The notes beneath the pieces are model-generated. The model saw only the letters and a list, made by a program, of their open reading frames with translations, was not told the origin of the DNA and made no database searches. From Oculina patagonica (Eukaryota): a stretch of DNA of 64,000 bases. This document shows positions 1-64,000 of the stretch, piece after piece. The position numbers and the translations under genes were made by a program. Numbering within the stretch: position 1 is the stretch's first letter; every line of letters begins with the position of its first letter. The stretch lies in the NCBI RefSeq assembly GCF_052425735.1, contig NC_135760.1, positions 29,388,001 through 29,452,000 of the forward strand, read 5' to 3'.

Positions 1-183
1 AGCAATTTTATTCTCGAGGAATCATTCAAGCGACAAGCTCATTATTTTTCTCGACTCGAGACTCGATCCTCGAGCCTCAAGACTCGAAACTCGAAATTTT
101 CGAGTTTCGAGGATCGAGTCTCGAGGCTCGAGTCTCGAGGATCGAGGCTCGAGGGACTGTCAACTAACATTTGAGCGGTACTG
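1..183. mobile_element. Right end of a non-autonomous DNA transposon (TA target) with CTCGAG-rich subterminal repeats
   Basis: Clustered ctcgag/tcgag repeats at 13-153 end in ...gagcggtactg followed by TA. The element interrupts a sequence whose uninterrupted inverted copy lies at ~3688-3870. Confidence 0.5.
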
Positions 184-707
184 TAAGATTAGCAGAATGA
201 GGCAAATATTTGTCTGAGCGAAATGTTAATATAAACTGAATAAAAACCAGTCGAGCATTCATAAACATTTTGAAATTCGCTTACCTCAGTGTCCTCATTC
301 AACAATCCTTCGTGATGTTTGGCTGCGTTTTGTTCATTGCGCTGTAATTTTTGCCATATCCTTAACACCAGTCAAATTTGATACTGTAAGAAATCCACCT
401 TATCCGACAATGTTTCATAACAGAGCACTGTTCGCTGTTGCATGGCAGAACAACATCTCGCTGTAAACATCATGACAATATTGACAGTTTTCACGGTCCA
501 ATTGCTAAATGTCACGCAACACGATAGCCGTGACTAGGTTAGGAGAATTTGACGCTGAAATAGGCCGAAAAATTTTGAAAAACGTACACAGAGTGTGACG
601 TTTGTTCTTTCCTATAAACTGCTAAAGTTTGGCACCCTAAACGTCCTTTTTAAAAATAACTTGGAAACATAACTTCTTATTACCCTAATATCGGGGTACA
701 TTGAACA

Positions 708-1634
708 TTAGGGACGGATCATTAGAAATAGCCGGAAGGGGGTGACTTTTACCACAAAATTCCTGCAAGTGAAACTTGTCAGAAAAAAATCCTGTACGTG
801 GTTGTGACTGAAAAAAATTTGTGCAATGGAATAGGCTCCTTTCGATATATTAAAATTCATCCTGGTAGCGAGGCCTAGAGGACACAAACAAGAGAAGTTT
901 CAAAAGCATGTTTATTCATTTCTTTTGTTTGTCTCCTCTAGGCCTCGCTATTAAGCTGAATTTTAATATATCGAAAGGAGCCTATTACCTGTAAGTGTTG
1001 TATAATGGCATATATGAACCGCCCATCAGAATGCCTAATAAAATAGCGTTTTGAGGTTCTTTTCCCGGGGATCATGCCCCCCTAGTTTGAGAAATACCAA
1101 GCAAACAGCATCAGCTCAATACTATCAACTATTTGGTTGCAAACACACTTTACCCACACTAACAATTGCCGGCCTCCCATCAGTAAACAGTAAATCAAAA
1201 GCACAAACAGTATTATCATCACTTTAAACTGAAATTTTGTCTGATAAAATTATTCATCTTTTTTGCAGGGAGACCAGGGTTTACATTTCTAATAAGGGGG
1301 GTGGGGGGTTATATTAAACAGGCACTACCTATCCAATCACTTCAGCTCCCCTATAGAAAAATGAACGGTCCTTGAATCAGTGTCGCTCAATTCAAGGAAC
1401 AAATCTGCGGAAATGTAACAATGAGATGCTATTTATTAATGATAATTGTTGCATGAATCTTAGATGCGTTACCAAAAAAATGTATCTTTGGGCGAAAAAA
1501 TATTCATGCAAAGCTTCAGCGCCAGAAAAAAGTTCCTGTAGATAAGTAGGCCTTCAAATAAGAAAAAAAAAGATTCTGCACAGAAAATGTTTTATCTCCC
1601 CCCCTCCTGTTATTTTTTAATGGTCCGCCCCTTA
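708..1634. mobile_element. Non-autonomous TIR element with a nested MITE
   Basis: Imperfect inverted ends ttagggacggatcattaga / ttttaatggtccgcccctta. Confidence 0.5.
830..986. mobile_element. Palindromic MITE (AATAGG...CCTATT family), copy 1
   Basis: aataggctcctttcgatatattaaaattca ... tgaattttaatatatcgaaaggagcctatt; related copy at 4761-4919. Confidence 0.75.
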
Positions 1635-4600
1635 TAAAATATTGTATCATAAAAAAAAAGGGAATAAGAAAGATTGTTGATTTTATTGTTGTCGTTTCTT
1701 TATACCAAAAGAGACACGAAAATTTACTGATCCCGCATGACTAATTATTTGCTAAGGAAAAGCTTTGTAGTGATGTGGCATGAATTTTCTGTACGGGGAG
1801 AACGTTCAAAATCTCACGCTAAAATTTCTTCCACGATTTTTGTCTTTTTCTCCAGTTTTCTGCCTAATCTCGGCTTTAAGCGCTCAGGCTTATGGCTTGG
1901 ATTATACTAGTTACAGTTCCAAAACAATAAGCTTGCGAGAATCTTCTCCGTTCTTTGAATTTTCCAATTCTTACACACTTGACCATTTCTAAAGATAACC
2001 GATTCCAATCCTTAAATGTGCAGCTTTGAATGCAAGGCGTAACGCGGGACGATAAAATAAGAAGAGAATAAATAACTGATACTTCTCAGACTGTACAAAA
2101 ACCCGTTTTTGTCAATTCCGAAACAGACCGTACTCAAAAAATGCTTGCTACTGCTGCACAAAAGCATCCTGCCTTGCGAATAGAATAAAAGGTTCTCTTG
2201 GTTCTCCGGTCGAAAATAACTCGTTTTCTTTTAGAATTCAGTGAGGGTTTCGGTAAGTTGAAAACCAAATTCGCTTGTTAGTTTACCAATAACTGCAGTT
2301 CAGTTTTTTTTCCAAAAGCAAAACGTTTGGAAAAGACAGAAATATGCAAGATGCTACATGTCGGCGCGACAAAAAGTCGCCGGTTGTCTTTGATTAATCT
2401 TGAAGGTTTTACACGAAAACATCAATACCTCCGTTTCTTAACGAAAATGACAATCACGAGATCAAAACATGGATTTTATCTGTAAATGTTTTTAAGACAA
2501 TTATCCACCGAGGCCATGGCCTCGGGGACTATAATTTAAAATTCCGTCAAAGCGCAAACAAAATTAATTAGACGATAAAACAAACACGATTCTGAGTGTC
2601 ACGCAAACTGAACAGACAAAAATAGTGCTACACGGGCAAATACGGTTACGTTCAGATAGGTTTATGGCCTAATTGCCTAAACTTTAACTGGGGCTACATG
2701 TAACTATACTGCGCTTTGTAAGAAAAAAATTAAAATAAAGTTAAAATAAGGGGTTATTGAATCTTCATCGTGTTTACTGTCGTGCATGTAAGTCCATGCC
2801 AAAATATTTTTCACGGTTTCTACTGACTCAAGTACTCTTATTTATTATTAAATTTTCACGTATGGACTAATACGAAAATTTGGATTCGTGCATTTTAACA
2901 GTGAACAGTAGAGATTTGAATATTGTTAAAAATATATAAACCTCATCATGATAAAGTTGGCGTCACGGGCACGCATGGACCCCACCCTTTGCTCGGGTCC
3001 TTGGCTTACCTCACGAGGTAGGATCCTCGGTCTTGAATCTGGTTTATCTTTGACTAAAAAAAGGCACATGCCATTCTCAACTTAAAACAATTTGCAATGT
3101 AGCCAGTTCATTTTCTTGTTGGTACAACTTAAAGAAAACGAATTCTAAAAACTTTTTATTCTTTTAATGAATTTATATAAAAGCCTGAATCAACCACATA
3201 TTGATTACTGTAACGCCTGACTGTGACGTTGATTGGGATAACTGCGGCATCGTTTTTTCCGAAATGCTGCAGACGCTCCAAACAGCTCGTATTATTATGT
3301 GAGGGTGCATAATCAGTCGAGCCGTAATCCCCCCCCCCCCCCACCTCAAAAAAAATAATAAAAAGAGAGATATAGGGAATCCGTTCTATAAGTCAAATTT
3401 AGAGAGAGTCAAGGGGACTTTTTTGTCGGCCGAACAAAGGAACTACTTGATGAAACATGTTGTTACTAGAGGGAGTCTGGTAAAAAAAAAAAGACGAAAA
3501 ATAGTTGACATAATTCAGTCACAGTTTGTATTCGTATTGCGTGACAGATACCACTGGACCGTGAAGACTGCTAACATGTCAACAACGAACTGTAACAGTA
3601 TTTGTTTATGGCCTGCACTGAACAGTGCTTTAAAAGGAAGTATTGCTGGCTGTGGTGGATTTATTTAAATACTAAGCTTCAATTGCATTAAGGATATAGC
3701 AAAATTTACCACACAACGAACAAAACGCAGCCAAACATCACGAAGGATTGTTGAATGAGGACATTGAGGTAAGCGAATTTCAAAATGTTTACGAATGCTC
3801 GACTGGTTTTTATTCAGTTTATCTCAACATTTCGCTCAGACAAATATTTGCCTCATTCTTCTTATCTTACGTCGCCCAAAAACGCGAAGGGGGATTTGTA
3901 TTGTCAAATTCTTTGCGAATGCAAAGGTGGAAATCTTCCGAGTGTTGACCTAATTTGCATATTTGATCATGGCGGATAGTGTAATTTCGCTAACTTCGGG
4001 CATGCTCTAATTTACTGCTTTAAAAGATCCTAAAAAAACTAAACGGTAAAAAACTAAAACCATCTTTACACTTGCCAAAGAAGGTTTTTCTTTTGAGATT
4101 TATTGCGTACCACATGCATTTTTTGGCGAGTTTGTTTGATGTCCCAACGAACACTCTTCAGAGAGGATTTAGGTACACTTATTTAAAAAAATATATTAAA
4201 TTTGTGAGCAGAGATAATGGACCGCTTTCACTGTCATTCAATTACAGAAGCATCAATCAAACTGAACCTGTGTGGAAATCATTTCAAACTGTCGCCTGGC
4301 TGACTTGACAATGCCACAAATTGTGTCAATTTGCGAAAATGTTTTGAAGAAAATACTGCAAATTATTTTAATCTTTTTTCTCTTAAACAAGTGAATATTA
4401 CAGTAAATGAATATCCTTGGCATGTGTATTGGACTTGGGTCTACCAATATACAAAGTATGGGCGAAATCATATTTGGGCTCTATGACCGAGTTTTTGACG
4501 ATCATCTATGATTTTTACTGGCTTTAACACTTAACCGCTGACCACCAGGACAGCTGACTACACACTCATTGTTGTACGGGAGATCGGAGAATTCTCCTTC

Positions 4601-4760
4601 TACTATGTAGAATTCTCCGGCTAAATTTCAAAGGCCTCTACCTATTTTTTTATTAAGATGCGGAACCTTTAAAAATCGTTCTCTGGTAACTTAACACTAT
4701 TTGCCTGCTATTGCAATTCTTAATGAAAACCCTGGGCACTTTCTGTTGATACTTCTTTAT

Positions 4761-4919
4761 AATAGGCTTCTTTCGATATATTAAAACTCAGCTTGGTAGC
4801 GAGGCCTAGAGGACACAAACAAAAGAAATTAATAAACATGCTTGTAAAATTTCTTTTGTTTGTGTCCTTTAGGCCTCGCTACCAACTGCTGAATTTCAAT
4901 ATATCGAAAGAAGCCTATT
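4761..4919. mobile_element. Palindromic MITE (AATAGG...CCTATT family), copy 2
   Basis: Same termini and internal gcgaggcctagaggacacaaac as 830-986. Confidence 0.75.
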
Positions 4920-4979
4920 GTGTGTAGATAATAAATGCTCTACTAGCTTTTTGCATTTCTTTTCTTTATTCTTCCACAG

Positions 4980-7900
4980 GATCAGTTTTATACCAAGCTC
5001 AACAAGCTGGCCCTGTTCTTGCACCAAGTGCCCAGGAAATGGTGTCACCTCCTGTTCCACCGCCTCCATTTCAACAACCAGAACCTTTTGTTCCCCCTGA
5101 GGAGCTGGAAATTCCCCCAGAAATGGAGATTGTAAGTATTAGGGGTTGGCATCAGCAACTTGTCATTTAAATGTCGTCAATTTTATATAAATTAATTGTT
5201 GCTGTCTACTAATGTGTGTTGATGTTTATTTCAGAAGTTAGTATAATGCATTTAGTTTTATTAGGGGAACTACCACAGTTTTCTGTTTTGCTTTCGTTTT
5301 CTTGTTAGTAAAAAAACTGAGATTAAATTACAGAAAATGTACATGTTCAATGTTTTTCCCTAAATGTATTTGTCATTTTCGAAAGAGATTGAAAGTTTAG
5401 TATATTTTGATGAAAACATACTGTGGTAAAAGAATAAACTAAAACCTTATTACACCCGCTTTCAGTGTTACTTGCATAGCGGCTTATTGACATCCATCTT
5501 TCAAAATTTGAATTTCGAAATCCGCCAATCACAGCCCACATGCATGACCTTCTGAACTTGTGAGCTTATTTACATGAAACCAACACCAGTATGTATCAGT
5601 ATTGATTGGCCCACTTCAAACAGGACGTTGAAAGAGAGAAAGATGGTGTAGAAAGATAGCTGTAATCGTCATAAAAACAATGGTTTACAATCTTGAACCA
5701 TTGTATAAGAATTACATGTAAAAGAGAACATCACACAGTGATTTGAATAGAGTTTAGCACCAAAAGATATTACACTATGTGAACACTTTCTTCAAAGAAA
5801 ACTTTCAAAACTGCACCAATAAAATATACAGAAATGATGGAATTGAAATGTCTGTGAGTGCTAACCAAATCAAGAAAACAATTTCTTTAAGGAAATTCTT
5901 GTTTCAACAATACTCTGGTAAAACTTCAGGAATCTAAGCAACACTTGTTGTTGCCCAGTTAAGTCTTAATATTTGGATGCGTACATAGCTATACTAACTT
6001 GTCAAGACAGTCTCTTTCTTCAGTAGGAAATCCACTACATACAGTAAGAGGTGCTCATGAGTGGCAGAGACTTCAAATGCAAATGTAATCACATGGACAA
6101 GTGTTTCATTCAGTTTACAATATCTTACAGCTGTGCAATGGTGTGCTCCTTTTAAAACTACAAGCTCACTAGCTGTTATTTCTTTTCTTACTGTCTGTTC
6201 TAAACTGTAGTATCAGTGGTAAATGGCTACATTTTTTGTACAGCTGTAATGATTATTTTTCAATAAGTGAGTCATTTTTTCCATAATTCAGCATTGTCAA
6301 GTTTTCTTATACCTGGAAAGGCCTTTCCTTTGAGTGGACAAGTTGGGTCTACATGTAAATTCATTGTAATGCAAACTAGTACCTGACATTGGTTAAATGT
6401 AATTAAACTGTTTGAGTTGAGATTAAATATTAACAAGCAAAAATGATACATTGTTTATTTTTCACTAAAAGTAAAGGCCTTCTCAGGCATTTAAAATACT
6501 GAGGGATAACTTCTGTTGCAGAAAATATGTGCATGTGGAGCACACGTTTTAAAGAAAGCTGGATGGTCAGAAATGTTAACACAGTCTAAGCTTTCTTTTT
6601 ATTGTGAACTCACATACATGTACTTTTTCTTTCTGGGAATCAGGGTATTTGTTTTAACACTTTTATTACAGACAAACTTGTATTTCTGACTTGCATTCCT
6701 TGTTTTCTCTTCAAACATTTTATACATTATTTTCATACATTCATGACTGTTCAGTAACAAGAATTGAATACTGTATGTACATGAATCTCTTGAAATTAGA
6801 AGAGAAGGCAAATGCAAGTTTGACATGTGGCTGTGTCGTGATCATTAAAGAAGGAGAGTGGTGGACTGGTAATAATGTTATTTCTTCTTCTTTTTCATGT
6901 AGCCTGAGACAGCCAAGATGCAAGCTATCATGGAAAGGACTGCTGTGTTTGTTGCTAAGCAAGGCAAACAAATGGAAATCTTGGTCAAGGCCAAGCAATC
7001 AGGAAATCCTCAATTTGACTTTTTGCTCATCGACAATTGGTTAAACCCTTACTACAAGCATGTCCTGAAATATATAACAGAGGGGAAATATACTCCTGTA
7101 ATACCAAAACAACCATCACCCAAACCCCAGGAAGAAGCAGAACAGAGTGAAAGTGAGGATGAGTCTGATGGAGAGTATGAACTGCATCCATTGCTGCAAG
7201 CGTCACTTCATAAGAAGGTGTCAAGGTCGCAGCCATCATCAGCATCATCATCTCCAGTACCAGATCCTCTTGGTAACAAGTTTAATCGAACTTTTGCTCT
7301 AGTAACAGGATCTTCATCATCAGACACTGCCCCACAGGACAGTGGTCACCATTCACATTATGGCGAGGTGGATGAGGCATTTGATTACAGCATGTGGTAT
7401 CCACAAGGTATGCATGACTTCTTACTCTCAGACAGGACAAAAACCTTGATGAGTTTGTGAGTTAGAGTAAGGTTCAAAAATGTTTTTTTTTTTCCTTTTT
7501 GAATACACATACTTGATGTGTCTCCCAAAAGACTTTCCATGAACATGATTTCAGTTCCTAACAGCTGTGAGTTACTAGGACATGTACATAATTATAATTA
7601 TGTCAAACCAGTTGGCATAAATTTTTGGAAGTTTTCAATATAATCTCAATGTCTGTCCAGTTTTAAGGGAAATGAAGCAACTCAGAGCAAGTATTAGTGA
7701 AAATATTTATACATGTAAAATTGTTGATTGTAAGTACTTTGGACGACTGAAGCTTGTAGTCTAGTTGTTAATATCATTGAACCTCAATTACCTGGAGTCA
7801 AAAACAGGCTGGGTAATACTATTGAGAGTCTGGAATATTAAAAATTGTCCTTTTGTCAAGTTCTGAAGTTTACTACACCCAACGGTATTTGAGATTTTAA

Positions 7901-10900
7901 TTTATTTAGTATAATCTATAAATAAAATATTTTCATATTATTTTCATATCATTTCAGATGATATGTATGGGCACTATGTGTCTTCTGCTGGTTACACTTA
8001 CCACCCCCCTATGGCACCGATTCTGTCAGTAGCTGATATGATTCCACCTCCTCCCCCTCCACCAGGAGAAGGACCCTTGGAAGGTGTGTTACAGTGTATC
8101 CTAGCTATTTTAATAATGAACCCATGCAATAACAAACACAACACCCTTCTATTTTCACTTTAACCACTGAATAATGTAAGAGCTAACATACAATTTGAGA
8201 GTGGTGGCTGTTATTCACTAGGTTTTTCTGTCTTCTTAATCATATAACTTTTTTTCTCCCCTGCGCTGCGGGTTCCCGCACTTCGCCCCCNNNNNNNNNN
8301 NNNNNNNNNNNNNNNNNNNNNNNNNNNNNNNNNNNNNNNNNNNNNNNNNNNNNNNNNNNNNNNNNNNNNNNNNNNNNNNNNNNNNNNNNNNNNNNNNNNN
8401 NNNNNNNNNNNNNNNNNNNNNNNNNNNNNNNNNNNNNNNNNNNNNNNNNNNNNNNNNNNNNNNNNNNNNNNNNNNNNNNNNNNNNNNNNNNNNNNNNNNN
8501 NNNNNNNNNNNNNNNNNNNNNNNNNNNNNNNNNNNNNNCCCCTATAATGAGAGTTGACTGTACTGTCAATGATTTAATGTAATGTTCATTGTGTTTTGAC
8601 AAATCACATGCAGGATCTAAAGACGACAAAACCAGACAAGGAATAGTTTTCCATTGGTCATGGGACAACTTTGGCTCACTTCAAAATGTACCCTCAATCG
8701 TATCTTGCATGTCTTTAATTTTATGTCAAGTTGAATTCCTGTAAGATAAGATAAAGGGAACATTCTGTAATAAAATAAGAACCACAGCTGTTCTGTGACC
8801 TGGTGAAAACAATTATTCATTGTCTGTGGTATTCGGTGGTCTCGAGATCTCATTGCACTTTGTGTAGGTGGTTTTCACAACACAGTGAATGTTCCTGACA
8901 TACATGTGTTTAAAGCATTTAATATGTTTGTATAACTTTGACAGTAAATGTAACTTGCACTATTTTGTAATAACTTTTAATCATTGAAAATAACATTTTT
9001 ACCTTTTTAGCGAATATTATGATCATTGTAAAACATTTAAACTTATGTAATTTTTTATTGTTTGCAGAAGAGTGGTTGGATTCCACAGCATCAATGCCCC
9101 CTTTGCCGCCCCCTCCCCCTCCACCTGTTCCCCCAGTTATGTTCCTTCCCAGCAGTGCTGACTCACCAGTGCCAGTGCCACCAGTGCCGCCAGGAATGTC
9201 TACAATGGCTCCTGTCCCAGATCAAATCATACCACCACCTCCTGACCTTCAACCCATTGTGGATAAGCTGGCAAATTATGTAGCCAAAAATGGTCCCGAC
9301 TTTGAATCAATTATCAAAGCTAAGAATGATCCTCGTTTTGACTTCTTGAACCCATGGAACACCCATTACAGTTATTATCAACTCAAGAAACAACAGGCAG
9401 TGGAAGCTGTTCCACAACAGGCACTTACAGGTACAATGTCAGAAAATTTGAATTCAAACCCTAAAGGAGACCAGTGTGGGTGTAGACCCCTAAAAGATAC
9501 TATTTTTCATGCCTGATTGGTCTAGACTGTAGTATGGCTACTTTTTTTAATTGATGGCTGAAAATATTGGCAGTTTATACCAAACACACTACGAGAGACA
9601 AAAATCTGTAATTTACACCCCAAAGTGAAACAAAAGGTATCCACATCCCTTTTATATGTTTAATATACGTGCAGTGCTGGCACTCTTCTCATCATTAATC
9701 TAGAGTAGTAGGTGTTTCTCAGTCAATGATCTGCTGTTTGCTTTCAGAAAATGTCAAAAGTCAACAGGATGAAGTGTCCAAAGGGCCAATAAGTTTCTCA
9801 ATAAAGGCCAAGGATACAAAGAAACCCAAAATTGAATACCGGACAAGTGTTATATACAAACAGAGTTACGAGCAAGGGCAGAGTGACGAGGATGCTGACG
9901 AAGCAGATGCTGATGAAGCTGAGGACAAGGACACATCTGATGTGAATGGAGGAAATCTGAGCACAAACAAACAGGAGTCTGTAAATAGTAGTCAAGAAAT
10001 GAGTGAGAAGTCAGCAGATGACTTAAACGAGCAGATGGACTCAATCAAGGCTGCTGAGAGAATTGGTATGTACTGTACATGTGGCTTTTTTTCATTACAA
10101 TTGCATTTTTGTCAAAGTTGGTTTATGCTTAGCATGCAATTGCATCCATTTATTTTTGAATGTGTTAAGCAATGTGGAGAGCATAAAGAAACATTAGGGT
10201 TGCATAAGTATATGCTAGCAGATTAGACTCTATACTGGCTAAGATTTGTAGAAAGATTTGGTCACACATTTTCTCCTAAAAGGGTGTATTTTTATTATTC
10301 TTTCTACAGCCCGTCATTTGGAATCAGAGTCCAAAGACAAACAGCTTCAGCTGGAGAGAAGAAGGAAAGCATCGCTTTTCATCAGCATGCTGAAGAAGAC
10401 CAACCCAGGAGAGGAAACTGAAGCAAATGAGTATGATTTCCTTACCAGCTGATTGTTTTCATAAAAACTCATGCATGCATCCATGATCATGCATGATTAT
10501 GCATTCCTCATGTATAAATAGAACTATTCCCTGTAAGAGGCCAGCTGTTATTGATTTCATACTTGTACATGTAGCTCAGTGGTAAAGCATTTGCACCAGC
10601 ATTGCAAGGGCCATGGATTTGAAACTCTTGGAAGGTTGACTATTTTTTCAAGCTTTTATTGCAACTTTTAAAAGCCATGTCACAGTATCTTTGCCCTAAG
10701 GGTCTGTATTACACATTATGTGGGTAGTGTAGGCAAAACTGTGTTTAATCACTGACTCTAAACACACAGCTCTGTACCATGTAATCTATGTAGGTTTAAT
10801 TATTTTTAATACTTGTAGACTGGCCTTCAGAAGTGACTTCCTGTATATAACTTTAATTTTGTAGGCAAAAAGTAGCCTGCCCTTCTCCTTCCCCTTTGAA

Positions 10901-13435
10901 CGCCGGCCACGCAGGCTAGGCAAAAAGCTAAAGAATATTTTCATTACAGGTCTTCTTCTGGGAGTTCTGCACAGGTTAGGAAAACCAGAAAATTCGTGGA
11001 ATCAAAAGGGGATAAACGGTAACTTTGTTGTTTCAGTAGTTCTAAAGATATTTGTAACAGATCAAATGAAAATTTACGTTGGAGAAAGAACTTGTGTTTC
11101 AGGCAAATTACATCACTGGAACAAAGCATTAATGAGCATATATCTGCCATGTGTTTGTGAGCTTGAAGAGATAACTATCAAATAAATGTAATGAACATAT
11201 GCTTTGTTTTCACAAGTTCTTAGTTGCGTACATAACTGTGATGATCTTTTGTGTTTTACATCAGTAACATTAAATTTTGTTGTGAATAATTAAAAGTGCT
11301 GAATCCCTCTTTCAATAATAACAATTGACACAACTGTGACAAGGATAACTATCTGAAATATTTTCTTTCAAAGGAGGTCATTGTTTTAGGGCGTGGCTAT
11401 TGTTAGTAAAAATACTGTTGTTCACTTACCTGTTGCTACTGTATTCACTAGATCCGACTCCCCTGCATTAAAAAGAAGCCGAGTTGACGATGATGAAGCT
11501 GGTGATGAGTCAGTGAGTGGCGGAAGGCTTGGTGTACCATCGCCTGATAGTATCCGTGTTACTCAGGTTAGTGTCTTACAAACACATTACGGGAAAAGTA
11601 TTGGAATAGCAATATTTGATTCAAGGGTGGACAGTTCATAAAGACGAATATAGACGAATGTAACTAAACTGGCATTATTTTTGGCGTAAGGTGTATTGGT
11701 GGTGCCGTGCCCTCAGGAGCCTTCTGTTTAAGATATGCTAACTCCTAGACAATCGTTGAAGACCTGTGATGACTAGATACCGTGTTATAAGACCCTTTTA
11801 ATAAAAGATTATATCTTATATACTTGTCTTATGTATTGGTATCCTTTAGTACATCTTAGCAGTCTGCACATCATCCTCGGAGACCCAGGGGCAGTTAGTG
11901 GGGGCGAAAGAAACGCGAAACTGCGGGCAAAAATAGCGCGAAACTGCGCGCAAAAAAAATTAGCATATATAAAAAGTTGTATTGACTGAAAGTGCCCCTG
12001 GGGAAAGTGTCTTACCAGACCAGTTCAAAAACCTCTCTGAATACTGCCTCCCGATTGGGCAGAAAAATCTTTTGTATTCCCTTTGTATTATTCTGCCCAA
12101 TCGGCGACCAGCCTGACTACAGTCCTTTTGGTGTGTTCCACACGAAATATGTACACAAAGCCAGTTCGCTCGCCATACCTGTCTTGCTTGTTCGCCAAGA
12201 ATTTGCTCGGGAAGGAAAAGTTTCGGCTAGTGCCTCCTCAACTTGGGTGTGAAGTGTCGGGAAAATTTTGTCTTCGGGAAATATGACCGTCATTTGAGTG
12301 CTACAATTGGTGCTGCACGCATTACACGCGCGCGTAGCTAATCGGTCGATCGACGGAAAAATTTTACAAAATGTAAGGTCTTGAAAGTTTGTTTGGAAAT
12401 AGTTTTTGACTTACTAAAATATTTAGCTTGATGTAACTTAAAACACATTGTTATTTTAATTTATTACTATGATATTCGAAGTTATCTTTCTTATTACTAT
12501 CTTTTCTTTAATGTAGATAAGGAATTTCCTTTTTGTAACTTTATTTATTTATTTTTTCTTCTTCATTTTCTTCTTACCTCCCGCCTCAAATAACTAGGCT
12601 AATTGCGGGAGGTGAAAAATATTGTAAATAATATGATTGTTTAAATAAACTTTTTGTTGTTGTTGTAGTTTCGCTTCCAGCTGCGATCGATCTTCTATTA
12701 TCTCACCTATAAAAAACTTAGGAATCGCTGCTGCACGCTTTGCACGCGTAGCTTATCTGCCGGGCTCGTTCGTAAAAAAATTACTCTTGTTTGGAAAAAT
12801 TTCGCGTAAAGCTGTCATTGATCTTCCCAGAAAAAATCTGAAAACACCCATTACAGCAGTGCAATTAGCATATCGCACACAAACTTTTAAAACTCGCAAA
12901 CGATCGACGATCGACCACAATATGAAGAATCTGCCGTTTGTCCGCGTGCATGGCCGTCAAACTTTCGACGTTTTCAACCAGGGGAGGCACTAGCCGAAAC
13001 TTTTCCTTCCCGAGCAAATTCTTGGCGAACAAGCAAGACAGGTATGGCGAGCGAACTGGCTTTGTGTACATATTTCGTGTGGAACACACCAAAAGGACTG
13101 TAGTCAGCCTTGTCGCCGATTGGGCAGAATAATACAAAGGGAATACAAAAGATTTTTCTGCCCAATCGGGAGGCAGTATTCAGAGAGGTTTTTGAACTGG
13201 TCTGGTAAGACACTTTCCCCAGGGGCACTTTCAGTCAATACAACTTTTTATATATGCTATTTTTTTTGCGCGCAGTTTCGCGCTATTTTTGCCCGCAGTT
13301 TCGCGTTTCTTTCGCCCCCACTAACTGCCCCTGGGTCTCCGAGGATGTCTGCACATGTACAGTACATTAGAATAATCCCACCCTTTATTCCAGGATTTAA
13401 CGGCAAAGGTGTTGGCTGCTTCCAGAAATAAGTGA
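4980..13435 (+). CDS. SFSWAP: Splicing factor, suppressor of white-apricot homolog (5'-partial, 8 exons in window)
   Basis: Phase-consistent GT-AG exons 4980-5131, 6903-7407, 7958-8083, 9068-9430, 9748-10065, 10310-10430, 11452-11566, 13394-13435. They encode [52 protein letters not shown] (SURP1), [41 protein letters not shown] (SURP2), [16 protein letters not shown] and C-terminal [16 protein letters not shown]. All match SFSWAP motifs as I recall them. Confidence 0.93.
6903..7407 (+). CDS. SFSWAP: SFSWAP exon with first SURP (SWAP) domain
   Basis: tag|CCT GAG ACA acceptor and CAAG|gtatg donor; ORF track 6918-7460. Confidence 0.92.
8291..8538. other. Assembly gap (N run)
   Basis: 248 Ns flanked by C runs. 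Confidence 1.
9068..9430 (+). CDS. SFSWAP: SFSWAP exon, Pro-rich region and second SURP domain
   Basis: cag|AA GAG acceptor and ACAG|gtacaa donor; ORF track 9019-9516. Confidence 0.92.
10873..10918. mobile_element. 46-bp minimal MITE with 9-bp TSD
   Basis: tagcctgc...gcaggcta inverted ends flanked by direct ggcaaaaag (10864-10872 and 10919-10927). Confidence 0.7.
11872..13347. mobile_element. Non-autonomous Mutator-like (MULE/foldback) element with ~365-bp TIRs
   Basis: Near-identical inverted arms 11872-~12237 and ~12982-13347 (mirror ORFs in the track); 9-bp TSD tctgcacat on both sides. Confidence 0.85.
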
Positions 13436-13876
13436 CAGGATAGCAGACGTTGTGACCAACTGTGATTGGACCACAGCTTCAAATCACGTTACAAGCGTCA
13501 CGTAACTCATCACGTCACGTGGTGGTCTCCACTCGTCCCCAGCCTCTCGGATTAGTCAGGAAAACGGACAACACCATCCACACTTATCACTTCCAACCGA
13601 GCGATGAAAATAGCGAAGGAGTTCAAACCAACTAGGAGTTTTTTTTAATTTTGTGAAAGTTGTTTTTCTTGTAAATATAAAGGAGAAATATTTGTAAAGT
13701 ATTTACGTTCTCCCTACTTTTGTAAATAAACAGAGATACTTGAATTGTTATAGCGGTGTATAGATTAGTGATTATACTGCGGGGCCTGCCTATGCTTCTC
13801 TTTAAATTTTAACGGCGCTACTTGTGCGAAAGTTTATCTTGCATCAGTGAAATAAGTGAGATACCTCAGAGACTTA

Positions 13877-14540
13877 GGGTGCTTTCGATTGGAAATTTCC
13901 CAATAAAACACGAAATTCAAAAACGGTTTTTGACGCACCGAAATTCTTCTCCGAGATGGATTTGTTATTTTCGCGTTTTTCGGGAATCCGAAAATTTGCA
14001 AATCTGTTCTCGTGAACAGCGGTCTATGCTTCAACAATTCAGCGCACGTGATCCAATGATAAACTTTAGCAAACTACGATGGTAAACAACTTCTGTTTAG
14101 CAAACAAAAGGTTTAAAATAGCTGCGTTCATGCTTCAATAACTCTTGGCTAATTCTATGCCGTCTTCTGAAAAATAACGCGAAACGACTTAATTCTGCGT
14201 ATTTTGATTCAGACCGCTAATTGTTCGATATTTTTGTTTGGAACTAAACATCAGCTTTATTCCGATTTCACTGTCGAATCCATTTTTCAGTGTTTTGGTT
14301 CACCATTCTGGATTACGTACTCACAATTGGCCCATCATTGACCGCTGCTCAGAGAACAGCTTTGCAAATCTTTTTTTCGGATTTCCCAAAAAACGCAAAA
14401 TAACAAATCCATGAAATCCAAGTTTGGAATTTTAAATTGAAATCCACCTCGGAGAAAGATTTCGGTAAGTCAAAATCCGTTTTTAGATTTTGTGTTTTAT
14501 TGGGAAATCCGAAATCCGGATTTCCCAATCGAAAGCACCC
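13877..14540. mobile_element. PIF/Harbinger-like MITE
   Basis: TIR gggtgctttcgattgg / ccaatcgaaagcaccc with TTA TSD on both sides. Confidence 0.75.
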
Positions 14541-14913
14541 TTAATTTTCGGTTTCAGTAGGCGCCATAGAGTCTGTAGCTATATTTGGAACGTTTCCTTA
14601 TTACAAACTCAGGAAAATCTTGGCAAACAAATGGCCAGAACTCTTCATTTTTTAGTGAACAACCCATTATAATGTAACCCGAATGTAAACGATAAAAACC
14701 TGACAGAAAGCCGGAAGAAACAAACAAAAGATAGAGACACAAAAGATACGATGCCACAATACCGGGCACATTATATAGTGCTCTTTACGCTAAGGGGCTA
14801 GTCAATAATGGGGAGGGGTGGGCCGGAGCGATTGGAAAAGTGGCGGGTGGAAGTTTTTCTTCAAATTTAAAGAATCTAAAGAAACATATATCACCACGAA
14901 AACTGCATCGGGG

Positions 14914-15102
14914 AATAGGCCATTTTCGAGTTACCCTTTGCCTTCATTTCAAAACCAGTCTACGTTCGAAACAATTCAAATGAAAATGAGTTTGATTTGC
15001 ATGAAACTGGACCTGTTGGTGAAACTCATTTTCATATAAATGGTTTCGCACCTAAGACTCGTTTTGAAACAGAGGCAAAGGGTAACTCGGAAATGGCCTA
15101 TT
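14914..15102. mobile_element. Palindromic MITE (AATAGGCC...GGCCTATT)
   Basis: aataggccattttcgagttaccctttgcc ... ggcaaagggtaactcggaaatggcctatt. Confidence 0.75.
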
Positions 15103-16124
15103 CCAAAACTGCTAGAACGTTAACGGTTCCGGCCATTCTCTTGCGTCAACAAGGGATTTATGTTTCACAAGTAACAAAATCAAGTACAGGCACGAATACA
15201 AACTCACCACCCAAAGTCACCCGCCCACCTGCTATTATAAGTACTTTTGTTTCTCAAGTTAACGAATCCTAAAAAAAAACCGACATAGTCTTAAGCTCTT
15301 TAGATCCCAACTTTCTGGAAAGAATAAGAGAACCAAAATAAAGAAAGTGCTTCCAGTTAGATCTTTTAGACTAAAAAACTTCTGAAGTTTAATTCAGCAG
15401 ATGATTTGTTATCAGTCAATAGTTATTGTCTGTGGTGAATAGGCTGTTCTTCATGATCACGACAATGAATAACAAAAGCAGTAATGGAATATCAACAAAT
15501 GTTTAATAAATTGCCGATCGTTATGGCATTACACCTTTAAATTAAGAAAAGCATGTCATTCACTTGACTACAGCCTTAAAATAAGTAGGCCATGCCGTCA
15601 CTAGCAATAGAAGACAGTCTTGGGTCAAACATGATGGATGAAGTGGTTCATGAAGTAGAATGTGCTGCATCAAATAGCCTGCAAATTAGGGGCCCTGGCC
15701 GAGATGATTTTCAGCCCGGTTTCAGCACGAATGATCAGAGCACGAATGATCTTGATTACCTTTTTCGGCAATTTGGTGGTTAAATTTTTTGCACTTATGC
15801 ATCTGGATGGATTACTTTACCTCTACATCCTATTTAGAAGGAGTAGCATCGATTTTTTTCGTCGGATATTGTGCTCGGAAGAGAAATTTAATGCTGGCCC
15901 GCTTAGCCGGGCTGGCCCAGTGAACGCGATTACATGGAAAATTTTCATCCCGGCTAGCCGAGATCCCGGCATCGCGATACCGGGATCTCGGCTAACCGGA
16001 CTGGCCCGGTTGTCATGTAATCGCAAAGTTGATTTTTGTTGCGTTTAACAGACGTGCCGAGATCTCGGCAATCCGAGCCAGCCCGGCTCATGTAATCAGG
16101 CCCTGAGCACACCGGCTCATTAAA

Positions 16125-17186
16125 GAGGGTCCTGAAGGGGTAAAATGGGAACTGGGATTTGCCTATATTTTCACTGGGAAAATGGGATTTAGGTCACTGG
16201 GACTAGGATTCCGAAACAAAAAATGGGAATGGGAAGCGTGCCAGTACATGACTAAACCAGCATATTTTGCGCTCTATAATGATATGTTCTTAAAGTCCGG
16301 CACTAAATAGTTAAAACGCTGAAAACTCTGAAACAAAACGACCGCACTGCACTAGTGTCCATCAACTGGTCTCGATCAATTTTCGTGTAAGTGATGAAGT
16401 TACTCAGCGGAACAGCTATGACTGAGGATCGGCACAAATGGAATATTTAAAAGAAGTGACTGCAAGTTGTTGTCAGTCAGGGTAGTGGTAGGTATGGGAT
16501 AAAAAACTTGATAGCTTTAGTTAAAGCTACAAAAAAAAAAAATTATTATTCTCTACAAGACAAATGATAACTATCCCTTCTGTGACCCAGGTGCGAAAAG
16601 AAAGTCCAGGATAACTTGCATGTGCATGCTTTTAAAAAACAAACCAATAAAAAACGACAGAGACGTGTGGCATTTCTTACATGTAACGTGTGCGTAAGGG
16701 TAAAAATAGTTCGCTAAAATGAAAAATTCAACTATGTGACTAAAGCGCGCGATCTGCAAGAAAAAATATTGTAACCTTTGTCTAAAGCCGTTATTAAAAG
16801 AATAGGTACTAAATCCACAAATACTAAATTTCTGAATTTATCATCTCTGCGCGTGCAATCCCGTGCATGTCCAAATGTTCTGTGGAATATGGTTTGGCTC
16901 CCCCCCTTTTTTGTAAGGGGGGTGGGTGGATGGGAGGACGGATTTCAGTGCAAGTTACTCTGGACTCGCTCTTCCTGCACCTGGGTTCAATCCCTATATA
17001 GGGCACCGAAGAGAAAGTTCAGGGAGTGTACTACATTTAGGACAATAAAAAACAAAACAGATATAATGCACTTGAGACCAGATTTTCCACACACTGGAAA
17101 TTTCACTGCTGGGACTGGGATTTAGACAAAAAATAGGCTGGGAAATGGGATTTGGTACCCCCCCCCCCCCCCCCTTCAGGACCCTC
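16125..17186. mobile_element. Non-autonomous DNA transposon with 6-bp TSD
   Basis: TIR gagggtcctgaagggg / ccccttcaggaccctc; attaaa duplicated at 16119-16124 and 17187-17192. Confidence 0.75.
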
Positions 17187-17652
17187 ATTAAAGCGTACGA
17201 AATTTGTTTGATCATTCCTCACATCACACATCACATCACTTTAAATTTACCTCGGTGTAGTTCAGGTATAGCTAATTACTCCGAGAAATAAAACGAAGAA
17301 GAACAAAATAAATAAATAAAAAAGTAGTAGTAATAATAAAAGTAAAATCAAAATGGTTTATTAAATATATATATTATGTACATTACATTAAACTACTATA
17401 AATGTTCGAAAGAAACTTGGCGTATATTAGTTGTGAACTCTCAATTTGAATTTCTCGAGGAAAATACTGCTGATACCAAATCAAGTTTAAAAACCAGGAG
17501 ATATCTGAAAGAAGCACTTCTTTTCATGACAGAAATTTAAAATGTGCCCACCCCCTGACCTAGAAATGTGTAAGTTAGTTTTAAAATTAATGATAACTAT
17601 TGTTTTGGCTAGTAAATAAATTAAAGCTAGCTACGCTTTTAAAAATGTTCCA

Positions 17653-18427
17653 TTAAAATCGTTTCGTCAGAACACGGATGAACGGCGTCTTGGCATCACT
17701 TCCATCATAGATGCAACTCGTCTGCTTCTGGGTTTCATTTGATCATCTCTTGCCTTCTGCTGCAGATTGGTAGCGTTAAGGGGCTTTTCTGTGCTCGGTT
17801 TGTTCTCACGTGGTTTACGTTGTGTCAACACTGTTTGTTGTTTAAGGCGTCTGTCACTCGTTCCTTTTTTCAGTGAGGTTCTTCATCGTCTTGTTCCAGG
17901 ATCTGTCAGCGGGGTGTGTGCACGCTAGGAATGAAAGAAACTGCTCGCAGTCCTGGCCTGTGGATCATGGACTCATCTTTAAACGCAGTCCGTCCTCCAC
18001 TTCTCTCGGTTTGCTTTACAGCATCATTTTGACGCGATACGGACAGTTTGGTTGTTACCCTCTTAGCTTGCCGAGGTTTTCGTTGTTGGCCTTGCGGGCT
18101 TGTACATTGTGAGACTTGATGCTGTGGGTCTATGTGGCAATGTACATCAGTTTGTTTCGTTTGCTGGGGAAGAGCAACACGAACCAACTTGCGTCGTGGC
18201 CGTGACTGTCGGGTTTGTCGTTCATTAACTGGTAGCAAATGAGTTGAGTAGGTCTTGGAACCATTGGACGAAGGATTTTCATGGTCCTTCTTGAACGAAG
18301 AATTGGAGGCACATCTAGGTGGTTGTTGTTGCTCAGGTAGTATTGTTGCACCAAAAATGCTTCTATTTCTCCTTTGAAAAAATTCACATAACTCCATCAT
18401 CGAGAGTGGTTTGGATTTTCGACTCAT
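17653..18427 (-). pseudogene. Orphan basic-ORF family (MSRKS...), copy 1, interrupted
   Basis: MSRKSKPLSMMELCEFFQRRN start at 18427; premature stop at 17906; homology to the other copies continues to ~17653. Confidence 0.6.
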
Positions 18428-18604
18428 TTTGGGGTACAATTGTTCTCTGGTCAGTTATGTCAAGAGAATAATAGTTGTAATATGTTTTGGATGCTTCTTA
18501 TAATCTTAATTTCAACACAAACACGTCATCTTCTTTAAGGAGTGTCTCGTTTCTGATGTCACCGAAAACAACTGCCAATGTAATTAATGGTTTCAGTTTA
18601 TTTT

Positions 18605-19075
18605 CCAGCGTCAGTAACATTTCGTTACTTTTGGCTACGCTATTTGCCTTTACTTAATTACTTACGCAAGAAAATAAACAAAAAACATTTACTGTAACTA
18701 AGCAATCAGTCGAAATTTCAGAAATATTTTGTTGCTAACGTCAGCAACGTTTCGTCAATTTAGGCCGCGCCTTTTGCTTTTACCACATAGCAACCAACTA
18801 TTTAATTACTTACGCAAGAAAATAAACAAAAAACATTTACTGTAACTTAGCAATCAGTCGAAAGTTCAGTAATATTTTGTTACAAACGTCAGTAACATTT
18901 CTTTACTTTAGGCCGCGCCTTTTGCTTTTACCACATGGCAGCCAACTATTTAATTACTTACGCAAGAAAGCAAACAAAAAATATTTACTGTAACTTAGCA
19001 ATCAGTCGGAATTTCAGTTATGTTACTGACGTCAATAACGTTTTGTCACTTTGGGCTGCGCCTTTTGCTCAAACC
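18605..19075. repeat. ~148-bp tandem repeat array 1 (bZIP-motif array), ~3 units
   Basis: Unit ccacatagcaaccaactatttaattacttacgcaagaaaataaac...gttactgacgtcagtaac...gcgccttttgctttta; starts at 18783 and 18931 are 148 bp apart. Confidence 0.9.
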
Positions 19076-19292
19076 ACTTTCTCAAGGGCTAAAGTGATGG
19101 GTTGGAATCCACCACATGGTTTGTGCAAGAACTCTTGTGCTTGAGTTTCCAAGGTTTTGCTGAGTCCGTTCTTCCTCTGCAGTCATCAGTGCATTTGCCG
19201 AGTTAGGTCTCTTTGCTTTGCCTTGTTAGCAGTGGAGTTTGGATTTGCCTTCGAATACCAACTTTGACTTATTAGGAAACTCTTGGTCTCGT

Positions 19293-19300
19293 ATAATAAC

Positions 19301-19340
<40 letters not shown>

Positions 19341-19455
19341 GTAAAAATAATAAAAATGATAATAATAATAAATATTATTATTATTATAATTATGATGACA
19401 GCAACAATAATATATAATAATAATTAATTATAATAGCAACAATAATAACAATAAA
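19293..19455. repeat. (AAT)n microsatellite
   Basis: Imperfect ATA/AAT run. Confidence 0.95.
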
Positions 19456-19543
19456 ACTTAATTCACAATTCAAGATTATTTACAAAATACAATCGATAAA
19501 ATTAATATACGAAATTTCATAAAAATTCAAAATCATGTATATA

Positions 19544-22500
19544 TACCTCTTATTAATCGAGTTCGAGGTCCGTACTGTAAAATACGGACCGAGTTTTTCC
19601 CGTGCGTTTATGGCCCGCGCGCTTCGCGCTTGGGCCATAAATCGACGGGAAAAAACGAGGATCCGTATTTTACAGTACGGACCGAGAAAACGAGGTTAAT
19701 AAGATATTTATTATATCTCTCACTCTGGAGAAAAGAAAACATTTCAATTCAAGCGTGCGGGGAGCGGCTTCGTTTGACTTCGTTTGTCAAAGGCGAATGG
19801 ACGAGTGAATTTTATTGGCTTTCGTAAACAATTCGACCGTTTAATGGCTCGATTGAAGCGTATAAACATAATTTAGACCAACCTTCACTACTTTATTTCT
19901 GCAATTAGTTTTACAGTAATTTCATTGACAGGATGAAAACTAGATACAGTGCAAGTTTCCTTTGAAGAAATCAAACGCAAAGTGAACAATAAAATCCCGT
20001 TCACACTCTATCACGACCTCATCGCTGCTATTTCATCAGAATGGAAGCAAAAATTGAAACAAAACAACTTACCCCAAACCACCCCTCCCCAAGACCTTCC
20101 ATCAACACGAACGGCCTACGCCACACTCCTTAGCAACAATGTAGATCCACCGACTTCAGAGAATAGAATCCTAAATTATGGTTTCACCAAAGAAAGCATC
20201 CACAATGTGTACTCATAGCCTTTCCTAATAACTAAAGATTCTAAATTAATTGCTTTCCAGTATAAAATAATTCACCATATTTTACCTACCAGATCCAGCC
20301 TTTTTCGAGCTGGCATTGTTGAAAGCGATATTTGTACTTTATGCGAAACTGAAAAACAAACAATAAGCCACTTACTGTACCAATGCACTGTATCTAAAGC
20401 TTTCTGGAATAGATTCACGTGCTGGTGGCACTCGAAATTTGAACAGACTATCACTCTGACTGAATCCGCTGTCCTATACGGTTGGCTTCAGGACATCCAA
20501 AACAAACAGGCACTTAATGTCACACTTCTTTTTGCCAAATACCACATTTTTGCGACGAGTTCATGTGTCGGCAACTTATGTTTTGAAAGCTTTCTTCTTC
20601 GCCTCCAATACAAACTCGACATTTTAAAACAAAGTCATATCGCCCAAAAGAAGTTGCACTTGTTTTTGAAAATATGGGGAAAACTGATTTGAATCAAATC
20701 TAGATCGAAAAAAACAAACAAAAGCAATTTTAGTTATCTATTTAAAAATACCTATGAAATGAACTATATTTAAAGCCTAATTTTTTTTCCTTTATAACGT
20801 CCGCTTTGCTACTGTTTTTTTTTTTGCTTAGTTTACCGTAAGTTTAGTTCTCTTTTGTATTTGCAAGTCTTTTTAATTCTGTAATACCTATTTTTTCCTT
20901 TATAACGTCTGCGTTGCAACCGTGTTTTTTTTTTTCAGTTCACAGTAAGTTTTGTTCACTCTAGTACTGTAAATCTTGTAATTTTGTAATACCTACTATT
21001 TCTTCTTTTGTAACGTCCGCTTTGCTACCATTTTTTAAGTTAACTGTTTAATTTAGTTTTGTTCTTTTTTTGAATTGTAACTTTTGTAAATGCAGTGTGA
21101 AGTCATGTAACCTTTGTGTGAGCAATAATAATAAAAAAAAAAATAAAAAAAAAGTTTCCTTTGGAATAACTTCTAAAGTTCTTTGCTTGGCAACGAAAGT
21201 GCCGCGATTGACAACATGTTTTCGCTTTAATATCAAACTTTCGAAAACTTATGGCAGTGTTTCTATAAAATACTGAACGAGAAAACACGTATAAAGTTTG
21301 AAGAAAGTACTTGAAAAAAAGCCTCAGATATCGCCGTCCACGTAATGCTAAGTTGTGTCTTCCCTAGAGGTGCTAGGTGCAGTTGATTCATAATCAAAGT
21401 CTCTTCGAGATACCGACTTTTTTGCATGAAGTATGAGTCGAAGGTTTATCCTGTGCATTGTTCTTCAAACTTATCATTACAGTTGCTTTGTAGTTTAGTT
21501 TAACAATTTCCTATCTTCGCGGCGGAAATGCAGCCATATAATTTTGTCAAAAATGGCTCGTCCGTGCCGGGTATTTATACACATATTCCTCAACATTACA
21601 CAAATAAACAGTGCAAATTTCACCGAGATCTGACAATTCTATACTTTAAAATTGCAAGGACCTTTCGAGGCAGTCGATTACGGCAGCGAAATTAGAAAAT
21701 GAAACAGCAAAATATGCGTTCGACGCTTTGTTTTGCGACGCCATATTTGAATTGTTATAGGTAGACCGCTGTTCAATGTGTTCAAGGCCGTATCGTTACG
21801 ATTGCTCCACGAAAAAGCACGAAAAAAATACGGATATTTCCGACTACTGTCGGAGAAAACATTGCGCATATAATTGCGGCGTAAACAAATCGATACACTC
21901 AAGCTGCGTTTTGTCTAGGCTCTGCGAGGGTCGGATATCAAGACAGCTTCTTCGTGGGCTTAAGAAGAATTAAACAAAAGCCATATATACAGTGAATGAT
22001 TTTGAATTATATTTGAAGATGAAATACGAAAGAATTTTGCTGTCTTTGACTGAAATTTCACTCAAACTGCGTAGATACGATCGCATGTTGTAAAGCCGAT
22101 TCATGCAACATTGCTGTCAACGCGAGGTCACGTCCCTAACGACCTAGGCTGATGACGAAATAGAATGGCGCTTGTAGCGACAAAATTTGGCCTAATTTTT
22201 AACCGCTCCTAAGCTGAAAGAAGCCTCCATCTCTTGAAAAGAGCGAGTTTTTTTGGTATGGTTTATTTTTGACGTTTGTAATTTTTAAACGATGTAATTG
22301 CTAGGGATTATTTATTCGTGTTTTAGCGTTAGTTACGCAATCCATTGTTTGTCCGACGCATTTTATAGATCGCCTTTCAGACACACGTGCGTTGAGATAA
22401 CAAAGCTGACATGTCACTTTTAAAATTGTTATATAACGTTTGTAAATGTGACAAGTCACGTTTTTTCCACGAGATCGCAAGTGATCACCCACAGCGGAAA

Positions 22501-23340
22501 GTAATCCCCTGAGAAATTAAAACAGTCCCTTAAGAAATTAAAAAAGTCCCTTGAGAGTTAACAAGAATGTGAATTTTGCCCAACATAACTGCTATTCTCC
22601 TACTTTCGCTTGTAAACAAGCAAAAAAGTCGAAAAAATGACTTGGCACGGGTTGCTCCCGGGTTTGCTGGATATTAAAATCACAATTGGAATAGATCCAA
22701 TGTTTGCCGAAGCAAAGAGCGACGACATTCTGGCTGAAAACTCTTACCTTGTAGGATGTTACAGGGTAACTTTAGCTCTTTAAGGCGGCGATGAATGCTT
22801 GGTTGAAAGCTTGAAATGCTGTCTGGCTCGTACTCAACTCTATCGCGTTTGAGTACGTCTTCGAAAAACTTTCCGACGAGCTTATCGAGGACGTCAGCAG
22901 CTACGGTTTTTTATATGAAATGTTCCATCAGTCTGCTCTTGACAATAATTTTCGAACCGATTCCATTCACTTTTTGTCTTCTTGGCCGTGTTTGCAGATT
23001 TCTCGGCACTGATGAAACAAACTTTCAAGTTCTTGACTTGAATCCTGCTCGGGTTGCTCTAAGTCCGCCACATCAGGGAAGTTTTCTCCTTCCATCGGAT
23101 CACAAAAATTGAGTTTAAAGTTCGGTAAACCTTCTTCGCTTCGTCTTTGTTCCTCGCTTTTTTCCTTTGACAGCGAACGTTGTAGGAAGTTTTGAAAATC
23201 TTCTTCGCGAGACATTTCAACTTGCAAAGGCGTACGGCATCAGGAGAACTCTCAGTCAAATTTCGCGGGCCGTACTGCAGAATACGGCCCGTAAAATTGA
23301 CCAATCACACTGTGCGTACTATCTCAGAGATATAATAAAA
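19544..23340 (-). mobile_element. Decayed Crypton-like (tyrosine recombinase) element
   Basis: Frameshifted minus-strand remnant at ~22750-23020 reads FISAEKSANTAKKTKSEWNRFENYC / LDKLVGKFFEDVLKRDRVEYEPDSISSFQPSIHRRLKE, resembling the Crypton/DUF3504-associated N-terminal region. Both ends carry the ccgtactg-aatacgg motif (19570-19590, 19663-19680, 23270-23287). Boundaries are approximate. Confidence 0.6.
19965..21151 (+). mobile_element. 5'-truncated non-LTR retrotransposon (L1/Tx1-like ORF2 C-terminus) nested in the Crypton
   Basis: Reads ...FQYKIIHHILPTRSSLFRAGIVESDICTLCETEKQTISHLLYQC... (zf-RVT CCHC) to a stop at ~20692, with an internal stop at 20216. Repeated 3' UTR, A-rich tail 21124-21153, 12-bp TSD aagtttcctttg (19953-19964 and 21152-21163). 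Confidence 0.85.
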
Positions 23341-23404
23341 AAAAGAACAACAACAAATCCTTTATAATGATAATAATAACAATAATAATAATATTTATTA
23401 CATT

Positions 23405-23566
23405 NNNNNNNNNNNNNNNNNNNNNNNNNNNNNNNNNNNNNNNNNNNNNNNNNNNNNNNNNNNNNNNNNNNNNNNNNNNNNNNNNNNNNNNNNNNNNNNN
23501 NNNNNNNNNNNNNNNNNNNNNNNNNNNNNNNNNNNNNNNNNNNNNNNNNNNNNNNNNNNNNNNNNN
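23405..23566. other. Assembly gap (N run)
   Basis: 162 Ns after an AAT-rich run. Confidence 1.
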
Positions 23567-23974
23567 ATCATTAAAAAATACAAGCATCGATAAAAAGATA
23601 AAGAATTAAAAAGCAGCTGGCATCCTTATATAAAAAAGTCAATAGAATGTCTTTGTATATGTAATAATTTTTTAAAAAAACCCTTTAATAACAACATCTA
23701 AGATAATTCTCTGTGGCGCAAAACTATTTACAATAAAAGATTCTATAATACAGTCGTTAAAAGAAAAGAAAAATATGTTATACAAAAGTAAAAGAAAGCG
23801 AACACTATCAATAGAATAATAAAATTCCAGTAAAAATTGAATATCAAACTGGATATCAAAATGTAGTAGTAACTGAATATCAAAACCTAAAGTCCTGCAA
23901 GTCCTCTTTCAATGTCAAAGTCCATCTAATTGATGTTGAGATTTATTCTCCTCGGTTACCGTTACCGTAGGATA

Positions 23975-24262
23975 CGCCTTTCATTTTAACCACATAGCAA
24001 CCAACTATTTAATTACTTACGCAAGGAAATAAACAAAAATATTTACTGTAACTAAGAAATCAGTCAAAATTTCAGTAATATTTTGTTGCTAACGTCAGTA
24101 ACATTTCGTTACTTCAGTATGCGCCTTTTGCTTTTGCTACATAACAACCATTTCATTACTAATGCAAGAAAATAAGCGTAAAACACGTATTGTAATTAAG
24201 CAATCAGTCAAAATTTCAGTAATGTTTTGTTCCTGACGTCAATATTTTGTCACTTTGGGCCG
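23975..24262. repeat. ~148-bp repeat array 2, ~2 units
   Basis: Same unit as array 1; followed by the junction gggccgtgtggatagaaaaa, also seen at 27124. Confidence 0.85.
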
Positions 24263-25067
24263 TGTGGATAGAAAAATTAGAAATTTCTTCCAACACTTTT
24301 CTGTTTAATCTAATATATGACGTTTAGTATTGTATGACTTCCAGCGGTGAAAATGTTATGAAGTTACAAATTAACCAGTTGAGTTTATCATCAGTTTAAA
24401 GTCGTTGGAAGTTATTGTGCGTAAGATATTTTCAAGGTAGGAGAATGACTACCAGAGGAAATGGTGGAATATCAACAAAATGTTTAATAACTTGTCGATC
24501 GTTATAACATGGCAACTTGAACCAAAAAAACTTCATTCACATAACTATCAATATGGCCTTTCAGTGAGGCAATGTCGTCATAAACAATACATTCATATAA
24601 TACATCCAATAACACAAAAATAGCAATAAACGATGACAATACCGCAGGCAGTGGTAAGCTACTTTCAGGAGAAACTACCCCGACTTTTACTGACCAGGAC
24701 GACACGTGTAAACTGGCCAGGAATTTGCCACAGTAAAGTGTATCAAATTTATTTTAAAGACCGCGAGAATTCTTCTGATCATTACTTAATTTTAATTTCT
24801 ACAATAAAATACTGATGATACCAAATCAAGTTTTCAAAGCTAGGAGGCACCCGAAAAAGTTTCCATATTTCTCACTAGTGTTAACCGAAGATTAAAATTT
24901 TTTCACTCTGTAATTAAACCAGAACATGAGGAACCTTGCTACGCCTTATAAGGCCTTCGGGCCTAATTGTTAAGGTAATTTTTACATATAACATTTTTGT
25001 ATATTTCTGTATATTTTCGGTTAACTATAACCAAATGAGCACGCTATGTTTTTTTAGTAATGTCTCA

Positions 25068-25874
25068 TTAGAATCGTTTCCTCAGAACACGGATGAACGT
25101 TAGGTGTTGTTGAGCTGGGTCTGTCTGGATACACAGTCCTATTCTTCTATCAGTACACTGTGGCAGCTCACTGGTGTCTTGCTGGAAAGCTACACGGCGC
25201 TCTGGCATCACTTGATTCATAGCTGCAACTCGTCTGCTTCTGGGTTTCATTTGATCATCTCTCGCCTTCTGCTGCTGATTGGTAGCGTTTTGATGCTTTT
25301 CTGTGCTCGGTTTGTTGTCGCGTGGTTCATTTTGTTTTGTTACAGTCAGATGTTTGAGGTGTCTGCTACTTGTTCCACTCTTCACTGTGGTTTTTCTTCG
25401 TCTTGTTCCAGGATCTGCCAGCGCATGGGGTGCTAAGCACTGCCTGTGGATTATAGTGTCATCTTTCAACGCAGTCCGTTCTCCACTTCTCTCGGTTTTC
25501 TCTTCAGCAACAGTTTGAACCACTTTGGACGGTTGGGTTGTTTCCCTCCTGACATGCCGAGGTTTACGCTGTTGGCCTTGCGGGTTTGTACATTGTGAGA
25601 CTTGACGCTGTGTAGCTCTGTGGCAACGGACATCAGTTTGTTTCATTTGCTGGGGAAGAACAACAAAAACCAACTTGCTAGGTGAACGTGACTGCCGGGT
25701 TTGTCGTTCATTAACTGATGGCAAATGAGTTGAATTCGTCTTGGAAATGTTGCAGGGAAGATTTCCATGGCCCTTTTTGAAGGAATGATTGGACGGACAT
25801 TTCGGTGGTTTTTGATGGTTCGGTGGTGTTTTTTCACCAAGAATGCGTCCATTTAGTTGGGATTTTCGACTCAT
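25068..25874 (-). CDS. Orphan basic disordered protein, copy 2 (268 aa, intronless)
   Basis: Open ORF MSRKS...FIRVLRKRF* with an in-frame deletion relative to copy 3. TATATAAAA lies ~80 nt upstream; TTACGTCA and TGACGC sites further upstream. Confidence 0.55.
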   Translation of the reverse strand: MSRKSQLNGRILGEKTPPNHQKPPKCPSNHSFKKGHGNLPCNISKTNSTHLPSVNERQTRQSRSPSKLVFVVLPQQMKQTDVRCHRATQRQVSQCTNPQGQQRKPRHVRRETTQPSKVVQTVAEEKTERSGERTALKDDTIIHRQCLAPHALADPGTRRRKTTVKSGTSSRHLKHLTVTKQNEPRDNKPSTEKHQNATNQQQKARDDQMKPRSRRVAAMNQVMPERRVAFQQDTSELPQCTDRRIGLCIQTDPAQQHLTFIRVLRKRF

Positions 25875-26254
25875 TTTGTGCGTGTAATTTGAAGTTCTTT
25901 GGTCAGTGATGTCAAGAGATTGTTAGTTGTAATGTGTTTTTGATGGTTTTTATATATTTTCATTTGAACACAAGCGCGTCATCTTCTTTCGTGTACGTCT
26001 CGCTTCTGACGTAACATCTCAAACAATTGCAACATTATTTTCTAAATATATATATGGTATTTTTAGAACCTTTTCAGTTCAAAAAGGTATACCGTATTTC
26101 AAACATGTACACATTTTATTGAATTCTCGGTTACTTTTTGCTGGAATTCTTTGCAGATCACATTTTTCTGATGTTTCTAAAAGTTCCTGATGACGATATT
26201 CACAATCGCTAGTATTTTATGACGTGAGTCTTGTGTTTTTCTTTTAAAGGTTTA

Positions 26255-27130
26255 CTGTATAGCAACCAACTGTTTGGCCATTTACGCAGATGATAAACAG
26301 AAGCATTTATTGTAACTAGGCAAGCAATCGAAATTTCACTGATATTTTTGATGTTGCCAGTAACATTTCGTTATATTAAGCTGCGCCTTTTGCTTTTATC
26401 ACACAGCAACGAACTATTTAATTACTTACGCAAGAAAATAAACAAAAAAACATTAACTGTAACTAAGCAATCAATCGAAATTTCAGTAATATTTTGTTGC
26501 TAACGTCAGTAACATTTCGTCACTTTTTAGGCTGCGCCCTTTACTTTGACCACATAGCAACCAACTATTTAATTACTTACGCAAGGAAATAAGCAAAAAA
26601 TATTAACCGTTACTAAGCAATCAGTCGAAACTTCTGAATGTTTTTTTATTGACGTCAGTAACTTCTCGTTACTTTGGGCTTCGCCTTTTGCTTAAACCCC
26701 TGGAAACCAACTATTTAATTACATAAAAGAAAAAACATTTACCGTCACCAGGTAATCTAACTGTAACTAAGCATCCAGTCGAATTAATTTTCAGAAATAT
26801 TTTGTTACTGACGTCAGTTACATTTCTTTTTTTAAGGCCGCGCTTTCTGCCTTTATCACATAGCAACGCAGTATTTACTTACTTACGCAAGAAAATAAAC
26901 AAAAAATATTTTCTGTAACTGAGCAGTCAGTCGAAATTTCAGCAATATTTTGTTGCTAACGTCAGTATCATTTCGTTACTTCAGGTTGCGCCTTTTGCCT
27001 TTACTACATAACAACGATTTCATTACTAAAGCAAGAAAATAAACGAAAAGCTTGTACTGTAATTAAGCAATCAGTCCAGATGCCAGTAACGTTTTGTTAC
27101 TGACGTCAATATTTTGTTACTTTGGGCCGT
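26255..27130. repeat. ~148-bp repeat array 3, ~6 units
   Basis: Repeated catagcaaccaactatttaattacttacgcaag / tgacgtcagt units. Confidence 0.9.
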
Positions 27131-28315
27131 GTGGATAGAAAAATATAATTTCTTCCAACACTTTTTTGTTTAATCTAATGTATGGCGTCTTAGTATTGTA
27201 TAACTTCCAGCGGTGAATATAAGAATGGGACATTCTTATTGGTCGAGAAGCTCGGTTTATGGCACTTTAGAATTCATCAATTATTTCTCTCGCGCGCGAT
27301 TGGTCTAAATCCGTCACGTGATGCAGCCAAACTGAAAATAACGAATTATATCCCTGTGATATTCCCCAGTTTTCGAACTTTGCGACTTTCGTTTGCACGT
27401 TTAGTTTTCAACCCGAGCTAACTGCTAAATGGAATTGACTTGAACATTTTGAACAGACTAACAATATTATGAACACCGACAGAATTTGACGTTTAAAACC
27501 TTTGAGAAAAGTTCTCCCAAAATGAGCAGCCATGTGTAAAAATAATTGAGGGATAATAAACAAAATAGCCTCCGTTTGGCGCGAAAATGTACACTAAATC
27601 CTCACTCGCTCAGTCACTCACTTATCCACCGACCTACCAACAATGTCGGGAATTTAAAACCTAAAATGTGCGCGGTTACGGCCGTTCTCGTACGTTGAGT
27701 CAAGATTTTTGTTTTCATAGGAATGCATTATCGAAAACCCCCGACATGGTTTGAGCATCAAAGGAATGTTTGTCTTTGACTTCGTGTCAGTAGCTACATA
27801 TGGGCAACGTCCATATAAATTCAAGCTTTTGTTGTTGTAACCTCGCTCGGTTGTTGTCACTAGGTACAGAATTAGCCTTGGGCACTTGGCTGAATTCAGA
27901 AATTCCTTGACCACAACAACACGTGTTGAACTGGCCGTGAATGCGCCACAGTAAAGTGTATCAAACTTATTTTAAAGACCGCAAGTATTCTTCTGATCAT
28001 TACTTAATTTTATTTTTTAAAATAAAATACTGCTGATACCAAATCAAGTTTTCAAAGCTAAGAGGCACCCGAAAAAGTTTCCATATTTCTCAGCAGTGTT
28101 AACCGAAGATTTAAATTTTTCCACTCTGTAATTAGAAAATAAAATATTTCAATTTATCAGAACACGAGGAACCTTGCTATGGCCTAATAAGGCCTTTGGG
28201 CCTAATTGTTAAGTTAATTTTTACATATAACATTCTAACATTTCTGTATATTTCTGTACATTTTCGGTTGACTATAACCAAATGAGCTAGCTATGTTTTT
28301 TTTAGTAATGTCTCA

Positions 28316-29164
28316 TTAGAATCGTTTCCTCAGAACACGGATGAACGTTAGGTGTTGTTGAGCTGGGTCTGTCTGGATACACAGTCCTATTCTTCTATCA
28401 GTACACTGTGGCAGCTCACTGGTGTCTTGCTGGAAAGCAAGACGGCGCTCTGGCATTACTTGATTCATAGCTGCAACTCGTCTGATTCTGGGTTTCATTT
28501 GATCATCTCTCGTCTTCTGTTGCTGATTGGTAGCGTTTTGATGCTTTACTGTGCTCGGTTTGTTGTCGCGTGGTTCAAATTGTTTTGGCACTGTTAGTTG
28601 TTTGAGGTGTCTGCCACTTGTTCCACTCTTCACTGTGGTTTTTCTTCGTCTTGTTCCAGGATCTGCCAGCGCGGGGGGTGCTAAGCACGGCCTGTGGATC
28701 ATACTGTCATCTTTCAACGCAATCCGTCCTCCACTTCTCTCGGTTTTCTCTTCAACATGGTTTGGACTCGCTACAGACTGTTTCGTTGTTACCCTCTTGG
28801 CTTGCTGAGGTTTTCGTTGTTGGCCTTGCGGGTTTGTACATTGTGAGACTTGACGCTGTGTAACTCTGTGGCAATGGACATCGCTCTGTTTCATCTTCTG
28901 GGGAAGAGCAACACGAACCAGCTTGCTTGGTGACCGTGACTGTCGGGTTTGTCGTTCATTAACTGGTGGCAAATGATTTGAATGCGTCTTGGAATTGTTG
29001 AAGGACAAAGGATTTTTATGGTCCATCTTGAACGGGGAATTGGAGGCACACTTCAGTGGTTCTTGCTCTTCATGTGGTGTTTCTTCGCCAAGGATGGGTC
29101 CATTTTTCCTTTGAAAAAATTCACATAACTCCATCATAGAGAGTGGTTTGGATTTTCGACTCAT
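28316..29164 (-). CDS. Orphan basic disordered protein, copy 3 (282 aa, intronless)
   Basis: Open ORF MSRKSKPLSMMELCEFFQRKN...FIRVLRKRF*. Confidence 0.55.
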   Translation of the reverse strand: MSRKSKPLSMMELCEFFQRKNGPILGEETPHEEQEPLKCASNSPFKMDHKNPLSFNNSKTHSNHLPPVNERQTRQSRSPSKLVRVALPQKMKQSDVHCHRVTQRQVSQCTNPQGQQRKPQQAKRVTTKQSVASPNHVEEKTERSGGRIALKDDSMIHRPCLAPPALADPGTRRRKTTVKSGTSGRHLKQLTVPKQFEPRDNKPSTVKHQNATNQQQKTRDDQMKPRIRRVAAMNQVMPERRLAFQQDTSELPQCTDRRIGLCIQTDPAQQHLTFIRVLRKRF

Positions 29165-29564
29165 TTTTCATATATTTGATATTCTCTGTTCAGTTTTGTC
29201 AAGAGTTTGTTAGTTCGTATGTGTCTTTATGTGCTCTTCATATGTTTTAGTTTGAACACAAGCACGTCATTTTCTTTCGTGAACGTCTCGCTTGTGACGT
29301 AAGATCTCAAACAACAACAACAACAACAACATTATTTTCCAAATATATATGTTTTTAGAACCTTTTCAGTTCAAACGTAAACAGTAGTTCAAACTTTCAC
29401 CCACGTACACATTTTATTGAATTCTCGGTGTTTTTTTTGCTGTGTAATTCTTTGCAGATCACATTTTTCTGATGTTTCTAACATTTCGTGGTGACGATGT
29501 TCATATATTTTTATATATTTTCGCTAATATTTTATGACGTGAGTCTTGTGTTTTCCTCTTAAAT

Positions 29565-29900
29565 CTTTACCGCAAAATAAACAGAAGCATTTATTGTATC
29601 TAGGCAAGCGATCGAAATTTTTCTGATGTTTTTGGTACTGACGTCAGTAACATTTCGTCACTTTTAATTTTAGGCTGCGCCCTTTACTTTGATCACATAG
29701 CAACCAACTATTTAATTACGTACGCAACAAAATAAACGAAAAATATTTTCTGTAACTAAGCAATTAGTCGAAACTTCTGAATGTTTTGTTATTGACGTCA
29801 GTAACTTCTCGTTACTTTGGTTTCGCCGTTCGCTTAAACCCCTGGAAACCAACTATTTAATTACAGAAAAGAAAAAAACATCTACCGTCACCAGGCAATC
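29565..29900. repeat. ~148-bp repeat array 4, ~2 units
   Basis: Same unit, with tgacgtca cores at ~29639 and ~29793. Confidence 0.85.
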
Positions 29901-30783
29901 AATCGTTTATTTAATCGCTCGATTTGCTAATTAATAATCGGTCGTATTTTTTTTTTACTCACTCACTGATCTATCCACCCACCCACCCACCCACCCGGAG
30001 TTTGTTCGTAGCACGAGTCAAGTTCGAGCCCGAGTCAGGTTCGAGTCACGAGTCAACTTCGAGTCAAGTTTTTTTTTGTTAATTTATGTTTTGGTCTTTT
30101 GGTTTTAATTGTGTTACATGCAAAATGTTGTACTAAAAAGACAGATGAGACGAAATGAAGACGAGACAGATGAAAATAAAGTGAACGCGTGGTACAATCG
30201 CTGAACTGGAGAACTGGGGACGACTCAGCCACAAATATTGTCAAACATTGTTTATTTCAAAAATCAGTTTCATTTGAAATTTTCCGCTTCCAATATAGGT
30301 CCAGATGAGAACCACTCTCGCTTCGAACATTATGTTTTCAAGACTGTTTTCTAGTAATTATATTGCACACGCATTGAGCAATTAGACCTCTGTGCGGAAA
30401 TCATCTGAATGTCAGACAGTAGAAAGTTATATTTAATATTTTTATTAGTTTGGAGTATTTCTATAATTATTCTAAAGTGTTATCTTTCACAAAAGGCAAA
30501 AACAACTAATATTTAGGTGTTTCCCTTACTGTAAGCTAAAAATGCTCGTGGAAAAAAAACCCATCAGTTTACTGGCAAAGAAACTAAAATCTCGCACTTT
30601 TTGAAGTAATTTGCCTCTTCAGAAATGACGTGTTTATTTGCATAACAATATTGAAAACCATTATGGCGGCGAAATATTGACTAGAGATTTCTGACTCGAC
30701 TTGCAACCCTCCTGATTTCTTATCTCTTTGCTTTCTTCGTCTGCTGCTGGATATAGTTAAGTTTCCTTTATAGTAACCATGTT

Positions 30784-31214
30784 TTAAGAACTCGCCAGCA
30801 TTCTCATGGCTTGGATTCGGATGCAAGCAAGAGATGAGAGACGACTGTCTGCAACAATCCTAGTCACGTGAGCTTCAAGATTATTACAATGTTCATCAAA
30901 GTTCATCCACAAACAGTCATCAGAAGCAAAGCCAGCTCGCGCTCTTGTGGAACGGTAATACGCCTGCACCAAATGTGACAATATCAACAGATACTGTTCG
31001 CATTTTTCAGCAGGGATATAATTGGTGGAGTGTCGACCTTTCCTTCCTAACACAGCCTGATATGATTCCTCGGACGGGCGGAGAGTTGTAACTTCGTTCT
31101 CCTTGTCACTCAACTGTAGTTCCATGGTTCGTAGAAACTCGTTCATTTCATTTTTTGCTGCTAAATCGATCGGTCTTTCTCCCCGGTCGTTTTTTGCTTC
31201 AAGTAGGGGTAAAC
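30784..31214 (-). CDS. SLF1: SLF1 terminal exon
   Basis: GLPLLEAKNDRGERPIDLA...RIQAMRMLASS*. Confidence 0.85.
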
Positions 31215-34200
31215 CTGTCAGAGATAAAAAACAGACAGAACAGTGTATAAAAACGTTGCAATACTTTTAAAACAAGTAGCACGAAGAAAAGTAGTGTGTG
31301 TATTTCCTCACACCGCAAAAGAATGTAAGCGACTGACCTCCTGCTCTGACCAGCAGCTCGACCACTTGTTGATGATTATTACCCACTGCATCATGTAAAG
31401 GTGTTGTTCCACACAGAGGAGCAGACAGTAAGTTCAACACCTCAGTCGTATCTGGCAACAAAACGATAAAAAAAAAACGTGAATTAGATGTTCGTTTGGC
31501 ATGTTAAATTTCATAAACCATTTGATATCAGTTTTGAGTGGAAGCTTTACAGATCTATGTCGAGACTCTTTTCTATTCCTCCATCAATGCTGATATGACT
31601 ATGGGGTTAATGAGGGTTAAGGGAAAAGTACGAACATGGAAGCATTTATTGTCGTGGAGTGTAGTGTCCCAACTAACCGTACCAAAGGATCGAAGTTGCT
31701 TTCTCAGCTTATCGCTCTGTAATTAAGCACTACTCTTCTTTAAAAAAACAGGCTACATGTGGTACTGTTTGTTTTTCGACACTGTGAAAAATATGGGCTC
31801 CCTTGGAGGTGAAGGAGTTTAAGTTAGTAGTACATACCATCTCCAGGTTTAATTTCATAGACAAGTTGCCTTGCCTTCAGCAGCTCCTGTACACAACCCA
31901 CGTATCCATGGTTACAGGCCTCGTGCAGTGCAGTCCATCCAGCATAGTCCTTCATGTTGGCGTCTGCACCTAACGCGAGCAGCTGTTTCACTTTAACTGT
32001 GTCATTCCTGATGCAACTTAACTGAAGATCAGTTTCGCCTGAGAGGGAATAACAAGGTTTACAAGACAACTTAAAAAAAAAGGTAAGATCATTACATTTC
32101 ATAAACAATAACGCCAGGTATCGTTTTGCTTTTTAAGTTATTCACCCATATCTACTTCTTAAAAGTACTAACACATCAAAAACGTATTTCTTTATATGAA
32201 TCCTTATAGGAGATTTACAATATGACTTTAGATTGAAAAAAAAAAAACCCGTAAAGGCTCTAGAAACCTTATCCGTTTCAATGCTTAGAAGATTTCTCAG
32301 TAGTGTTAAAATGACAATTATACTGCAATTCTTAGTGGATTGTTCGTGTTTGGTTTGTGGCTATTGAAGTAAGCTGCTGTTACATGGGAATCGGGTTCCA
32401 TCATCCTGACTCGGAAAGAAACAAATATTTAAGCATTCATTGGTATACCTTTCATATTTCGGCGATGGATCTGTTTTCTTAATTGGTTAGCATCCCTGAA
32501 AAACAAAAGTTGCAAACAAAATTGATAAGCGATAGAAAACTGATAAACCTGAAATAGTAACTGGACAACACATATTAGTATTAAAAAATTAACTGCCAAA
32601 GAGAATTTCGTGCGTGTTTACTTTTGTTAGGAGCGTGAAAACTCCTTGCGTTGTTTTCTCAGAACATATTTTCGGCTCTTCCTCGGTGTAAAACCTGTAA
32701 AACTAACCAATGACGTCAAACCAAGGTCGACCAAGACAACAAGAACCTCGAAACAATAAAGAGCAGGAAAACTATAGCTCTAAAACAAAAACAATTCACA
32801 GGTTTTTACACCGAGGTAAACCCATATTTTGGCTGATAGAGGGGCCTTCAAGGAGTTCATACACCTCTTAAGGAATTTCGAGCAATTTTCGTGCAATTTT
32901 CTTGAAATTCGGAGAACCCAAAACTGCTGAAACGATAACGGTTACGGCCATTCTTGTGCGTTAACTAATGACTTTTTCTCACAAGTTACAATATCAAGTA
33001 CACCCACACTCACCCACCTACTATTATTAGTACTTTTGTTCCTCAACTGAAATGAAGTACACAATTTTATTGGTATCGAATTGAATATCGTAAAACCTCG
33101 ACATACTTTTAGCGCAGTGCGTTTTCTTCCCCTCTCAGTTTTTTCTTCAGCATCATTTTGACGCGCTACAGACGGTTGGGCTGTTACCCTTTTGGCTTGC
33201 CGAGGTTTCAGCTTTTGGCCTTGCGGGTTTGTACATTGTGAGACTTGATGCTGTAGGTCCCTGTGGCAATGTACATCAGTTTGTTCCATTTGCTGGGGAA
33301 GAGCGACACGAACCAACTTGCGTCGTGGCCGTGACTGCCGGGTTTGTCGCTCATCAACTGGTGGCAAATGAGATGAATGCGTCTTGGAATTATTGAAGGA
33401 CGAAGGATTTTTATGGCCCTTCTTGAGCGGAGGTTTGAAAACATTCACATAACTCCATCATAGAGAGTGGTTTGGATTTTCGACTCATTTTTTTGGTACA
33501 ATTGATGTTCTCTGGTCAGTTATGTCAAGAGAGTAATAGTTGTAATGTGTTTTGGATGCTTCTTACAATCTTAGAACACAAACGCGTCATCTTCTTTAGT
33601 CAGAAGTTTCGTTTCTGACTAACTGAATAACATTGATGTAATGAATTTTTATTACCAGCGTCTTACTCACGCAAGAAAATAAACGAAAAATATTTACTGT
33701 AACTAAGCAATCGATTGAAATTTCAGAAACATTTTGTTACTGACGTCAGTAACATTTCGTTACTTTAGGCAGCGCCTTTTGCTTTTCCGCATAGCAACCA
33801 ACTATTTAATTACTTACGCAACAAAATAAACGGAAAACATTTACCGTTACTTAGCAATCAATTGAAATTTCTGTAATATTTTTAACTAACGTCAGTAACA
33901 TATCGTTAGTGTAGGTTTCGCTTTTCCCTGTAACCACATAGCAACCAACTATTTAATTACTTACGCAAGGAAATAAACAAATTTTTTTTACTGTAACTAG
34001 GCAATCAATTGAAATTTCTGTACTATTTTATAACTAACGTCAGTTACATCAGTTACGTTACTTTAAAAGGCGCGTTTACATGACAGAGAAAATTGGGTAC
34101 GGACCCGGACATGACCACTTTTGTAGAGAAACAGTCAATTCAAAACGGGTTCATAGGCGCCCTTTAGGCTACGCCTTTTGCTTTTCCCGCCTTGCAACTA

Positions 34201-37200
34201 ACTATTTAATTACTTACGCAAGAAATTAAACAAAAAAAAACATTAAACTGTATCTAAGCAGTCAGTCGACATTTCAGTAATATTTTGTTACTGACGTCTG
34301 CCGCACTTGTTGCTTTTCCCACATAGCAACCATTTATTTAATTACTTACGCAAGAAAATAAACAAAAAAAATTACTGTAACTAAGCAATCAGTCAAAATT
34401 TCATTAATATTTTGTTATTGACGTTTGTCAGTAACATTTCGTCACTTAAGGCCGCGCTTTTTTCTTTTCCCACATAGCAACCAATTATTTAATTACTTAC
34501 GAAAGAAAATAAACAAAAACATTCACTGTAACTAAGCAATCAGTCGAAATTTCAGTAATATTTTGTTCCTAACGTCAGTCAAGTAAGACTTTTTTACTTT
34601 AACGATTTTAGCTTTTACAAAAATATTTACTGTAACTACCTCATTATAGGAAAATAACGTTCCATGAAATTAACGAGAATTTTAAAAATTGTCGTTAATT
34701 TAAGTCGCGTTAATTTTTGTCAGCGTTAATTTCCTTGACATTAATTAGGTGAAGCGTTGATTTCCGCGACATTAATTTCCATCCTGTCCAGGCATAGTCG
34801 ACTTTCTCTTTTCTGCAAACTGTATTTACTTGTATTTCGATCTTTACGATATTTCCAGTTCATGCCTGCTTTCAGAAGGACAGTTGGACATCTAACACAT
34901 CCTCTTCCTATGTTTTCGGCAAAAAAGTTCAATGTTGAAATATAATTTGTTCTTATTGTCGCCAGAAACTGCGCTTCCTTGTGTTAATCGAGTTAATTAC
35001 TTCATTTTTAAAATTTACCTCCTCTTTCGCGTTAATTTCCTTTATTTAGAAGTACACTCTTTTTTTCTATAGGAATAATGTTTTTTTCTGGCCCAGGCTG
35101 AATATTCTTATTTTTCTGTCGATGTTAGGTTGAAAGTATTGTTATGAATATTCTTAGATTATAGCCTGTGTCATTTCTGTTTGTGCTATATACCATACAT
35201 ATGTATTACATATACCGTTCATCGAACTAGCATCGGAAGTAGTGAGGAAAGGACCGAATTAGCCGTTCCCATGGGCAGGAATTGGGCAGGAATAATTAAG
35301 TAGGTGACGTCATAGTGCGTAAGTGACGTCATCAAAAATGGGGCGTAAATGACGTCATAAAATGGGGTGCAATCTAAAAATAGAAAAATTACATCATCGG
35401 TTGTAATCTAAAAATAGAAAAATTACATCATCGGGTGTAATCTAAAAATTGAAAAATTACGTCATTAGGGTGTAATCTAAAAATAAAAATTACATCATAT
35501 CGGAGGGTAACCCCGCCTTGACCAATAGCCATAAAAGAAGCTGCTTGTAGTTCAGTCTATTCTCAGAGTTTACACCGTTCAGATCACAATGTACAGCAGT
35601 TATAATCAATTCTTTCAAGAGGGTTATGGAAATATCATATTACCCGATGACAGTGGAGATGAAAGCGATGATGAGAGCTCACAGGAAAGTGAACAGTCAT
35701 TTAGTCAAGATTCTCAATCGAGCGAAGAAATAGACTCTTCCCAAGAACAAATGGAGCATATAGATCCCTGGTCGCGCATTCAAGATGAAGTCACTAGTCG
35801 TCACGAAGCCAAGCTCGAAACTCTGATAAACGAGTATGAACAACATGGAGATGTGTCTGAAGTGGCCCGTGTTAAGGCTGAAAATGCTCTGCTACCAGTA
35901 TACAGGAAGGAGCTGAGAAAAGTTCTTTTGGAGTATTTACAGTGGATGCATGCAATGAAGAAAGATTCGACCTTCCGTAAAGTGATAGAGACCAAAAATG
36001 AATTGAAAGATACAGAGGGATATGATTGGTTAGAATCGACAGAACTCGCTATCGATAAGCGAAAATTCTTACTCAATCGGTTGTTTGTCAAACAAACTGT
36101 TCCCGAACACTAAGTGAACTGTGCCTGTTAATCTTTTCTGGTGACACCTCTGTCAATGTTTTTAATAATCAATAAACGTATTTTAAAAGAGAAAAAACCT
36201 GTTTGTTCCTTCTTGTGTCTCGCGGTGCGCAACTTGTCTATATAAACGCCTATAGATGCTAATTTCTTAAGCAAACTCCACCAAGTTTATACCGTAATTC
36301 GCTTAAATGCTCATACGCGTTCTCTACCGTTTGAATTAAGATAAAACCAAACATGTGAAACATAGGTTTACAAGTCAAAAAAGTTGTACATTGATCAAAT
36401 TTTTTTCACAAAATCGGTTCACTGAGCTGGTCTTACAATTTATTTTACTCGTAACTGCTCAATAACTCCATATTGCCAATGTAGTATTGCCGTATTGGCC
36501 GCTACGAATTTTTTGCTGTTTGTAATAATTGCTATTTGATTTTCTTGGTTGCTCTTTGTCACTCAACTGGTTAAATGATTTATTGATCTTATGAACTTAA
36601 CGTAATAAGAAATTTTGAAATGGAAAACTTTTAGAAAGTTTTGACAGTAAGAAAGTTTACTTTAAAGAAATGTAAATGAACTGTTGACAGGTTTGAGTGT
36701 GAATTTTTCGCTCCGATAATAACCCTTGGGAAAAGCATGTTAGTAATGCCTTTGTGTTAAGCGAAACCCCTAATTCTGGAAAAGTTTAATGAATTTTTAT
36801 GAAGTAAATAATAAGAGTTTTTTAAAGGAAATAAACTGAAGAAAATCACTTAATTTCCTCTTTTAATACACTGTTATTTATACAATAGCCGTTGACATTA
36901 CATTCTTTTAAACAAAGATTGCAAAAACAGACTTAAACCTATATGTCCGTGTCATCCAACAGCAAATGTTTATGCAAAAACATTACAGAGAAAGCCACCG
37001 TGGATGTTGAAGTGTTGTTATTTTAGACCGTTTGCTAGTCTTGTCTGTTTTTCGAATGCTTTTACTTCTGTTTTTCAATAAATCCTTTGATTTTCTTGGT
37101 GTGGATAACTGGTAGTTAATGTCAATGCCTTGTTGTTGAATAGACGGAGGTATGGTACACGCTTTAAGTTTTTGGCTGTTCTCAGTGTTTTGATAGATGA

Positions 37201-40200
37201 TTACTTTAACTTTAGGTTGTAGTTTTGCTTCTTGTAGCCACTTTCTTCTTTGATTGTGATCCAGCTGATGAACATTAGTAAGATGGTTAGATAATTTCAC
37301 GAGATATTTTGCTCCACATCCCGGAACCGGACAGTCTCGGCAAACTCTTCTAACCATGTTAACGGCATGAAATATTGACGCAAATGAGAGAGTTTTGTTA
37401 ATATCCTTGTGTTATATAGACGCTACTGAAGGTCAAAAAGGACAAAATGAGGTCAAAAAGGACAAAATAAGGACAACAAGGACAAAACAAGGACTAAAAG
37501 GACAAAAGGAGACACGAGGGACATTTAAGCTATATGTTTCGCTGCAAACGCGCGTGGAGAACGCGCGTGGAGAGACGCGTGCATGACATTCAATAAAAGT
37601 TTTTTTTCTTATCTACGTAACTGATCACTGATAAAAAACCAAAATAATTAATAATTTAATGATAAAGGAAATCTCAAATTCCCGTTTAATGTATATTCCC
37701 AGGAAAGATAGCAATATGTCTACTGTTCTTGTTTTTCTTTCGCTCATATTAGCGTATTCCAACGCCTGCTTAGAGGGAAAATGTCGGTGCTATGAAGCGT
37801 TGGAGCTTATCGACTGTTCTCACATTGGTCTGTATTCGATGCCACATGCAAAGTCTATCATGGTAAACTACACTTCAATTTTACTGCGTGGTAACAATCT
37901 TCGAAACCTCAATCTAACCGCTATTTTGGAAGTGTTCCCGCGACTTGTACTTCTTGATTTGAGAGAAAACAATAAGCTATTATGCGATGATTTACAACAA
38001 TTCCACAACTTTAAGCCGATTATTATAATAACAAAGGCGCTCTAGGCAATTACTACAGCATGTGGAGATGGAATTGACAATGTTAAGCACTGATCATGAT
38101 GAGGAGATCATTTTCTCTCGCACAACGGAGATGTGGATCACTCTTGGAGCTTATGCAATCACACACAAATGTAATTAACGAAATCGTATTTCAATAAACA
38201 ATGAAACGGAAACAACAGTCTCTGTCATGTTTGTGTTCCAGAAACAAAACCGAACAAAACCTTTATCTGTGAACTACATATTCACATCTCCGTTGTGCGA
38301 GAGATGTGAATATGTAGTTCACAGATAAAGGTTTTGTTCGGTTTTGTTTCTGGAACACAAACATGACAGAGACTGTTGTTTCCGTTTCATTGTTTATTGA
38401 AATACGATTTCGTTAATTACATTTGTGTGTGATTGCATAAGCTCCAAGAGTGATCCACATCTCCGTTGTGCGAGAGAAAATGATCTCCTCATCATGATCA
38501 GTGCTTAACATTGTCAATTCCATCTCCACATGCTGTAGTAATTGCCTAGAGCGCCTTTGTTATTATAATAATCGGCTTAAAGTTGTGGAATTGTTGTAAA
38601 TCATCGCATAATAGCTTATTGTTTTCTCTCAAATCAAGAAGTACAAGTCGCGGGAACACTTCCAAAATAGCGGTTAGATTGAGGTTTCGAAGATTGTTAC
38701 CACGCAGTAAAATTGAAGTGTAGTTTACCATGATAGACTTTGCATGTGGCATCGAATACAGACCAATGTGAGAACAGTCGATAAGCTCCAACGCTTCATA
38801 GCACCGACATTTTCCCTCTAAGCAGGCGTTGGAATACGCTAATATGAGCGAAAGAAAAACAAGAACAGTAGACATATTGCTATCTTTCCTGGGAATATAC
38901 ATTAAACGGGAATTTGAGATTTCCTTTATCATTAAATTATTAATTATTTTGGTTTTTTATCAGTGATCAGTTACGTAGATAAGAAAAAAACTTTTATTGA
39001 ATGTCATGCACGCGCTCTCTCCACGCGCGTTCTCCACGCGCGTTTGCAGCGAAACATATAGCTTAAATGTCCCTCGTGTCTCCTTTTGTCCTTTTAGTCC
39101 TTGTTTTGTCCTTGTTGTCCTTATTTTGTCCTTTTTGACCTCATTTTGTCCTTTTTGACCTTCAGTAGCGTCTATATAACACAAGGATATTAACAAAACT
39201 CTCTCATTTGCGTCAATATTTCATGCCGTTAACATGGTTAGAAGAGTTTGCCGAGACTGTCCGGTTCCGGGATGTGGAGCAAAATATCTCGTGAAATTAT
39301 CTAACCATCTTACTAATGTTCATCAGCTGGATCACAATCAAAGAAGAAAGTGGCTACAAGAAGCAAAACTACAACCTAAAGTTAAAGTAATCATCTATCA
39401 AAACACTGAGAACAGCCAAAAACTTAAAGCGTGTACCATACCTCCGTCTATTCAACAACAAGGCATTGACATTAACTACCAGTTATCCACACCAAGAAAA
39501 TCAAAGGATTTATTGAAAAACAGAAGTAAAAGCATTCGAAAAACAGACAAGACTAGCAAACGGTCTAAAATAACAACACTTCAACATCCACGGTGGCTTT
39601 CTCTGTAATGTTTTTGCATAAACATTTGCTGTTGGATGACACGGACATATAGGTTTAAGTCTGTTTTTGCAATCTTTGTTTAAAAGAATGTAATGTCAAC
39701 GGCTATTGTATAAATAACAGTGTATTAAAAGAGGAAATTAAGTGATTTTCTTCAGTTTATTTCCTTTAAAAAACTCTTATTATTTACTTCATAAAAATTC
39801 ATTAAACTTTTCCAGAATTAGGGGTTTCGCTTAACACAAAGGCATTACTAACATGCTTTTCCCAAGGGTTATTATCGGAGCGAAAAATTCACACTCAAAC
39901 CTGTCAACAGTTCATTTACATTTCTTTAAAGTAAACTTTCTTACTGTCAAAACTTTCTAAAAGTTTTCCATTTCAAAATTTCTTATTACGTTAAGTTCAT
40001 AAGATCAATAAATCATTTAACCAGTTGAGTGACAAAGAGCAACCAAGAAAATCAAATAGCAATTATTACAAACAGCAAAAAATTCGTAGCGGCCAATACG
40101 GCAATACTACATTGGCAATATGGAGTTATTGAGCAGTTACGAGTAAAATAAATTGTAAGACCAGCTCAGTGAACCGATTTTGTGAAAAAAATTTGATCAA

Positions 40201-43200
40201 TGTACAACTTTTTTGACTTGTAAACCTATGTTTCACATGTTTGGTTTTATCTTAATTCAAACGGTAGAGAACGCGTATGAGCATTTAAGCGAATTACGGT
40301 ATAAACTTGGTGGAGTTTGCTTAAGAAATTAGCATCTATAGGCGTTTATATAGACAAGTTGCGCACCGCGAGACACAAGAAGGAACAAACAGGTTTTTTC
40401 TCTTTTAAAATACGTTTATTGATTATTAAAAACATTGACAGAGGTGTCACCAGAAAAGATTAACAGGCACAGTTCACTTAGTGTTCGGGAACAGTTTGTT
40501 TGACAAACAACCGATTGAGTAAGAATTTTCGCTTATCGATAGCGAGTTCTGTCGATTCTAACCAATCATATCCCTCTGTATCTTTCAATTCATTTTTGGT
40601 CTCTATCACTTTACGGAAGGTCGAATCTTTCTTCATTGCATGCATCCACTGTAAATACTCCAAAAGAACTTTTCTCAGCTCCTTCCTGTATACTGGTAGC
40701 AGAGCATTTTCAGCCTTAACACGGGCCACTTCAGACACATCTCCATGTTGTTCATACTCGTTTATCAGAGTTTCGAGCTTGGCTTCGTGACGACTAGTGA
40801 CTTCATCTTGAATGCGCGACCAGGGATCTATATGCTCCATTTGTTCTTGGGAAGAGTCTATTTCTTCGCTCGATTGAGAATCTTGACTAAATGACTGTTC
40901 ACTTTCCTGTGAGCTCTCATCATCGCTTTCATCTCCACTGTCATCGGGTAATATGATATTTCCATAACCCTCTTGAAAGAATTGATTATAACTGCTGTAC
41001 ATTGTGATCTGAACGGTGTAAACTCTGAGAATAGACTGAACTACAAGCAGCTTCTTTTATGGCTATTGGTCAAGGCGGGGTTACCCTCCGATATGATGTA
41101 ATTTTTATTTTTAGATTACACCCTAATGACGTAATTTTTCAATTTTTAGATTACACCCGATGATGTAATTTTTCTATTTTTAGATTACAACCGATGATGT
41201 AATTTTTCTATTTTTAGATTGCACCCCATTTTATGACGTCATTTACGCCCCATTTTTGATGACGTCACTTACGCACTATGACGTCACCTACTTAATTATT
41301 CCTGCCCAATTCCTGCCCATGGGAACGGCTAATTCGGTCCTTTCCTCACTACTATCGGACATTTGGCTCATGCAGGTTTTTATCGTTTTATTGGCTAGTT
41401 TTGCCGTTTAGAGAAAGGACGAATTTTATACGATCTAGATAAAACATATAATTTTATTGTATTTACATATTTTCAACACACAAAATTATATTCCTTTCCA
41501 ATCTCAGCCTCGGGTTTATTCTTAAAATATTCTTAAAATTTCGCAAAGAAAAAAAAAGGTGCAGGTTTGCCTCCAATTCGCGTTAATTTAATAAGGAAAG
41601 CAATCAACAGCAAACACTAAAAATTATGGCAAATAACACTAAACACTAAACCCCATTCAGACTCTCACATTACTATGGCCTTGCAGAAATGCTATGCCGT
41701 CATGAACAAAAAACATCAATATATTACATCCATTTACACAAAAATAGCGATAAACGATGATAATAACTGCAGACTATGGTAGGGTATCACTCATCATGAA
41801 GGAAAAAACTACCCTGACTTGTCACTGACCACAATGGCAAGTGTTGAACTTGCCGTGAATGTGCCACAGTAAAGTGTATCAAATTTATTTTGAAGACCGC
41901 GAGTTTTCTTCTGATCATTACTTAATTCTTATTTCTACAATAAAATATTGCTGATACCAAATCAAGTTTTCAAAACTAGGAGGCACCCAAAAAATTAACA
42001 TTTTTCCACTCTCTAACTTACAAATGAAATATTTCAATTTACCAGAACACTTTTTTAATGAATTTGCCAACCCTACTTACAATACTAAAACGGAATGCAA
42101 TTTATTACAACACACTTCTTATTATACTTACCCAGCTACTTGTACTACAATACAGCTACCTTACTCCAATTACAATACTTATCATCGCTACTTACATCAT
42201 TTACAACACAATTACACAATTACATCTACAGTCACTTCCACTTCCGTACAATTTCGTTCCGTGCTGCGGATAATAATATAATTAACGCAGGATGAAATAG
42301 CTCACATTACATTTTATATGACTAAATTTAAATACTTTGTTTTAAAGAATAATTATTTGGCTACTCAGAGGAGTTACATAAAAAAACTTTGTAAACTCTC
42401 TGTATATTTTTCCTTTTAAGATTGTGGCTGTCTTCATGATTTTTTTATTTCTTTCTTTTGATGTTTTGAATTTACCAAAACACGCACAACTTTGCTACGG
42501 CCTAATAAGGCTCGTAAGCCTAATTGTTTAGTTAATTTTTATATATAAAATTTATGTATATTTTTGTACATTTTCCGATTACGATACCCAACTGAACTAG
42601 CTATGTTTTTTAGTAATGTCTCATTAGAATCGTTTCCTCAGAACACGGATGAACGTTAGGTGTTGTTGAGCTGGGTCTGTCTGGATACACAGTCCTATTC
42701 TTCTATCAGTACACTGTGGCAGCTCACTGGTGTCTTGCTGGAAAGCAAGACGGCGCTCTGGCATTACTTGATTCATAGCTCCAACTCGTCTGCTTCTGGG
42801 TTTCATTTGATCATCTCTCGCCTTCTGCTGCTGATTGGTAGCGTTTTGATGCTTTTCTGTGCTCGGTTTGTTGTCGCGTGGTTCATTTTGTTTTGACACT
42901 GTTAGTTGTTTGAGGTGTCTGCCACTTGTTCCACTCTTCACTGTGGTTTTTCTTCGTCTTGTTCCAGGATCTGCCAACGCATGGGGTGCTAAGCACTGCC
43001 TGTGAATCATACTGCCATCTTTCAACGCAATCCGTCCTCCACTTCTCTCGGTTTTCTCTTCAACATGGTTTGGACGCGCTACGGACTGTTTCGTTGTTAC
43101 CCTTTTGGCTTGCTGAGGTTTTCGTTGTTGGCCTTGCGGGTTTGTACATTGTGAGACTTGACGCTGTGTAGCTCTGTGGCAGTGGACATCAGTTTGTTTC

Positions 43201-46200
43201 ATCTTCTGGGGAAGAGCAACACGAACTAACTTGCTTGGTGACCGTGACTGCCGGGTTTGTCGTTCATTAACTGGTGGCAAATGCGTTGAATGCGATTTGG
43301 AATTACTGAAAGACGAAGGATTTTTATAGCCCTTCTTGAACGGAGGATTGGAGGCAACTTTCGGTGGTTCTTGCTCTTCAACAAGAAAGCGTCCATTTCT
43401 TCTTTGGTAAACTTCACACGACTCTCTCGTCGACAGTGGTTTGGATTTTCGACTCATTTTTGGGGTACGTTTGTTGTTGTACAATTGATGTTCTCTGTTC
43501 AGTTCTGTCAAGAGATTGTTAGTTCTAATGTGTTTTTCGTGGTTCCTATATATTCTCATTTGAACACAAGCACGTCACCTTCTTTGGTGTACGTGTCGCT
43601 TCTGACGTAACATCGCTCTCAATTGCACCATTATTCGCTAGTCTTTTTCGACGTGAGTCTTGTGTTTTCCTCGGTTACCGCATGGCAGCCAACTGTTTAG
43701 CAATTTACGCAAAAATAAACAGAAGCATTTCTTGTAACTAGGCAAGCGACCGAAATTTCACTAATATGTTTTTATACTGACGTCAGAAACATTTCGTTAC
43801 TTAAGGCGGCGCCTTTTACTTTTACCACATAGCAACCAAATATTTAATAACTTACGCAAGAAAATATACGAAAAATATTTACCGTTACTAAGCAATCAAT
43901 CAAAACGTCAGTTATGTTTTGTTATTGACGTCAGTAACTTCTCGTTACTTTGGCTTCGCCTTTTGCTTAAACCCCTGGAAACCAACTATTTAATTTCATA
44001 AAAGAAAAAACATTTACCGTCACCAGGTAACTGATCAATCCTTTAATTGTTCGCTCGATCTGGTTATTAATAAACGGTCGTCTTTTTATTTATTCACTCA
44101 CTGATCCATCCAACCACCCACCCGCCCGTCCGTCGACCTTTCGTTGATTGGATGGTTTGGATGGTTCGTATGTCCTCGTTCGTTCGTTCGTACGTTCGGT
44201 CGGTCGGTCTTTGGTTCTTTGCTTCGTCGGTCGGTCGGTCGGTTGGTTGGTTGGTTCGGTCGGTCGGTCGTTCTTTGCTTCGTTGGTTGGTTCGTTCTTT
44301 TTTGCGTTCGTCGATGGAGCTAGCCAGTCAGTAGTCATTCAGAGGATCAGTCCATCACTGTGTACTTACCCAATGATCTGCAGTGGTGTCCCTTTACGCC
44401 GCGTGTTTTTTACAGCAGCCGCTTTAACAACAGTGTCTTCAGTGATACTTGTTGTGGTGGCCGCAGGCAACAAAAAGAAATAGCTGGAAACCTTAGAAAT
44501 AAAAACAATGTGTAACCTTTTATACGGGTAAAGCGCGTTCATTGATTAAGGTTTTGCTGCAGAACATGCTTCAATGTTTGGGCGTAAAAAACAAACACAA
44601 CGACAAACAAATGGCAAAGAAACAACACCATACACAATACACACACAAACAGCAAAACTATGTTTTTATCATTACTGTTGCAAAGTAAGATTCTGGTTCC
44701 TTCCTCTCGCACAGGATCAATGTGGCCTCCCGATACACGAATTCAGTCTTATGAGTGAAAAAGGATAAAGGTACTACAGTATCTACACTGCAACTGCTCC
44801 CCTTGACCTCCCCTTGTACGTTGATGGAAAGTGTAACAGAAGCTACTGTTGAATAACTGACTGACTGATTGAAAAATCTGTGCTTCTTTATCTGTACGCA
44901 CTTCTACATGTAATCTATATTCAAATTGTTTATGGATGACGCCCATATTTAATTGTTTTGCCAACATTTTTCAAGTTAGCCGTTCGCAATTTGTTTCAAT
45001 ATTCCTCATTAATTGTGACTTAAGAGGTAACACTTCAAGTAGATAATAAAGATTTTACTAAATCTTACTATTTTCTCAAGTGATAAAGCCTTAGAGTTTA
45101 CATGACGTCTCTCCAGAGGCACCAATCGATCAACGTAGTTAGCCAGGAGCATGTCAGTAACATGCATTCGAAGCCACGTGGGACTACACGTCTCCAAAAA
45201 CCGCTTTAGTGTAACCTCGCTTTCATGGAGCCGGCCACAGGCCAGATACAGTTCGGTCACAAAGGTTCGCGAGCGTTCACTCAACCTGGTGGCCAGATCT
45301 TCTTCGGTACACTTCATGGAAACGAGGTCACAAAGAATGAAGCATTTAGCTGCCATAGCAACAACACTTTGAAGAGTTTGCAAGGCGGTAATCTGAAGAA
45401 ACAAAAGTATCAACTTTAGATGCATTTTCCCGGGTGAAACCTGGGTCAACCTTCTTGCCTTGTTATGGTTTAGGAACGTACACACCGACATATTATATTC
45501 GCGATAAAATGTTTACGCCAACTGCGAGCTTCGGCCAATTTACTTGGTGAAGCTTCTGAACGCCATTCGGGATTCGTTTATATTTTTGTATACAAAATTT
45601 TTACAAAGAAATCACTGATATCACACACCTAGAGCAGGAAGTTTGGCAAGCTGACACGGATTTTATTTCACAATTGCAAACATTTTGGGAAAAAGTAAGA
45701 AGATTGCCATTATTTGTCAGACTTCCACGCATTGTACAGTCCCCTATGCGGCTGTTATTAGGGTCGGGGAGGACAGTTGGGTTGGGTCGGGGAGAAGCGT
45801 TCAGTGAAGACCCAAATTACGGCTTGAGGAACCCTAGCCGTGATTGAAAATGGAATGATTTTGGCTTCTGATAGGTCGGAGATCAAAAGATGGGGCGTGA
45901 AGAGGAAAATCTCGTCAGATCTTTTGTAAATAAAACTAAATCTAGATAAAGTTTGGTTGCATACATATGTTCAAACTATAATTTAAGAATTTTTTAACTT
46001 AACATTACATACTATACCGTATTCAGACCATCTACACACAGATAAGCAATCCATCTTAACGACAAGCTCTCACGGCTTTGCTTTCTTTCCGATTAATGAG
46101 CACATCGGACATTTGGCTCATGCAGGTTTTTATCGTTTTATTGGCTAGTTTTGCCGTTTAGAGAAAGGAGAATTTTATCGATCTAGATAAAACATATAAT

Positions 46201-49200
46201 TTTATTGTATTTCATATTTTCAACACACAAAATTATATTCCTTTCCAATCTCAGCCTCGGTTTATTCTTAAAATATTCTTAAAATTTCGCAAAGAAAAAA
46301 AAAGGTGCAGGTTTGCCTCCAATTCGCGTTAATTTAATAAGGAAAGCAATCAACAGCAAACACTAAAAATTATGGCAAATAACACTAAACACTAAACCCC
46401 ATTCAGACTCTCACATTACTATGGCCTTGCAGAAATGCTATGCCGTCATGAACAAAAAACATCAATATATTACATCCATTTACACAAAAATAGCGATAAA
46501 CGATGATAATAACTGCAGACTATGGTAGGGTATCACTCATCATGAAGGAAAAAACTACCCTGACTTGTCACTGACCACAATGGAAGTGTTGAACTTGCCG
46601 TGAATGTGCCACAGTAAAGTGTATCAAATTTATTTTGAAGACCGCGAGTTTTTTCTGATCATTACTTAATTCTTATTTCTACAATAAAATATTGCTGATA
46701 CCAAATCAAGTTTTCAAAACTAGGAGGCACCCAAAAAATTAACATTTTTCCACTCTCTAACTACAAATGAAATTTTCAATTACCAGAACACTTTTTTAAT
46801 GAATTTGCCAACCCTACTTACAATACTAAAACGGAATGCAATTTATTACAACACACTTCTTATTATACTTACCCAGCTACTTGTACTACAATACAGCTAC
46901 CTTACTCCAATTACAATACTTATCATCGCTACTTACATCATTTACAACACAATTACACAATTACATCTACAGTCACTTCCACTTCCGTACAATTTCGTTC
47001 CTGCTCGGATAATAATATAATTAACGCAGGATGAAATAGCTCACATTCATTTTTGATAAATTTAAATACTTTTTTTAAGAATAATTTTCTACTCAGAGGA
47101 GTTACATAAAAAAATTTAAACTCTCTTTTTTTCCTTTTAAGATTTGGCTTCTTCATGTTTTTTTTTTCTTTCTTTTATTTTAATTTACCAAAACACGCAC
47201 AACTTTGCTACGGCCTAATAAGGCTCGTAAGCCTAATTTTTAGTTAATTTTTATATATAAAATTTATTATTTTTTTACATTTTCCGATTACGATACCCAA
47301 CTGAACTAGCTATTTTTTAGTAATGTCTCATTAGAATCGTTTCCTAGAACACGGATGAACGTTAGGTGTTGTTGAGCTGGGTCTTCTGGATACACAGTCT
47401 ATCTCTATAGTACACTTGGCAGCTCACTGGTTCTTGCTGGAAAGCAAGACGGCGCTCTGGCATTACTTGATTCATAGCTCCAACTCGTCTGCTTCTGGGT
47501 TTCATTTGATCATCTCTCGCCTTCTCTGCTGATTGGTAGCTTGATGCTTTTCTTCTCGGTTTTTGTCGCGTGGTTCATTTTGTTTTGACACTGTTAGTTG
47601 TTTGAGGTGTCTGCCACTTGTTCCACTCTTCACTGTGGTTTTTCTTCGTCTTGTTCCAGGATCTGCCAACGCATGGGGTGCTACACTGCCTGTGAATCAA
47701 CTGCCATCTTCCGCAATCCGTCCTCCACTTCTCTCGGTTTTCTCTTCAACATGGTTTGGACGCGCTACGGACTTTTCGTTGTTACCCTTTTGGCTTGCTG
47801 AGGTTTTCGTTGTTGGCCTTGCGGGTTTGTACATGTGAGACTTGACGCTGTGTAGCTCTGTGGAGTGACATCAGTTTTTTCATCTTCTGGGGAAGAGCAA
47901 CAGAACTAACTTGGTGACCGTGACTGCCGGGTTTGTCGTTCATTAACTGGTGGCAAATGCGTTGAATGCGATTTGAATTACTGAAAGACGAAGGATTTTA
48001 TAGCCCTTCTTGAACGGAGGATTGGAGGCAACTTTCGGTGGTTCTTGCTCTTCAACAAGAAAGCGTCCATTTCTTCTTTGTAAACTTCACACGACTCTCT
48101 CGTCGAAGTGGTTTGATTCGACTATTTTTGGGGTCGTTTTTTTGTACAATTGATGTTCTCTTTCAGTTCTGTCAAGAGATTGTTATTCTAATTGTTTTTC
48201 GTGTTCCTATATATTCTCATTTGAACACAAGCACGTCACCTTCTTTGGTGTACGTGTCGCTCTGACGTAACATCGCTCTCAATTGCACCATTATTCGCTA
48301 GTCTTTTTCGACGTGAGTCTTGTGTTTTCCTCGGTTACCGCATGGCAGCCAACTGTTTAGCAATTTACGCAAAAATAAACAGAAGCATTTCTTGTAACTA
48401 GGCAAGCGACCGAAATTTCACTAATATGTTTTTATACTGACGTCAGAAACATTTCGTTACTTAAGGCGGCGCCTTTTACTTTTACCACATAGCAACCAAA
48501 TATTTAATAACTTACGCAAGAAAATATACGAAAAATATTTACCGTTACTAACAATCAATCAAAACGTCAGTTATGTTTTGTTATTGACGTCAGTAACTTC
48601 TCGTTACTTTGGCTTCGCCTTTTGCTTAAACCCCTGGAAACCAACTATTTAATTTCATAAAAAGAAAAAACATTTACCGTCACCAGGTAACTGATCAATC
48701 CTTTAATTGTTCGCTCGATCTGGTTATTAATAAACGGTCGTCTTTTTATTTATTCACTCACTGATCCATCCAACCACCCACCCGCCCGTCCGTCGACCTT
48801 TCGTTGATTGGATGGTTTGGATGTTCGTATGTCCTCGTTCGTTCGTTCGTACGTTCGGTCGGTCGGTCTTTGTTCTTTGCTTCGTCGGTCGGTCGGTCGG
48901 TTGGTTGGTTGGTTCGGTCGGTCGTCGTTCTTGCTTCGTTGGTTGGTTCGTTCTTTTTTGCGTTCGTCGATGGAGCTAGCCAGTCAGTAGTCATCAGAGG
49001 ATCAGTCCATCACTGTGTACTACCCAATGATCTGCAGTGGTGTCCCTTTACGCCGCGTGTTTTTTACAGCAGCCGCTTTAACAACAGTGTCTTCAGTGAT
49101 ACTTGTTGTGGTGGCCGCAGGCAACAAAAAGAAATAGCTGGAAACCTTAGAAATAAAAACAATGTGTAACCTTTTATACGGGTAAAGCGCGTTCATTGAT

Positions 49201-52200
49201 TAAGGTTTTGCTGCAGAACATGCTTCAATGTTTGGGCGTAAAAAACAAACACAACGACAAACAAATGGCAAAGAAACAACACCATACACAATACACACAC
49301 AAACAGCAAAACTATGTTTTTATCATTACTGTTGCAAAGTAAGATTCTGGTTCCTTCCTCTCGCACAGGATCAATGTGGCCTCCCGATACACGAATTCAG
49401 TCTTATGAGTGAAAAAGGATAAAGGTACTACAGTATCTACACTGCAACTGCTCCCCTTGACCTCCCCTTGTACGTTGATGGAAAGTGTAACAGAAGCTAC
49501 TGTTGAATAACTGACTGACTGATTGAAAAATCTGTGCTTCTTTATCTGTACGCACTTCTACATGTAATCTATATTCAAATTGTTTATGGATGACGCCCAT
49601 ATTTAATTTTTTGCCAACATTTTTCAAGTTAGCCGTTCGCAATTTGTTTCAATATTCCTCATTAATTGTGACTTAAGAGGTAACACTTCAAGTAGATAAT
49701 AAAGATTTTACTAAATCTTACTATTTTCTCAAGTGATAAAGCCTTAGAGTTTACATGACGTCTCTCCAGAGGCACCAATCGATCAACGTAGTTAGCCAGG
49801 AGCATGTCAGTAACATGCATTCGAAGCCACGTGGGACTACACGTCTCCAAAAACCGCTTTAGTGTAACCTCGCTTTCATGGAGCCGGCCACAGGCCAGAT
49901 ACAGTTCGGTCACAAAGGTTCGCGAGCGTTCACTCAACCTGGTGGCCAGATCTTCTTCGGTACACTTCATGGAAACGAGGTCACAAAGAATGAAGCATTT
50001 AGCTGCCATAGCAACAACACTTTGAAGAGTTTGCAAGGCGGTAATCTGAAGAAACAAAAGTATCAACTTTAGATGCATTTTCCCGGGTGAAACCTGGGTC
50101 AACCTTCTTGCCTTGTTATGGTTTAGGAACGTACACACCGACATATTATATTCGCGATAAAATGTTTACGCCAACTGCGAGCTTCGGCCAATTTACTTGT
50201 GAAGCTCGACGCCATCGGGATCGTTTTTTTTTATACAAAATTTTTACAAAGAAATCACTGATATCCACACCTAGAGCAGGAAGTTTGGCAAGCTGACACG
50301 GATTTTATTCACAATTGCAAACATTTTGGGAAAAAGTAAGAAGATTGCCATTATTTGTCAGACTTCCACGCATTGTACAGTCCCCTATGCAGCTGTTATT
50401 AGGGTCGGGGAGGACAGTTGGGTTGGGTCGGGGAGAAGCGTTCAGTGAAGACCCAAATTACGGCTTGAGGAACCCTAGCCGTGATTGAAAATGGAATGAT
50501 TTTGCTGATAGGTCGGAGATCAAAAGATGGGGCGTGAAGAGGAAAATCTCGTCAGATCTTTTGTAAATAAAACTAAATCTAGATAAAGTTTGGTTGCATA
50601 CATATGTTCAAACTATAATTTAAGAATTTTTTAACTTAACATTACATACTATACCGTATTCAGACCATCTACACACAGATAAGCAATCCATCTTAACGAC
50701 AAGCTCTCACGGCTTTGCTTTCTTTCCGATTAATGAGCACTTGTCAGGGGCGGATCCAGGATTTTTCAAAGGGGGGTGGCTGTTTACCAAGATTTTTTTT
50801 ACTATCTTTTTAAGCTCCAGGTTTTTTATGGGGGTGGGGGATGGGGTATCAGGCTTTTAGACAGGTTTTTGAAAGTGGGAAATCGAAATTATTTCGGGCC
50901 TGAGACCCATGTTTCATGGGGCCGTAGGCTCCTTTCCCTAGTGGGGTATGGGGGCATGCCCCCTCAGAAAATCTTGAAAAATTGAAGCCTGTAAGACGTA
51001 TTTCCCATCTGAGCAGCTTTAAACAACTTTCAATTAAGTTATTAAACCGTTATTTGGCAAAATTATTCTTTCCTCAACTTACCTTGAATTATAATTTGGG
51101 ACAGAAACTCTAGTTCTTATGAAAGTGATTGAAATTTGAAGTTGACAAGCCACGAACTTACACGAAAGAACAGATATGCGTTGTTTTGCTCCCCCACGTG
51201 CGTGGAAATTTTAAGCTCTTGGCAAAGTGGCCAAGGGAATTTTGGTAAGTGAGTTTTTAGAACAGCGGTTTTGCTTGCGAAGAAAACGGTAAGAAAACCG
51301 CGTAAAAGATTAATATGAAGAAGAAAATCATGCCAGCAAGGCTAAAACAACTCTTGAAAGGTAAAATGTTTTAAAATTATACACAAATGTTTTGTTACAT
51401 TAAACACAGAAGTTCGTAAAACAGGCTGTCGAAAATCTCCTATGTTGGAAAAGTGGCCGTCCTTAACTTTGAACAGCCGCCTGGCTAAGGAAGGTGGATG
51501 TTAACAAATATGTCAAATTTACTTTAGCTAAAAATATTACCCAGTAACACTTTTTTCACCTTACCCAGTGTCATTGTCCTTATTTTCTATTTTAATGTGT
51601 TTATTTTCATTTTTCTGGTGGATCAAGGGGGGTGGCTAGCCACCCAATCCACCCCCCTGGATCCGCCCCTGCTTGTTACTCACCTGAGATGGATCGTCGC
51701 GTGATGAACAAGCCGCGCTCCAAGTGACCCTGAACAGCTCACGCAGTCGAGTGTTAAAGGAGATTGATGAAGGTCCCGGCCAAAACATTCGCCACAGCAG
51801 TGAATTTTTCAGGCAATTTAATTTTTCTCTAGGAGTGGTTGAAACGCTGTAAAAATAGTGAAAAATTATAAAAGGCTAACAACGGTTGGCATGCAACGAT
51901 TTCGGCATTATTTCATGTAAGAGGTTCATAAAACTATTAATATTGTTGCGCGCGTATTTCTAAGCTTGGCACCGATTTTAAAACAGCTTTTGCCTTCTAG
52001 TTCTTATTACCTTAAGGTTACTATTGTTAGCGGCTACTAATTTTAGCGATTTTAGCGAGTTGGGCAAAAATCGCCAAATTTAGTGCTCGCTAAAATTTGT
52101 TTCGGTCAACTTTAATACTTGCTCAATTTAAATACACCCCTCCCACCCCAAAGGGAAACAAAATTAAGCATAGTCGACTTAAAAAATTCTTTTAAAAATA

Positions 52201-55200
52201 GACGCCGGTAACTTTGTTCTTTCTGTAAATGCAAATGTTCGCTCAATTTCAAGTGAGTTTGTTCGTTTCTGAACATTTATTTCCATCTTAGCTATATGTT
52301 CATTAAAAACTGGTTTACACGATATCACTAACTTTTTAATTTTTTCGGAAAATCGCTAAATTAAATAGTCGCTAAATCTTGCTCTAAAAAAATCGCTAAA
52401 ATTAGTAACCTTAAGGTAGTTCACAGTTAGGATGATCCAGGGTTCGCAATTTATGCTCGCAAACTCGCAAAATGAAATGAAATGTTTTTCCGAGTTTGCG
52501 AGCAAAAAAGGAATCCACTAGGAAACATTTGTGGTGAAACATTCGCCATAATCTACTTGCCGCAATCGTTTCTTTTATTTCGTTTCATTCTGTGTTTCCT
52601 TTAGTTTTTTTTAATATTTGTATACAGTAGAACCCCGGTAACTCGAACTCTGAAGCGAAACGAAAAACCGTTCGAGTTAGCGGGGTTGTTCGAGTTATCC
52701 GAGTTCGAGTTACCGGGGTTCTACTGTAGTTTTCTCTTTCTGTTTGATTTTGTTACAGCTCCAATACCTAACTCTAGACATATAAACCGGTAATTCAAGA
52801 TTGCATAAACCGGTAGTACAAGATTGCGCAAAGGAATTAGCCCGCTTTGCGGGATTACGACACTTTTACCTCCCACTCTACTCTAGTTGCTTTACAACAT
52901 CTCGCGATCTTTAAAAAGCAATATATTTATCAATTTATTTAAAAAAAAACTAGTCTTTATTATTTTCACGAAGCTTTGGCTACTGTAAAGAAATTAAGCT
53001 ACTAAGTGGCATACCAACTACTTGTACATTCGTAGAAATCCTGCTCCAGTAAGGTGGTTACAAACCGAAGTACAAGCAGGCTGTTCTCATCTTTGTTACT
53101 GAAAATAAACGAGAAATGTTTTAGACATCATAAAATTATAGACATCATCAGGGGTCCATGTAGAATTGCCGCACACAAGCAAAAATTATTCTTATACTGA
53201 GATAACCACAAGTGTTTTAGCCGTTCTGTGTAACACTGGTTAGAGTACTGTATATCGGAAGTTGACGAATTTCCAGTCCAAAAGGGAGTTTATAATTTGA
53301 AACTGGAAAATGATGTTTGGAAGACAGTCCTAGGAGAGTGTTTTAACATGATCATAGTAATGTATTGCCACTAAAAGATCCTAGGAAAACACAAGCTATT
53401 GTTGCAAAAGGAAACTTCCAGTTGTACTTGCTAATTGGGGACTTTTACCTGCAGATTGTTTTCATAAAGTCCCAACTGTCTCCCTCTTCTGACAAACCAC
53501 CGTCCCCCGTATACAATCCGAGCGCGGCCTGGTACAGAGAAGGGTTCTCAGATGGTTTGTGTAGGACAAGAAGACGCTGAAGTAACACGAAAGCTTTGAT
53601 GGCCTGGGCACGAGACGGAGATTTCTGAAACACAAAGAATGAAAGGGTAAAGACATTGTCCGTTGACCAGCTGTTATTTCAAGCCCTGGACTAGAATGCT
53701 GTCCGAGGGATCACTGCGGCCTGAAAATGTTGAAACAAGACGCTTAAAGCTTAATGCTTAAAACCGAGCGGTTAATGTTTAACTACCTCATTAGGCAAGT
53801 ACAGCAAAAACTTTTAAAATACCATTTAATTTATATCGAGTAACACGCAAGTCTGTGGATTGTTTGTCCATGCTTGGACAAATTCCTGCTTAGGCTTTCA
53901 AATATTTATTTTTTTCTGAATACTGAATAACCTAGGTATTGAAAACGTTTTGTGTGCAATCTTGAATAAATGAACTCGAACCAGTTAAATGGCAGTACAA
54001 ATGATCTCCGAACAAAACAAACAAACAATTAGAAAGATTTCGATAAAAACTAAGAAGCGTTTTTAAACATTTTTAAAAATGCATCACACCAAAAAAATGG
54101 GAATAAGAACAAGATAAGAAAGCTTTTTAGCTTTCAAACATGCAAGCTCTTCACGTCAATTTTGGGAAGCAGTCACGCAAACGCGAGTTCTTGATTGCGT
54201 GGTTCATTGCAGGTCATTTCTCCATCGCCGTTCGGTTCCGACTGAAACTCAAAAACCTTGAATGAAAAACAAAAAAATATATATTTCATATCTCTCGCTT
54301 AAAAGAGCGGAGTAACCAGAAAATTACAGTATTGGCTCCTGCTCGAATAAAACAAGTCACATAAATAATAAAAAAAACGAATAAAACGAGTCAAATATCA
54401 AGAATAACAGAAAAACTTCTAAACAAAATTACAAAAGAAAATAAAAAGACTAAAAAAGATCACACGTATTAGATAACAGATGCTGTTAAAAATCCCAACT
54501 AAATGTGAAAAAAAGATTCAAGATGAGGCAAAGAAACATTTGAATTGCATTAAAAAATTTTGAATCATTAAAAGCTGTGAAAATAGCATGCCGTGTAAAA
54601 TTTAATTAATTATACGCGCCAAAGGGCAAGTTTTCATTTTTGCCGTCTATTATTTCACATGATGACTTTACCGATTTAAATTCCATTCTAGTTTGAAGAA
54701 ATTATTTTATTATTACTTTGCATTTTCATTTTGTTTTCTGAGTTCTTGAAAAGTGTGCAAGTAAAGTTTTTACATCAAGAACATAATAAGGTTCTTTTGT
54801 TGTGTAAACATTCAATTCGTCTGTGACACACGGCTTTGTCGGCCCAACTGTACACGGATGGAAGTGGACAAAATGGACACAATTCTTGCTAAATGAAAAA
54901 CATTTTAAAAGTAGAGTCTGGCCCAAAAATGCTTTGGCTACCAGCCGTTTTTAAATGCAGGAGCTTGCTGCAAAAACATTGCGTGACTGATGTAAAAAAG
55001 CTTCGACCTGTCGAAACAATCTCCAGTACTCGCTTGAGTCGAACGCTTGAATAAAAACACAAAAATGTATTTTTCACGTTGAACAGAAATCGGGTTATTA
55101 GATAAAATTTTAATTTCTCCTGCTGAATAAATATCAAAAGTGCGGGATTTGAATCCTGGCCAAGAAAGTGGCCGAGTGAACTACTACGACAAATAACGCA

Positions 55201-58200
55201 AATATCTATGTGTATTAAAAACATCACACGGTGCCTCGATCTATAAATAGATGGCGTGTTCGTTTCAAAAGCCTAAAAAGGCAACTAATATCAACGTGAA
55301 AAAATGAAAGAAACATGAAAAAAGTTTTAGATGAATCTTTATTCAAGATGGGGTCAGGAAACATTTTAAAAGGCAAAAAGATTTAATAGAAAATTTGAAA
55401 ACCGTGAAATTTTGCATGCCGTGGTAGAATTTAATTACATGTATTAAATTACCCGCGCAAAGATTTCATTTTCATTTTGCAGACCATTTGTTTTACTTGC
55501 TGGCTTTACGGATCCTTTCACAAATACCATCATAGTTCGTAGAAATACTATACATTACCATTTCGTTTACTGAAGTCTTGGGAAGTGTGCAAGTAAAGCT
55601 TTTACATCAAGAAACAAAATAAGATTATTTTGCTGTGCAAACATTCAATCCTCTCTGATACGCGACTTTGCCAGTTCAACTGTGCACGGATGAAAATGGA
55701 CATAATTCTTCCTATTTAATGGAAACATCTTCAAAGTATTCCGGCTCAAAAATGCTCTGGCTACCAGCCGTTTTTTTTTAAGCAGTTATGCGTAAAGCTT
55801 GCTGCAAAAACATTGCGTGACTGGCGTAGCGGTTTAGAGCTGTCAAAACAATCACCGGTTTCGCAATCCAAACGCTTGAATAACACAAAAATATATATTT
55901 CACGCTTAACAGAAATCAGGGTTTTAGATAAAATTTAAAATAGAAGAGTGATTTAATAGCCGGGTTTAATAGCTCCTGCCGAATCAAAAGTTGCGTGATT
56001 TGAATCCTGGCCAAGGAAGCGGCCGAGCGGGTCTGGAACGATTTACCGACACGACAACGACAAAATTCCGGGCGATTTATGAACCGGGCCGGCCCAGTCT
56101 CCGCCCGGTTAAAAAACCCCCGCTTCGTTTGTCTCGCTCTTTACTTTGCCAAAGCGCTGTTTTCACCTAAACGTCCTAAAGCAATGGGAACCTCGTATGC
56201 AAGTGACAGAAAATGAAAACTTAATGTGAAATTGTCTGTATTATTCCAAAAGTTTTACCGTTACGAGGCTGTCACAACTTCCTTGTCATATTCAATCTGT
56301 TCGTTGTTGCTGTTTTTTTTTTCTTCAACTCAACTTATCCGATTTTATATACAAAGAGTGATGTCGCCCATGCACAGATAAAAAAAAACAAGCTAACAAA
56401 ACCCCCTCAGGCTCTTTTTGGATTTCAGTGACACTTGATGTAGCAACTACAAATACGTTTGGTAATTATTTCTTTGCTTTTGTTTTTGTCAATAGTGAAT
56501 ACGTTTACATTTGTAGTGATCCGAATTCTAAAGTGCGAAAAACTGTTGTAGTTTGCCAGCGCGAGAGACGTTCAACATTCCATATTAAAGACGTAACGCT
56601 ATGGCGACTCGGTATGTAACAACTTCTGTAGCCTCTTTTGTGGCAAGAAAAATGAAAGCACGGAGTTTCTCAGCTAAAAACAGTGGACTTAAGCCGCGAT
56701 AAATTTTGTTCAACTTACCAACAGCAGATTGTGTGTGATGGTGTTCAGTAGAGCTGACGGAGGGTACCTCTGTGATGTCAGAAAAGAGCCAATAACACCC
56801 AGTACTGTGAACTTGTGGGATTCTTCCAGATAGCCTTCTATTGAATCACCAATGTACCCAGGAAACTCACCACGATCACACACCTACAGAAAAATGTGCA
56901 GTGTAATATAACATACTTACATACCATGTAATCTGATTTGAAATTGGCTTGGTGCAAATTACAGTTTTTCAGCAATTTAAGTTTGATTTCTCCAAACACT
57001 AAAAAAATCTGTAATTTTTTTCACTGCCTTTGACAAGGATTTACAGGCAATGTAATATTATGGAAAATTTAAACGTATGAGTGAGTGCATGATTTACAGC
57101 CAGGACGCGGGAAGGCTTCTTCTGCTGATTTGCTGTAAATGCCCTGTTTACAGCAAACCAGCACTGTAAGTAACAGGAATGGTTCTTTGAGTCGGCAGAA
57201 ATCTCGCTTCAAATGCTGCTGCTGCTGCTGCTGATGATGATGATAACCTTTATGTAATCAGGATAGGTTTAAAGCTTCAAGTTTGTGGAGTTGTGTCAAA
57301 TTATTCCAATTTGAAAACAAATTACATAACATTAAATCTCAGCCCAATTCATACTGGTGATGTATAGGAACCTATGAGCAAACAATCAGAGACACTAGAA
57401 TGATTTTTTTTCAGAGCCACATCTACATTATTAGGATGGCATTTTTTAAAGGTACAGTTTACAGTGTAGGAGGACAATATATTGAGCAGTTCAAGGTTAC
57501 TCAGGTTAAGCAGTGCAAGGAAACATGCATCAAAACAGTCATCAAAATGATACAACAGATGTGAGCATGTACAGGTGGCAAACTAGCTGGGACAAACTTT
57601 ACCTTGTTTGTATTTGAGCCACACAAGCTGGATACTGCTCTCCACCTGTCCACACAGCTACTAAGTCCCACCAACTTGTCATCCTAAAATAGGATTAGAG
57701 CGAGTTTCATTTGAGTGTTGAAAGTAATTCACATTTGCTCTGGTTCTGCTTTAAGTGACATGGTTAAAAAAAAAAACCCGAGCCACTTTCTCGACTAATC
57801 AGAAGTTAAAACAAAAACAAATCGCGACTTCCCAACACACTTTTTATATGTATTTGCATTGAGCTTTGATTGGTTCACTGGATTCTTTGTGTCCTTACTA
57901 ATAACTTTGGTTTTGGTTAGTTTAACAATGTTTTATAAATTATTCTGGAAAACCTTAAACAACTTATTAAGAAGCATGTTGCTGACAGTGTTGACTTTTA
58001 ACAGGTTATGTTGTCTGTAAGTAAAATATTAAACTTAACAAATTTTTGCAGCACTAGGTAAATTAGATCTGAGGAGTAACCTTCCCACTTTTCCTCAGGT
58101 AAAGGAATAAATTTCCAAGTGTCTGATTGATTGATTTATTGATTGAATTTGTATGTGAATTTGTACATGGATATCAATTAATTATTTTAATACCAGTTTC

Positions 58201-61200
58201 CGTTTCTTGTTTGGAGATTCTGAAGTACACAAGAGTTCCGAGGATGCCTTTGACCTTTTGGAAGTTACCATAGTACCATTTTCTTTTCCAGTAGAAAATG
58301 ATGGTTTTGCTTTCTTGGAAGTTAGCAAAGGGTCATTCTCCTTTCCAACACCAGGAGAAGTTGACACAGTGCCATTCTCCCTTCCAATACAGGAGAAAGT
58401 ATTTGATCTTTTGGAAGTTGATATGCCACTGTCATTTTCCTTTGCCTTTTTGGAAGTTGATATGCCACTGTCATTTGCCTTATTTTTGAAAGTTGATATA
58501 CTGCTGTCATTTGCCTTTCCAACTCTACACTGAATGCGACCAGTGACCTCTGTGGTAGAACTGCCTAGAACAGGAGTGTTCTTGGACCTACCAACAGTCC
58601 TTCGAAGTTTCTCAGTTGTCGGGTTATTGACTGGTGAGCTGTAGGCTGAAATAAGAAATGCCTCAACGGCAGGAGGAGGATCCTAGTGGACAAACAAAAG
58701 AACATTGAATAAACATACAAGAAATGTACATGTTTAATATACATGTATGTGCCTACCCACACTTTACTATTTTTAGGGCCAATTAAATTTAAGAAAATAA
58801 ATGTCTTCTGATCAACGTTTAAAGATTTTCAAGGTACACATAATAACTAAACCTTGCACTGGTCTTTACCTACATGTATATTTTATATAGAAATATTTTT
58901 ATCCCACCTGAAGTATGAATTCTGGAATGTAATCAGTTGACAGACATTTGACTCCTGCACTCTGAAGAGCTTGCACATCCTTTTCAAGTGCTTTCTCCAC
59001 AAATACATGTGTGAGCTTGGAAGCAAGGCAGGCAGAGTATGGCGGCTTTCCACTTACAAGGACTGCACAACCTACCTCTAACAACCTAACAATGACAACA
59101 AGGGAAATCACACCTATGAACCAGTACTATACATTATCATATTTCAAACATTTCTACATTATGTATGTATGCCAATGACATGGCTGTTCTTGTTTTTTTC
59201 TGTCACCAGTGCAGTACAGGTGGAGGAAGTTATAGAAACCTATCTGTTCACTTGGTACTTAATCTCCTAAAGACACAAATAAATGTCTTTTTTTTAGAAC
59301 TGGACACAAATTATTAGAGTTTTTTGCAATCCACTTTGCTCCTGTATGGGGTTGGGCAAATTGGGTCAGTGTTAAAACTGTATAAAAGCCTTCTTAAGGT
59401 AAAGTCTGCTGTCGAGCCAAGTACATGTATCTCATCAGGCCGGAGCTTATCCCGGTTTAAGTAGCATTAAGCCGCTAGGAGTATTTACACTCCCCCCCCC
59501 CCCTGGATGGGATGCTAGTCCATCGCAGGGTAACCTCCCAAGCAGTAAATTCGACAGTACCCATTTTTACACCTGGGTGGAGAGAGGCACAATGAGAGTA
59601 TTAAAAGTGTCTTGCCCAAGAAAACCAAGCAATGCCCCGGCCAGGCCTTGAACACGGACCGCTCGATCCAGAGTCCAGCACACTAACCATCTGGCCACCA
59701 TGCCTTCCATATAAAAAAGAAAAGAGTCTCTTAACTACATGTATGCAGACCAACTGTATACCGTATTCATTTGATTAAGCGCCCTGGGCGCTTATTAAAT
59801 TTTTTGACCTTGAGAATGGGTGCTTATTCGAGGTAGGCATTTATTCGAGGCTGGAAGCTTATTAAATTTTCACGATATTCAGCAAATAGTAAGTTTATTT
59901 TTGTAACAAAAAAATAAAAAGTAAGACAACGTTAAGGCGTACCAAAGCAGAATTTTTAACTGTTCATTGAAAGTTTCTGTAAAATACTAAAAAACATCGG
60001 TCATGGGGGAAGTCTTCTTAAAAGTTCTAAGTCAATTTCAATAATCAATACTCCTCTTGCGCACTTTAGTTTTTTTGTAGGGTGGGGGTTGGATGCTTAT
60101 TCAAGGCTGGGCGCTTATTAGCTTTTCCTACCCTCAGGGTGGGCGCTTATTCGAGGTGGGTGCTTATTCAAGGTTAGGCGCTTAATCGAATAAATACGGT
60201 AAATGGTTTGGAAAACACTGACACGACATCCAACTGGCATTATGCTTTAAAGCAGTTTACATGTAGTAGACATACGTCCTGTATGCTGCTCTTTTCTTGG
60301 AATCTGCAACAGCCACCAACGCTTTCCAGCCATCAAATGGTCCCCTGTTTTGTTGCAGAATTCTCCTCCAGCGAGAAGGCGAAGACAGATGAGCAGCAGA
60401 AATTCCTTCAGCTGAGCACTGCTCATTCCACTCATATAACTCTTCATCTAACCATTTTCCAGCTTTGAGGCTGTCCTCTATGAACTCTCTCCTTAAAATC
60501 CACTTGCCTACAAATAAATGCAGGTTGACACTTCACATTTTGACTCAAGCTGTGAACTTTTCAAAATCACAAAAATTATACAGGAATACTACACACTTTA
60601 ACTTGATCTGTTTTCATAGACCAAATGGGTCTCACTTTTTATATCTTCTACAGCTTTTTGACATATTTTTTAGAGTTTTGTATGGTACAAGTCCATCCAC
60701 TCCTGACCATCTCCTCCCCTGGCCTGAGCTGCTGGGGTGTGGATGGTCAAGTCCATCTACTCCTGAGCCTCCTGCAGACCCCTGGACTGCTGGGGAGTGG
60801 ATGGTCCAAGGACATCCGCTTCTAACCAGCCTCTTTCCCTGAACCGCTGGGAGTAAATGGTCCAAGTCACCTGCTCCTGACCAGCCTTCTCTGTTGGGTC
60901 GCTAGGGAGTGGATGGTCAGGAGTGGATGCCCTTGGACCATCACACTCATCCTCTTCGCTCCTGTTAGTGGAGCATAAGGCTGCAAAGCATGTACACTAC
61001 ATGTAACAAATATTTAGGCTACAAGGCTTTTCTGAACATACCTGTACTTGAACTTTCAGTCTTCGGTCTCCCCACCCCCTCCCCCTTTTACAGCTATTCC
61101 TGGTACCGGCAAATGTAAAGCTATTCTATAAAGTATTTACCTGATGCACAGCCACAAAGAAACTTTTCACCTCGACTTGGTTTTCCACAGACAACATGTG

Positions 61201-62158
61201 TGCAGCTCCTTACAAAGTGCTAATTAAAATTAAAAATTATGTTAATTTTATGAACTGCCATGAACCTTTTTTTATTAAATCTATTTTATTAAAAAAAAAC
61301 ACTAAATATGTGACATGCTGACTAATCAGCAAAAAGGAATTATGTTGCACGAGCCTGTGATTATAAAGTCCCTTTTTCCTATCTTGTTTCCTATTTTCTA
61401 GCTGCTGTCTCTCCTTCTCACTTCTAGGGTGAGTATAAAGTACGGCCTGCAGGTCTAGTTCAGTCATTGTTTTTTATGTGTTTAAACGTAATCATAAAAG
61501 AGAAAAACAATCAATGGAAATCGACACGAAGCACATTTTGATTTCAGGTTAATAAGCTTAAATAATCCATTTCGAGTTTGGTGCAATCAAATTGTATGCC
61601 TTTAAATTAAAATTTCTTAGTTGCCGGAATCCCTTTAAAATGATAATCTAGTAGGGTAATCGGATGGAAGGATACAAAATTCGGATCAAACTGCAACGAG
61701 AGGCGAAGAGCTCTCACGCACGCTCTCTTTTCAAATCAGTGGTCAAATGTGCGCAATTCGAAATTCGATCAGTCCTTCTCATCTTCATGAGTCGACGAGC
61801 GATTTTGCTCGTTTGCAAGGGAAGATGGAAAGATGATTTTAAATCTAGCATTAAGTGCCTTTGATCGCCGCACGTTAGAATGTCGACGGAAGTAGGAGAA
61901 AACTTTCGTCGTTTGGTGCGATAATCGTTGGAAGGTGCGAAGCGCGAACGCTAGCTTACTAGCGTGCGCGCTTCGTTCGCAGCATTTAGACTACTTAAAT
62001 TAATGTTTAGAACTTGCAAAGCTTACAGGTGTCTCGTAGTATGTTCCTCCAAGCTCTTGAATCCACTGAGACAACTTGGTTTTCTCCTCTGTGGTAAATG
62101 AAGATAGCAAAAAGTGAAATCGTTTCTTTACAACTCTCTTCTGTGAGAATGCCGCCAT
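30784..62158 (-). CDS. SLF1: SMC5-SMC6 complex localization factor 1 (ANKRD32/BRCTx), about 1005 aa, 16 exons
   Basis: Phase-consistent exons 62158-62027, 61219-61141, 60507-60276, 59085-58908, 58682-58194, 57683-57603, 56883-56719, 53624-53449, 53098-53015, 51846-51684, 50045-49722 (dup 45392-45069), 49145-49024 (dup 44491-44370), 32495-32449, 32038-31838, 31451-31338, 31214-30784; total 3018 nt counting one copy of each. N-terminal BRCT (CTHVVCGKPSRGEKFLCGCASGKWIL..GKWLDEELYEW) and C-terminal ankyrin repeats ([39 protein letters not shown]) match the SLF1 architecture. Confidence 0.92.
31838..32038 (-). CDS. SLF1: SLF1 ankyrin-repeat exon
   Basis: [44 protein letters not shown] with canonical splice sites. 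Confidence 0.92.
33107..33488 (-). pseudogene. Orphan basic-ORF family copy 4, frameshifted and 3'-truncated, inside SLF1 intron 12
   Basis: MSRKSKPLSMMELCE at 33488, then a frameshifting deletion; homology ends at ~33107. Confidence 0.65.
33655..34640. repeat. ~148-bp repeat array 5, ~6 units, with a short insertion at ~34067-34165
   Basis: Contains the perfect 20-bp palindrome tgttactgacgtcagtaaca at 33735-33754. Confidence 0.9.
35300..35540. promoter_or_regulatory. Subterminal cluster of CRE/ATF-type sites and ~33-bp tandem repeats (mirrored at ~41050-41290)
   Basis: Three TGACGTCA; TTACATCA/TTACGTCA in 4 repeats of aatctaaaaatagaaaaattacatcatcgg; CCAAT and CATAAAA before the 174-aa ORF. 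Confidence 0.5.
35589..36113 (+). CDS. Element cargo ORF, 174 aa: acidic N-terminus and helical C-terminal domain (left arm)
   Basis: Intact ORF with promoter-like motifs upstream and AATAAA at 36171; identical mirror at 40478-41002. Confidence 0.65.
   Translation: MYSSYNQFFQEGYGNIILPDDSGDESDDESSQESEQSFSQDSQSSEEIDSSQEQMEHIDPWSRIQDEVTSRHEAKLETLINEYEQHGDVSEVARVKAENALLPVYRKELRKVLLEYLQWMHAMKKDSTFRKVIETKNELKDTEGYDWLESTELAIDKRKFLLNRLFVKQTVPEH
36983..37357 (-). CDS. Element cargo ORF, 124 aa: C2H2-like zinc finger and basic tail (left arm)
   Basis: CPVPGC-x10-HLTNVH; TATATAA ~55 nt upstream; mirror at 39234-39608. Confidence 0.6.
   Translation of the reverse strand: MVRRVCRDCPVPGCGAKYLVKLSNHLTNVHQLDHNQRRKWLQEAKLQPKVKVIIYQNTENSQKLKACTIPPSIQQQGIDINYQLSTPRKSKDLLKNRSKSIRKTDKTSKRSKITTLQHPRWLSL
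37716..38045 (+). CDS. Element cargo ORF: small signal-peptide LRR protein (left arm)
   Basis: From ATG 37716: hydrophobic MSTVLVFLSLILAYSNA, LRRNT-like CLEGKCRC..IDCS, LRR motifs ILLRGNNL and LVLLDLREN. Confidence 0.65.
   Translation: MSTVLVFLSLILAYSNACLEGKCRCYEALELIDCSHIGLYSMPHAKSIMVNYTSILLRGNNLRNLNLTAILEVFPRLVLLDLRENNKLLCDDLQQFHNFKPIIIITKAL
38546..38875 (-). CDS. Mirror copy of the LRR ORF (right arm)
   Basis: Identical translation in the ORF track. Confidence 0.6.
   Translation of the reverse strand: MSTVLVFLSLILAYSNACLEGKCRCYEALELIDCSHIGLYSMPHAKSIMVNYTSILLRGNNLRNLNLTAILEVFPRLVLLDLRENNKLLCDDLQQFHNFKPIIIITKAL
39234..39608 (+). CDS. Mirror copy of the zinc-finger ORF (right arm)
   Basis: Identical translation. 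Confidence 0.55.
   Translation: MVRRVCRDCPVPGCGAKYLVKLSNHLTNVHQLDHNQRRKWLQEAKLQPKVKVIIYQNTENSQKLKACTIPPSIQQQGIDINYQLSTPRKSKDLLKNRSKSIRKTDKTSKRSKITTLQHPRWLSL
40478..41002 (-). CDS. Mirror copy of the 174-aa ORF (right arm)
   Basis: Identical translation. Confidence 0.6.
   Translation of the reverse strand: MYSSYNQFFQEGYGNIILPDDSGDESDDESSQESEQSFSQDSQSSEEIDSSQEQMEHIDPWSRIQDEVTSRHEAKLETLINEYEQHGDVSEVARVKAENALLPVYRKELRKVLLEYLQWMHAMKKDSTFRKVIETKNELKDTEGYDWLESTELAIDKRKFLLNRLFVKQTVPEH
42624..43457 (-). CDS. Orphan basic disordered protein, copy 5 (277 aa from MSRKS), inside SLF1 intron 12
   Basis: Open ORF. The track start at 43559 includes the TATA-like region, so MSRKS at 43457 is the more likely start by comparison with the paralogues. 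Confidence 0.55.
   Translation of the reverse strand: MSRKSKPLSTRESCEVYQRRNGRFLVEEQEPPKVASNPPFKKGYKNPSSFSNSKSHSTHLPPVNERQTRQSRSPSKLVRVALPQKMKQTDVHCHRATQRQVSQCTNPQGQQRKPQQAKRVTTKQSVARPNHVEEKTERSGGRIALKDGSMIHRQCLAPHALADPGTRRRKTTVKSGTSGRHLKQLTVSKQNEPRDNKPSTEKHQNATNQQQKARDDQMKPRSRRVGAMNQVMPERRLAFQQDTSELPQCTDRRIGLCIQTDPAQQHLTFIRVLRKRF
43675..44030. repeat. ~148-bp repeat array 6 (duplicated at ~48335-48690)
   Basis: Same unit with tgacgtca cores. Confidence 0.85.
44105..44310. repeat. Compound (TCGG/TCGT/TTGG)n microsatellite (duplicated at ~48770-48965)
   Basis: Tetranucleotide runs. Confidence 0.9.
45069..45392 (-). CDS. SLF1: SLF1 exon 11, copy a
   Basis: cag|ITALQTLQ...LSLEKI|gtaag, 324 nt; identical peptide at 49722-50045. 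Confidence 0.75.
47329..48125 (-). pseudogene. Orphan basic-ORF copy 6 (indel-ridden duplicate of copy 5)
   Basis: Colinear with 42624-43457 but with many 1-nt deletions. Confidence 0.6.
49722..50045 (-). CDS. SLF1: SLF1 exon 11, copy b
   Basis: Same 108 codons and splice sites as 45069-45392. Confidence 0.75.
50745..51671. mobile_element. Non-autonomous hAT-like element with 5-bp TSD
   Basis: TIR caggggcggatccagg / cctggatccgcccctg; cttgt duplicated at 50740-50744 and 51672-51676. Confidence 0.8.
52010..52416. mobile_element. Tc1/mariner-like MITE (TA TSD)
   Basis: ta-ccttaaggttacta ... tagtaaccttaagg-ta. Confidence 0.7.
52625..52726. mobile_element. Short pogo/Tigger-like MITE (TA TSD)
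   Basis: ta-cagtagaaccccggtaactcgaactc ... gagttcgagttaccggggttctactg-ta. Confidence 0.8.
54517..56030. repeat. Diverged direct tandem duplication of a ~0.7-0.8-kb intronic segment
   Basis: Shared blocks gtgtgcaagtaaag, ggctaccagccgtttt, gcttgctgcaaaaacattgcgtgactg and tttgaatcctggccaag at ~830-bp spacing. Confidence 0.75.
59395..59706 (-). mobile_element. tRNA-derived SINE
   Basis: Minus strand begins with a tRNA-like head (A box tggccagatgg, B-box-like gttcaagg), followed by a ttgggcaagacactt central motif. Confidence 0.7.
59761..60199. mobile_element. Tc1/mariner-like MITE (TA TSD)
   Basis: ta-ccgtattcatttgattaagcgcc ... ggcgcttaatcgaataaatacgg-ta; internal gcttattcgagg repeats. Confidence 0.75.
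60276..60507 (-). CDS. SLF1: SLF1 exon 3 (end of BRCT1, start of BRCT2)
   Basis: GKWILRREFIEDSLKAGKWLDEELYEW...SPSRWRR...GPFDGWK. Confidence 0.9.
60683..60945. repeat. ~58-bp minisatellite with an inverted terminal unit
   Basis: ggatggtccaag..catccactcctgacca repeated 4 times, then its reverse complement. Confidence 0.65.
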
Positions 62159-62289
62159 GTTGATTACAACAAACTTCCCGCCAAGTGTCGTTTTCCATGG
62201 TATATACATGAAGTATATACCTTTTCCATACCCGCTCCAGTCCCCAACCGTTTGGAATGCTGTGCACTGTCACGTTCCACGATGTAAAC
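62159..62289. promoter_or_regulatory. Compact bidirectional promoter region with an E2F-like site
   Basis: 131 bp between divergent ATGs (62158 -, 62290 +); TTCCCGCC at 62175-62182. Confidence 0.6.
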
Positions 62290-62499
62290 ATGGCCTCCAG
62301 TAGACAAGACGGGAATCGACAAGATGACAGCCAACTGTTGAACTATTTTAACGCTGAAATCATCTTGCAAAGGAAGGATGATGACAGGATACTCCTTTGC
62401 AAATGCAGCAATGAAGATCAGTGGGAATTACCGCGGTTTATTCTCAAAGAAAACGAAAGTTTTCGAAACGGAATTCAGAGGTGGTCGTCAAATCAGCTG
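62290..62499 (+). CDS. First coding exon of a gene with a degenerate Nudix-like N-terminus
   Basis: aaacATGG start, 70 codons, CTG|gtaaga donor. RILLCK..QWELPRFILKENESF..IQR resembles the Nudix fold but lacks the REUXEE box. Confidence 0.55.
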
Positions 62500-63241
62500 G
62501 TAAGAAAGTTCATTCATTCATTTTCTGTATCAGCTACGTGCAGTTCCTTTCTTATTTGTCGTTTATTCATCGTATCTCCCATTAACGCTTATATGTTCCT
62601 CAACAAATGAATGGTATCATTACCACAACAACAGAAAACATTTTATTTTAATTTTTTAATTTATGACTAAAAGGAAATTAGTGACGAAAATGCGCTAAAA
62701 CGACGACTACACGTGCATCATTGCACATAATGAGTGCTTTCTTTTTATATTTGTGCGCAAGAATGGCTAGAAATATTTTGTACTGCCGTCGATTCAACTA
62801 TTCTTGTCTACAGTCCTTTTGGTCAGCACCAAGAATTGCAATCTCTGGTCGGTCTTGATTTTTCCTCAAATCTGATTGGCCGATAAACAGAACAAAAAAA
62901 AGAGAAAAAGTCAAGAGGAAGCTTAAACAGTTTTGTCTGCCTAGATCTTAAGGATCACATTATCAGGGAACTAAAATGGTGTAAAACTAAAAGGCAGGGA
63001 CATTTCAGGTGCAGATCCAGATTGGTTTTTACAGAAATAGGTGATGCTTTTTATAATAAATATATATTTTTGTTTTAACAAATTCCAAGCTACAATATGA
63101 GAATGTGACATAAATCATCATCATCATGACTCATCGCACAAGTAGGCGCATAAGGCCATATGTGACATAAACTTGTCCAGGAAAATATAGTACTTTAGGG
63201 AATCAAAATCTAAAACTTTTCCCAGACGAACATGCCCCAGG

Positions 63242-63545
63242 CCCAGGGGGGTACTTGCAGTATACATGACAGGGGGGTCCGACGGAGCTTCATATTGCGA
63301 ACCCAAAAAAATACATGAGCCTGAAATTTTACACCCAAAAAAATACCTGACATCAAAATTTTCTACCCCAAAAAGTACAAGACCTAGCACCTCTATATTG
63401 ATTTATTCAATAAAACAGACTTTAAGACCTAAAAAAATATATGACAGATCTCTTGACCCAAAAAAAATACCGAGGGTGTAAATTTTCAACCGAAAAAAAT
63501 ACGTCGGACCTCCCCCGTCATGTATACTGCAAGTACCCCCCTGGG
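63242..63545. mobile_element. MITE with CCCAGGGGGG termini
   Basis: cccaggggggtacttgcagtatacatgac ... gtcatgtatactgcaagtacccccctggg. Confidence 0.75.
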
Positions 63546-64000
63546 GCCCAAGGACCCTCCTAAAAGCTTGCACCTTTGGTGCTCATATAATCAGGGAATA
63601 CACCGAATGCAAATATGGCGGACCACTTGGTCGGTGCCTGGGACGAGCTGCATGAAAGCGAGGCTAGTCAGGCTTCGGTCTTTTGTTTTGACAATGCTTT
63701 TGTACAAAAGTCTTACTTATTTGTCGATCTGGTGTTTTTTTTTTTTCGCTGCGCCTACGAGTTGCTGTGTTTCTGAATGCCACAAGAAGTGATAGAAGTG
63801 TTCACCGTTTGTCTCTAAGGGAAAAATTGGATCAATGCAATTCGTTGAGATGAAAGAAAGGAGTTCGCAATCGCTGCGGGAACTATTGAGGTTTGTTCGC
63901 TACATTTCAGGTTCGAAGATCTTAGAAATTTTGTATAAATGACGAGCTTATGTGGTGTCTGGTGGTGTTCCAGCACGAGTTGCATGGCCAGTACCTTTCC

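Follow-up and report, generated by a model that had tools for sequence, protein, structure and literature searches.

The window analysed here, a 64,000-nucleotide stretch of the genome of the stony coral Oculina patagonica, contains six co-oriented copies of a single gene family, all on the minus strand. Using tblastn with the 282-aa ORF as query, we detected matches in exactly six places, starting at 18427, 25853 (with the ATG at 25874), 29164, 33488, 43457 and 48106. This reproduces the six copies and starts listed in an earlier note made from the sequence alone, where the starts are the high coordinates because the genes lie on the minus strand. That note described three copies as fully open, which is the case for copy 2 (25068–25874, minus strand, 268 aa) and copy 3 (28316–29164, minus strand, 282 aa), both identified from the ORF list, tblastn and alignment, and for copy 5 (42624–43457, minus strand, 277 aa from the conserved Met). 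Substitutions and in-frame indels account for all the differences between these three copies.

Every copy has the same layout, consisting of a 148-bp array, a TATA/CRE-like promoter, the ORF and a shared 3′ block, as had been proposed. Conserved 3′ blocks are located on the minus strand at 24552–24876 for copy 2, where both of the exact 3′ motifs reported earlier are found together with an AATAAA, at 27926–28092 for copy 3 and at 41674–42010 for copy 5. In exact form, the window contains 5 occurrences of one motif and 4 of the other, where 0.15 and 0 would be expected, confirming the shared 3′ flank, and self-comparison likewise recovered 24352–27130 and 27131–29992 as head-to-tail units.

The mechanically called ORF of copy 5 extends to 43559, giving 311 aa, and matches the C-terminal portion of ACROYT_G010986, the gene model deposited for O. 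patagonica, with 307 of 311 residues identical and all four mismatches at the model's exon junction. This model is a chimera. In it the ORF is the terminal exon of the neighbouring gene upstream. We rejected this arrangement, as no such exon accompanies copies 1–4, conservation extends to both the Met and the N-terminal motif, and the ORF is immediately preceded by a conserved TATA promoter.

Copies 1 and 4 are true pseudogenes. Copy 1 (17656–18427, minus strand), recovered as tblastn pieces in three frames and by alignment, carries a 26-nt insertion, a 97-nt deletion that takes out most of the C-terminal motif, and numerous substitutions. Copy 4 (33107–33488, minus strand) is a 5′ fragment which, from tblastn and alignment, has a 71-nt internal deletion and is truncated after approximately residue 151.

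Copy 6, assembly quality and origin of the cluster

Copy 6 (47345–48125), its promoter (48207–48270) and its 148-bp array (48363–48647) lie on the minus strand inside unit b (46104–50740, minus strand), which is a duplicate of unit a (41354–46103). Comparison of the two units gave 56 gap events in b and one in a, with 11 substitutions more than 10 nt from a gap, whereas natural paralog pairs displayed 5–6 gaps against 91–106 substitutions. Copy 6 itself differs from copy 5 near-exclusively by small deletions in one direction. The block at 45.1–45.8 kb is single copy in two other loci, L001 from an independent coral assembly and L007 from a Tara coral metagenome. As the differences between b and a are nearly all small one-directional deletions, unit b and the copy 6 within it probably represent a false duplication, or one left unpolished, arising in the consensus or assembly.

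An alternative is that the whole amplification is an artefact, a repeat collapsed or expanded during assembly. In addition to the one-directional deletions in unit b, a perfect (100%) 6.1-kb palindrome terminates at the exact beginning of the a/b duplication, and a gap of Ns (23405–23566) falls within the cluster. This gap is outside every copy, promoter and array, its flanks are AT-rich with no similarity to any of these features, the nearest array unit is 386 nt to its right, and the ORFs that cross it are X-filled only and meaningless. However, copies 1–5 diverge by 11–25% with ~17–18 substitutions per indel event, as real paralogs would, and three copies are also found in tandem at this position in L001, from the independent assembly. 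An artefactual origin of the whole amplification is thus very unlikely, and doubt is limited to copy 6 and to the order and orientation across 35.2–50.7 kb, a stretch that needs to be checked before copies are counted.

Examination of the flanking genes revealed that L007 contains one family member between homologs of the window at 51.7 kb/45.1–45.4 kb and at 30.8–32.0 kb, with a gene order collinear with the window, and that L001 shares the upstream blocks. On the tree, the window copies and those of L001 and L003 formed separate, supported groups, with paralogs clustering by species. The tree thus points to a lineage-specific expansion, and the presence of three intact and two decayed copies fits the birth-and-death evolution that had been suggested. 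The ancestral state was probably one gene between two conserved neighbour genes, which would have been multiplied in the Oculina lineage by segmental tandem duplication of a unit formed of array, promoter, ORF and 3′ block. Subsequent birth-and-death would have left the three intact and two decayed copies, with the sixth most likely an assembly artefact.

The earlier note had also offered an unclassified selfish unit as an option. In the corresponding rival reading, the module is a mobile or selfish element, a non-autonomous transposon with an ORF and internal tandem repeats that was repeatedly inserted. The units are indeed repeated and co-oriented with common flanks, two arrays have no adjacent ORF, and certain DNA transposons and Helitrons frequently contain minisatellites internally. 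However, every copy in the window is a local tandem unit, a distant coral keeps the family gene between the same neighbour genes, and no dispersed copies at non-homologous sites were found, given the tandem window copies, the conserved L007 position and the shared upstream side of L001. Paralogs are 11–20% different with natural substitution patterns, the array pattern was found only beside family ORFs, and the family amounts to only 39 cluster representatives among 1.84 billion proteins. Pfam analysis of 17 members gave no transposase, reverse transcriptase, Rep-helicase or other domain, and a profile search recovered only the family itself. In the self-comparison, moreover, neither inverted repeats nor long terminal repeats were seen at the unit boundaries, in agreement with the original observation, although the unit ends, and with them any target-site duplications, are blurred by the arrays. 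The selfish-unit option fails because of the conserved syntenic position, the small number of members and the lack of a transposon protein or, as far as self-comparison shows, of a terminal structure; a transposon origin is close to refuted and we regard it as extremely improbable. The cluster is real but, as lineage-specific gene clusters go, fairly ordinary, and on balance we favour its description as a tandem cluster of a single-exon coding gene family, so far found only in stony-coral-type assemblies.

The 148-bp array and the proximal promoter

Units of 148 bp are located upstream of every copy, as previously noted, but they form eight arrays and not six. On the minus strand these are the arrays of copy 1 (18591–19078, ~3 units) and copy 2 (26280–27131, ~6 units with three full CREs), both identified with TRF and nhmmer; of copy 3 (29572–29855) and copy 5 (43703–43988), each with two units and two full CREs by nhmmer; two arrays upstream of copy 4 (33663–34077 and 34159–34584; TRF and nhmmer); that of copy 6; and an orphan array (23952–24351, ~2.5 units) that is followed by neither a promoter nor an ORF before the gap. 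The two extras are the orphan array and the second array of copy 4. In the window and in L001, L003, L004 and L005, all array units are upstream of the ORF and in the orientation of the gene. A TTGCGTAA-type site and a CRE-type palindrome would be present in each unit. We counted 19 occurrences of TGACGTCA where 0.75 were expected, 12 of them within arrays, although these counts are inflated since repeated units are not independent. Conservation of the unit is fairly even over the 148 bp and does not peak solely at the CRE. A tRNA scan and an Rfam search at gathering thresholds detected no RNA genes in the whole window, and the 148-bp unit is therefore not a known RNA gene.

Scanning metagenomes with the array pattern gave no matches with a stricter pattern and three with a looser one, and in each of these three contigs the array is closely followed by a family ORF on its own strand. 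However, the array is absent in Desmophyllum, in the Tara locus and in distant members, most of which retain the CRE-like/TATA promoter; it is therefore not needed by the family and is confined to an Oculina-related subgroup. The proposal that the gene travels with its own multimerised enhancer thus stands in so far as a CRE-bearing array is found beside the ORF, also in other corals, but does not extend to the whole family.

The proximal promoters are on the minus strand at 25950–26014 for copy 2, with TTACGTCAG, GATGACGCG and TATATAA, and at 43546–43610 for copy 5, with TTACGTCAG, GGTGACGTG and TATATAG. In copy 3 two CRE-like sites, TTACGTCAC and AATGACGTG, are found at 29263–29302 with a weak TATA, despite which the ORF is intact. 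Both pseudogenes have degraded promoter sites, and in copy 1 (18459–18561, partly degraded) site A is mutated and there is no clear TATA. Across 12 upstream regions from at least five sources, including Desmophyllum, TTACGTCAG, GATGACGTG, TATATAA and CTCTTGAC are nearly invariant, and both TTACGTCAG and GATGACGTG are positioned upstream of TATATAA. Among the more distant loci that could be judged, three of four keep a TATA with ACGTCA upstream, while L006 has only a TTTACGTCG-type variant. The TATA/CRE promoter recognised in the window is therefore also found in other species, and its conservation among orthologs, with a site within ~100 nt upstream of the TATA, points to a CRE/TATA promoter.

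Each copy would be transcribed from its own TATA promoter, driven by CREB/ATF-type bZIP factors through the two conserved CRE-like sites ~25–60 nt upstream of the TATA, and the GATGACGTG site might also be read as an XBP1/ATF6-type stress element. The upstream minisatellite would add a CRE input that varies with its copy number. Multimerised CRE-containing enhancers are known from the cytomegalovirus immediate-early enhancer and the 21-bp repeats of the HTLV-1 LTR. Similar to these, the array units each have a TGACGTCA-type site and are upstream of a TATA promoter, and their number varies by copy, from 2 to ~6. However, the units here are 148 bp and conserved over most of their length, with the CRE a small part, and the putative enhancer is a cellular element, found with a single gene family and only in some of the corals. 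As the paralogs differ mainly in unit number, they could serve as a ready-made series with which to explore whether a dosage-setting enhancer can be formed by a minisatellite.

Coding constraint and protein features

The reading frame is open in 33 of 33 aligned members, with lengths of 231–470 aa. Whole-gene dN/dS was 0.39–0.81 for every within-window and between-lineage pair, with a bootstrap interval below 1 for cross-species pairs, and fell to 0.06–0.44 in the last 26 codons. Comparison of dN/dS among copies had been proposed as a check, with values near 1 together with stops accumulating at neutral rates counting against the proposal, and values near 1 were not observed in the window. The alternative is that the ORFs are neutrally evolving or non-coding transcribed repeats that are open by chance. 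Consistent with this, selection is weak in the middle of the protein, where omega is only moderately below 1, L001-internal paralog pairs have an omega near 1, and only three of the five real copies are intact. The contigs examined also provide no support for transcription of the ORF; short homolog-bearing contigs from Logan, ENA and JGI lack a poly-A and contain either upstream arrays or flanking genomic sequence, so that they look genomic and are silent on transcription. However, all 33 members remain open despite a synonymous divergence of up to ~0.5–0.8 (ten copies with coding sequence compared), the members share the position of the start as well as the N-terminal motif, and omega is low at the C-terminus, where the residues are invariant. 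Chance openness is highly improbable, and omega, the invariant C-terminus and the open frame together argue for a functional coding sequence.

The family proteins have a pI of 10.6–11.7, are rich in S, T, P, Q, K and R, and have a K+R content of ~20% (19–22%). The AF2 model has a mean pLDDT of 51.8 and is confident only at helices 10–20 and 267–281, and the protein is predicted to be disordered except for these two terminal helices. Alignment showed columns R257, R258 and 276–282 to be invariant, with the N-terminal motif also conserved. The C-terminal seven residues are thus fixed and the ~20 that precede them nearly so, while the long middle is fast-evolving and length-variable. As the note had observed, no domain is recognisable; Pfam searches with single proteins and with 17 alignment members gave no family match and only scattered single-member chance hits, and a profile search of PDB sequences gave no match. 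The protein would act via its terminal helices as short docking motifs and, because of its charge and an RRRK cluster, would probably be located in the nucleus.

Taxonomic range and possible function

A profile HMM search of 1.84 billion protein representatives returned the 39 matches, for which the only named sources were O. patagonica, Desmophyllum pertusum and one spurious fish Ig protein, with the remainder from coral-type contigs. Using the adjacent gene, SMYD4, as a control, we found that few corals are named in this collection, and missing names are therefore uninformative. Proteins of Nematostella, which is named in the collection, gave no family match. Within these limits the family appears taxonomically restricted, with no homolog detected outside the lineage. 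The description of the gene as a lineage-specific orphan therefore applies to a lineage-restricted family with no domain but not at the species level, as members are present in D. pertusum and in many coral-type assemblies, including Tara Pacific coral metagenomes. A literature search gave no match to the tail motif and, with no Pfam or PDB match, the family has not been described before.

Tandem duplications are reported as pervasive in coral genomes (PMC10236652), and numerous function-less genes are also reported (PMC13044578). Similar to such tandem 'dark' gene families, the cluster is local, co-oriented and head-to-tail with intact and decayed members, has no homologs outside its lineage and is annotated only as 'hypothetical protein'. 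However, here each unit has a conserved CRE/TATA promoter, and one subgroup has the CRE-bearing 148-bp minisatellite. 'Dark' genes are acknowledged to hinder the understanding of coral biology, and this family offers experimental handles in its invariant C-terminal helix, conserved N-terminal helix and conserved CRE-like/TATA promoter.

The high pI, the S, T, P, Q, K, R-rich composition and the CRE/TATA-type promoter would be compatible with a sperm nuclear basic or chromatin-condensing protein switched on by CREM/CREB-type factors in gametogenesis, since in mammals CREM drives spermatid basic-protein genes. However, protamine-like proteins have a K+R content far above the ~20% observed here. 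With K+R at 19–22% and no Pfam match, neither a very high Arg/Lys content nor an H1 winged helix was found; Pfam gave no H1 or protamine domain, AF2 no globular domain, and conservation is focused on the two terminal helices and RR motifs and not on bulk charge. There is accordingly only a slim chance that this is a sperm nuclear basic protein or another chromatin-condensing protein.

The last 55 residues contain two or three conserved Arg-Arg-x-[Ala/Gly]-hydrophobic motifs, and the best conserved of these, at columns 240–244 and 257–261, never have Ser/Thr at the central position. PKI and the R-subunit pseudosubstrate inhibitors of cAMP-dependent protein kinase have the consensus Arg-Arg-x-Ala/Gly-hydrophobic. 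Short RR-x-[Ala/Gly] motifs are common in basic proteins, and we treat the likeness to PKI as a lead only. As with PKI, the motifs adjoin an amphipathic helix. The promoter of the family looks cAMP-responsive. However, the family has no PKI homology (no Pfam match, E up to 1), its helix is C-terminal and not N-terminal of the motif, and one subgroup lacks the first motif. It is a long shot, suggested by these motifs, that the family could be CRE-induced disordered proteins of pseudosubstrate type that inhibit or buffer a basophilic kinase, for instance PKA, with a promoter that would itself be turned on by the cAMP/CREB pathway. If this were true, the cluster would be a coral-specific negative-feedback module, and the number of gene copies and of CRE-bearing 148-bp units could tune its dosage.

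Copies of the ORF and reliability of the assembly

A tblastn search of the window (G+C ~37%; two N gaps, 8291-8538 and 23405-23566) with the 282-aa ORF gave six homologous places, all on the minus strand, and these have the same six starts that the earlier note had listed for its co-oriented copies. Copies 2 (25068-25874, 268 aa), 3 (28316-29164, 282 aa) and 5 (42624-43457, 277 aa counted from the conserved Met) have open frames and differ from each other by substitutions and in-frame indels only, as had been described. Copies 1 and 4 carry many substitutions and are genuine pseudogenes: in copy 1 (17656-18427) 26 nt have been inserted and a 97-nt deletion has taken out most of the C-terminal motif, and of copy 4 (33107-33488) only a 5' fragment is left. 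The two motifs of the shared 3' flank recur exactly five and four times, with 0.15 and 0 expected, and the block that houses both is conserved across species (mean column identity 80%) and contains AATAAA. The observation in the earlier note is confirmed, with the corrections given below, and its interpretation is partly supported.

One correction concerns copy 6, which lies in unit b (46104-50740), a duplicate of unit a (41354-46103) with its copy 5. When the two units were aligned, b showed 56 gap events, 114 nt in all, and a only one, with just 11 substitutions more than 10 nt away from any gap, whereas genuine paralog pairs in the same window showed 5-6 gap events and 91-106 such substitutions. 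At the positions deleted in unit b, copy 5 matches copies 2 and 3. The deletions are of 1-6 nt each and densest over the ORF. One-directional loss of this kind is not natural decay; it is what a false duplication, or a long-read consensus in need of polishing, would produce. In addition, the 45.1-45.8 kb block is single copy in two other corals, and the a/b duplication starts exactly where a perfect palindrome (35238-41353) ends. The arms of this palindrome (35238-37575/39016-41353 and 37596-38290/38301-38995) are 100% complementary around a centre of 10 nt, and L001, a locus from another coral with ~80% nucleotide identity, has no counterpart of it; its origin is either a fold-back error in the assembly or an inverted duplication of very recent date. 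From the one-directional deletions, the single block in two corals and the adjoining palindrome, copy 6 is probably not a separate gene, and the arrangement of the sequence between 35.2 and 50.7 kb, in both order and orientation, is provisional. The palindrome mirrors three ORFs, of 174 aa, 124 aa (zinc-finger-like) and 128 aa (LRR-like).

The deposited Oculina patagonica model ACROYT_G010986 (481 aa; 42624-50740, minus strand) is chimeric: it begins within the tail of copy 6, includes a neighbour-gene exon (45009-45491) and continues through the 5' leader into copy 5. Copy 5 is identical to its C-terminal part at 307 of 311 residues, with all four mismatches at the model's exon junction. Conserved exons of the two genes next to the family gene in other corals lie at 45009-45491 (and 49662-50144) and 30784-32030, with 77-81% nucleotide identity to L001 and to L007, a Tara metagenome contig; Pfam gave no match for the 160-aa or the 120-aa ORF of these two genes, and the L007 block that matches 31832-32030 coincides in part with an ORF encoding ankyrin repeats. 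Further away, 6918-10226 on the plus strand contains exons of a SURP-domain (splicing-factor-type) gene, with the first N gap sitting between its two Surp modules. None of the described copies needs continuity across the second gap (23405-23566): neither of its AT-rich flanks resembles the ORF, the promoter or the array, ORFs crossing it are X-filled and meaningless, and an array without a copy ends 386 nt to its right, with unrelated sequence beyond that array.

The encoded protein and selection on it

The window proteins are strongly basic (pI 10.6-11.7, K+R ~20%) and rich in Q, S, T and P, and family proteins gave no match in Pfam and PDB searches. AlphaFold2 modelling from a 33-sequence alignment gave a mean pLDDT of 51.8, with confidence only in two short helices (residues 10-20 and 267-281), and conservation along the protein parallels this pattern. 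The alignment contains a conserved N-terminal motif, a conserved Arg-Arg-Val-Ala-Ile/Phe-Gln motif, and an invariant Arg-Arg-x-Gly/Ala-Leu/Val-Cys motif followed by a tail in which the last seven residues are identical in 33/33 sequences. The middle varies in length, and lengthens and shortens through internal repeats. The window proteins have one copy of a short central motif rich in Gln, Arg and Lys, of which distant members (P0020, P0024 and others) have one to three, and in the Desmophyllum protein P0016 an 11-12-residue Pro/Lys/Gln repeat recurs many times over. As to function, we tentatively favour a role as a nuclear docking or adaptor protein via the terminal motifs; the most novel alternative, a pseudosubstrate inhibitor, is improbable.

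The earlier note had pointed to dN/dS among the copies as a gauge of selection. Whole-gene ratios (Nei-Gojobori) were 0.39-0.81 for all within-window and between-lineage pairs, with bootstrap intervals below 1 for cross-species pairs, and omega fell to 0.06-0.44 in the last 26 codons; the paralogs within L001 gave omega of ~1 at very low divergence. These ratios indicate a coding gene whose short motifs are strongly constrained and the rest weakly. Over the last 42 codons of copies 2, 3 and 5 (25068-25193, 28316-28441 and 42624-42749) synonymous divergence among the paralogs is 0-0.03, compared with 0.14-0.21 in the middle, which points to gene conversion, or to constraint on the nucleotides themselves, in the 3'-terminal part of the coding region, an effect that is inconsistent at larger distances.

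Promoter and upstream arrays

Twelve upstream regions were aligned, from five window copies, L001 (two), the coral-type loci L003, L004 and L005, Desmophyllum and L007, and their candidate sites bear out the proposed TATA/CRE-type (cAMP response element) promoter. The order common to all is TTACGTCAG, ~25 nt, GATGACGTG, TATATAA and a conserved leader, with the sites degraded in the pseudogene copies 1 and 4. Of the four more distant loci with assessable upstream sequence, three keep TATA and an ACGTCA element upstream of it, and L006, a further coral-type locus, has a variant element only.

Tandem 148-bp units lie upstream of each copy, as the earlier note had it, and every unit is in gene orientation. 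The window holds eight arrays in total, two of them beyond the copies' own, namely an orphan array (23952-24351) and a second array (34159-34584). Each unit includes a palindromic CRE-type site and a TTGCGTAA-type site, which are among its best-conserved parts, conservation being otherwise fairly even. TGACGTCA occurs 19 times in the window against 0.75 expected, these repeats not being independent events, with 12 of the 19 in arrays and six in the palindrome. Co-occurrence of ORF and array proved partial: the unit is upstream of the ORF in L001, L003, L004 and L005, but absent from Desmophyllum, L006 and L007. When JGI metagenome contigs were scanned for the array pattern, three contigs were found, and all three have a family ORF directly downstream on the same strand. 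Given this distribution and the scanned contigs, the array is a dedicated upstream element of one family subgroup and not a dispersed repeat; we infer that it acts as an enhancer.

Short-period repeats at 29960-30066, 44176-44297 and 48835-48953, namely (GGGT)n, (TCGT)n and an 18-bp repeat, border the copy 3, copy 5 and copy 6 arrays at their distal, upstream end or lie ~200 nt past it, and may mark breakpoints of the duplicated unit. A second, putative CRE-rich tandem-repeat promoter in this neighbourhood precedes the 174-aa acidic ORF (35589-36113, mirrored at 40478-41002), where 35305-35498 and its mirror 41093-41286 contain three full CREs in a 26-bp repeat and four copies of a 34-bp repeat.

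Distribution and history of the locus

A word-based search found 21 relatives, and a profile search of 1.84 billion representatives gave 39 matches at E up to 0.001, one of them a fish Ig protein matched by chance. The only named sources are O. patagonica and Desmophyllum pertusum, few corals carrying names in the collection, and the other members are on ENA, Logan and JGI contigs, including Tara Pacific coral metagenomes. The SMYD4 beside a distant member, which shares 71% identity with its Oculina counterpart and 45% with that of Nematostella, served as a control, and the search with it likewise met very few named corals, so missing names say little about the range of the family. As far as can be seen the family is thus restricted to corals, which upholds the lineage-specific part of the earlier claim, but it is not a species-level orphan.

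The L007 member, 31% identical to copy 3, is a single copy flanked by homologs of window 51.7 kb/45.1-45.4 kb and of 30.8-32.0 kb, in a gene order collinear with the window minus strand. L001 has three tandem copies and shares upstream blocks with the window. On a tree of intact coding sequences (excluding copies 1, 4 and 6) the copies of the window fall into one supported group and those of L001/L003 into another, and hence either the expansion was lineage-specific or the copies have been homogenised by conversion. An unclassified selfish unit, raised in the earlier note, or any other mobile element is disfavoured by the conserved locus position, the small family size and the absence of any transposon protein associated with the family.

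The cluster is best explained by tandem amplification of a gene that is restricted to corals and encodes a basic disordered protein with a conserved helix at either end. A CRE-like/TATA promoter of its own would drive each copy, with a CRE-bearing minisatellite added upstream in the window's subgroup. Corals commonly have lineage-specific genes in tandem clusters (PMC10236652, PMC13044578).

Two further elements lie at the left of the window. A ~189-nt stretch (14914-15102) matches L001 19379-19566 in both orientations (90% and 80%), so that it is itself a palindrome that both corals have conserved; as a possible MITE it was kept out of the synteny evidence. An inverted repeat pair at 11865-12237 and 12983-13353 (373 nt, 98.7% identity, ~750 nt apart) may be a small foldback or MITE-like element.

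Follow-up and report, generated by a model that had tools for sequence, protein, structure and literature searches.

Structure of the locus

The window analyzed here is a 64,000-nt stretch of the Oculina patagonica genome (GCF_052425735.1, contig NC_135760.1, positions 29,388,001–29,452,000 of the forward strand). When exons were mapped by tblastn with a Pocillopora SLF1-like protein, an SLF1-like gene was found on the minus strand, and its features and those of a large palindrome are listed in Table 1. Exon 12 extends to 44369, and exon 13, which is small and in phase, occupies 32495–32449 (read by eye from the tblastn result); these exons flank the palindrome, which is wholly contained in intron 12, as the initial annotation had proposed. 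The intron number is valid only if a tandem repeat of exons 11–12 further upstream in the gene is an artefact.

Table 1. Features of the SLF1-like locus and of the element in its intron 12 (window coordinates)
Feature	Position	Strand	Remarks
SLF1-like host gene	30787..62158	-	15 exons if tandem copy ignored; ankyrin exons downstream of element
Intron 12 of SLF1-like gene	32496..44368	-	contains element; tblastn exon map
Palindromic non-autonomous Polinton derivative	35238..41353	.	6116 bp as assembled; ends AGTAGT...ACTACT
Left arm, 3053 bp	35238..38290	+	first ~230–260 bp 91–93% to ends of two 14-kb Polintons
Right arm	38301..41353	-	reverse complement of left arm, one 1-bp indel
Left TSD copy, ATCGGA, 6 bp	35232..35237	+	flank comparison
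Right TSD copy, ATCGGA, 6 bp	41354..41359	+	flank comparison
174-aa cargo ORF	35589..36113	+	mirror copy 40478–41002, minus
124-aa zinc-finger-like ORF	36983..37357	-	mirror copy 39234–39608, plus
128-aa ORF, leader-like start, LRR-like region	37659..38045	+	mirror copy 38546–38932, minus
Centre	38116..38476	.	22-bp inverted repeat at about 38116–38137 / 38283–38304, ~146-bp spacer between
Deletion-rich second copy of 41354–46103	46104..50740	.	starts exactly at right TSD; 4.7-kb tandem, exons 11–12 again

The palindrome reported in the initial annotation is real: apart from the indel, its arms show 0 substitutions over 3,052 aligned bases, although polishing of the assembly could mask a few differences. 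The autonomous Polinton end motif is AG...CT. The element ends in AGTAGT/ACTACT and is flanked by identical 6-mers, a match expected by chance at about 0.0003. It carries the Polinton hallmarks described in PMC3014272, namely a 6-bp target site duplication (TSD) and long terminal inverted repeats.

As claimed previously, the stem covers the element termini and three ORFs per arm (124–174 aa). The 174-aa ORF had 507 relatives among 547 candidates, the 124-aa ORF was 55–60% identical over 47–56 aa to the ORF immediately before the ATPase gene in 14-kb Polintons, and the 128-aa ORF was shorter than its relatives, of which one of 178 aa weakly matched SLITRK1 (E 0.0016). A search of the three ORFs against Pfam and PHROGs returned nothing at the cut-off, and for the 174-aa protein the Atlas gave no usable match and no function. 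No relative of this protein or of a 445-aa ATPase protein was present in viral_contigs, which does not imply their absence from viruses. Relatives of the 174-aa protein were encoded at 17 metagenome loci, none of which (0/17) showed a long palindrome, on contigs of 1.5–6.1 kb in which a palindrome could collapse. Beyond the three short ORFs per arm, the element contains no genes for polymerase B, integrase, capsid, protease, or ATPase.

A dispersed family with Polinton ends

The terminal motif occurred at 31 loci in the genome, 20 of which could be resolved. Among these 20, five were near-complete palindromes, including the SLF1-intron copy, and two were Polintons of 14 kb that encode polymerase, ATPase, and capsid. 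TSDs were found at 19 of the 20 (18 perfect and one with a single mismatch). Helper-type genes included an rve-chromo integrase and an A32 ATPase, together with a double jelly-roll capsid look-alike, the Pfam family of which was on 14–30% of cluster members, and B-family polymerase motifs recognised by eye. An AlphaFold prediction for the 444-aa capsid candidate, run without an alignment, gave no usable model (pLDDT 29.6). The 14-kb element L043/L044 has capsid, protease, and ATPase genes.

The 14-kb elements matched the SLF1-intron element only at their ends (terminal ~210 bp) and contained no detectable homologues of the 174-aa or LRR-like proteins, so they cannot be assigned as its direct parent or helper. 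Judged from the ends that it shares with a coding element and from its dispersed copies with TSDs, the SLF1-intron element is a non-autonomous Polinton derivative.

The centre of the palindrome and the reliability of the assembly

The assembly shows the ~146-bp spacer twice, around a 10-nt loop (38291–38300), but this form of the centre may not be exact. In run X1, a 175-nt contig corresponded to 38138–38304 with zero differences, leaving 8 further letters without placement, and spanned all three branch points predicted by the assembled copies. It fits two arms joined by the ~146-bp spacer better than it fits the 10-nt loop. The centres of the SLF1-intron copy and of its close relative L021 may be misassembled; the odds of an artefact here are about even, and it would affect the 10-nt loop alone and not the arms. 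The long stem persists whichever form of the centre holds. The centre was also considered as a separate MITE, which was rejected: relatives have just one of the two 22-bp repeats.

The tandem copy beginning at the right TSD differs from its source by 90 deletions and only 2 substitutions; it is therefore probably an assembly artefact, and a real duplication of exons 11–12 was rejected. This noisy-read signature adjoins the palindrome, and the X1 contig conflicts with the assembled centre, as would be expected if the palindrome itself had arisen during assembly or library preparation. Such an origin is nevertheless very improbable: unlike flanks sharing a 6-bp TSD are not expected from a fold-back chimera, the same design recurs at many loci, and other copies show private differences between their arms. 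Among the read contigs listed for the left flank and left arm, no piece spanned the insertion junction.

Origin of the palindrome

The element has both ends and a TSD, and four further members of its multi-locus family are near-complete palindromes; most likely, then, it was already a mobile palindrome when it inserted. In three other copies, most substitutions relative to the SLF1-intron copy were common to both arms rather than private to one (12 versus 2, 101 versus 3, and 89 versus 6). L021 is 99% identical to the SLF1-intron copy but has a different sequence in its first ~55 bp, at both ends, and L027 likewise carries an end variant at both ends. L023 and L027, which are on separate contigs, have identical inner breakpoints but different arms, and L046 and L051 have an arm boundary in common.

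Could each palindrome instead have formed in the chromosome after insertion, independently per locus, by template switching or repair from the other end? Such a process would likewise yield identical arms and an intact TSD, and four different centres are found among the five near-complete palindromes. However, it does not readily account for identical inner breakpoints at unlinked loci (L023/L027 and L046/L051) or for end variants that arise at both ends simultaneously, and conversion in place is a weak explanation because the arms of older copies have drifted apart (92% identity in L037 and 89% in L048). We consider formation in place improbable as a general explanation, while at any single locus, formation in place followed by transposition is possible.

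The best reading is that of an integration-competent, defective snap-back derivative of a Polinton that was copied and inserted in trans. The 6.1-kb palindrome belongs to a non-autonomous Polinton-type family present at multiple loci; we consider it likely that it arose by snap-back replication and that an integrase acting in trans, probably from a full-size Polinton, placed it in SLF1 intron 12. Free (episomal) molecules of this kind were not observed. The fold-back and panhandle steps are modelled on Polinton and adenovirus replication. Protein-primed synthesis would begin at one Polinton end, and the new strand would fold at a short inverted repeat and be copied back to that end, giving a linear palindrome in which both ends function. 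Every later round would pass through the stem (panhandle), making the arms identical, newly acquired end variants included. An integrase supplied in trans would insert the palindrome, a step suggested by the TSDs and by the lack of an integrase gene in the element. The hairpin in SLF1 pre-mRNA would then be a by-product of the landing site of a young copy.

A possible turning point is present in non-palindromic, single-orientation relatives that may represent the parent form (L064/L071 and L065/L039), in which a 9-of-10-bp inverted match flanks the central spacer; a match this short may be due to chance. L064 itself was rejected as a full-length parent, being another 5.3-kb element. Polinton replication is mostly a model, and the dispersed palindromic and long-armed derivatives, with their co-changing arms and recurrent junctions, would document fold-back and panhandle replication in the genome itself.

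Possible effects on Polintons and on SLF1

The initial annotation had proposed a Mu-killer-like silencer, in which read-through of SLF1 would produce a long hairpin RNA and small RNAs that silence autonomous Polintons in trans. The geometry holds, in that the element, with its near-perfect arms, lies entirely in the intron, and any SLF1 transcript that crosses intron 12 could fold into a stem of ~3 kb; the idea of a special silencing allele is not supported. Some sequence is shared with potential targets: of the 3,033 21-mers of the arm, 46–141 have perfect matches in each of the end-bearing stretches from the two 14-kb Polintons, and 265–292 match the zinc-finger region of the polymerase-bearing elements L028, L035, and L036. 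Endo-siRNAs and piRNAs exist in Nematostella (PMC6211395). However, the matches to the 14-kb elements all fall within bases 34–209, sequence from polymerase, integrase, capsid, or ATPase genes is absent from the hairpin, and most matches hit sibling mini-elements (1,469–2,543 of the 3,033 21-mers). Moreover, the existence of four further near-complete palindromes means that this allele would not be the sole source. The CpG observed/expected ratio was undepleted (0.97 in the arm and 1.13 in the rest of the intron) and gave no sign of long-term methylation, which a young copy would not show in any case. Poly(A)-type signals also precede the axis: because six AATAAA motifs lie there on the SLF1 strand, SLF1 transcripts might stop before the second arm. 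Trans silencing from this allele is thus quite unlikely, and the element resembles a defective passenger more than it does a dedicated silencer.

An alternative compatible with the snap-back origin is that the main effect is on SLF1 itself, through early polyadenylation or disturbed exon 12–13 splicing and consequent loss of the ankyrin exons. On the SLF1 strand, two AATAAA motifs (40420 and 38398) directly follow ORFs of the element, and the ankyrin exons are downstream of the element; however, the element has 8 such motifs in 6.1 kb, a density no higher than that of the remaining intron (11 in 5.8 kb), and the splice sites are 2.7–3 kb away. This effect appears rather unlikely. As an allele of SLF1, the insertion is a candidate for functional consequences; no silencing is shown by the present evidence.

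A candidate satellite size class

Unrelated architectures seem to converge near 5.3 kb: 13 of the 20 resolved motif loci measure 4.3–6.2 kb (11 of the 31 loci are not counted), and among resolved loci, groups with 0–40% of their content in common overlap in size. Some ~5-kb siblings retain only the packaging ATPase. Together, these features hint at a satellite size class and raise a testable hypothesis. Tentatively, coral Polintons may carry an inherited class of satellites of ~5.3 kb, about a third of the helper, whose size would be set by packaging or replication and whose ends and arms would be swapped as modules via fold-back replication. Some members keep only a zinc-finger-fused packaging ATPase and others, such as the SLF1-intron copy, are full palindromes. 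The class would then consist of defective-interfering genomes of an animal DNA virus in integrated form, inherently able to give rise to hairpin RNA whatever the host gene.

Comparison with known systems

Like Polintons/Mavericks (adintoviruses), the SLF1-intron element has a 6-bp TSD and long terminal inverted repeats, and its ends are common to 14-kb elements carrying polymerase, ATPase, and capsid genes; it differs in having no core gene, in an inverted repeat that spans nearly all of it, and in a size near 5–6 kb. We found no description of such palindromic mini-Polintons in the papers searched. A survey of corals was restricted to elements with hallmark genes and long loops, and the words “palindrom” and “non-autonomous” are absent from the portion of its text consulted, supplements aside (PMC11131425). 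Surveys with such demands would overlook these elements.

The element resembles Mu killer in being an inverted duplication of transposon sequence under a host promoter. Mu killer, however, includes part of the transposase gene in inverted form and was shown to silence (PMC3440606), whereas the coral hairpin holds ends and accessory genes but no essential gene of an autonomous element, has siblings elsewhere, and is known from sequence alone.

In their size of about a third of the helper, and in the siblings that keep only a packaging ATPase, the coral elements resemble phage satellites. P4 and PICI/SaPI form a size class of smaller genomes. The coral elements differ in being known from the genome alone, and the SLF1-intron copy has no ATPase gene.

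Defective adenovirus DNA arises by copy-back of one end into a palindrome or panhandle, and the SLF1-intron element is likewise a palindrome of one genome end. In PMC13506859 and PMC8235507, snap-back (copy-back) defective AAV genomes are similarly described as helper-dependent, with one end copied back into a palindrome or panhandle. Unlike these AAV and adenovirus forms, the coral elements are integrated with TSDs, occupy many loci, and are inherited.

The palindrome and its host gene

The 6116-bp palindrome was confirmed, with arms of 3053 bp each that differ by no substitutions and one 1-bp indel and that are separated in the assembly by a 10-nt loop. Its termini are AGTAGT at the start and ACTACT at the end, and ATCGGA lies directly beside it on both flanks. 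A Pocillopora SLF1-like protein aligned with minus-strand exons from 62158 down to 30787; because exon 12 runs as far as 44369 and the next exon, the short exon 13, which is in phase, begins at 32495, the palindrome is entirely intronic, and its placement in intron 12 by the initial annotation holds if the duplicate at 46104–50740 is an artefact. Stony corals were the source of the named relatives of both the host and the cargo proteins.

Features in the window
Feature	Position	Strand	Remarks
Palindrome	35238–41353		6116 bp; present
ORFs in each arm of the palindrome	35238–41353		174, 124, and 128 aa
Local repeat family	17682–19078, 24691–27220, 27908–29992, 32945–34579, 42465–44127		70–87% identity; ORFs up to 311 aa
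1.5-kb element	11872–13347		Inverted ends ~366 bp, 99% identity
Exons resembling a SWAP/SURP-domain splicing factor	~6900–10200	+	Recognized by eye

The local repeat family lies inside and downstream of SLF1, and a public gene model joins it to SLF1 exons. The 1.5-kb element is probably a non-autonomous DNA transposon. The region that contains the SWAP/SURP-like exons is poor in CpG (o/e 0.21 at 5000–8200), whereas CpG is not depleted in SLF1 intron 12.

Assembly of the centre and right flank

The 4.7-kb stretch to the right of the palindrome (41354–46103), which begins exactly at the right target-site duplication (TSD), is followed by a second copy (46104–50740) that differs by 90 deletions, 1 insertion, and 2 substitutions. 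This noisy-read pattern indicates that the duplicate is probably an assembly artefact; it repeats SLF1 exons 11–12 and would mislead gene models. At the centre, sequencing run X1, perhaps not independent of the assembly, gave a 175-nt contig identical to 38138–38304 plus 8 further letters without placement, at a depth of 106 versus 47 in the flank. The contig starts at a branch predicted from the assembled copies and runs through three predicted branch points, including the hairpin branch. A route from the spacer directly into the second arm would account for its length, but passage through the branch points could be a product of contig simplification; since both fit, the chances that the 10-nt loop is an artefact are about even, and the centre of L021, a related palindrome elsewhere in the genome, is in the same doubt. 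Misassembly, named in the initial annotation as fatal to its reading, would concern the loop; the arms and TSD are not affected.

A multi-locus family of Polinton-type elements

With a palindrome arm as the query, at least 57 genomic matches were found, 40 of the 135 candidates having been scored, and a 24-nt subterminal motif gave 58 hits at 31 loci, compared with 0 for the reversed motif. Both ends were determined at 20 of these loci; the other 11, not resolved in the stretches examined, may include larger or broken elements. Thirteen resolved elements measured 4.3–6.2 kb, two 1.1–1.2 kb, and one each 3.5, 7.5, 14.25, 14.5, and 38.4 kb, with a 6-bp TSD at 19 of the 20. The palindrome belongs to a multi-locus family and is no accident of the SLF1 allele. 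Five members (this copy, L021, L022, L023, and L027) are near-complete palindromes with unique centres of up to ~390 bp; other copies have arms of 0.6–1.8 kb. A ~190-bp element (L049, C1594:6743–6945) consists solely of two ends identical to the first 76–120 bp of this copy, and its flanks match. Nested AGTAGT ends within terminal repeats (L071:797–6084; L088:6374/L035:7195) represent a new end outside the old one on both sides.

Eighteen of the 22 small elements measured were 4.3–6.2 kb, and groups with 0–40% of their inner sequence in common overlap in size. Phage satellites would be a parallel to such a proposed size class; however, the 10-kb stretches examined favour small elements, L050 attains its size through an inserted retroelement-like fragment, and the size of L021 is uncertain. 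Larger partial elements (10.8 and 12.2 kb) also exist. Two sibling types (L046, L051, L055, L057, and L059; L078 and L081) have a single core gene, which encodes an A32 packaging ATPase fused to a zinc finger; the protein has 445 aa in L046 and 464–470 aa in L078 and L081 (element sizes 7.5 and 3.5 kb).

The gene content of the 14.25-kb element comprises an rve-chromo integrase, an A32 ATPase, a protease-like ORF, a look-alike of the double jelly-roll capsid protein, and polymerase motifs of the B family, the last recognized by eye; neither its right end nor its TSD was found. The 14.5-kb element, ~95% identical to it over most of its length, has a TSD and split ORFs. Polintons have long inverted ends and a TSD of 6 bp (PMC3014272, in part). 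Both 14-kb elements share their ends and a zinc-finger homologue with the palindrome family, but no homologues of the 174-aa and LRR genes were found in them, which makes neither of them an obvious direct parent of the palindromes. Partial Polintons of 10.8–12.2 kb with long arms (L086/L028, L088/L035, L025/L026) retain a polymerase or an ATPase-capsid block, as if their modules complemented each other; the 10.8-kb element bears the polymerase and a TSD, and the 12.2-kb element has arms of 3.1 kb along with ATPase and capsid-like ORFs.

Probable origin of the palindromes

Relative to this copy, the substitutions common to both arms and private to one arm numbered 12 and 2 in L021, 101 and 3 in L022, and 89 and 6 in L023. 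L021 is 99% identical to this copy, yet its first ~55 bp differ at both ends, and the arms of old copies have diverged (L037, 92% identity; L048, 89%). These observations indicate that the two arms become identical around the moment at which the element inserts. L023 and L027 have the same inner breakpoints, with 99% identical centres and different arms, and L046 and L051 have a common arm boundary, indicating that junctions travel between loci. In single-orientation relatives (L064/L071, L065/L039), a ~146-bp central spacer is flanked by a 9-of-10-bp inverted match, a plausible fold-back site, although so short a match can be chance. Protein-primed synthesis probably starts from one element end, whereupon the new strand would fold back, be copied back as far as the end, and be inserted through an integrase provided in trans. 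Free molecules were not observed. A Polinton replication model includes a stem intermediate, and adenovirus provides a precedent for such stem-intermediate or fold-back replication.

Possible silencing and comparison with known systems

The initial annotation proposed that the hairpin, transcribed from the SLF1 intron, could be a Mu-killer-like silencer of Polintons. Cnidarians possess endo-siRNAs and piRNAs (PMC6211395, in part), so small RNAs from the palindrome are possible. Of the 3033 arm 21-mers, 46–141 had a match in any one of the end-bearing stretches of the 14-kb elements, always within bases 34–209; 265–292 matched the zinc-finger region of polymerase-bearing elements, and 1469–2543 matched sibling mini-elements. 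Judged by these matches, any small RNAs that were made would act mainly against siblings and, where helpers are concerned, at most against the end promoter. The SLF1 strand has six AATAAA signals ahead of the axis, two of them just behind element genes; their density is not above that in the rest of the intron. Mu killer, which includes a portion of the transposase gene in inverted form, acts as a silencer in trans (PMC3440606, in part), whereas this hairpin contains no core gene, and with the 14-kb matches so confined, the case for silencing is weak.

In the literature searched, which took in few subscription papers or Repbase entries, no palindromic non-autonomous Polinton was described. The main text of a coral survey (PMC11131425, in part) contains neither "palindrom" nor "non-autonomous", and the passages covered of PMC6431247, PMC11414722, and PMC8502044 treat Polintons, remnants, and adintoviruses without the palindromic form. 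The proposed origin would share its working principle with snap-back defective viral genomes (PMC13506859, in part) and is likewise akin to those in part of PMC8235507, the palindromes here being known as integrated copies.

Follow-up and report, generated by a model that had tools for sequence, protein, structure and literature searches.

A 6.1-kb palindrome with Polinton ends in Oculina patagonica, probably a non-autonomous satellite shaped by two fold-backs

Hairpin and palindromic derivatives are well known from protein-primed replicons, such as the yeast pGKL hairpin plasmids, the palindromic mini-genomes of phi29 and symmetric adenovirus minichromosomes, and similar forms occur as copy-back defective genomes. 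Very long inverted arms around a variable spacer are also found in Foldback/Galileo and in palindromic non-autonomous cut-and-paste elements, and Foldback/Galileo elements have transposase-type ends and target site duplications (TSDs) of more than 6 bp. Our literature search for primary papers on the hairpin derivatives found none. For Polintons (Mavericks), replication is modelled as passing through linear intermediates that are free and protein-primed, and we know of no direct demonstration in animals. The N in Polinton-1N1_DR stands for non-autonomous. This element name appears in PMC9341505, and long-armed forms may already be included among the non-autonomous Polintons described earlier. 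Panhandle formation with restoration of homology is presented in PMC11886824 as the standing model for protein-primed replicons, direct evidence for panhandles being still missing according to that source. As PMC8097293 describes them, Polintons carry (AGT)2 ends, a 6-bp TSD and terminal inverted repeats of 46–1,447 bp, and intact vertebrate elements measure 12.7–24.6 kb. The search procedure given in a survey of coral Polintons (PMC11131425) required both hallmark genes and repeats separated by a long loop, and the survey would therefore not report palindromes of the kind described here.

The window analysed here is a stretch of 64,000 nucleotides of Oculina patagonica (GCF_052425735.1, NC_135760.1, positions 29,388,001 to 29,452,000, forward strand). 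Base-by-base alignment identifies in it a palindrome of 6,116 bp at 35238-41353 with termini AGTAGT...ACTACT, in agreement with a preliminary description of this DNA, which had also given the ATCGGA duplication, the 3,053-bp arms and the 10-nt loop (38291-38300, letters CGTTGTGCGA). The features are as follows.

35232..35237, + strand: left 6-bp TSD, ATCGGA (alignment; empty host-repeat copy in L112)
35238..38290, + strand: left arm, 3,053 bp (alignment)
35238..35504, + strand: Polinton-type terminus module, AGTAGT end and subterminal repeats; mirror copy 41087-41353
35589..36113, + strand: 174-aa ORF with an acidic disordered N-terminus and a predicted helical domain; mirror copy 40478-41002 (- strand)
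36983..37357, - strand: 124-aa ORF with a CxxxxC...H...H motif, which we take to be zinc-finger-like; mirror copy 39234-39608 (+ strand)
37659..38045, + strand: 128-aa ORF with likeness to secreted leucine-rich-repeat (LRR) proteins; mirror copy 38546-38932 (- strand)
38114..38138, + strand: segment X, 25 bp, inverted copy of 38280-38304; first fold-back joint, 7-bp AGATGTG/CACATCT
38136..38282, - strand: segment B, ~150 bp, in reverse orientation compared with the native order at C1:42.19 Mb and C4:33.22 Mb
38291..38300, no strand: 10-nt loop with native 4-bp TCTC/GAGA closing stem; second fold-back joint
38301..41353, - strand: right arm, 3,053 bp, the left arm reverse-complemented (alignment)
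41354..41359, + strand: right 6-bp TSD, ATCGGA (alignment)

There are no substitutions between the arms, and alignment of their whole length shows that the two 1-nt indels already spotted are the only differences: the left arm is without a G after 37575, and one surplus T stands in a T-run at ~37600. Because the missing G is present in 4/4 runs compared, an assembly error could account for the G indel. The element interrupts a host repeat that also occurs without it elsewhere in the genome, and in one copy of this repeat (L112, C2) both flanks are collinear and ~16 bp apart. The 3 kb of complementarity and the TSD, together with the collinear flanks of L112, exclude a chance origin of the palindrome. 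The earlier view that the element has Polinton-type ends and integrated as a unit is also borne out. It carries the terminal motif, (AGT)2 or (AG)3, and the 6-bp TSD of an autonomous Polinton but not the genes. Its longest ORF is 192 codons from stop to stop, and four arm ORFs scanned gave no Pfam match to polymerase, integrase, ATPase or capsid, so that the core genes are absent as proposed: there is neither a protein-primed polymerase with a retroviral-like integrase nor a set of ATPase, protease and capsid genes. At 6.1 kb it also lies outside the ~13–25 kb size range (PMC8097293), and its inverted repeats of 3,053 bp make up nearly the whole element.

Each of the three kinds of small ORF is present twice, once per arm; neither these ORFs nor segment X figure in the preliminary description. 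The acidic 174-aa ORF has pN<pS against 5/5 copies and is under purifying selection, while constraint on the zinc-finger-like ORF, with pN<pS in 5/6 pairs, is only weak. The latter is shared with full-length Polintons of this genome, where its homologues are placed between polymerase and ATPase. The LRR-like ORF received an Atlas feature score of 0.94 and had no Pfam match. For the acidic ORF, Pfam gave 0 matches to the query and weak scattered ones only among 68 aligned members, Atlas gave none, and no relative was found among solved structures at E<0.05; its predicted structure (pTM 0.43) had no Foldseek match in PDB and BFVD at E<=0.001. In viral_contigs, 222 pattern matches to its family were found and 0 confirmed.

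The terminus module is 91–93% identical over 180–260 bp to the ends of two 14.3–14.5-kb Polintons (C5). The preliminary description had expected full-length Polintons to share the termini and the first ~2.9 kb of the arm; the related termini are indeed there, but the match is limited to arm positions 1-230/261, two further full-length Polintons have no DNA-level match to the arm, and none of those examined has the first 2.9 kb in common with it. One full-length Polinton with related ends has a Pfam A32 ATPase, a rve-chromo integrase and polymerase-like motifs, the candidate helper polymerase ORF being without a Pfam match and called from motifs only. Exact copies of the 24-bp end are confined to six small elements. 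The arm is a mosaic, with modules derived from different elements.

The element is one of 32 delimited AGTAGT-ended elements, a set that includes one full-length Polinton, and 29 of these have their own perfect 6-bp TSD. Several are near or fully palindromic, so that the palindromic copies with other TSDs that had been predicted do exist. As in non-autonomous Polintons, helper-type ends are found without the enzymes, the ends are common to a full-length Polinton of the same genome, and insertions are independent with differing 6-bp TSDs; the probable distinguishing marks here are concerted arms, symmetrically swapped termini and genes under selection. Left and right arms differ within four elements at 0/2203, 1/2219, 2/2172 and 5/2343 positions, whereas arms diverge between elements by 1.2–5.5%, and symmetry holds for 127 of the 135 variable gap-free columns. 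As arms match within an element and differ by 1–5% between elements, they appear to have been recopied from each other. Such recopying is not expected from the cut-and-paste movement of Foldback/Galileo, which resembles our element in its very long inverted arms and variable spacer but not in its ends or TSD, here AGTAGT and 6 bp. The copy on C8 carries a differing terminus at both ends, with 29 differences from the window element in the first 184 columns and one in the next ~2,000. In two older copies (C4b and C4c) the arms have decayed to 89–92% identity, as expected after insertion. One C8 palindrome runs ~870 bp past its AGTAGT ends. Two distant palindromes with another terminus type (C7, C8) have one tight centre in common, for which reason full palindromes are taken to spread as units, and C10 and C3:16.94 Mb likewise share a centre joint, the two being oppositely oriented. 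The perfect centre of the window element has a single occurrence (10/10 genome candidates scored); its joint had no match in metagenome_contigs, and the terminus none in viral_contigs.

Two other loci (C1:42.19 Mb and C4:33.22 Mb) show the native order, A-X-B and then CACAT(CT). Relatives show two successive fold-backs, at inverted microhomologies of 7 bp and then 4 bp, and segment B is present once in the C8 copy and twice in the window element. Both joints of the window element lie at inverted microhomologies, which upholds the proposed fold-back origin of the centre. We consider it likely that the element is a non-autonomous Polinton satellite, copied and inserted by helper enzymes, that acquired its mirror shape by two fold-backs. 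Given the missing enzymes, a helper's protein-primed polymerase would copy the element and a helper's integrase would insert it. During strand-displacement copying the growing strand would first switch where a 7-bp inverted match flanks segment B and then run back through the arm; the product, a near-palindrome whose spacer measures 155 nt, could be the source of the C8 copy and of contigs of runs X5 and X6. In a later round, a fold at the 4-bp stem with its 10-nt loop would yield the full palindrome. The displaced strand could then fold on itself to form a duplex that has a complete origin and in which one arm templates or corrects the other, and mutations and swapped termini would thereby reach both arms simultaneously while the arms grow and the interior shrinks.

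It could be argued that the element and its family are real but that the perfect centre is a fold-back chimera of the assembly or library, the true locus having the 155-nt spacer. The X5 and X6 contigs, whose match to the window ends at 38304, fit the spacer form, segment B has roughly half the depth of the adjoining arm, the C8 copy has a single segment B, and in-vitro self-priming occurs at 4-bp hairpins. Furthermore, a 4.75-kb head-to-tail duplication starts exactly at the right TSD, and since its second copy has ~75 small deletions the local assembly quality is doubtful; polishing could also have overstated the likeness of the arms. A repeat at 46104, considered as an empty site, was rejected as the second copy of this tandem duplication. 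As to the loop, the contig of run X1 is unbroken over 37496-38306, a span that takes in the loop as well as the first joint, and ends on two junction-specific letters past the divergence of the spacer form, but none of the contigs compared bridges the loop by the 31-letter rule, and the insertion junctions are spanned by none among the contig pieces listed. The higher word share of X1 (0.96 vs 0.93) was rejected as joint support, as the joint itself could account for the words that it lacks, and its cover gap at 36792-36903 was rejected as evidence. We find a chimeric centre unlikely, in that X1 is continuous over the X/B joint, full palindromes exist at other loci, including two that share a tight centre, and a mirrored read would not yield flanks that, like these, are unique and match the empty site collinearly.

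The symmetry could also have been made by the host after insertion, by hairpin or cruciform repair or by gene conversion between the chromosomal arms, as long inverted repeats are repair substrates and the duplication adjoins the element. This is quite improbable, considering that the symmetry ends exactly at AGTAGT and TSD in most copies (the ~870-bp extension on C8 excepted), that older copies have diverged rather than homogenised arms, and that a centre joint is shared between separate loci (by C10 and, oppositely oriented, C3:16.94 Mb; by C7 and C8). In the model of the preliminary description, one end of a full-length Polinton snapped back in a single event and the product was integrated once, as a defective-interfering genome. 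Like copy-back genomes, the element is self-complementary with two identical origins and a short inverted match at the joint, read support for the final joint being weak, and it shares its terminus with full-length Polintons. We nevertheless regard this origin as highly improbable. No single examined Polinton matches 2.9 kb of the mosaic arm, the element is not collinear with one helper end in what is an incomplete helper census, and two fold-backs are needed. The acidic and LRR ORFs are absent from four 14–15-kb Polintons and from the C1318 element, and of 109 matches to the acidic ORF only one is found no more than 15 kb from a polymerase, with at least 206 polymerase loci (both counts are lower bounds). 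Rather than a fresh defective genome, the element is a member of an established gene-bearing family, a naturally occurring lineage that has a gene of its own and many relatives, each integrated and inherited with its own TSD.

On the reading that we favor, a helper-dependent satellite, the recopied arms, symmetric terminus exchange and base-level fold-back joints are genomic footprints of a linear intermediate, and they predict free snap-back DNA of 5–6 kb. Insertions could be dated by arm divergence, as with LTRs. Surveys based on hallmark genes overlook small palindromic Polinton satellites, and palindromes of this scale are likely fragile sites for the host chromosome and for assemblers. 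More tentatively, and with considerable doubt, animals might harbor Polinton satellites as a class of their own, comparable to phage P4 and PICI: hairpin-prone linear replicons of 3.5–9 kb with their own conserved gene, some with their own A32 packaging ATPase, changing helper by swapping termini on both arms, perhaps packaged, and many about one third of helper length. A size constraint was also considered, as 13 of 29 elements below 10 kb measure 5.1–5.8 kb, but these are related and were found via 10-kb windows; elements delimited later, outside the 29, measure 1.1, 4.1, 4.3, 4.3, 5.0 and 8.6 kb.

The element at 35238–41353 is, as the preliminary description had proposed, a 6,116-bp palindrome with Polinton-type AGTAGT/ACTACT ends, 3,053-bp arms and a 10-nt loop, and ATCGGA flanks it at both ends. 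By global alignment the arms differ by the two 1-nt indels already described (near 37575 and 37600) and by no substitution. As the G that the assembly lacks at 37575 is present in all four sequencing runs whose contigs were aligned here, the arms may be wholly identical. On contig C2 of this genome, one host-repeat copy matches both flanks collinearly, ~16 bp apart and at 83–87% identity, which identifies the element as an insertion. Several of the runs containing the stretch bear the label coral metagenome, and the nearest homologues with a name that were obtained for an arm protein come from stony corals. The earlier statement that core genes are missing was borne out: the longest ORF has at most 192 codons, and a scan of four arm ORFs gave no match to polymerase, integrase, ATPase or capsid families.

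Features present in both arms (positions counted from the outer end of the element)
268–1264: holds an acidic ORF, 174 aa
1274–2353: holds a zinc-finger-like ORF, 124 aa, whose homologues in full-length elements are flanked by the polymerase and the ATPase
after 2353, inward of the zinc-finger-like ORF: LRR-like ORF, 128 aa

It had also been suggested that the arm is one end of a Polinton, and this did not hold for the full-length elements examined. Two C5 Polintons of 14.3–14.5 kb that have the terminus type of the window element match arm positions 1–261 only, and two 15.2-kb relatives gave no DNA-level match to the arm. The remainder of the arm is modular. One C5 Polinton has Pfam matches to an A32 ATPase and an rve-chromo integrase, together with a 1,454-aa ORF with polymerase-like motifs and no Pfam match, and lacks the last ~28 bp of its right end. 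For the acidic ORF, the genome gave 109 matches and the database 509 relatives, and pN is below pS against five of five copies; family, structure-model and structure-match searches found no function for it. One of its 109 matches lies within 15 kb of the 206 polymerase loci listed, from lists for which 76 of 716 and 134 of 506 candidates were scored. Polinton-type polymerase matches occur at a minimum of 206 loci of the assembly, many in long open frames.

Four small elements of the same terminus type (loci L073, L074, L075 and L076; 3.5–7.5 kb) encode an A32-like ATPase whose N-terminus bears a zinc-finger-like motif; the ATPase was recognized by Pfam in two and by likeness to these in the other two. 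A Polinton derivative of 12 kb, which has arms of 3.1 kb and ATPase- and capsid-like ORFs, lies at C1318:13438-25608 (loci L036, L037) nested in another Polinton, and the AGTAGT-ended elements at C14:13278908-13290565 and C235:118874-129695 (10.8–11.7 kb, arms 2.0–2.4 kb) have as their sole long ORFs ones resembling polymerase parts.

A single-arm search gave paired inverted matches at C8, C4, C10 and further places (40 of 135 candidates scored). Through terminus and protein searches we delimited 32 elements, among which are the palindrome described here and a single full-length Polinton; candidates were chosen for paired matches, and the counts describe this sample rather than the whole genome. 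The 6-bp TSD is perfect in 29, has a 1-base mismatch in one and is absent from two, and paired arms make up from 4% to nearly 100% of element length. The nearest relatives of the window element measure 5.3–5.6 kb, with arms of 2.4–2.7 kb and spacers of ~170–390 nt. Full or near-full palindromes with other termini lie at C7:24.56 Mb, C8:13.34 Mb, C6:26.16 Mb, C12:24.09 Mb and C8:10.98 Mb, and two of them have one tight centre in common. The C10 element and the one at C3:16.94 Mb have the same centre joint, oppositely oriented, but differ in their arms. In this biased sample, 13 of the 29 elements below 10 kb measure 5.1–5.8 kb, with differing contents. The palindrome at C8:10.98 Mb (L131:1199-8766, 7.6 kb) reaches ~870 bp past its AGTAGT ends, and its outermost ends belong to a different type. 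On C1594, a 187-bp element (L053:4252-4438) consists of nearly nothing but both termini, with its own TSD, and would be a minimal cis unit.

In four elements whose two arms were compared across their first 2,350 bases, left and right differ at 0/2203, 1/2219, 2/2172 and 5/2343 columns, divergence between elements is 1.2–5.5%, and 127 of the 135 variable gap-free columns are symmetric. The C8 copy carries another terminus on its left and right sides alike, with 29 differences from the window element within the first 184 columns and a single one within the ~2,000 that follow, and the C10 copy has 10–20% divergent patches on both arms; in two older copies arm-arm likeness is 89–92%. We infer that the arms become equal no later than the moment of insertion and decay from then on; polishing may inflate their apparent likeness.

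Hairpin derivatives exist for pGKL, phi29 and adenovirus. The element is probably a non-autonomous satellite, copied by the protein-primed strand-displacing polymerase of a putative helper and inserted by the helper's integrase. A displaced strand would fold on itself into a duplex that has a complete origin, a putative free intermediate, and such snap-back would explain why mutations and terminus swaps are symmetric, why spacers are flipped and why arms grow. For PRD1 and adenovirus the prevailing model invokes panhandles and homology restoration, and direct evidence for panhandles is described as lacking (PMC11886824). A bolder possibility, which we consider less likely than not, is that these elements form a class of satellites with genes of their own, comparable to P4 or PICIs.

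The centre probably records two successive fold-backs. Three segments are involved: A, X (in the window 38114–38138, an inverted copy of 38280–38304) and B (in the window 38136–38282, ~150 bp). Their native order, A-X-B, is seen at C4:33.22 Mb and at C1:42.19 Mb, where the element measures 5,288 bp and has a TSD of its own; there B runs on into CACAT or CACATCT, which is complementary to the AGATGTG that ends X. The window has A, X, inverted B, inverted X, the loop and then the mirror image. A strand switch at the 7-bp match would first yield a near-palindrome with a spacer of ~155 nt; the C8 copy has a single B with one deletion on either side, the match of the contigs of sequencing runs X5 and X6 ends at 38304, as the ~155-nt spacer form predicts, and run X9 has the native A-X-B joint. 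Folding at the native TCTC/GAGA stem, with its 10-nt loop, would then have copied everything back. A contig of run X1 is unbroken over 37496–38306; it enters the joint specific to the window by two letters, stays short of the loop-bridging threshold and hints at that joint. X1 also has other arm alleles, and so probably derives from a different copy.

Instead of a second fold-back, the perfect centre could reflect an assembly artefact. It was found once in this assembly, and none of the contigs among the pieces listed bridges the loop or either insertion junction. Directly right of the element, starting exactly at the TSD, 41354–46103 is repeated at 46104–50740, a 4.75-kb head-to-tail duplication. 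Aligned over 4,636 columns, its second copy shows 17 substitutions and has lost bases in ~75 small deletions. That copy resembles long-read sequence left unpolished where an insertion is heterozygous; the duplication probably arose during local assembly and may, alternatively, be a genuine rearrangement where the element ends. For the centre itself we regard an artefactual origin as unlikely, and we give little weight to the whole element being artefactual.

Judged by its testable sequence features, the element fits a non-autonomous Polinton. It did not qualify as an autonomous Polinton, nor as the strict copy-back genome of one helper. Palindromic Polinton derivatives are not described in the available portions of PMC8097293, PMC11131425, PMC6431247, PMC3014272 and PMC9341505, nor in titles or abstract openings from literature searches; long-armed non-autonomous forms may already be included in Kapitonov and Jurka (2006) or Repbase.

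Elsewhere in the window, a 1.5-kb element at 11872–13347 has near-perfect inverted arms of ~370 bp and ends of another type. Around the palindrome, 17.6–34.6 kb and 42.5–48.7 kb contain dispersed 1-kb repeats with ORFs starting MSRKSKPLS, and arrays of ~148-bp units. Exon-like frames of a host gene lie at 6903–10223, the first resembling what we take to be a SURP/SWAP splicing-factor domain.
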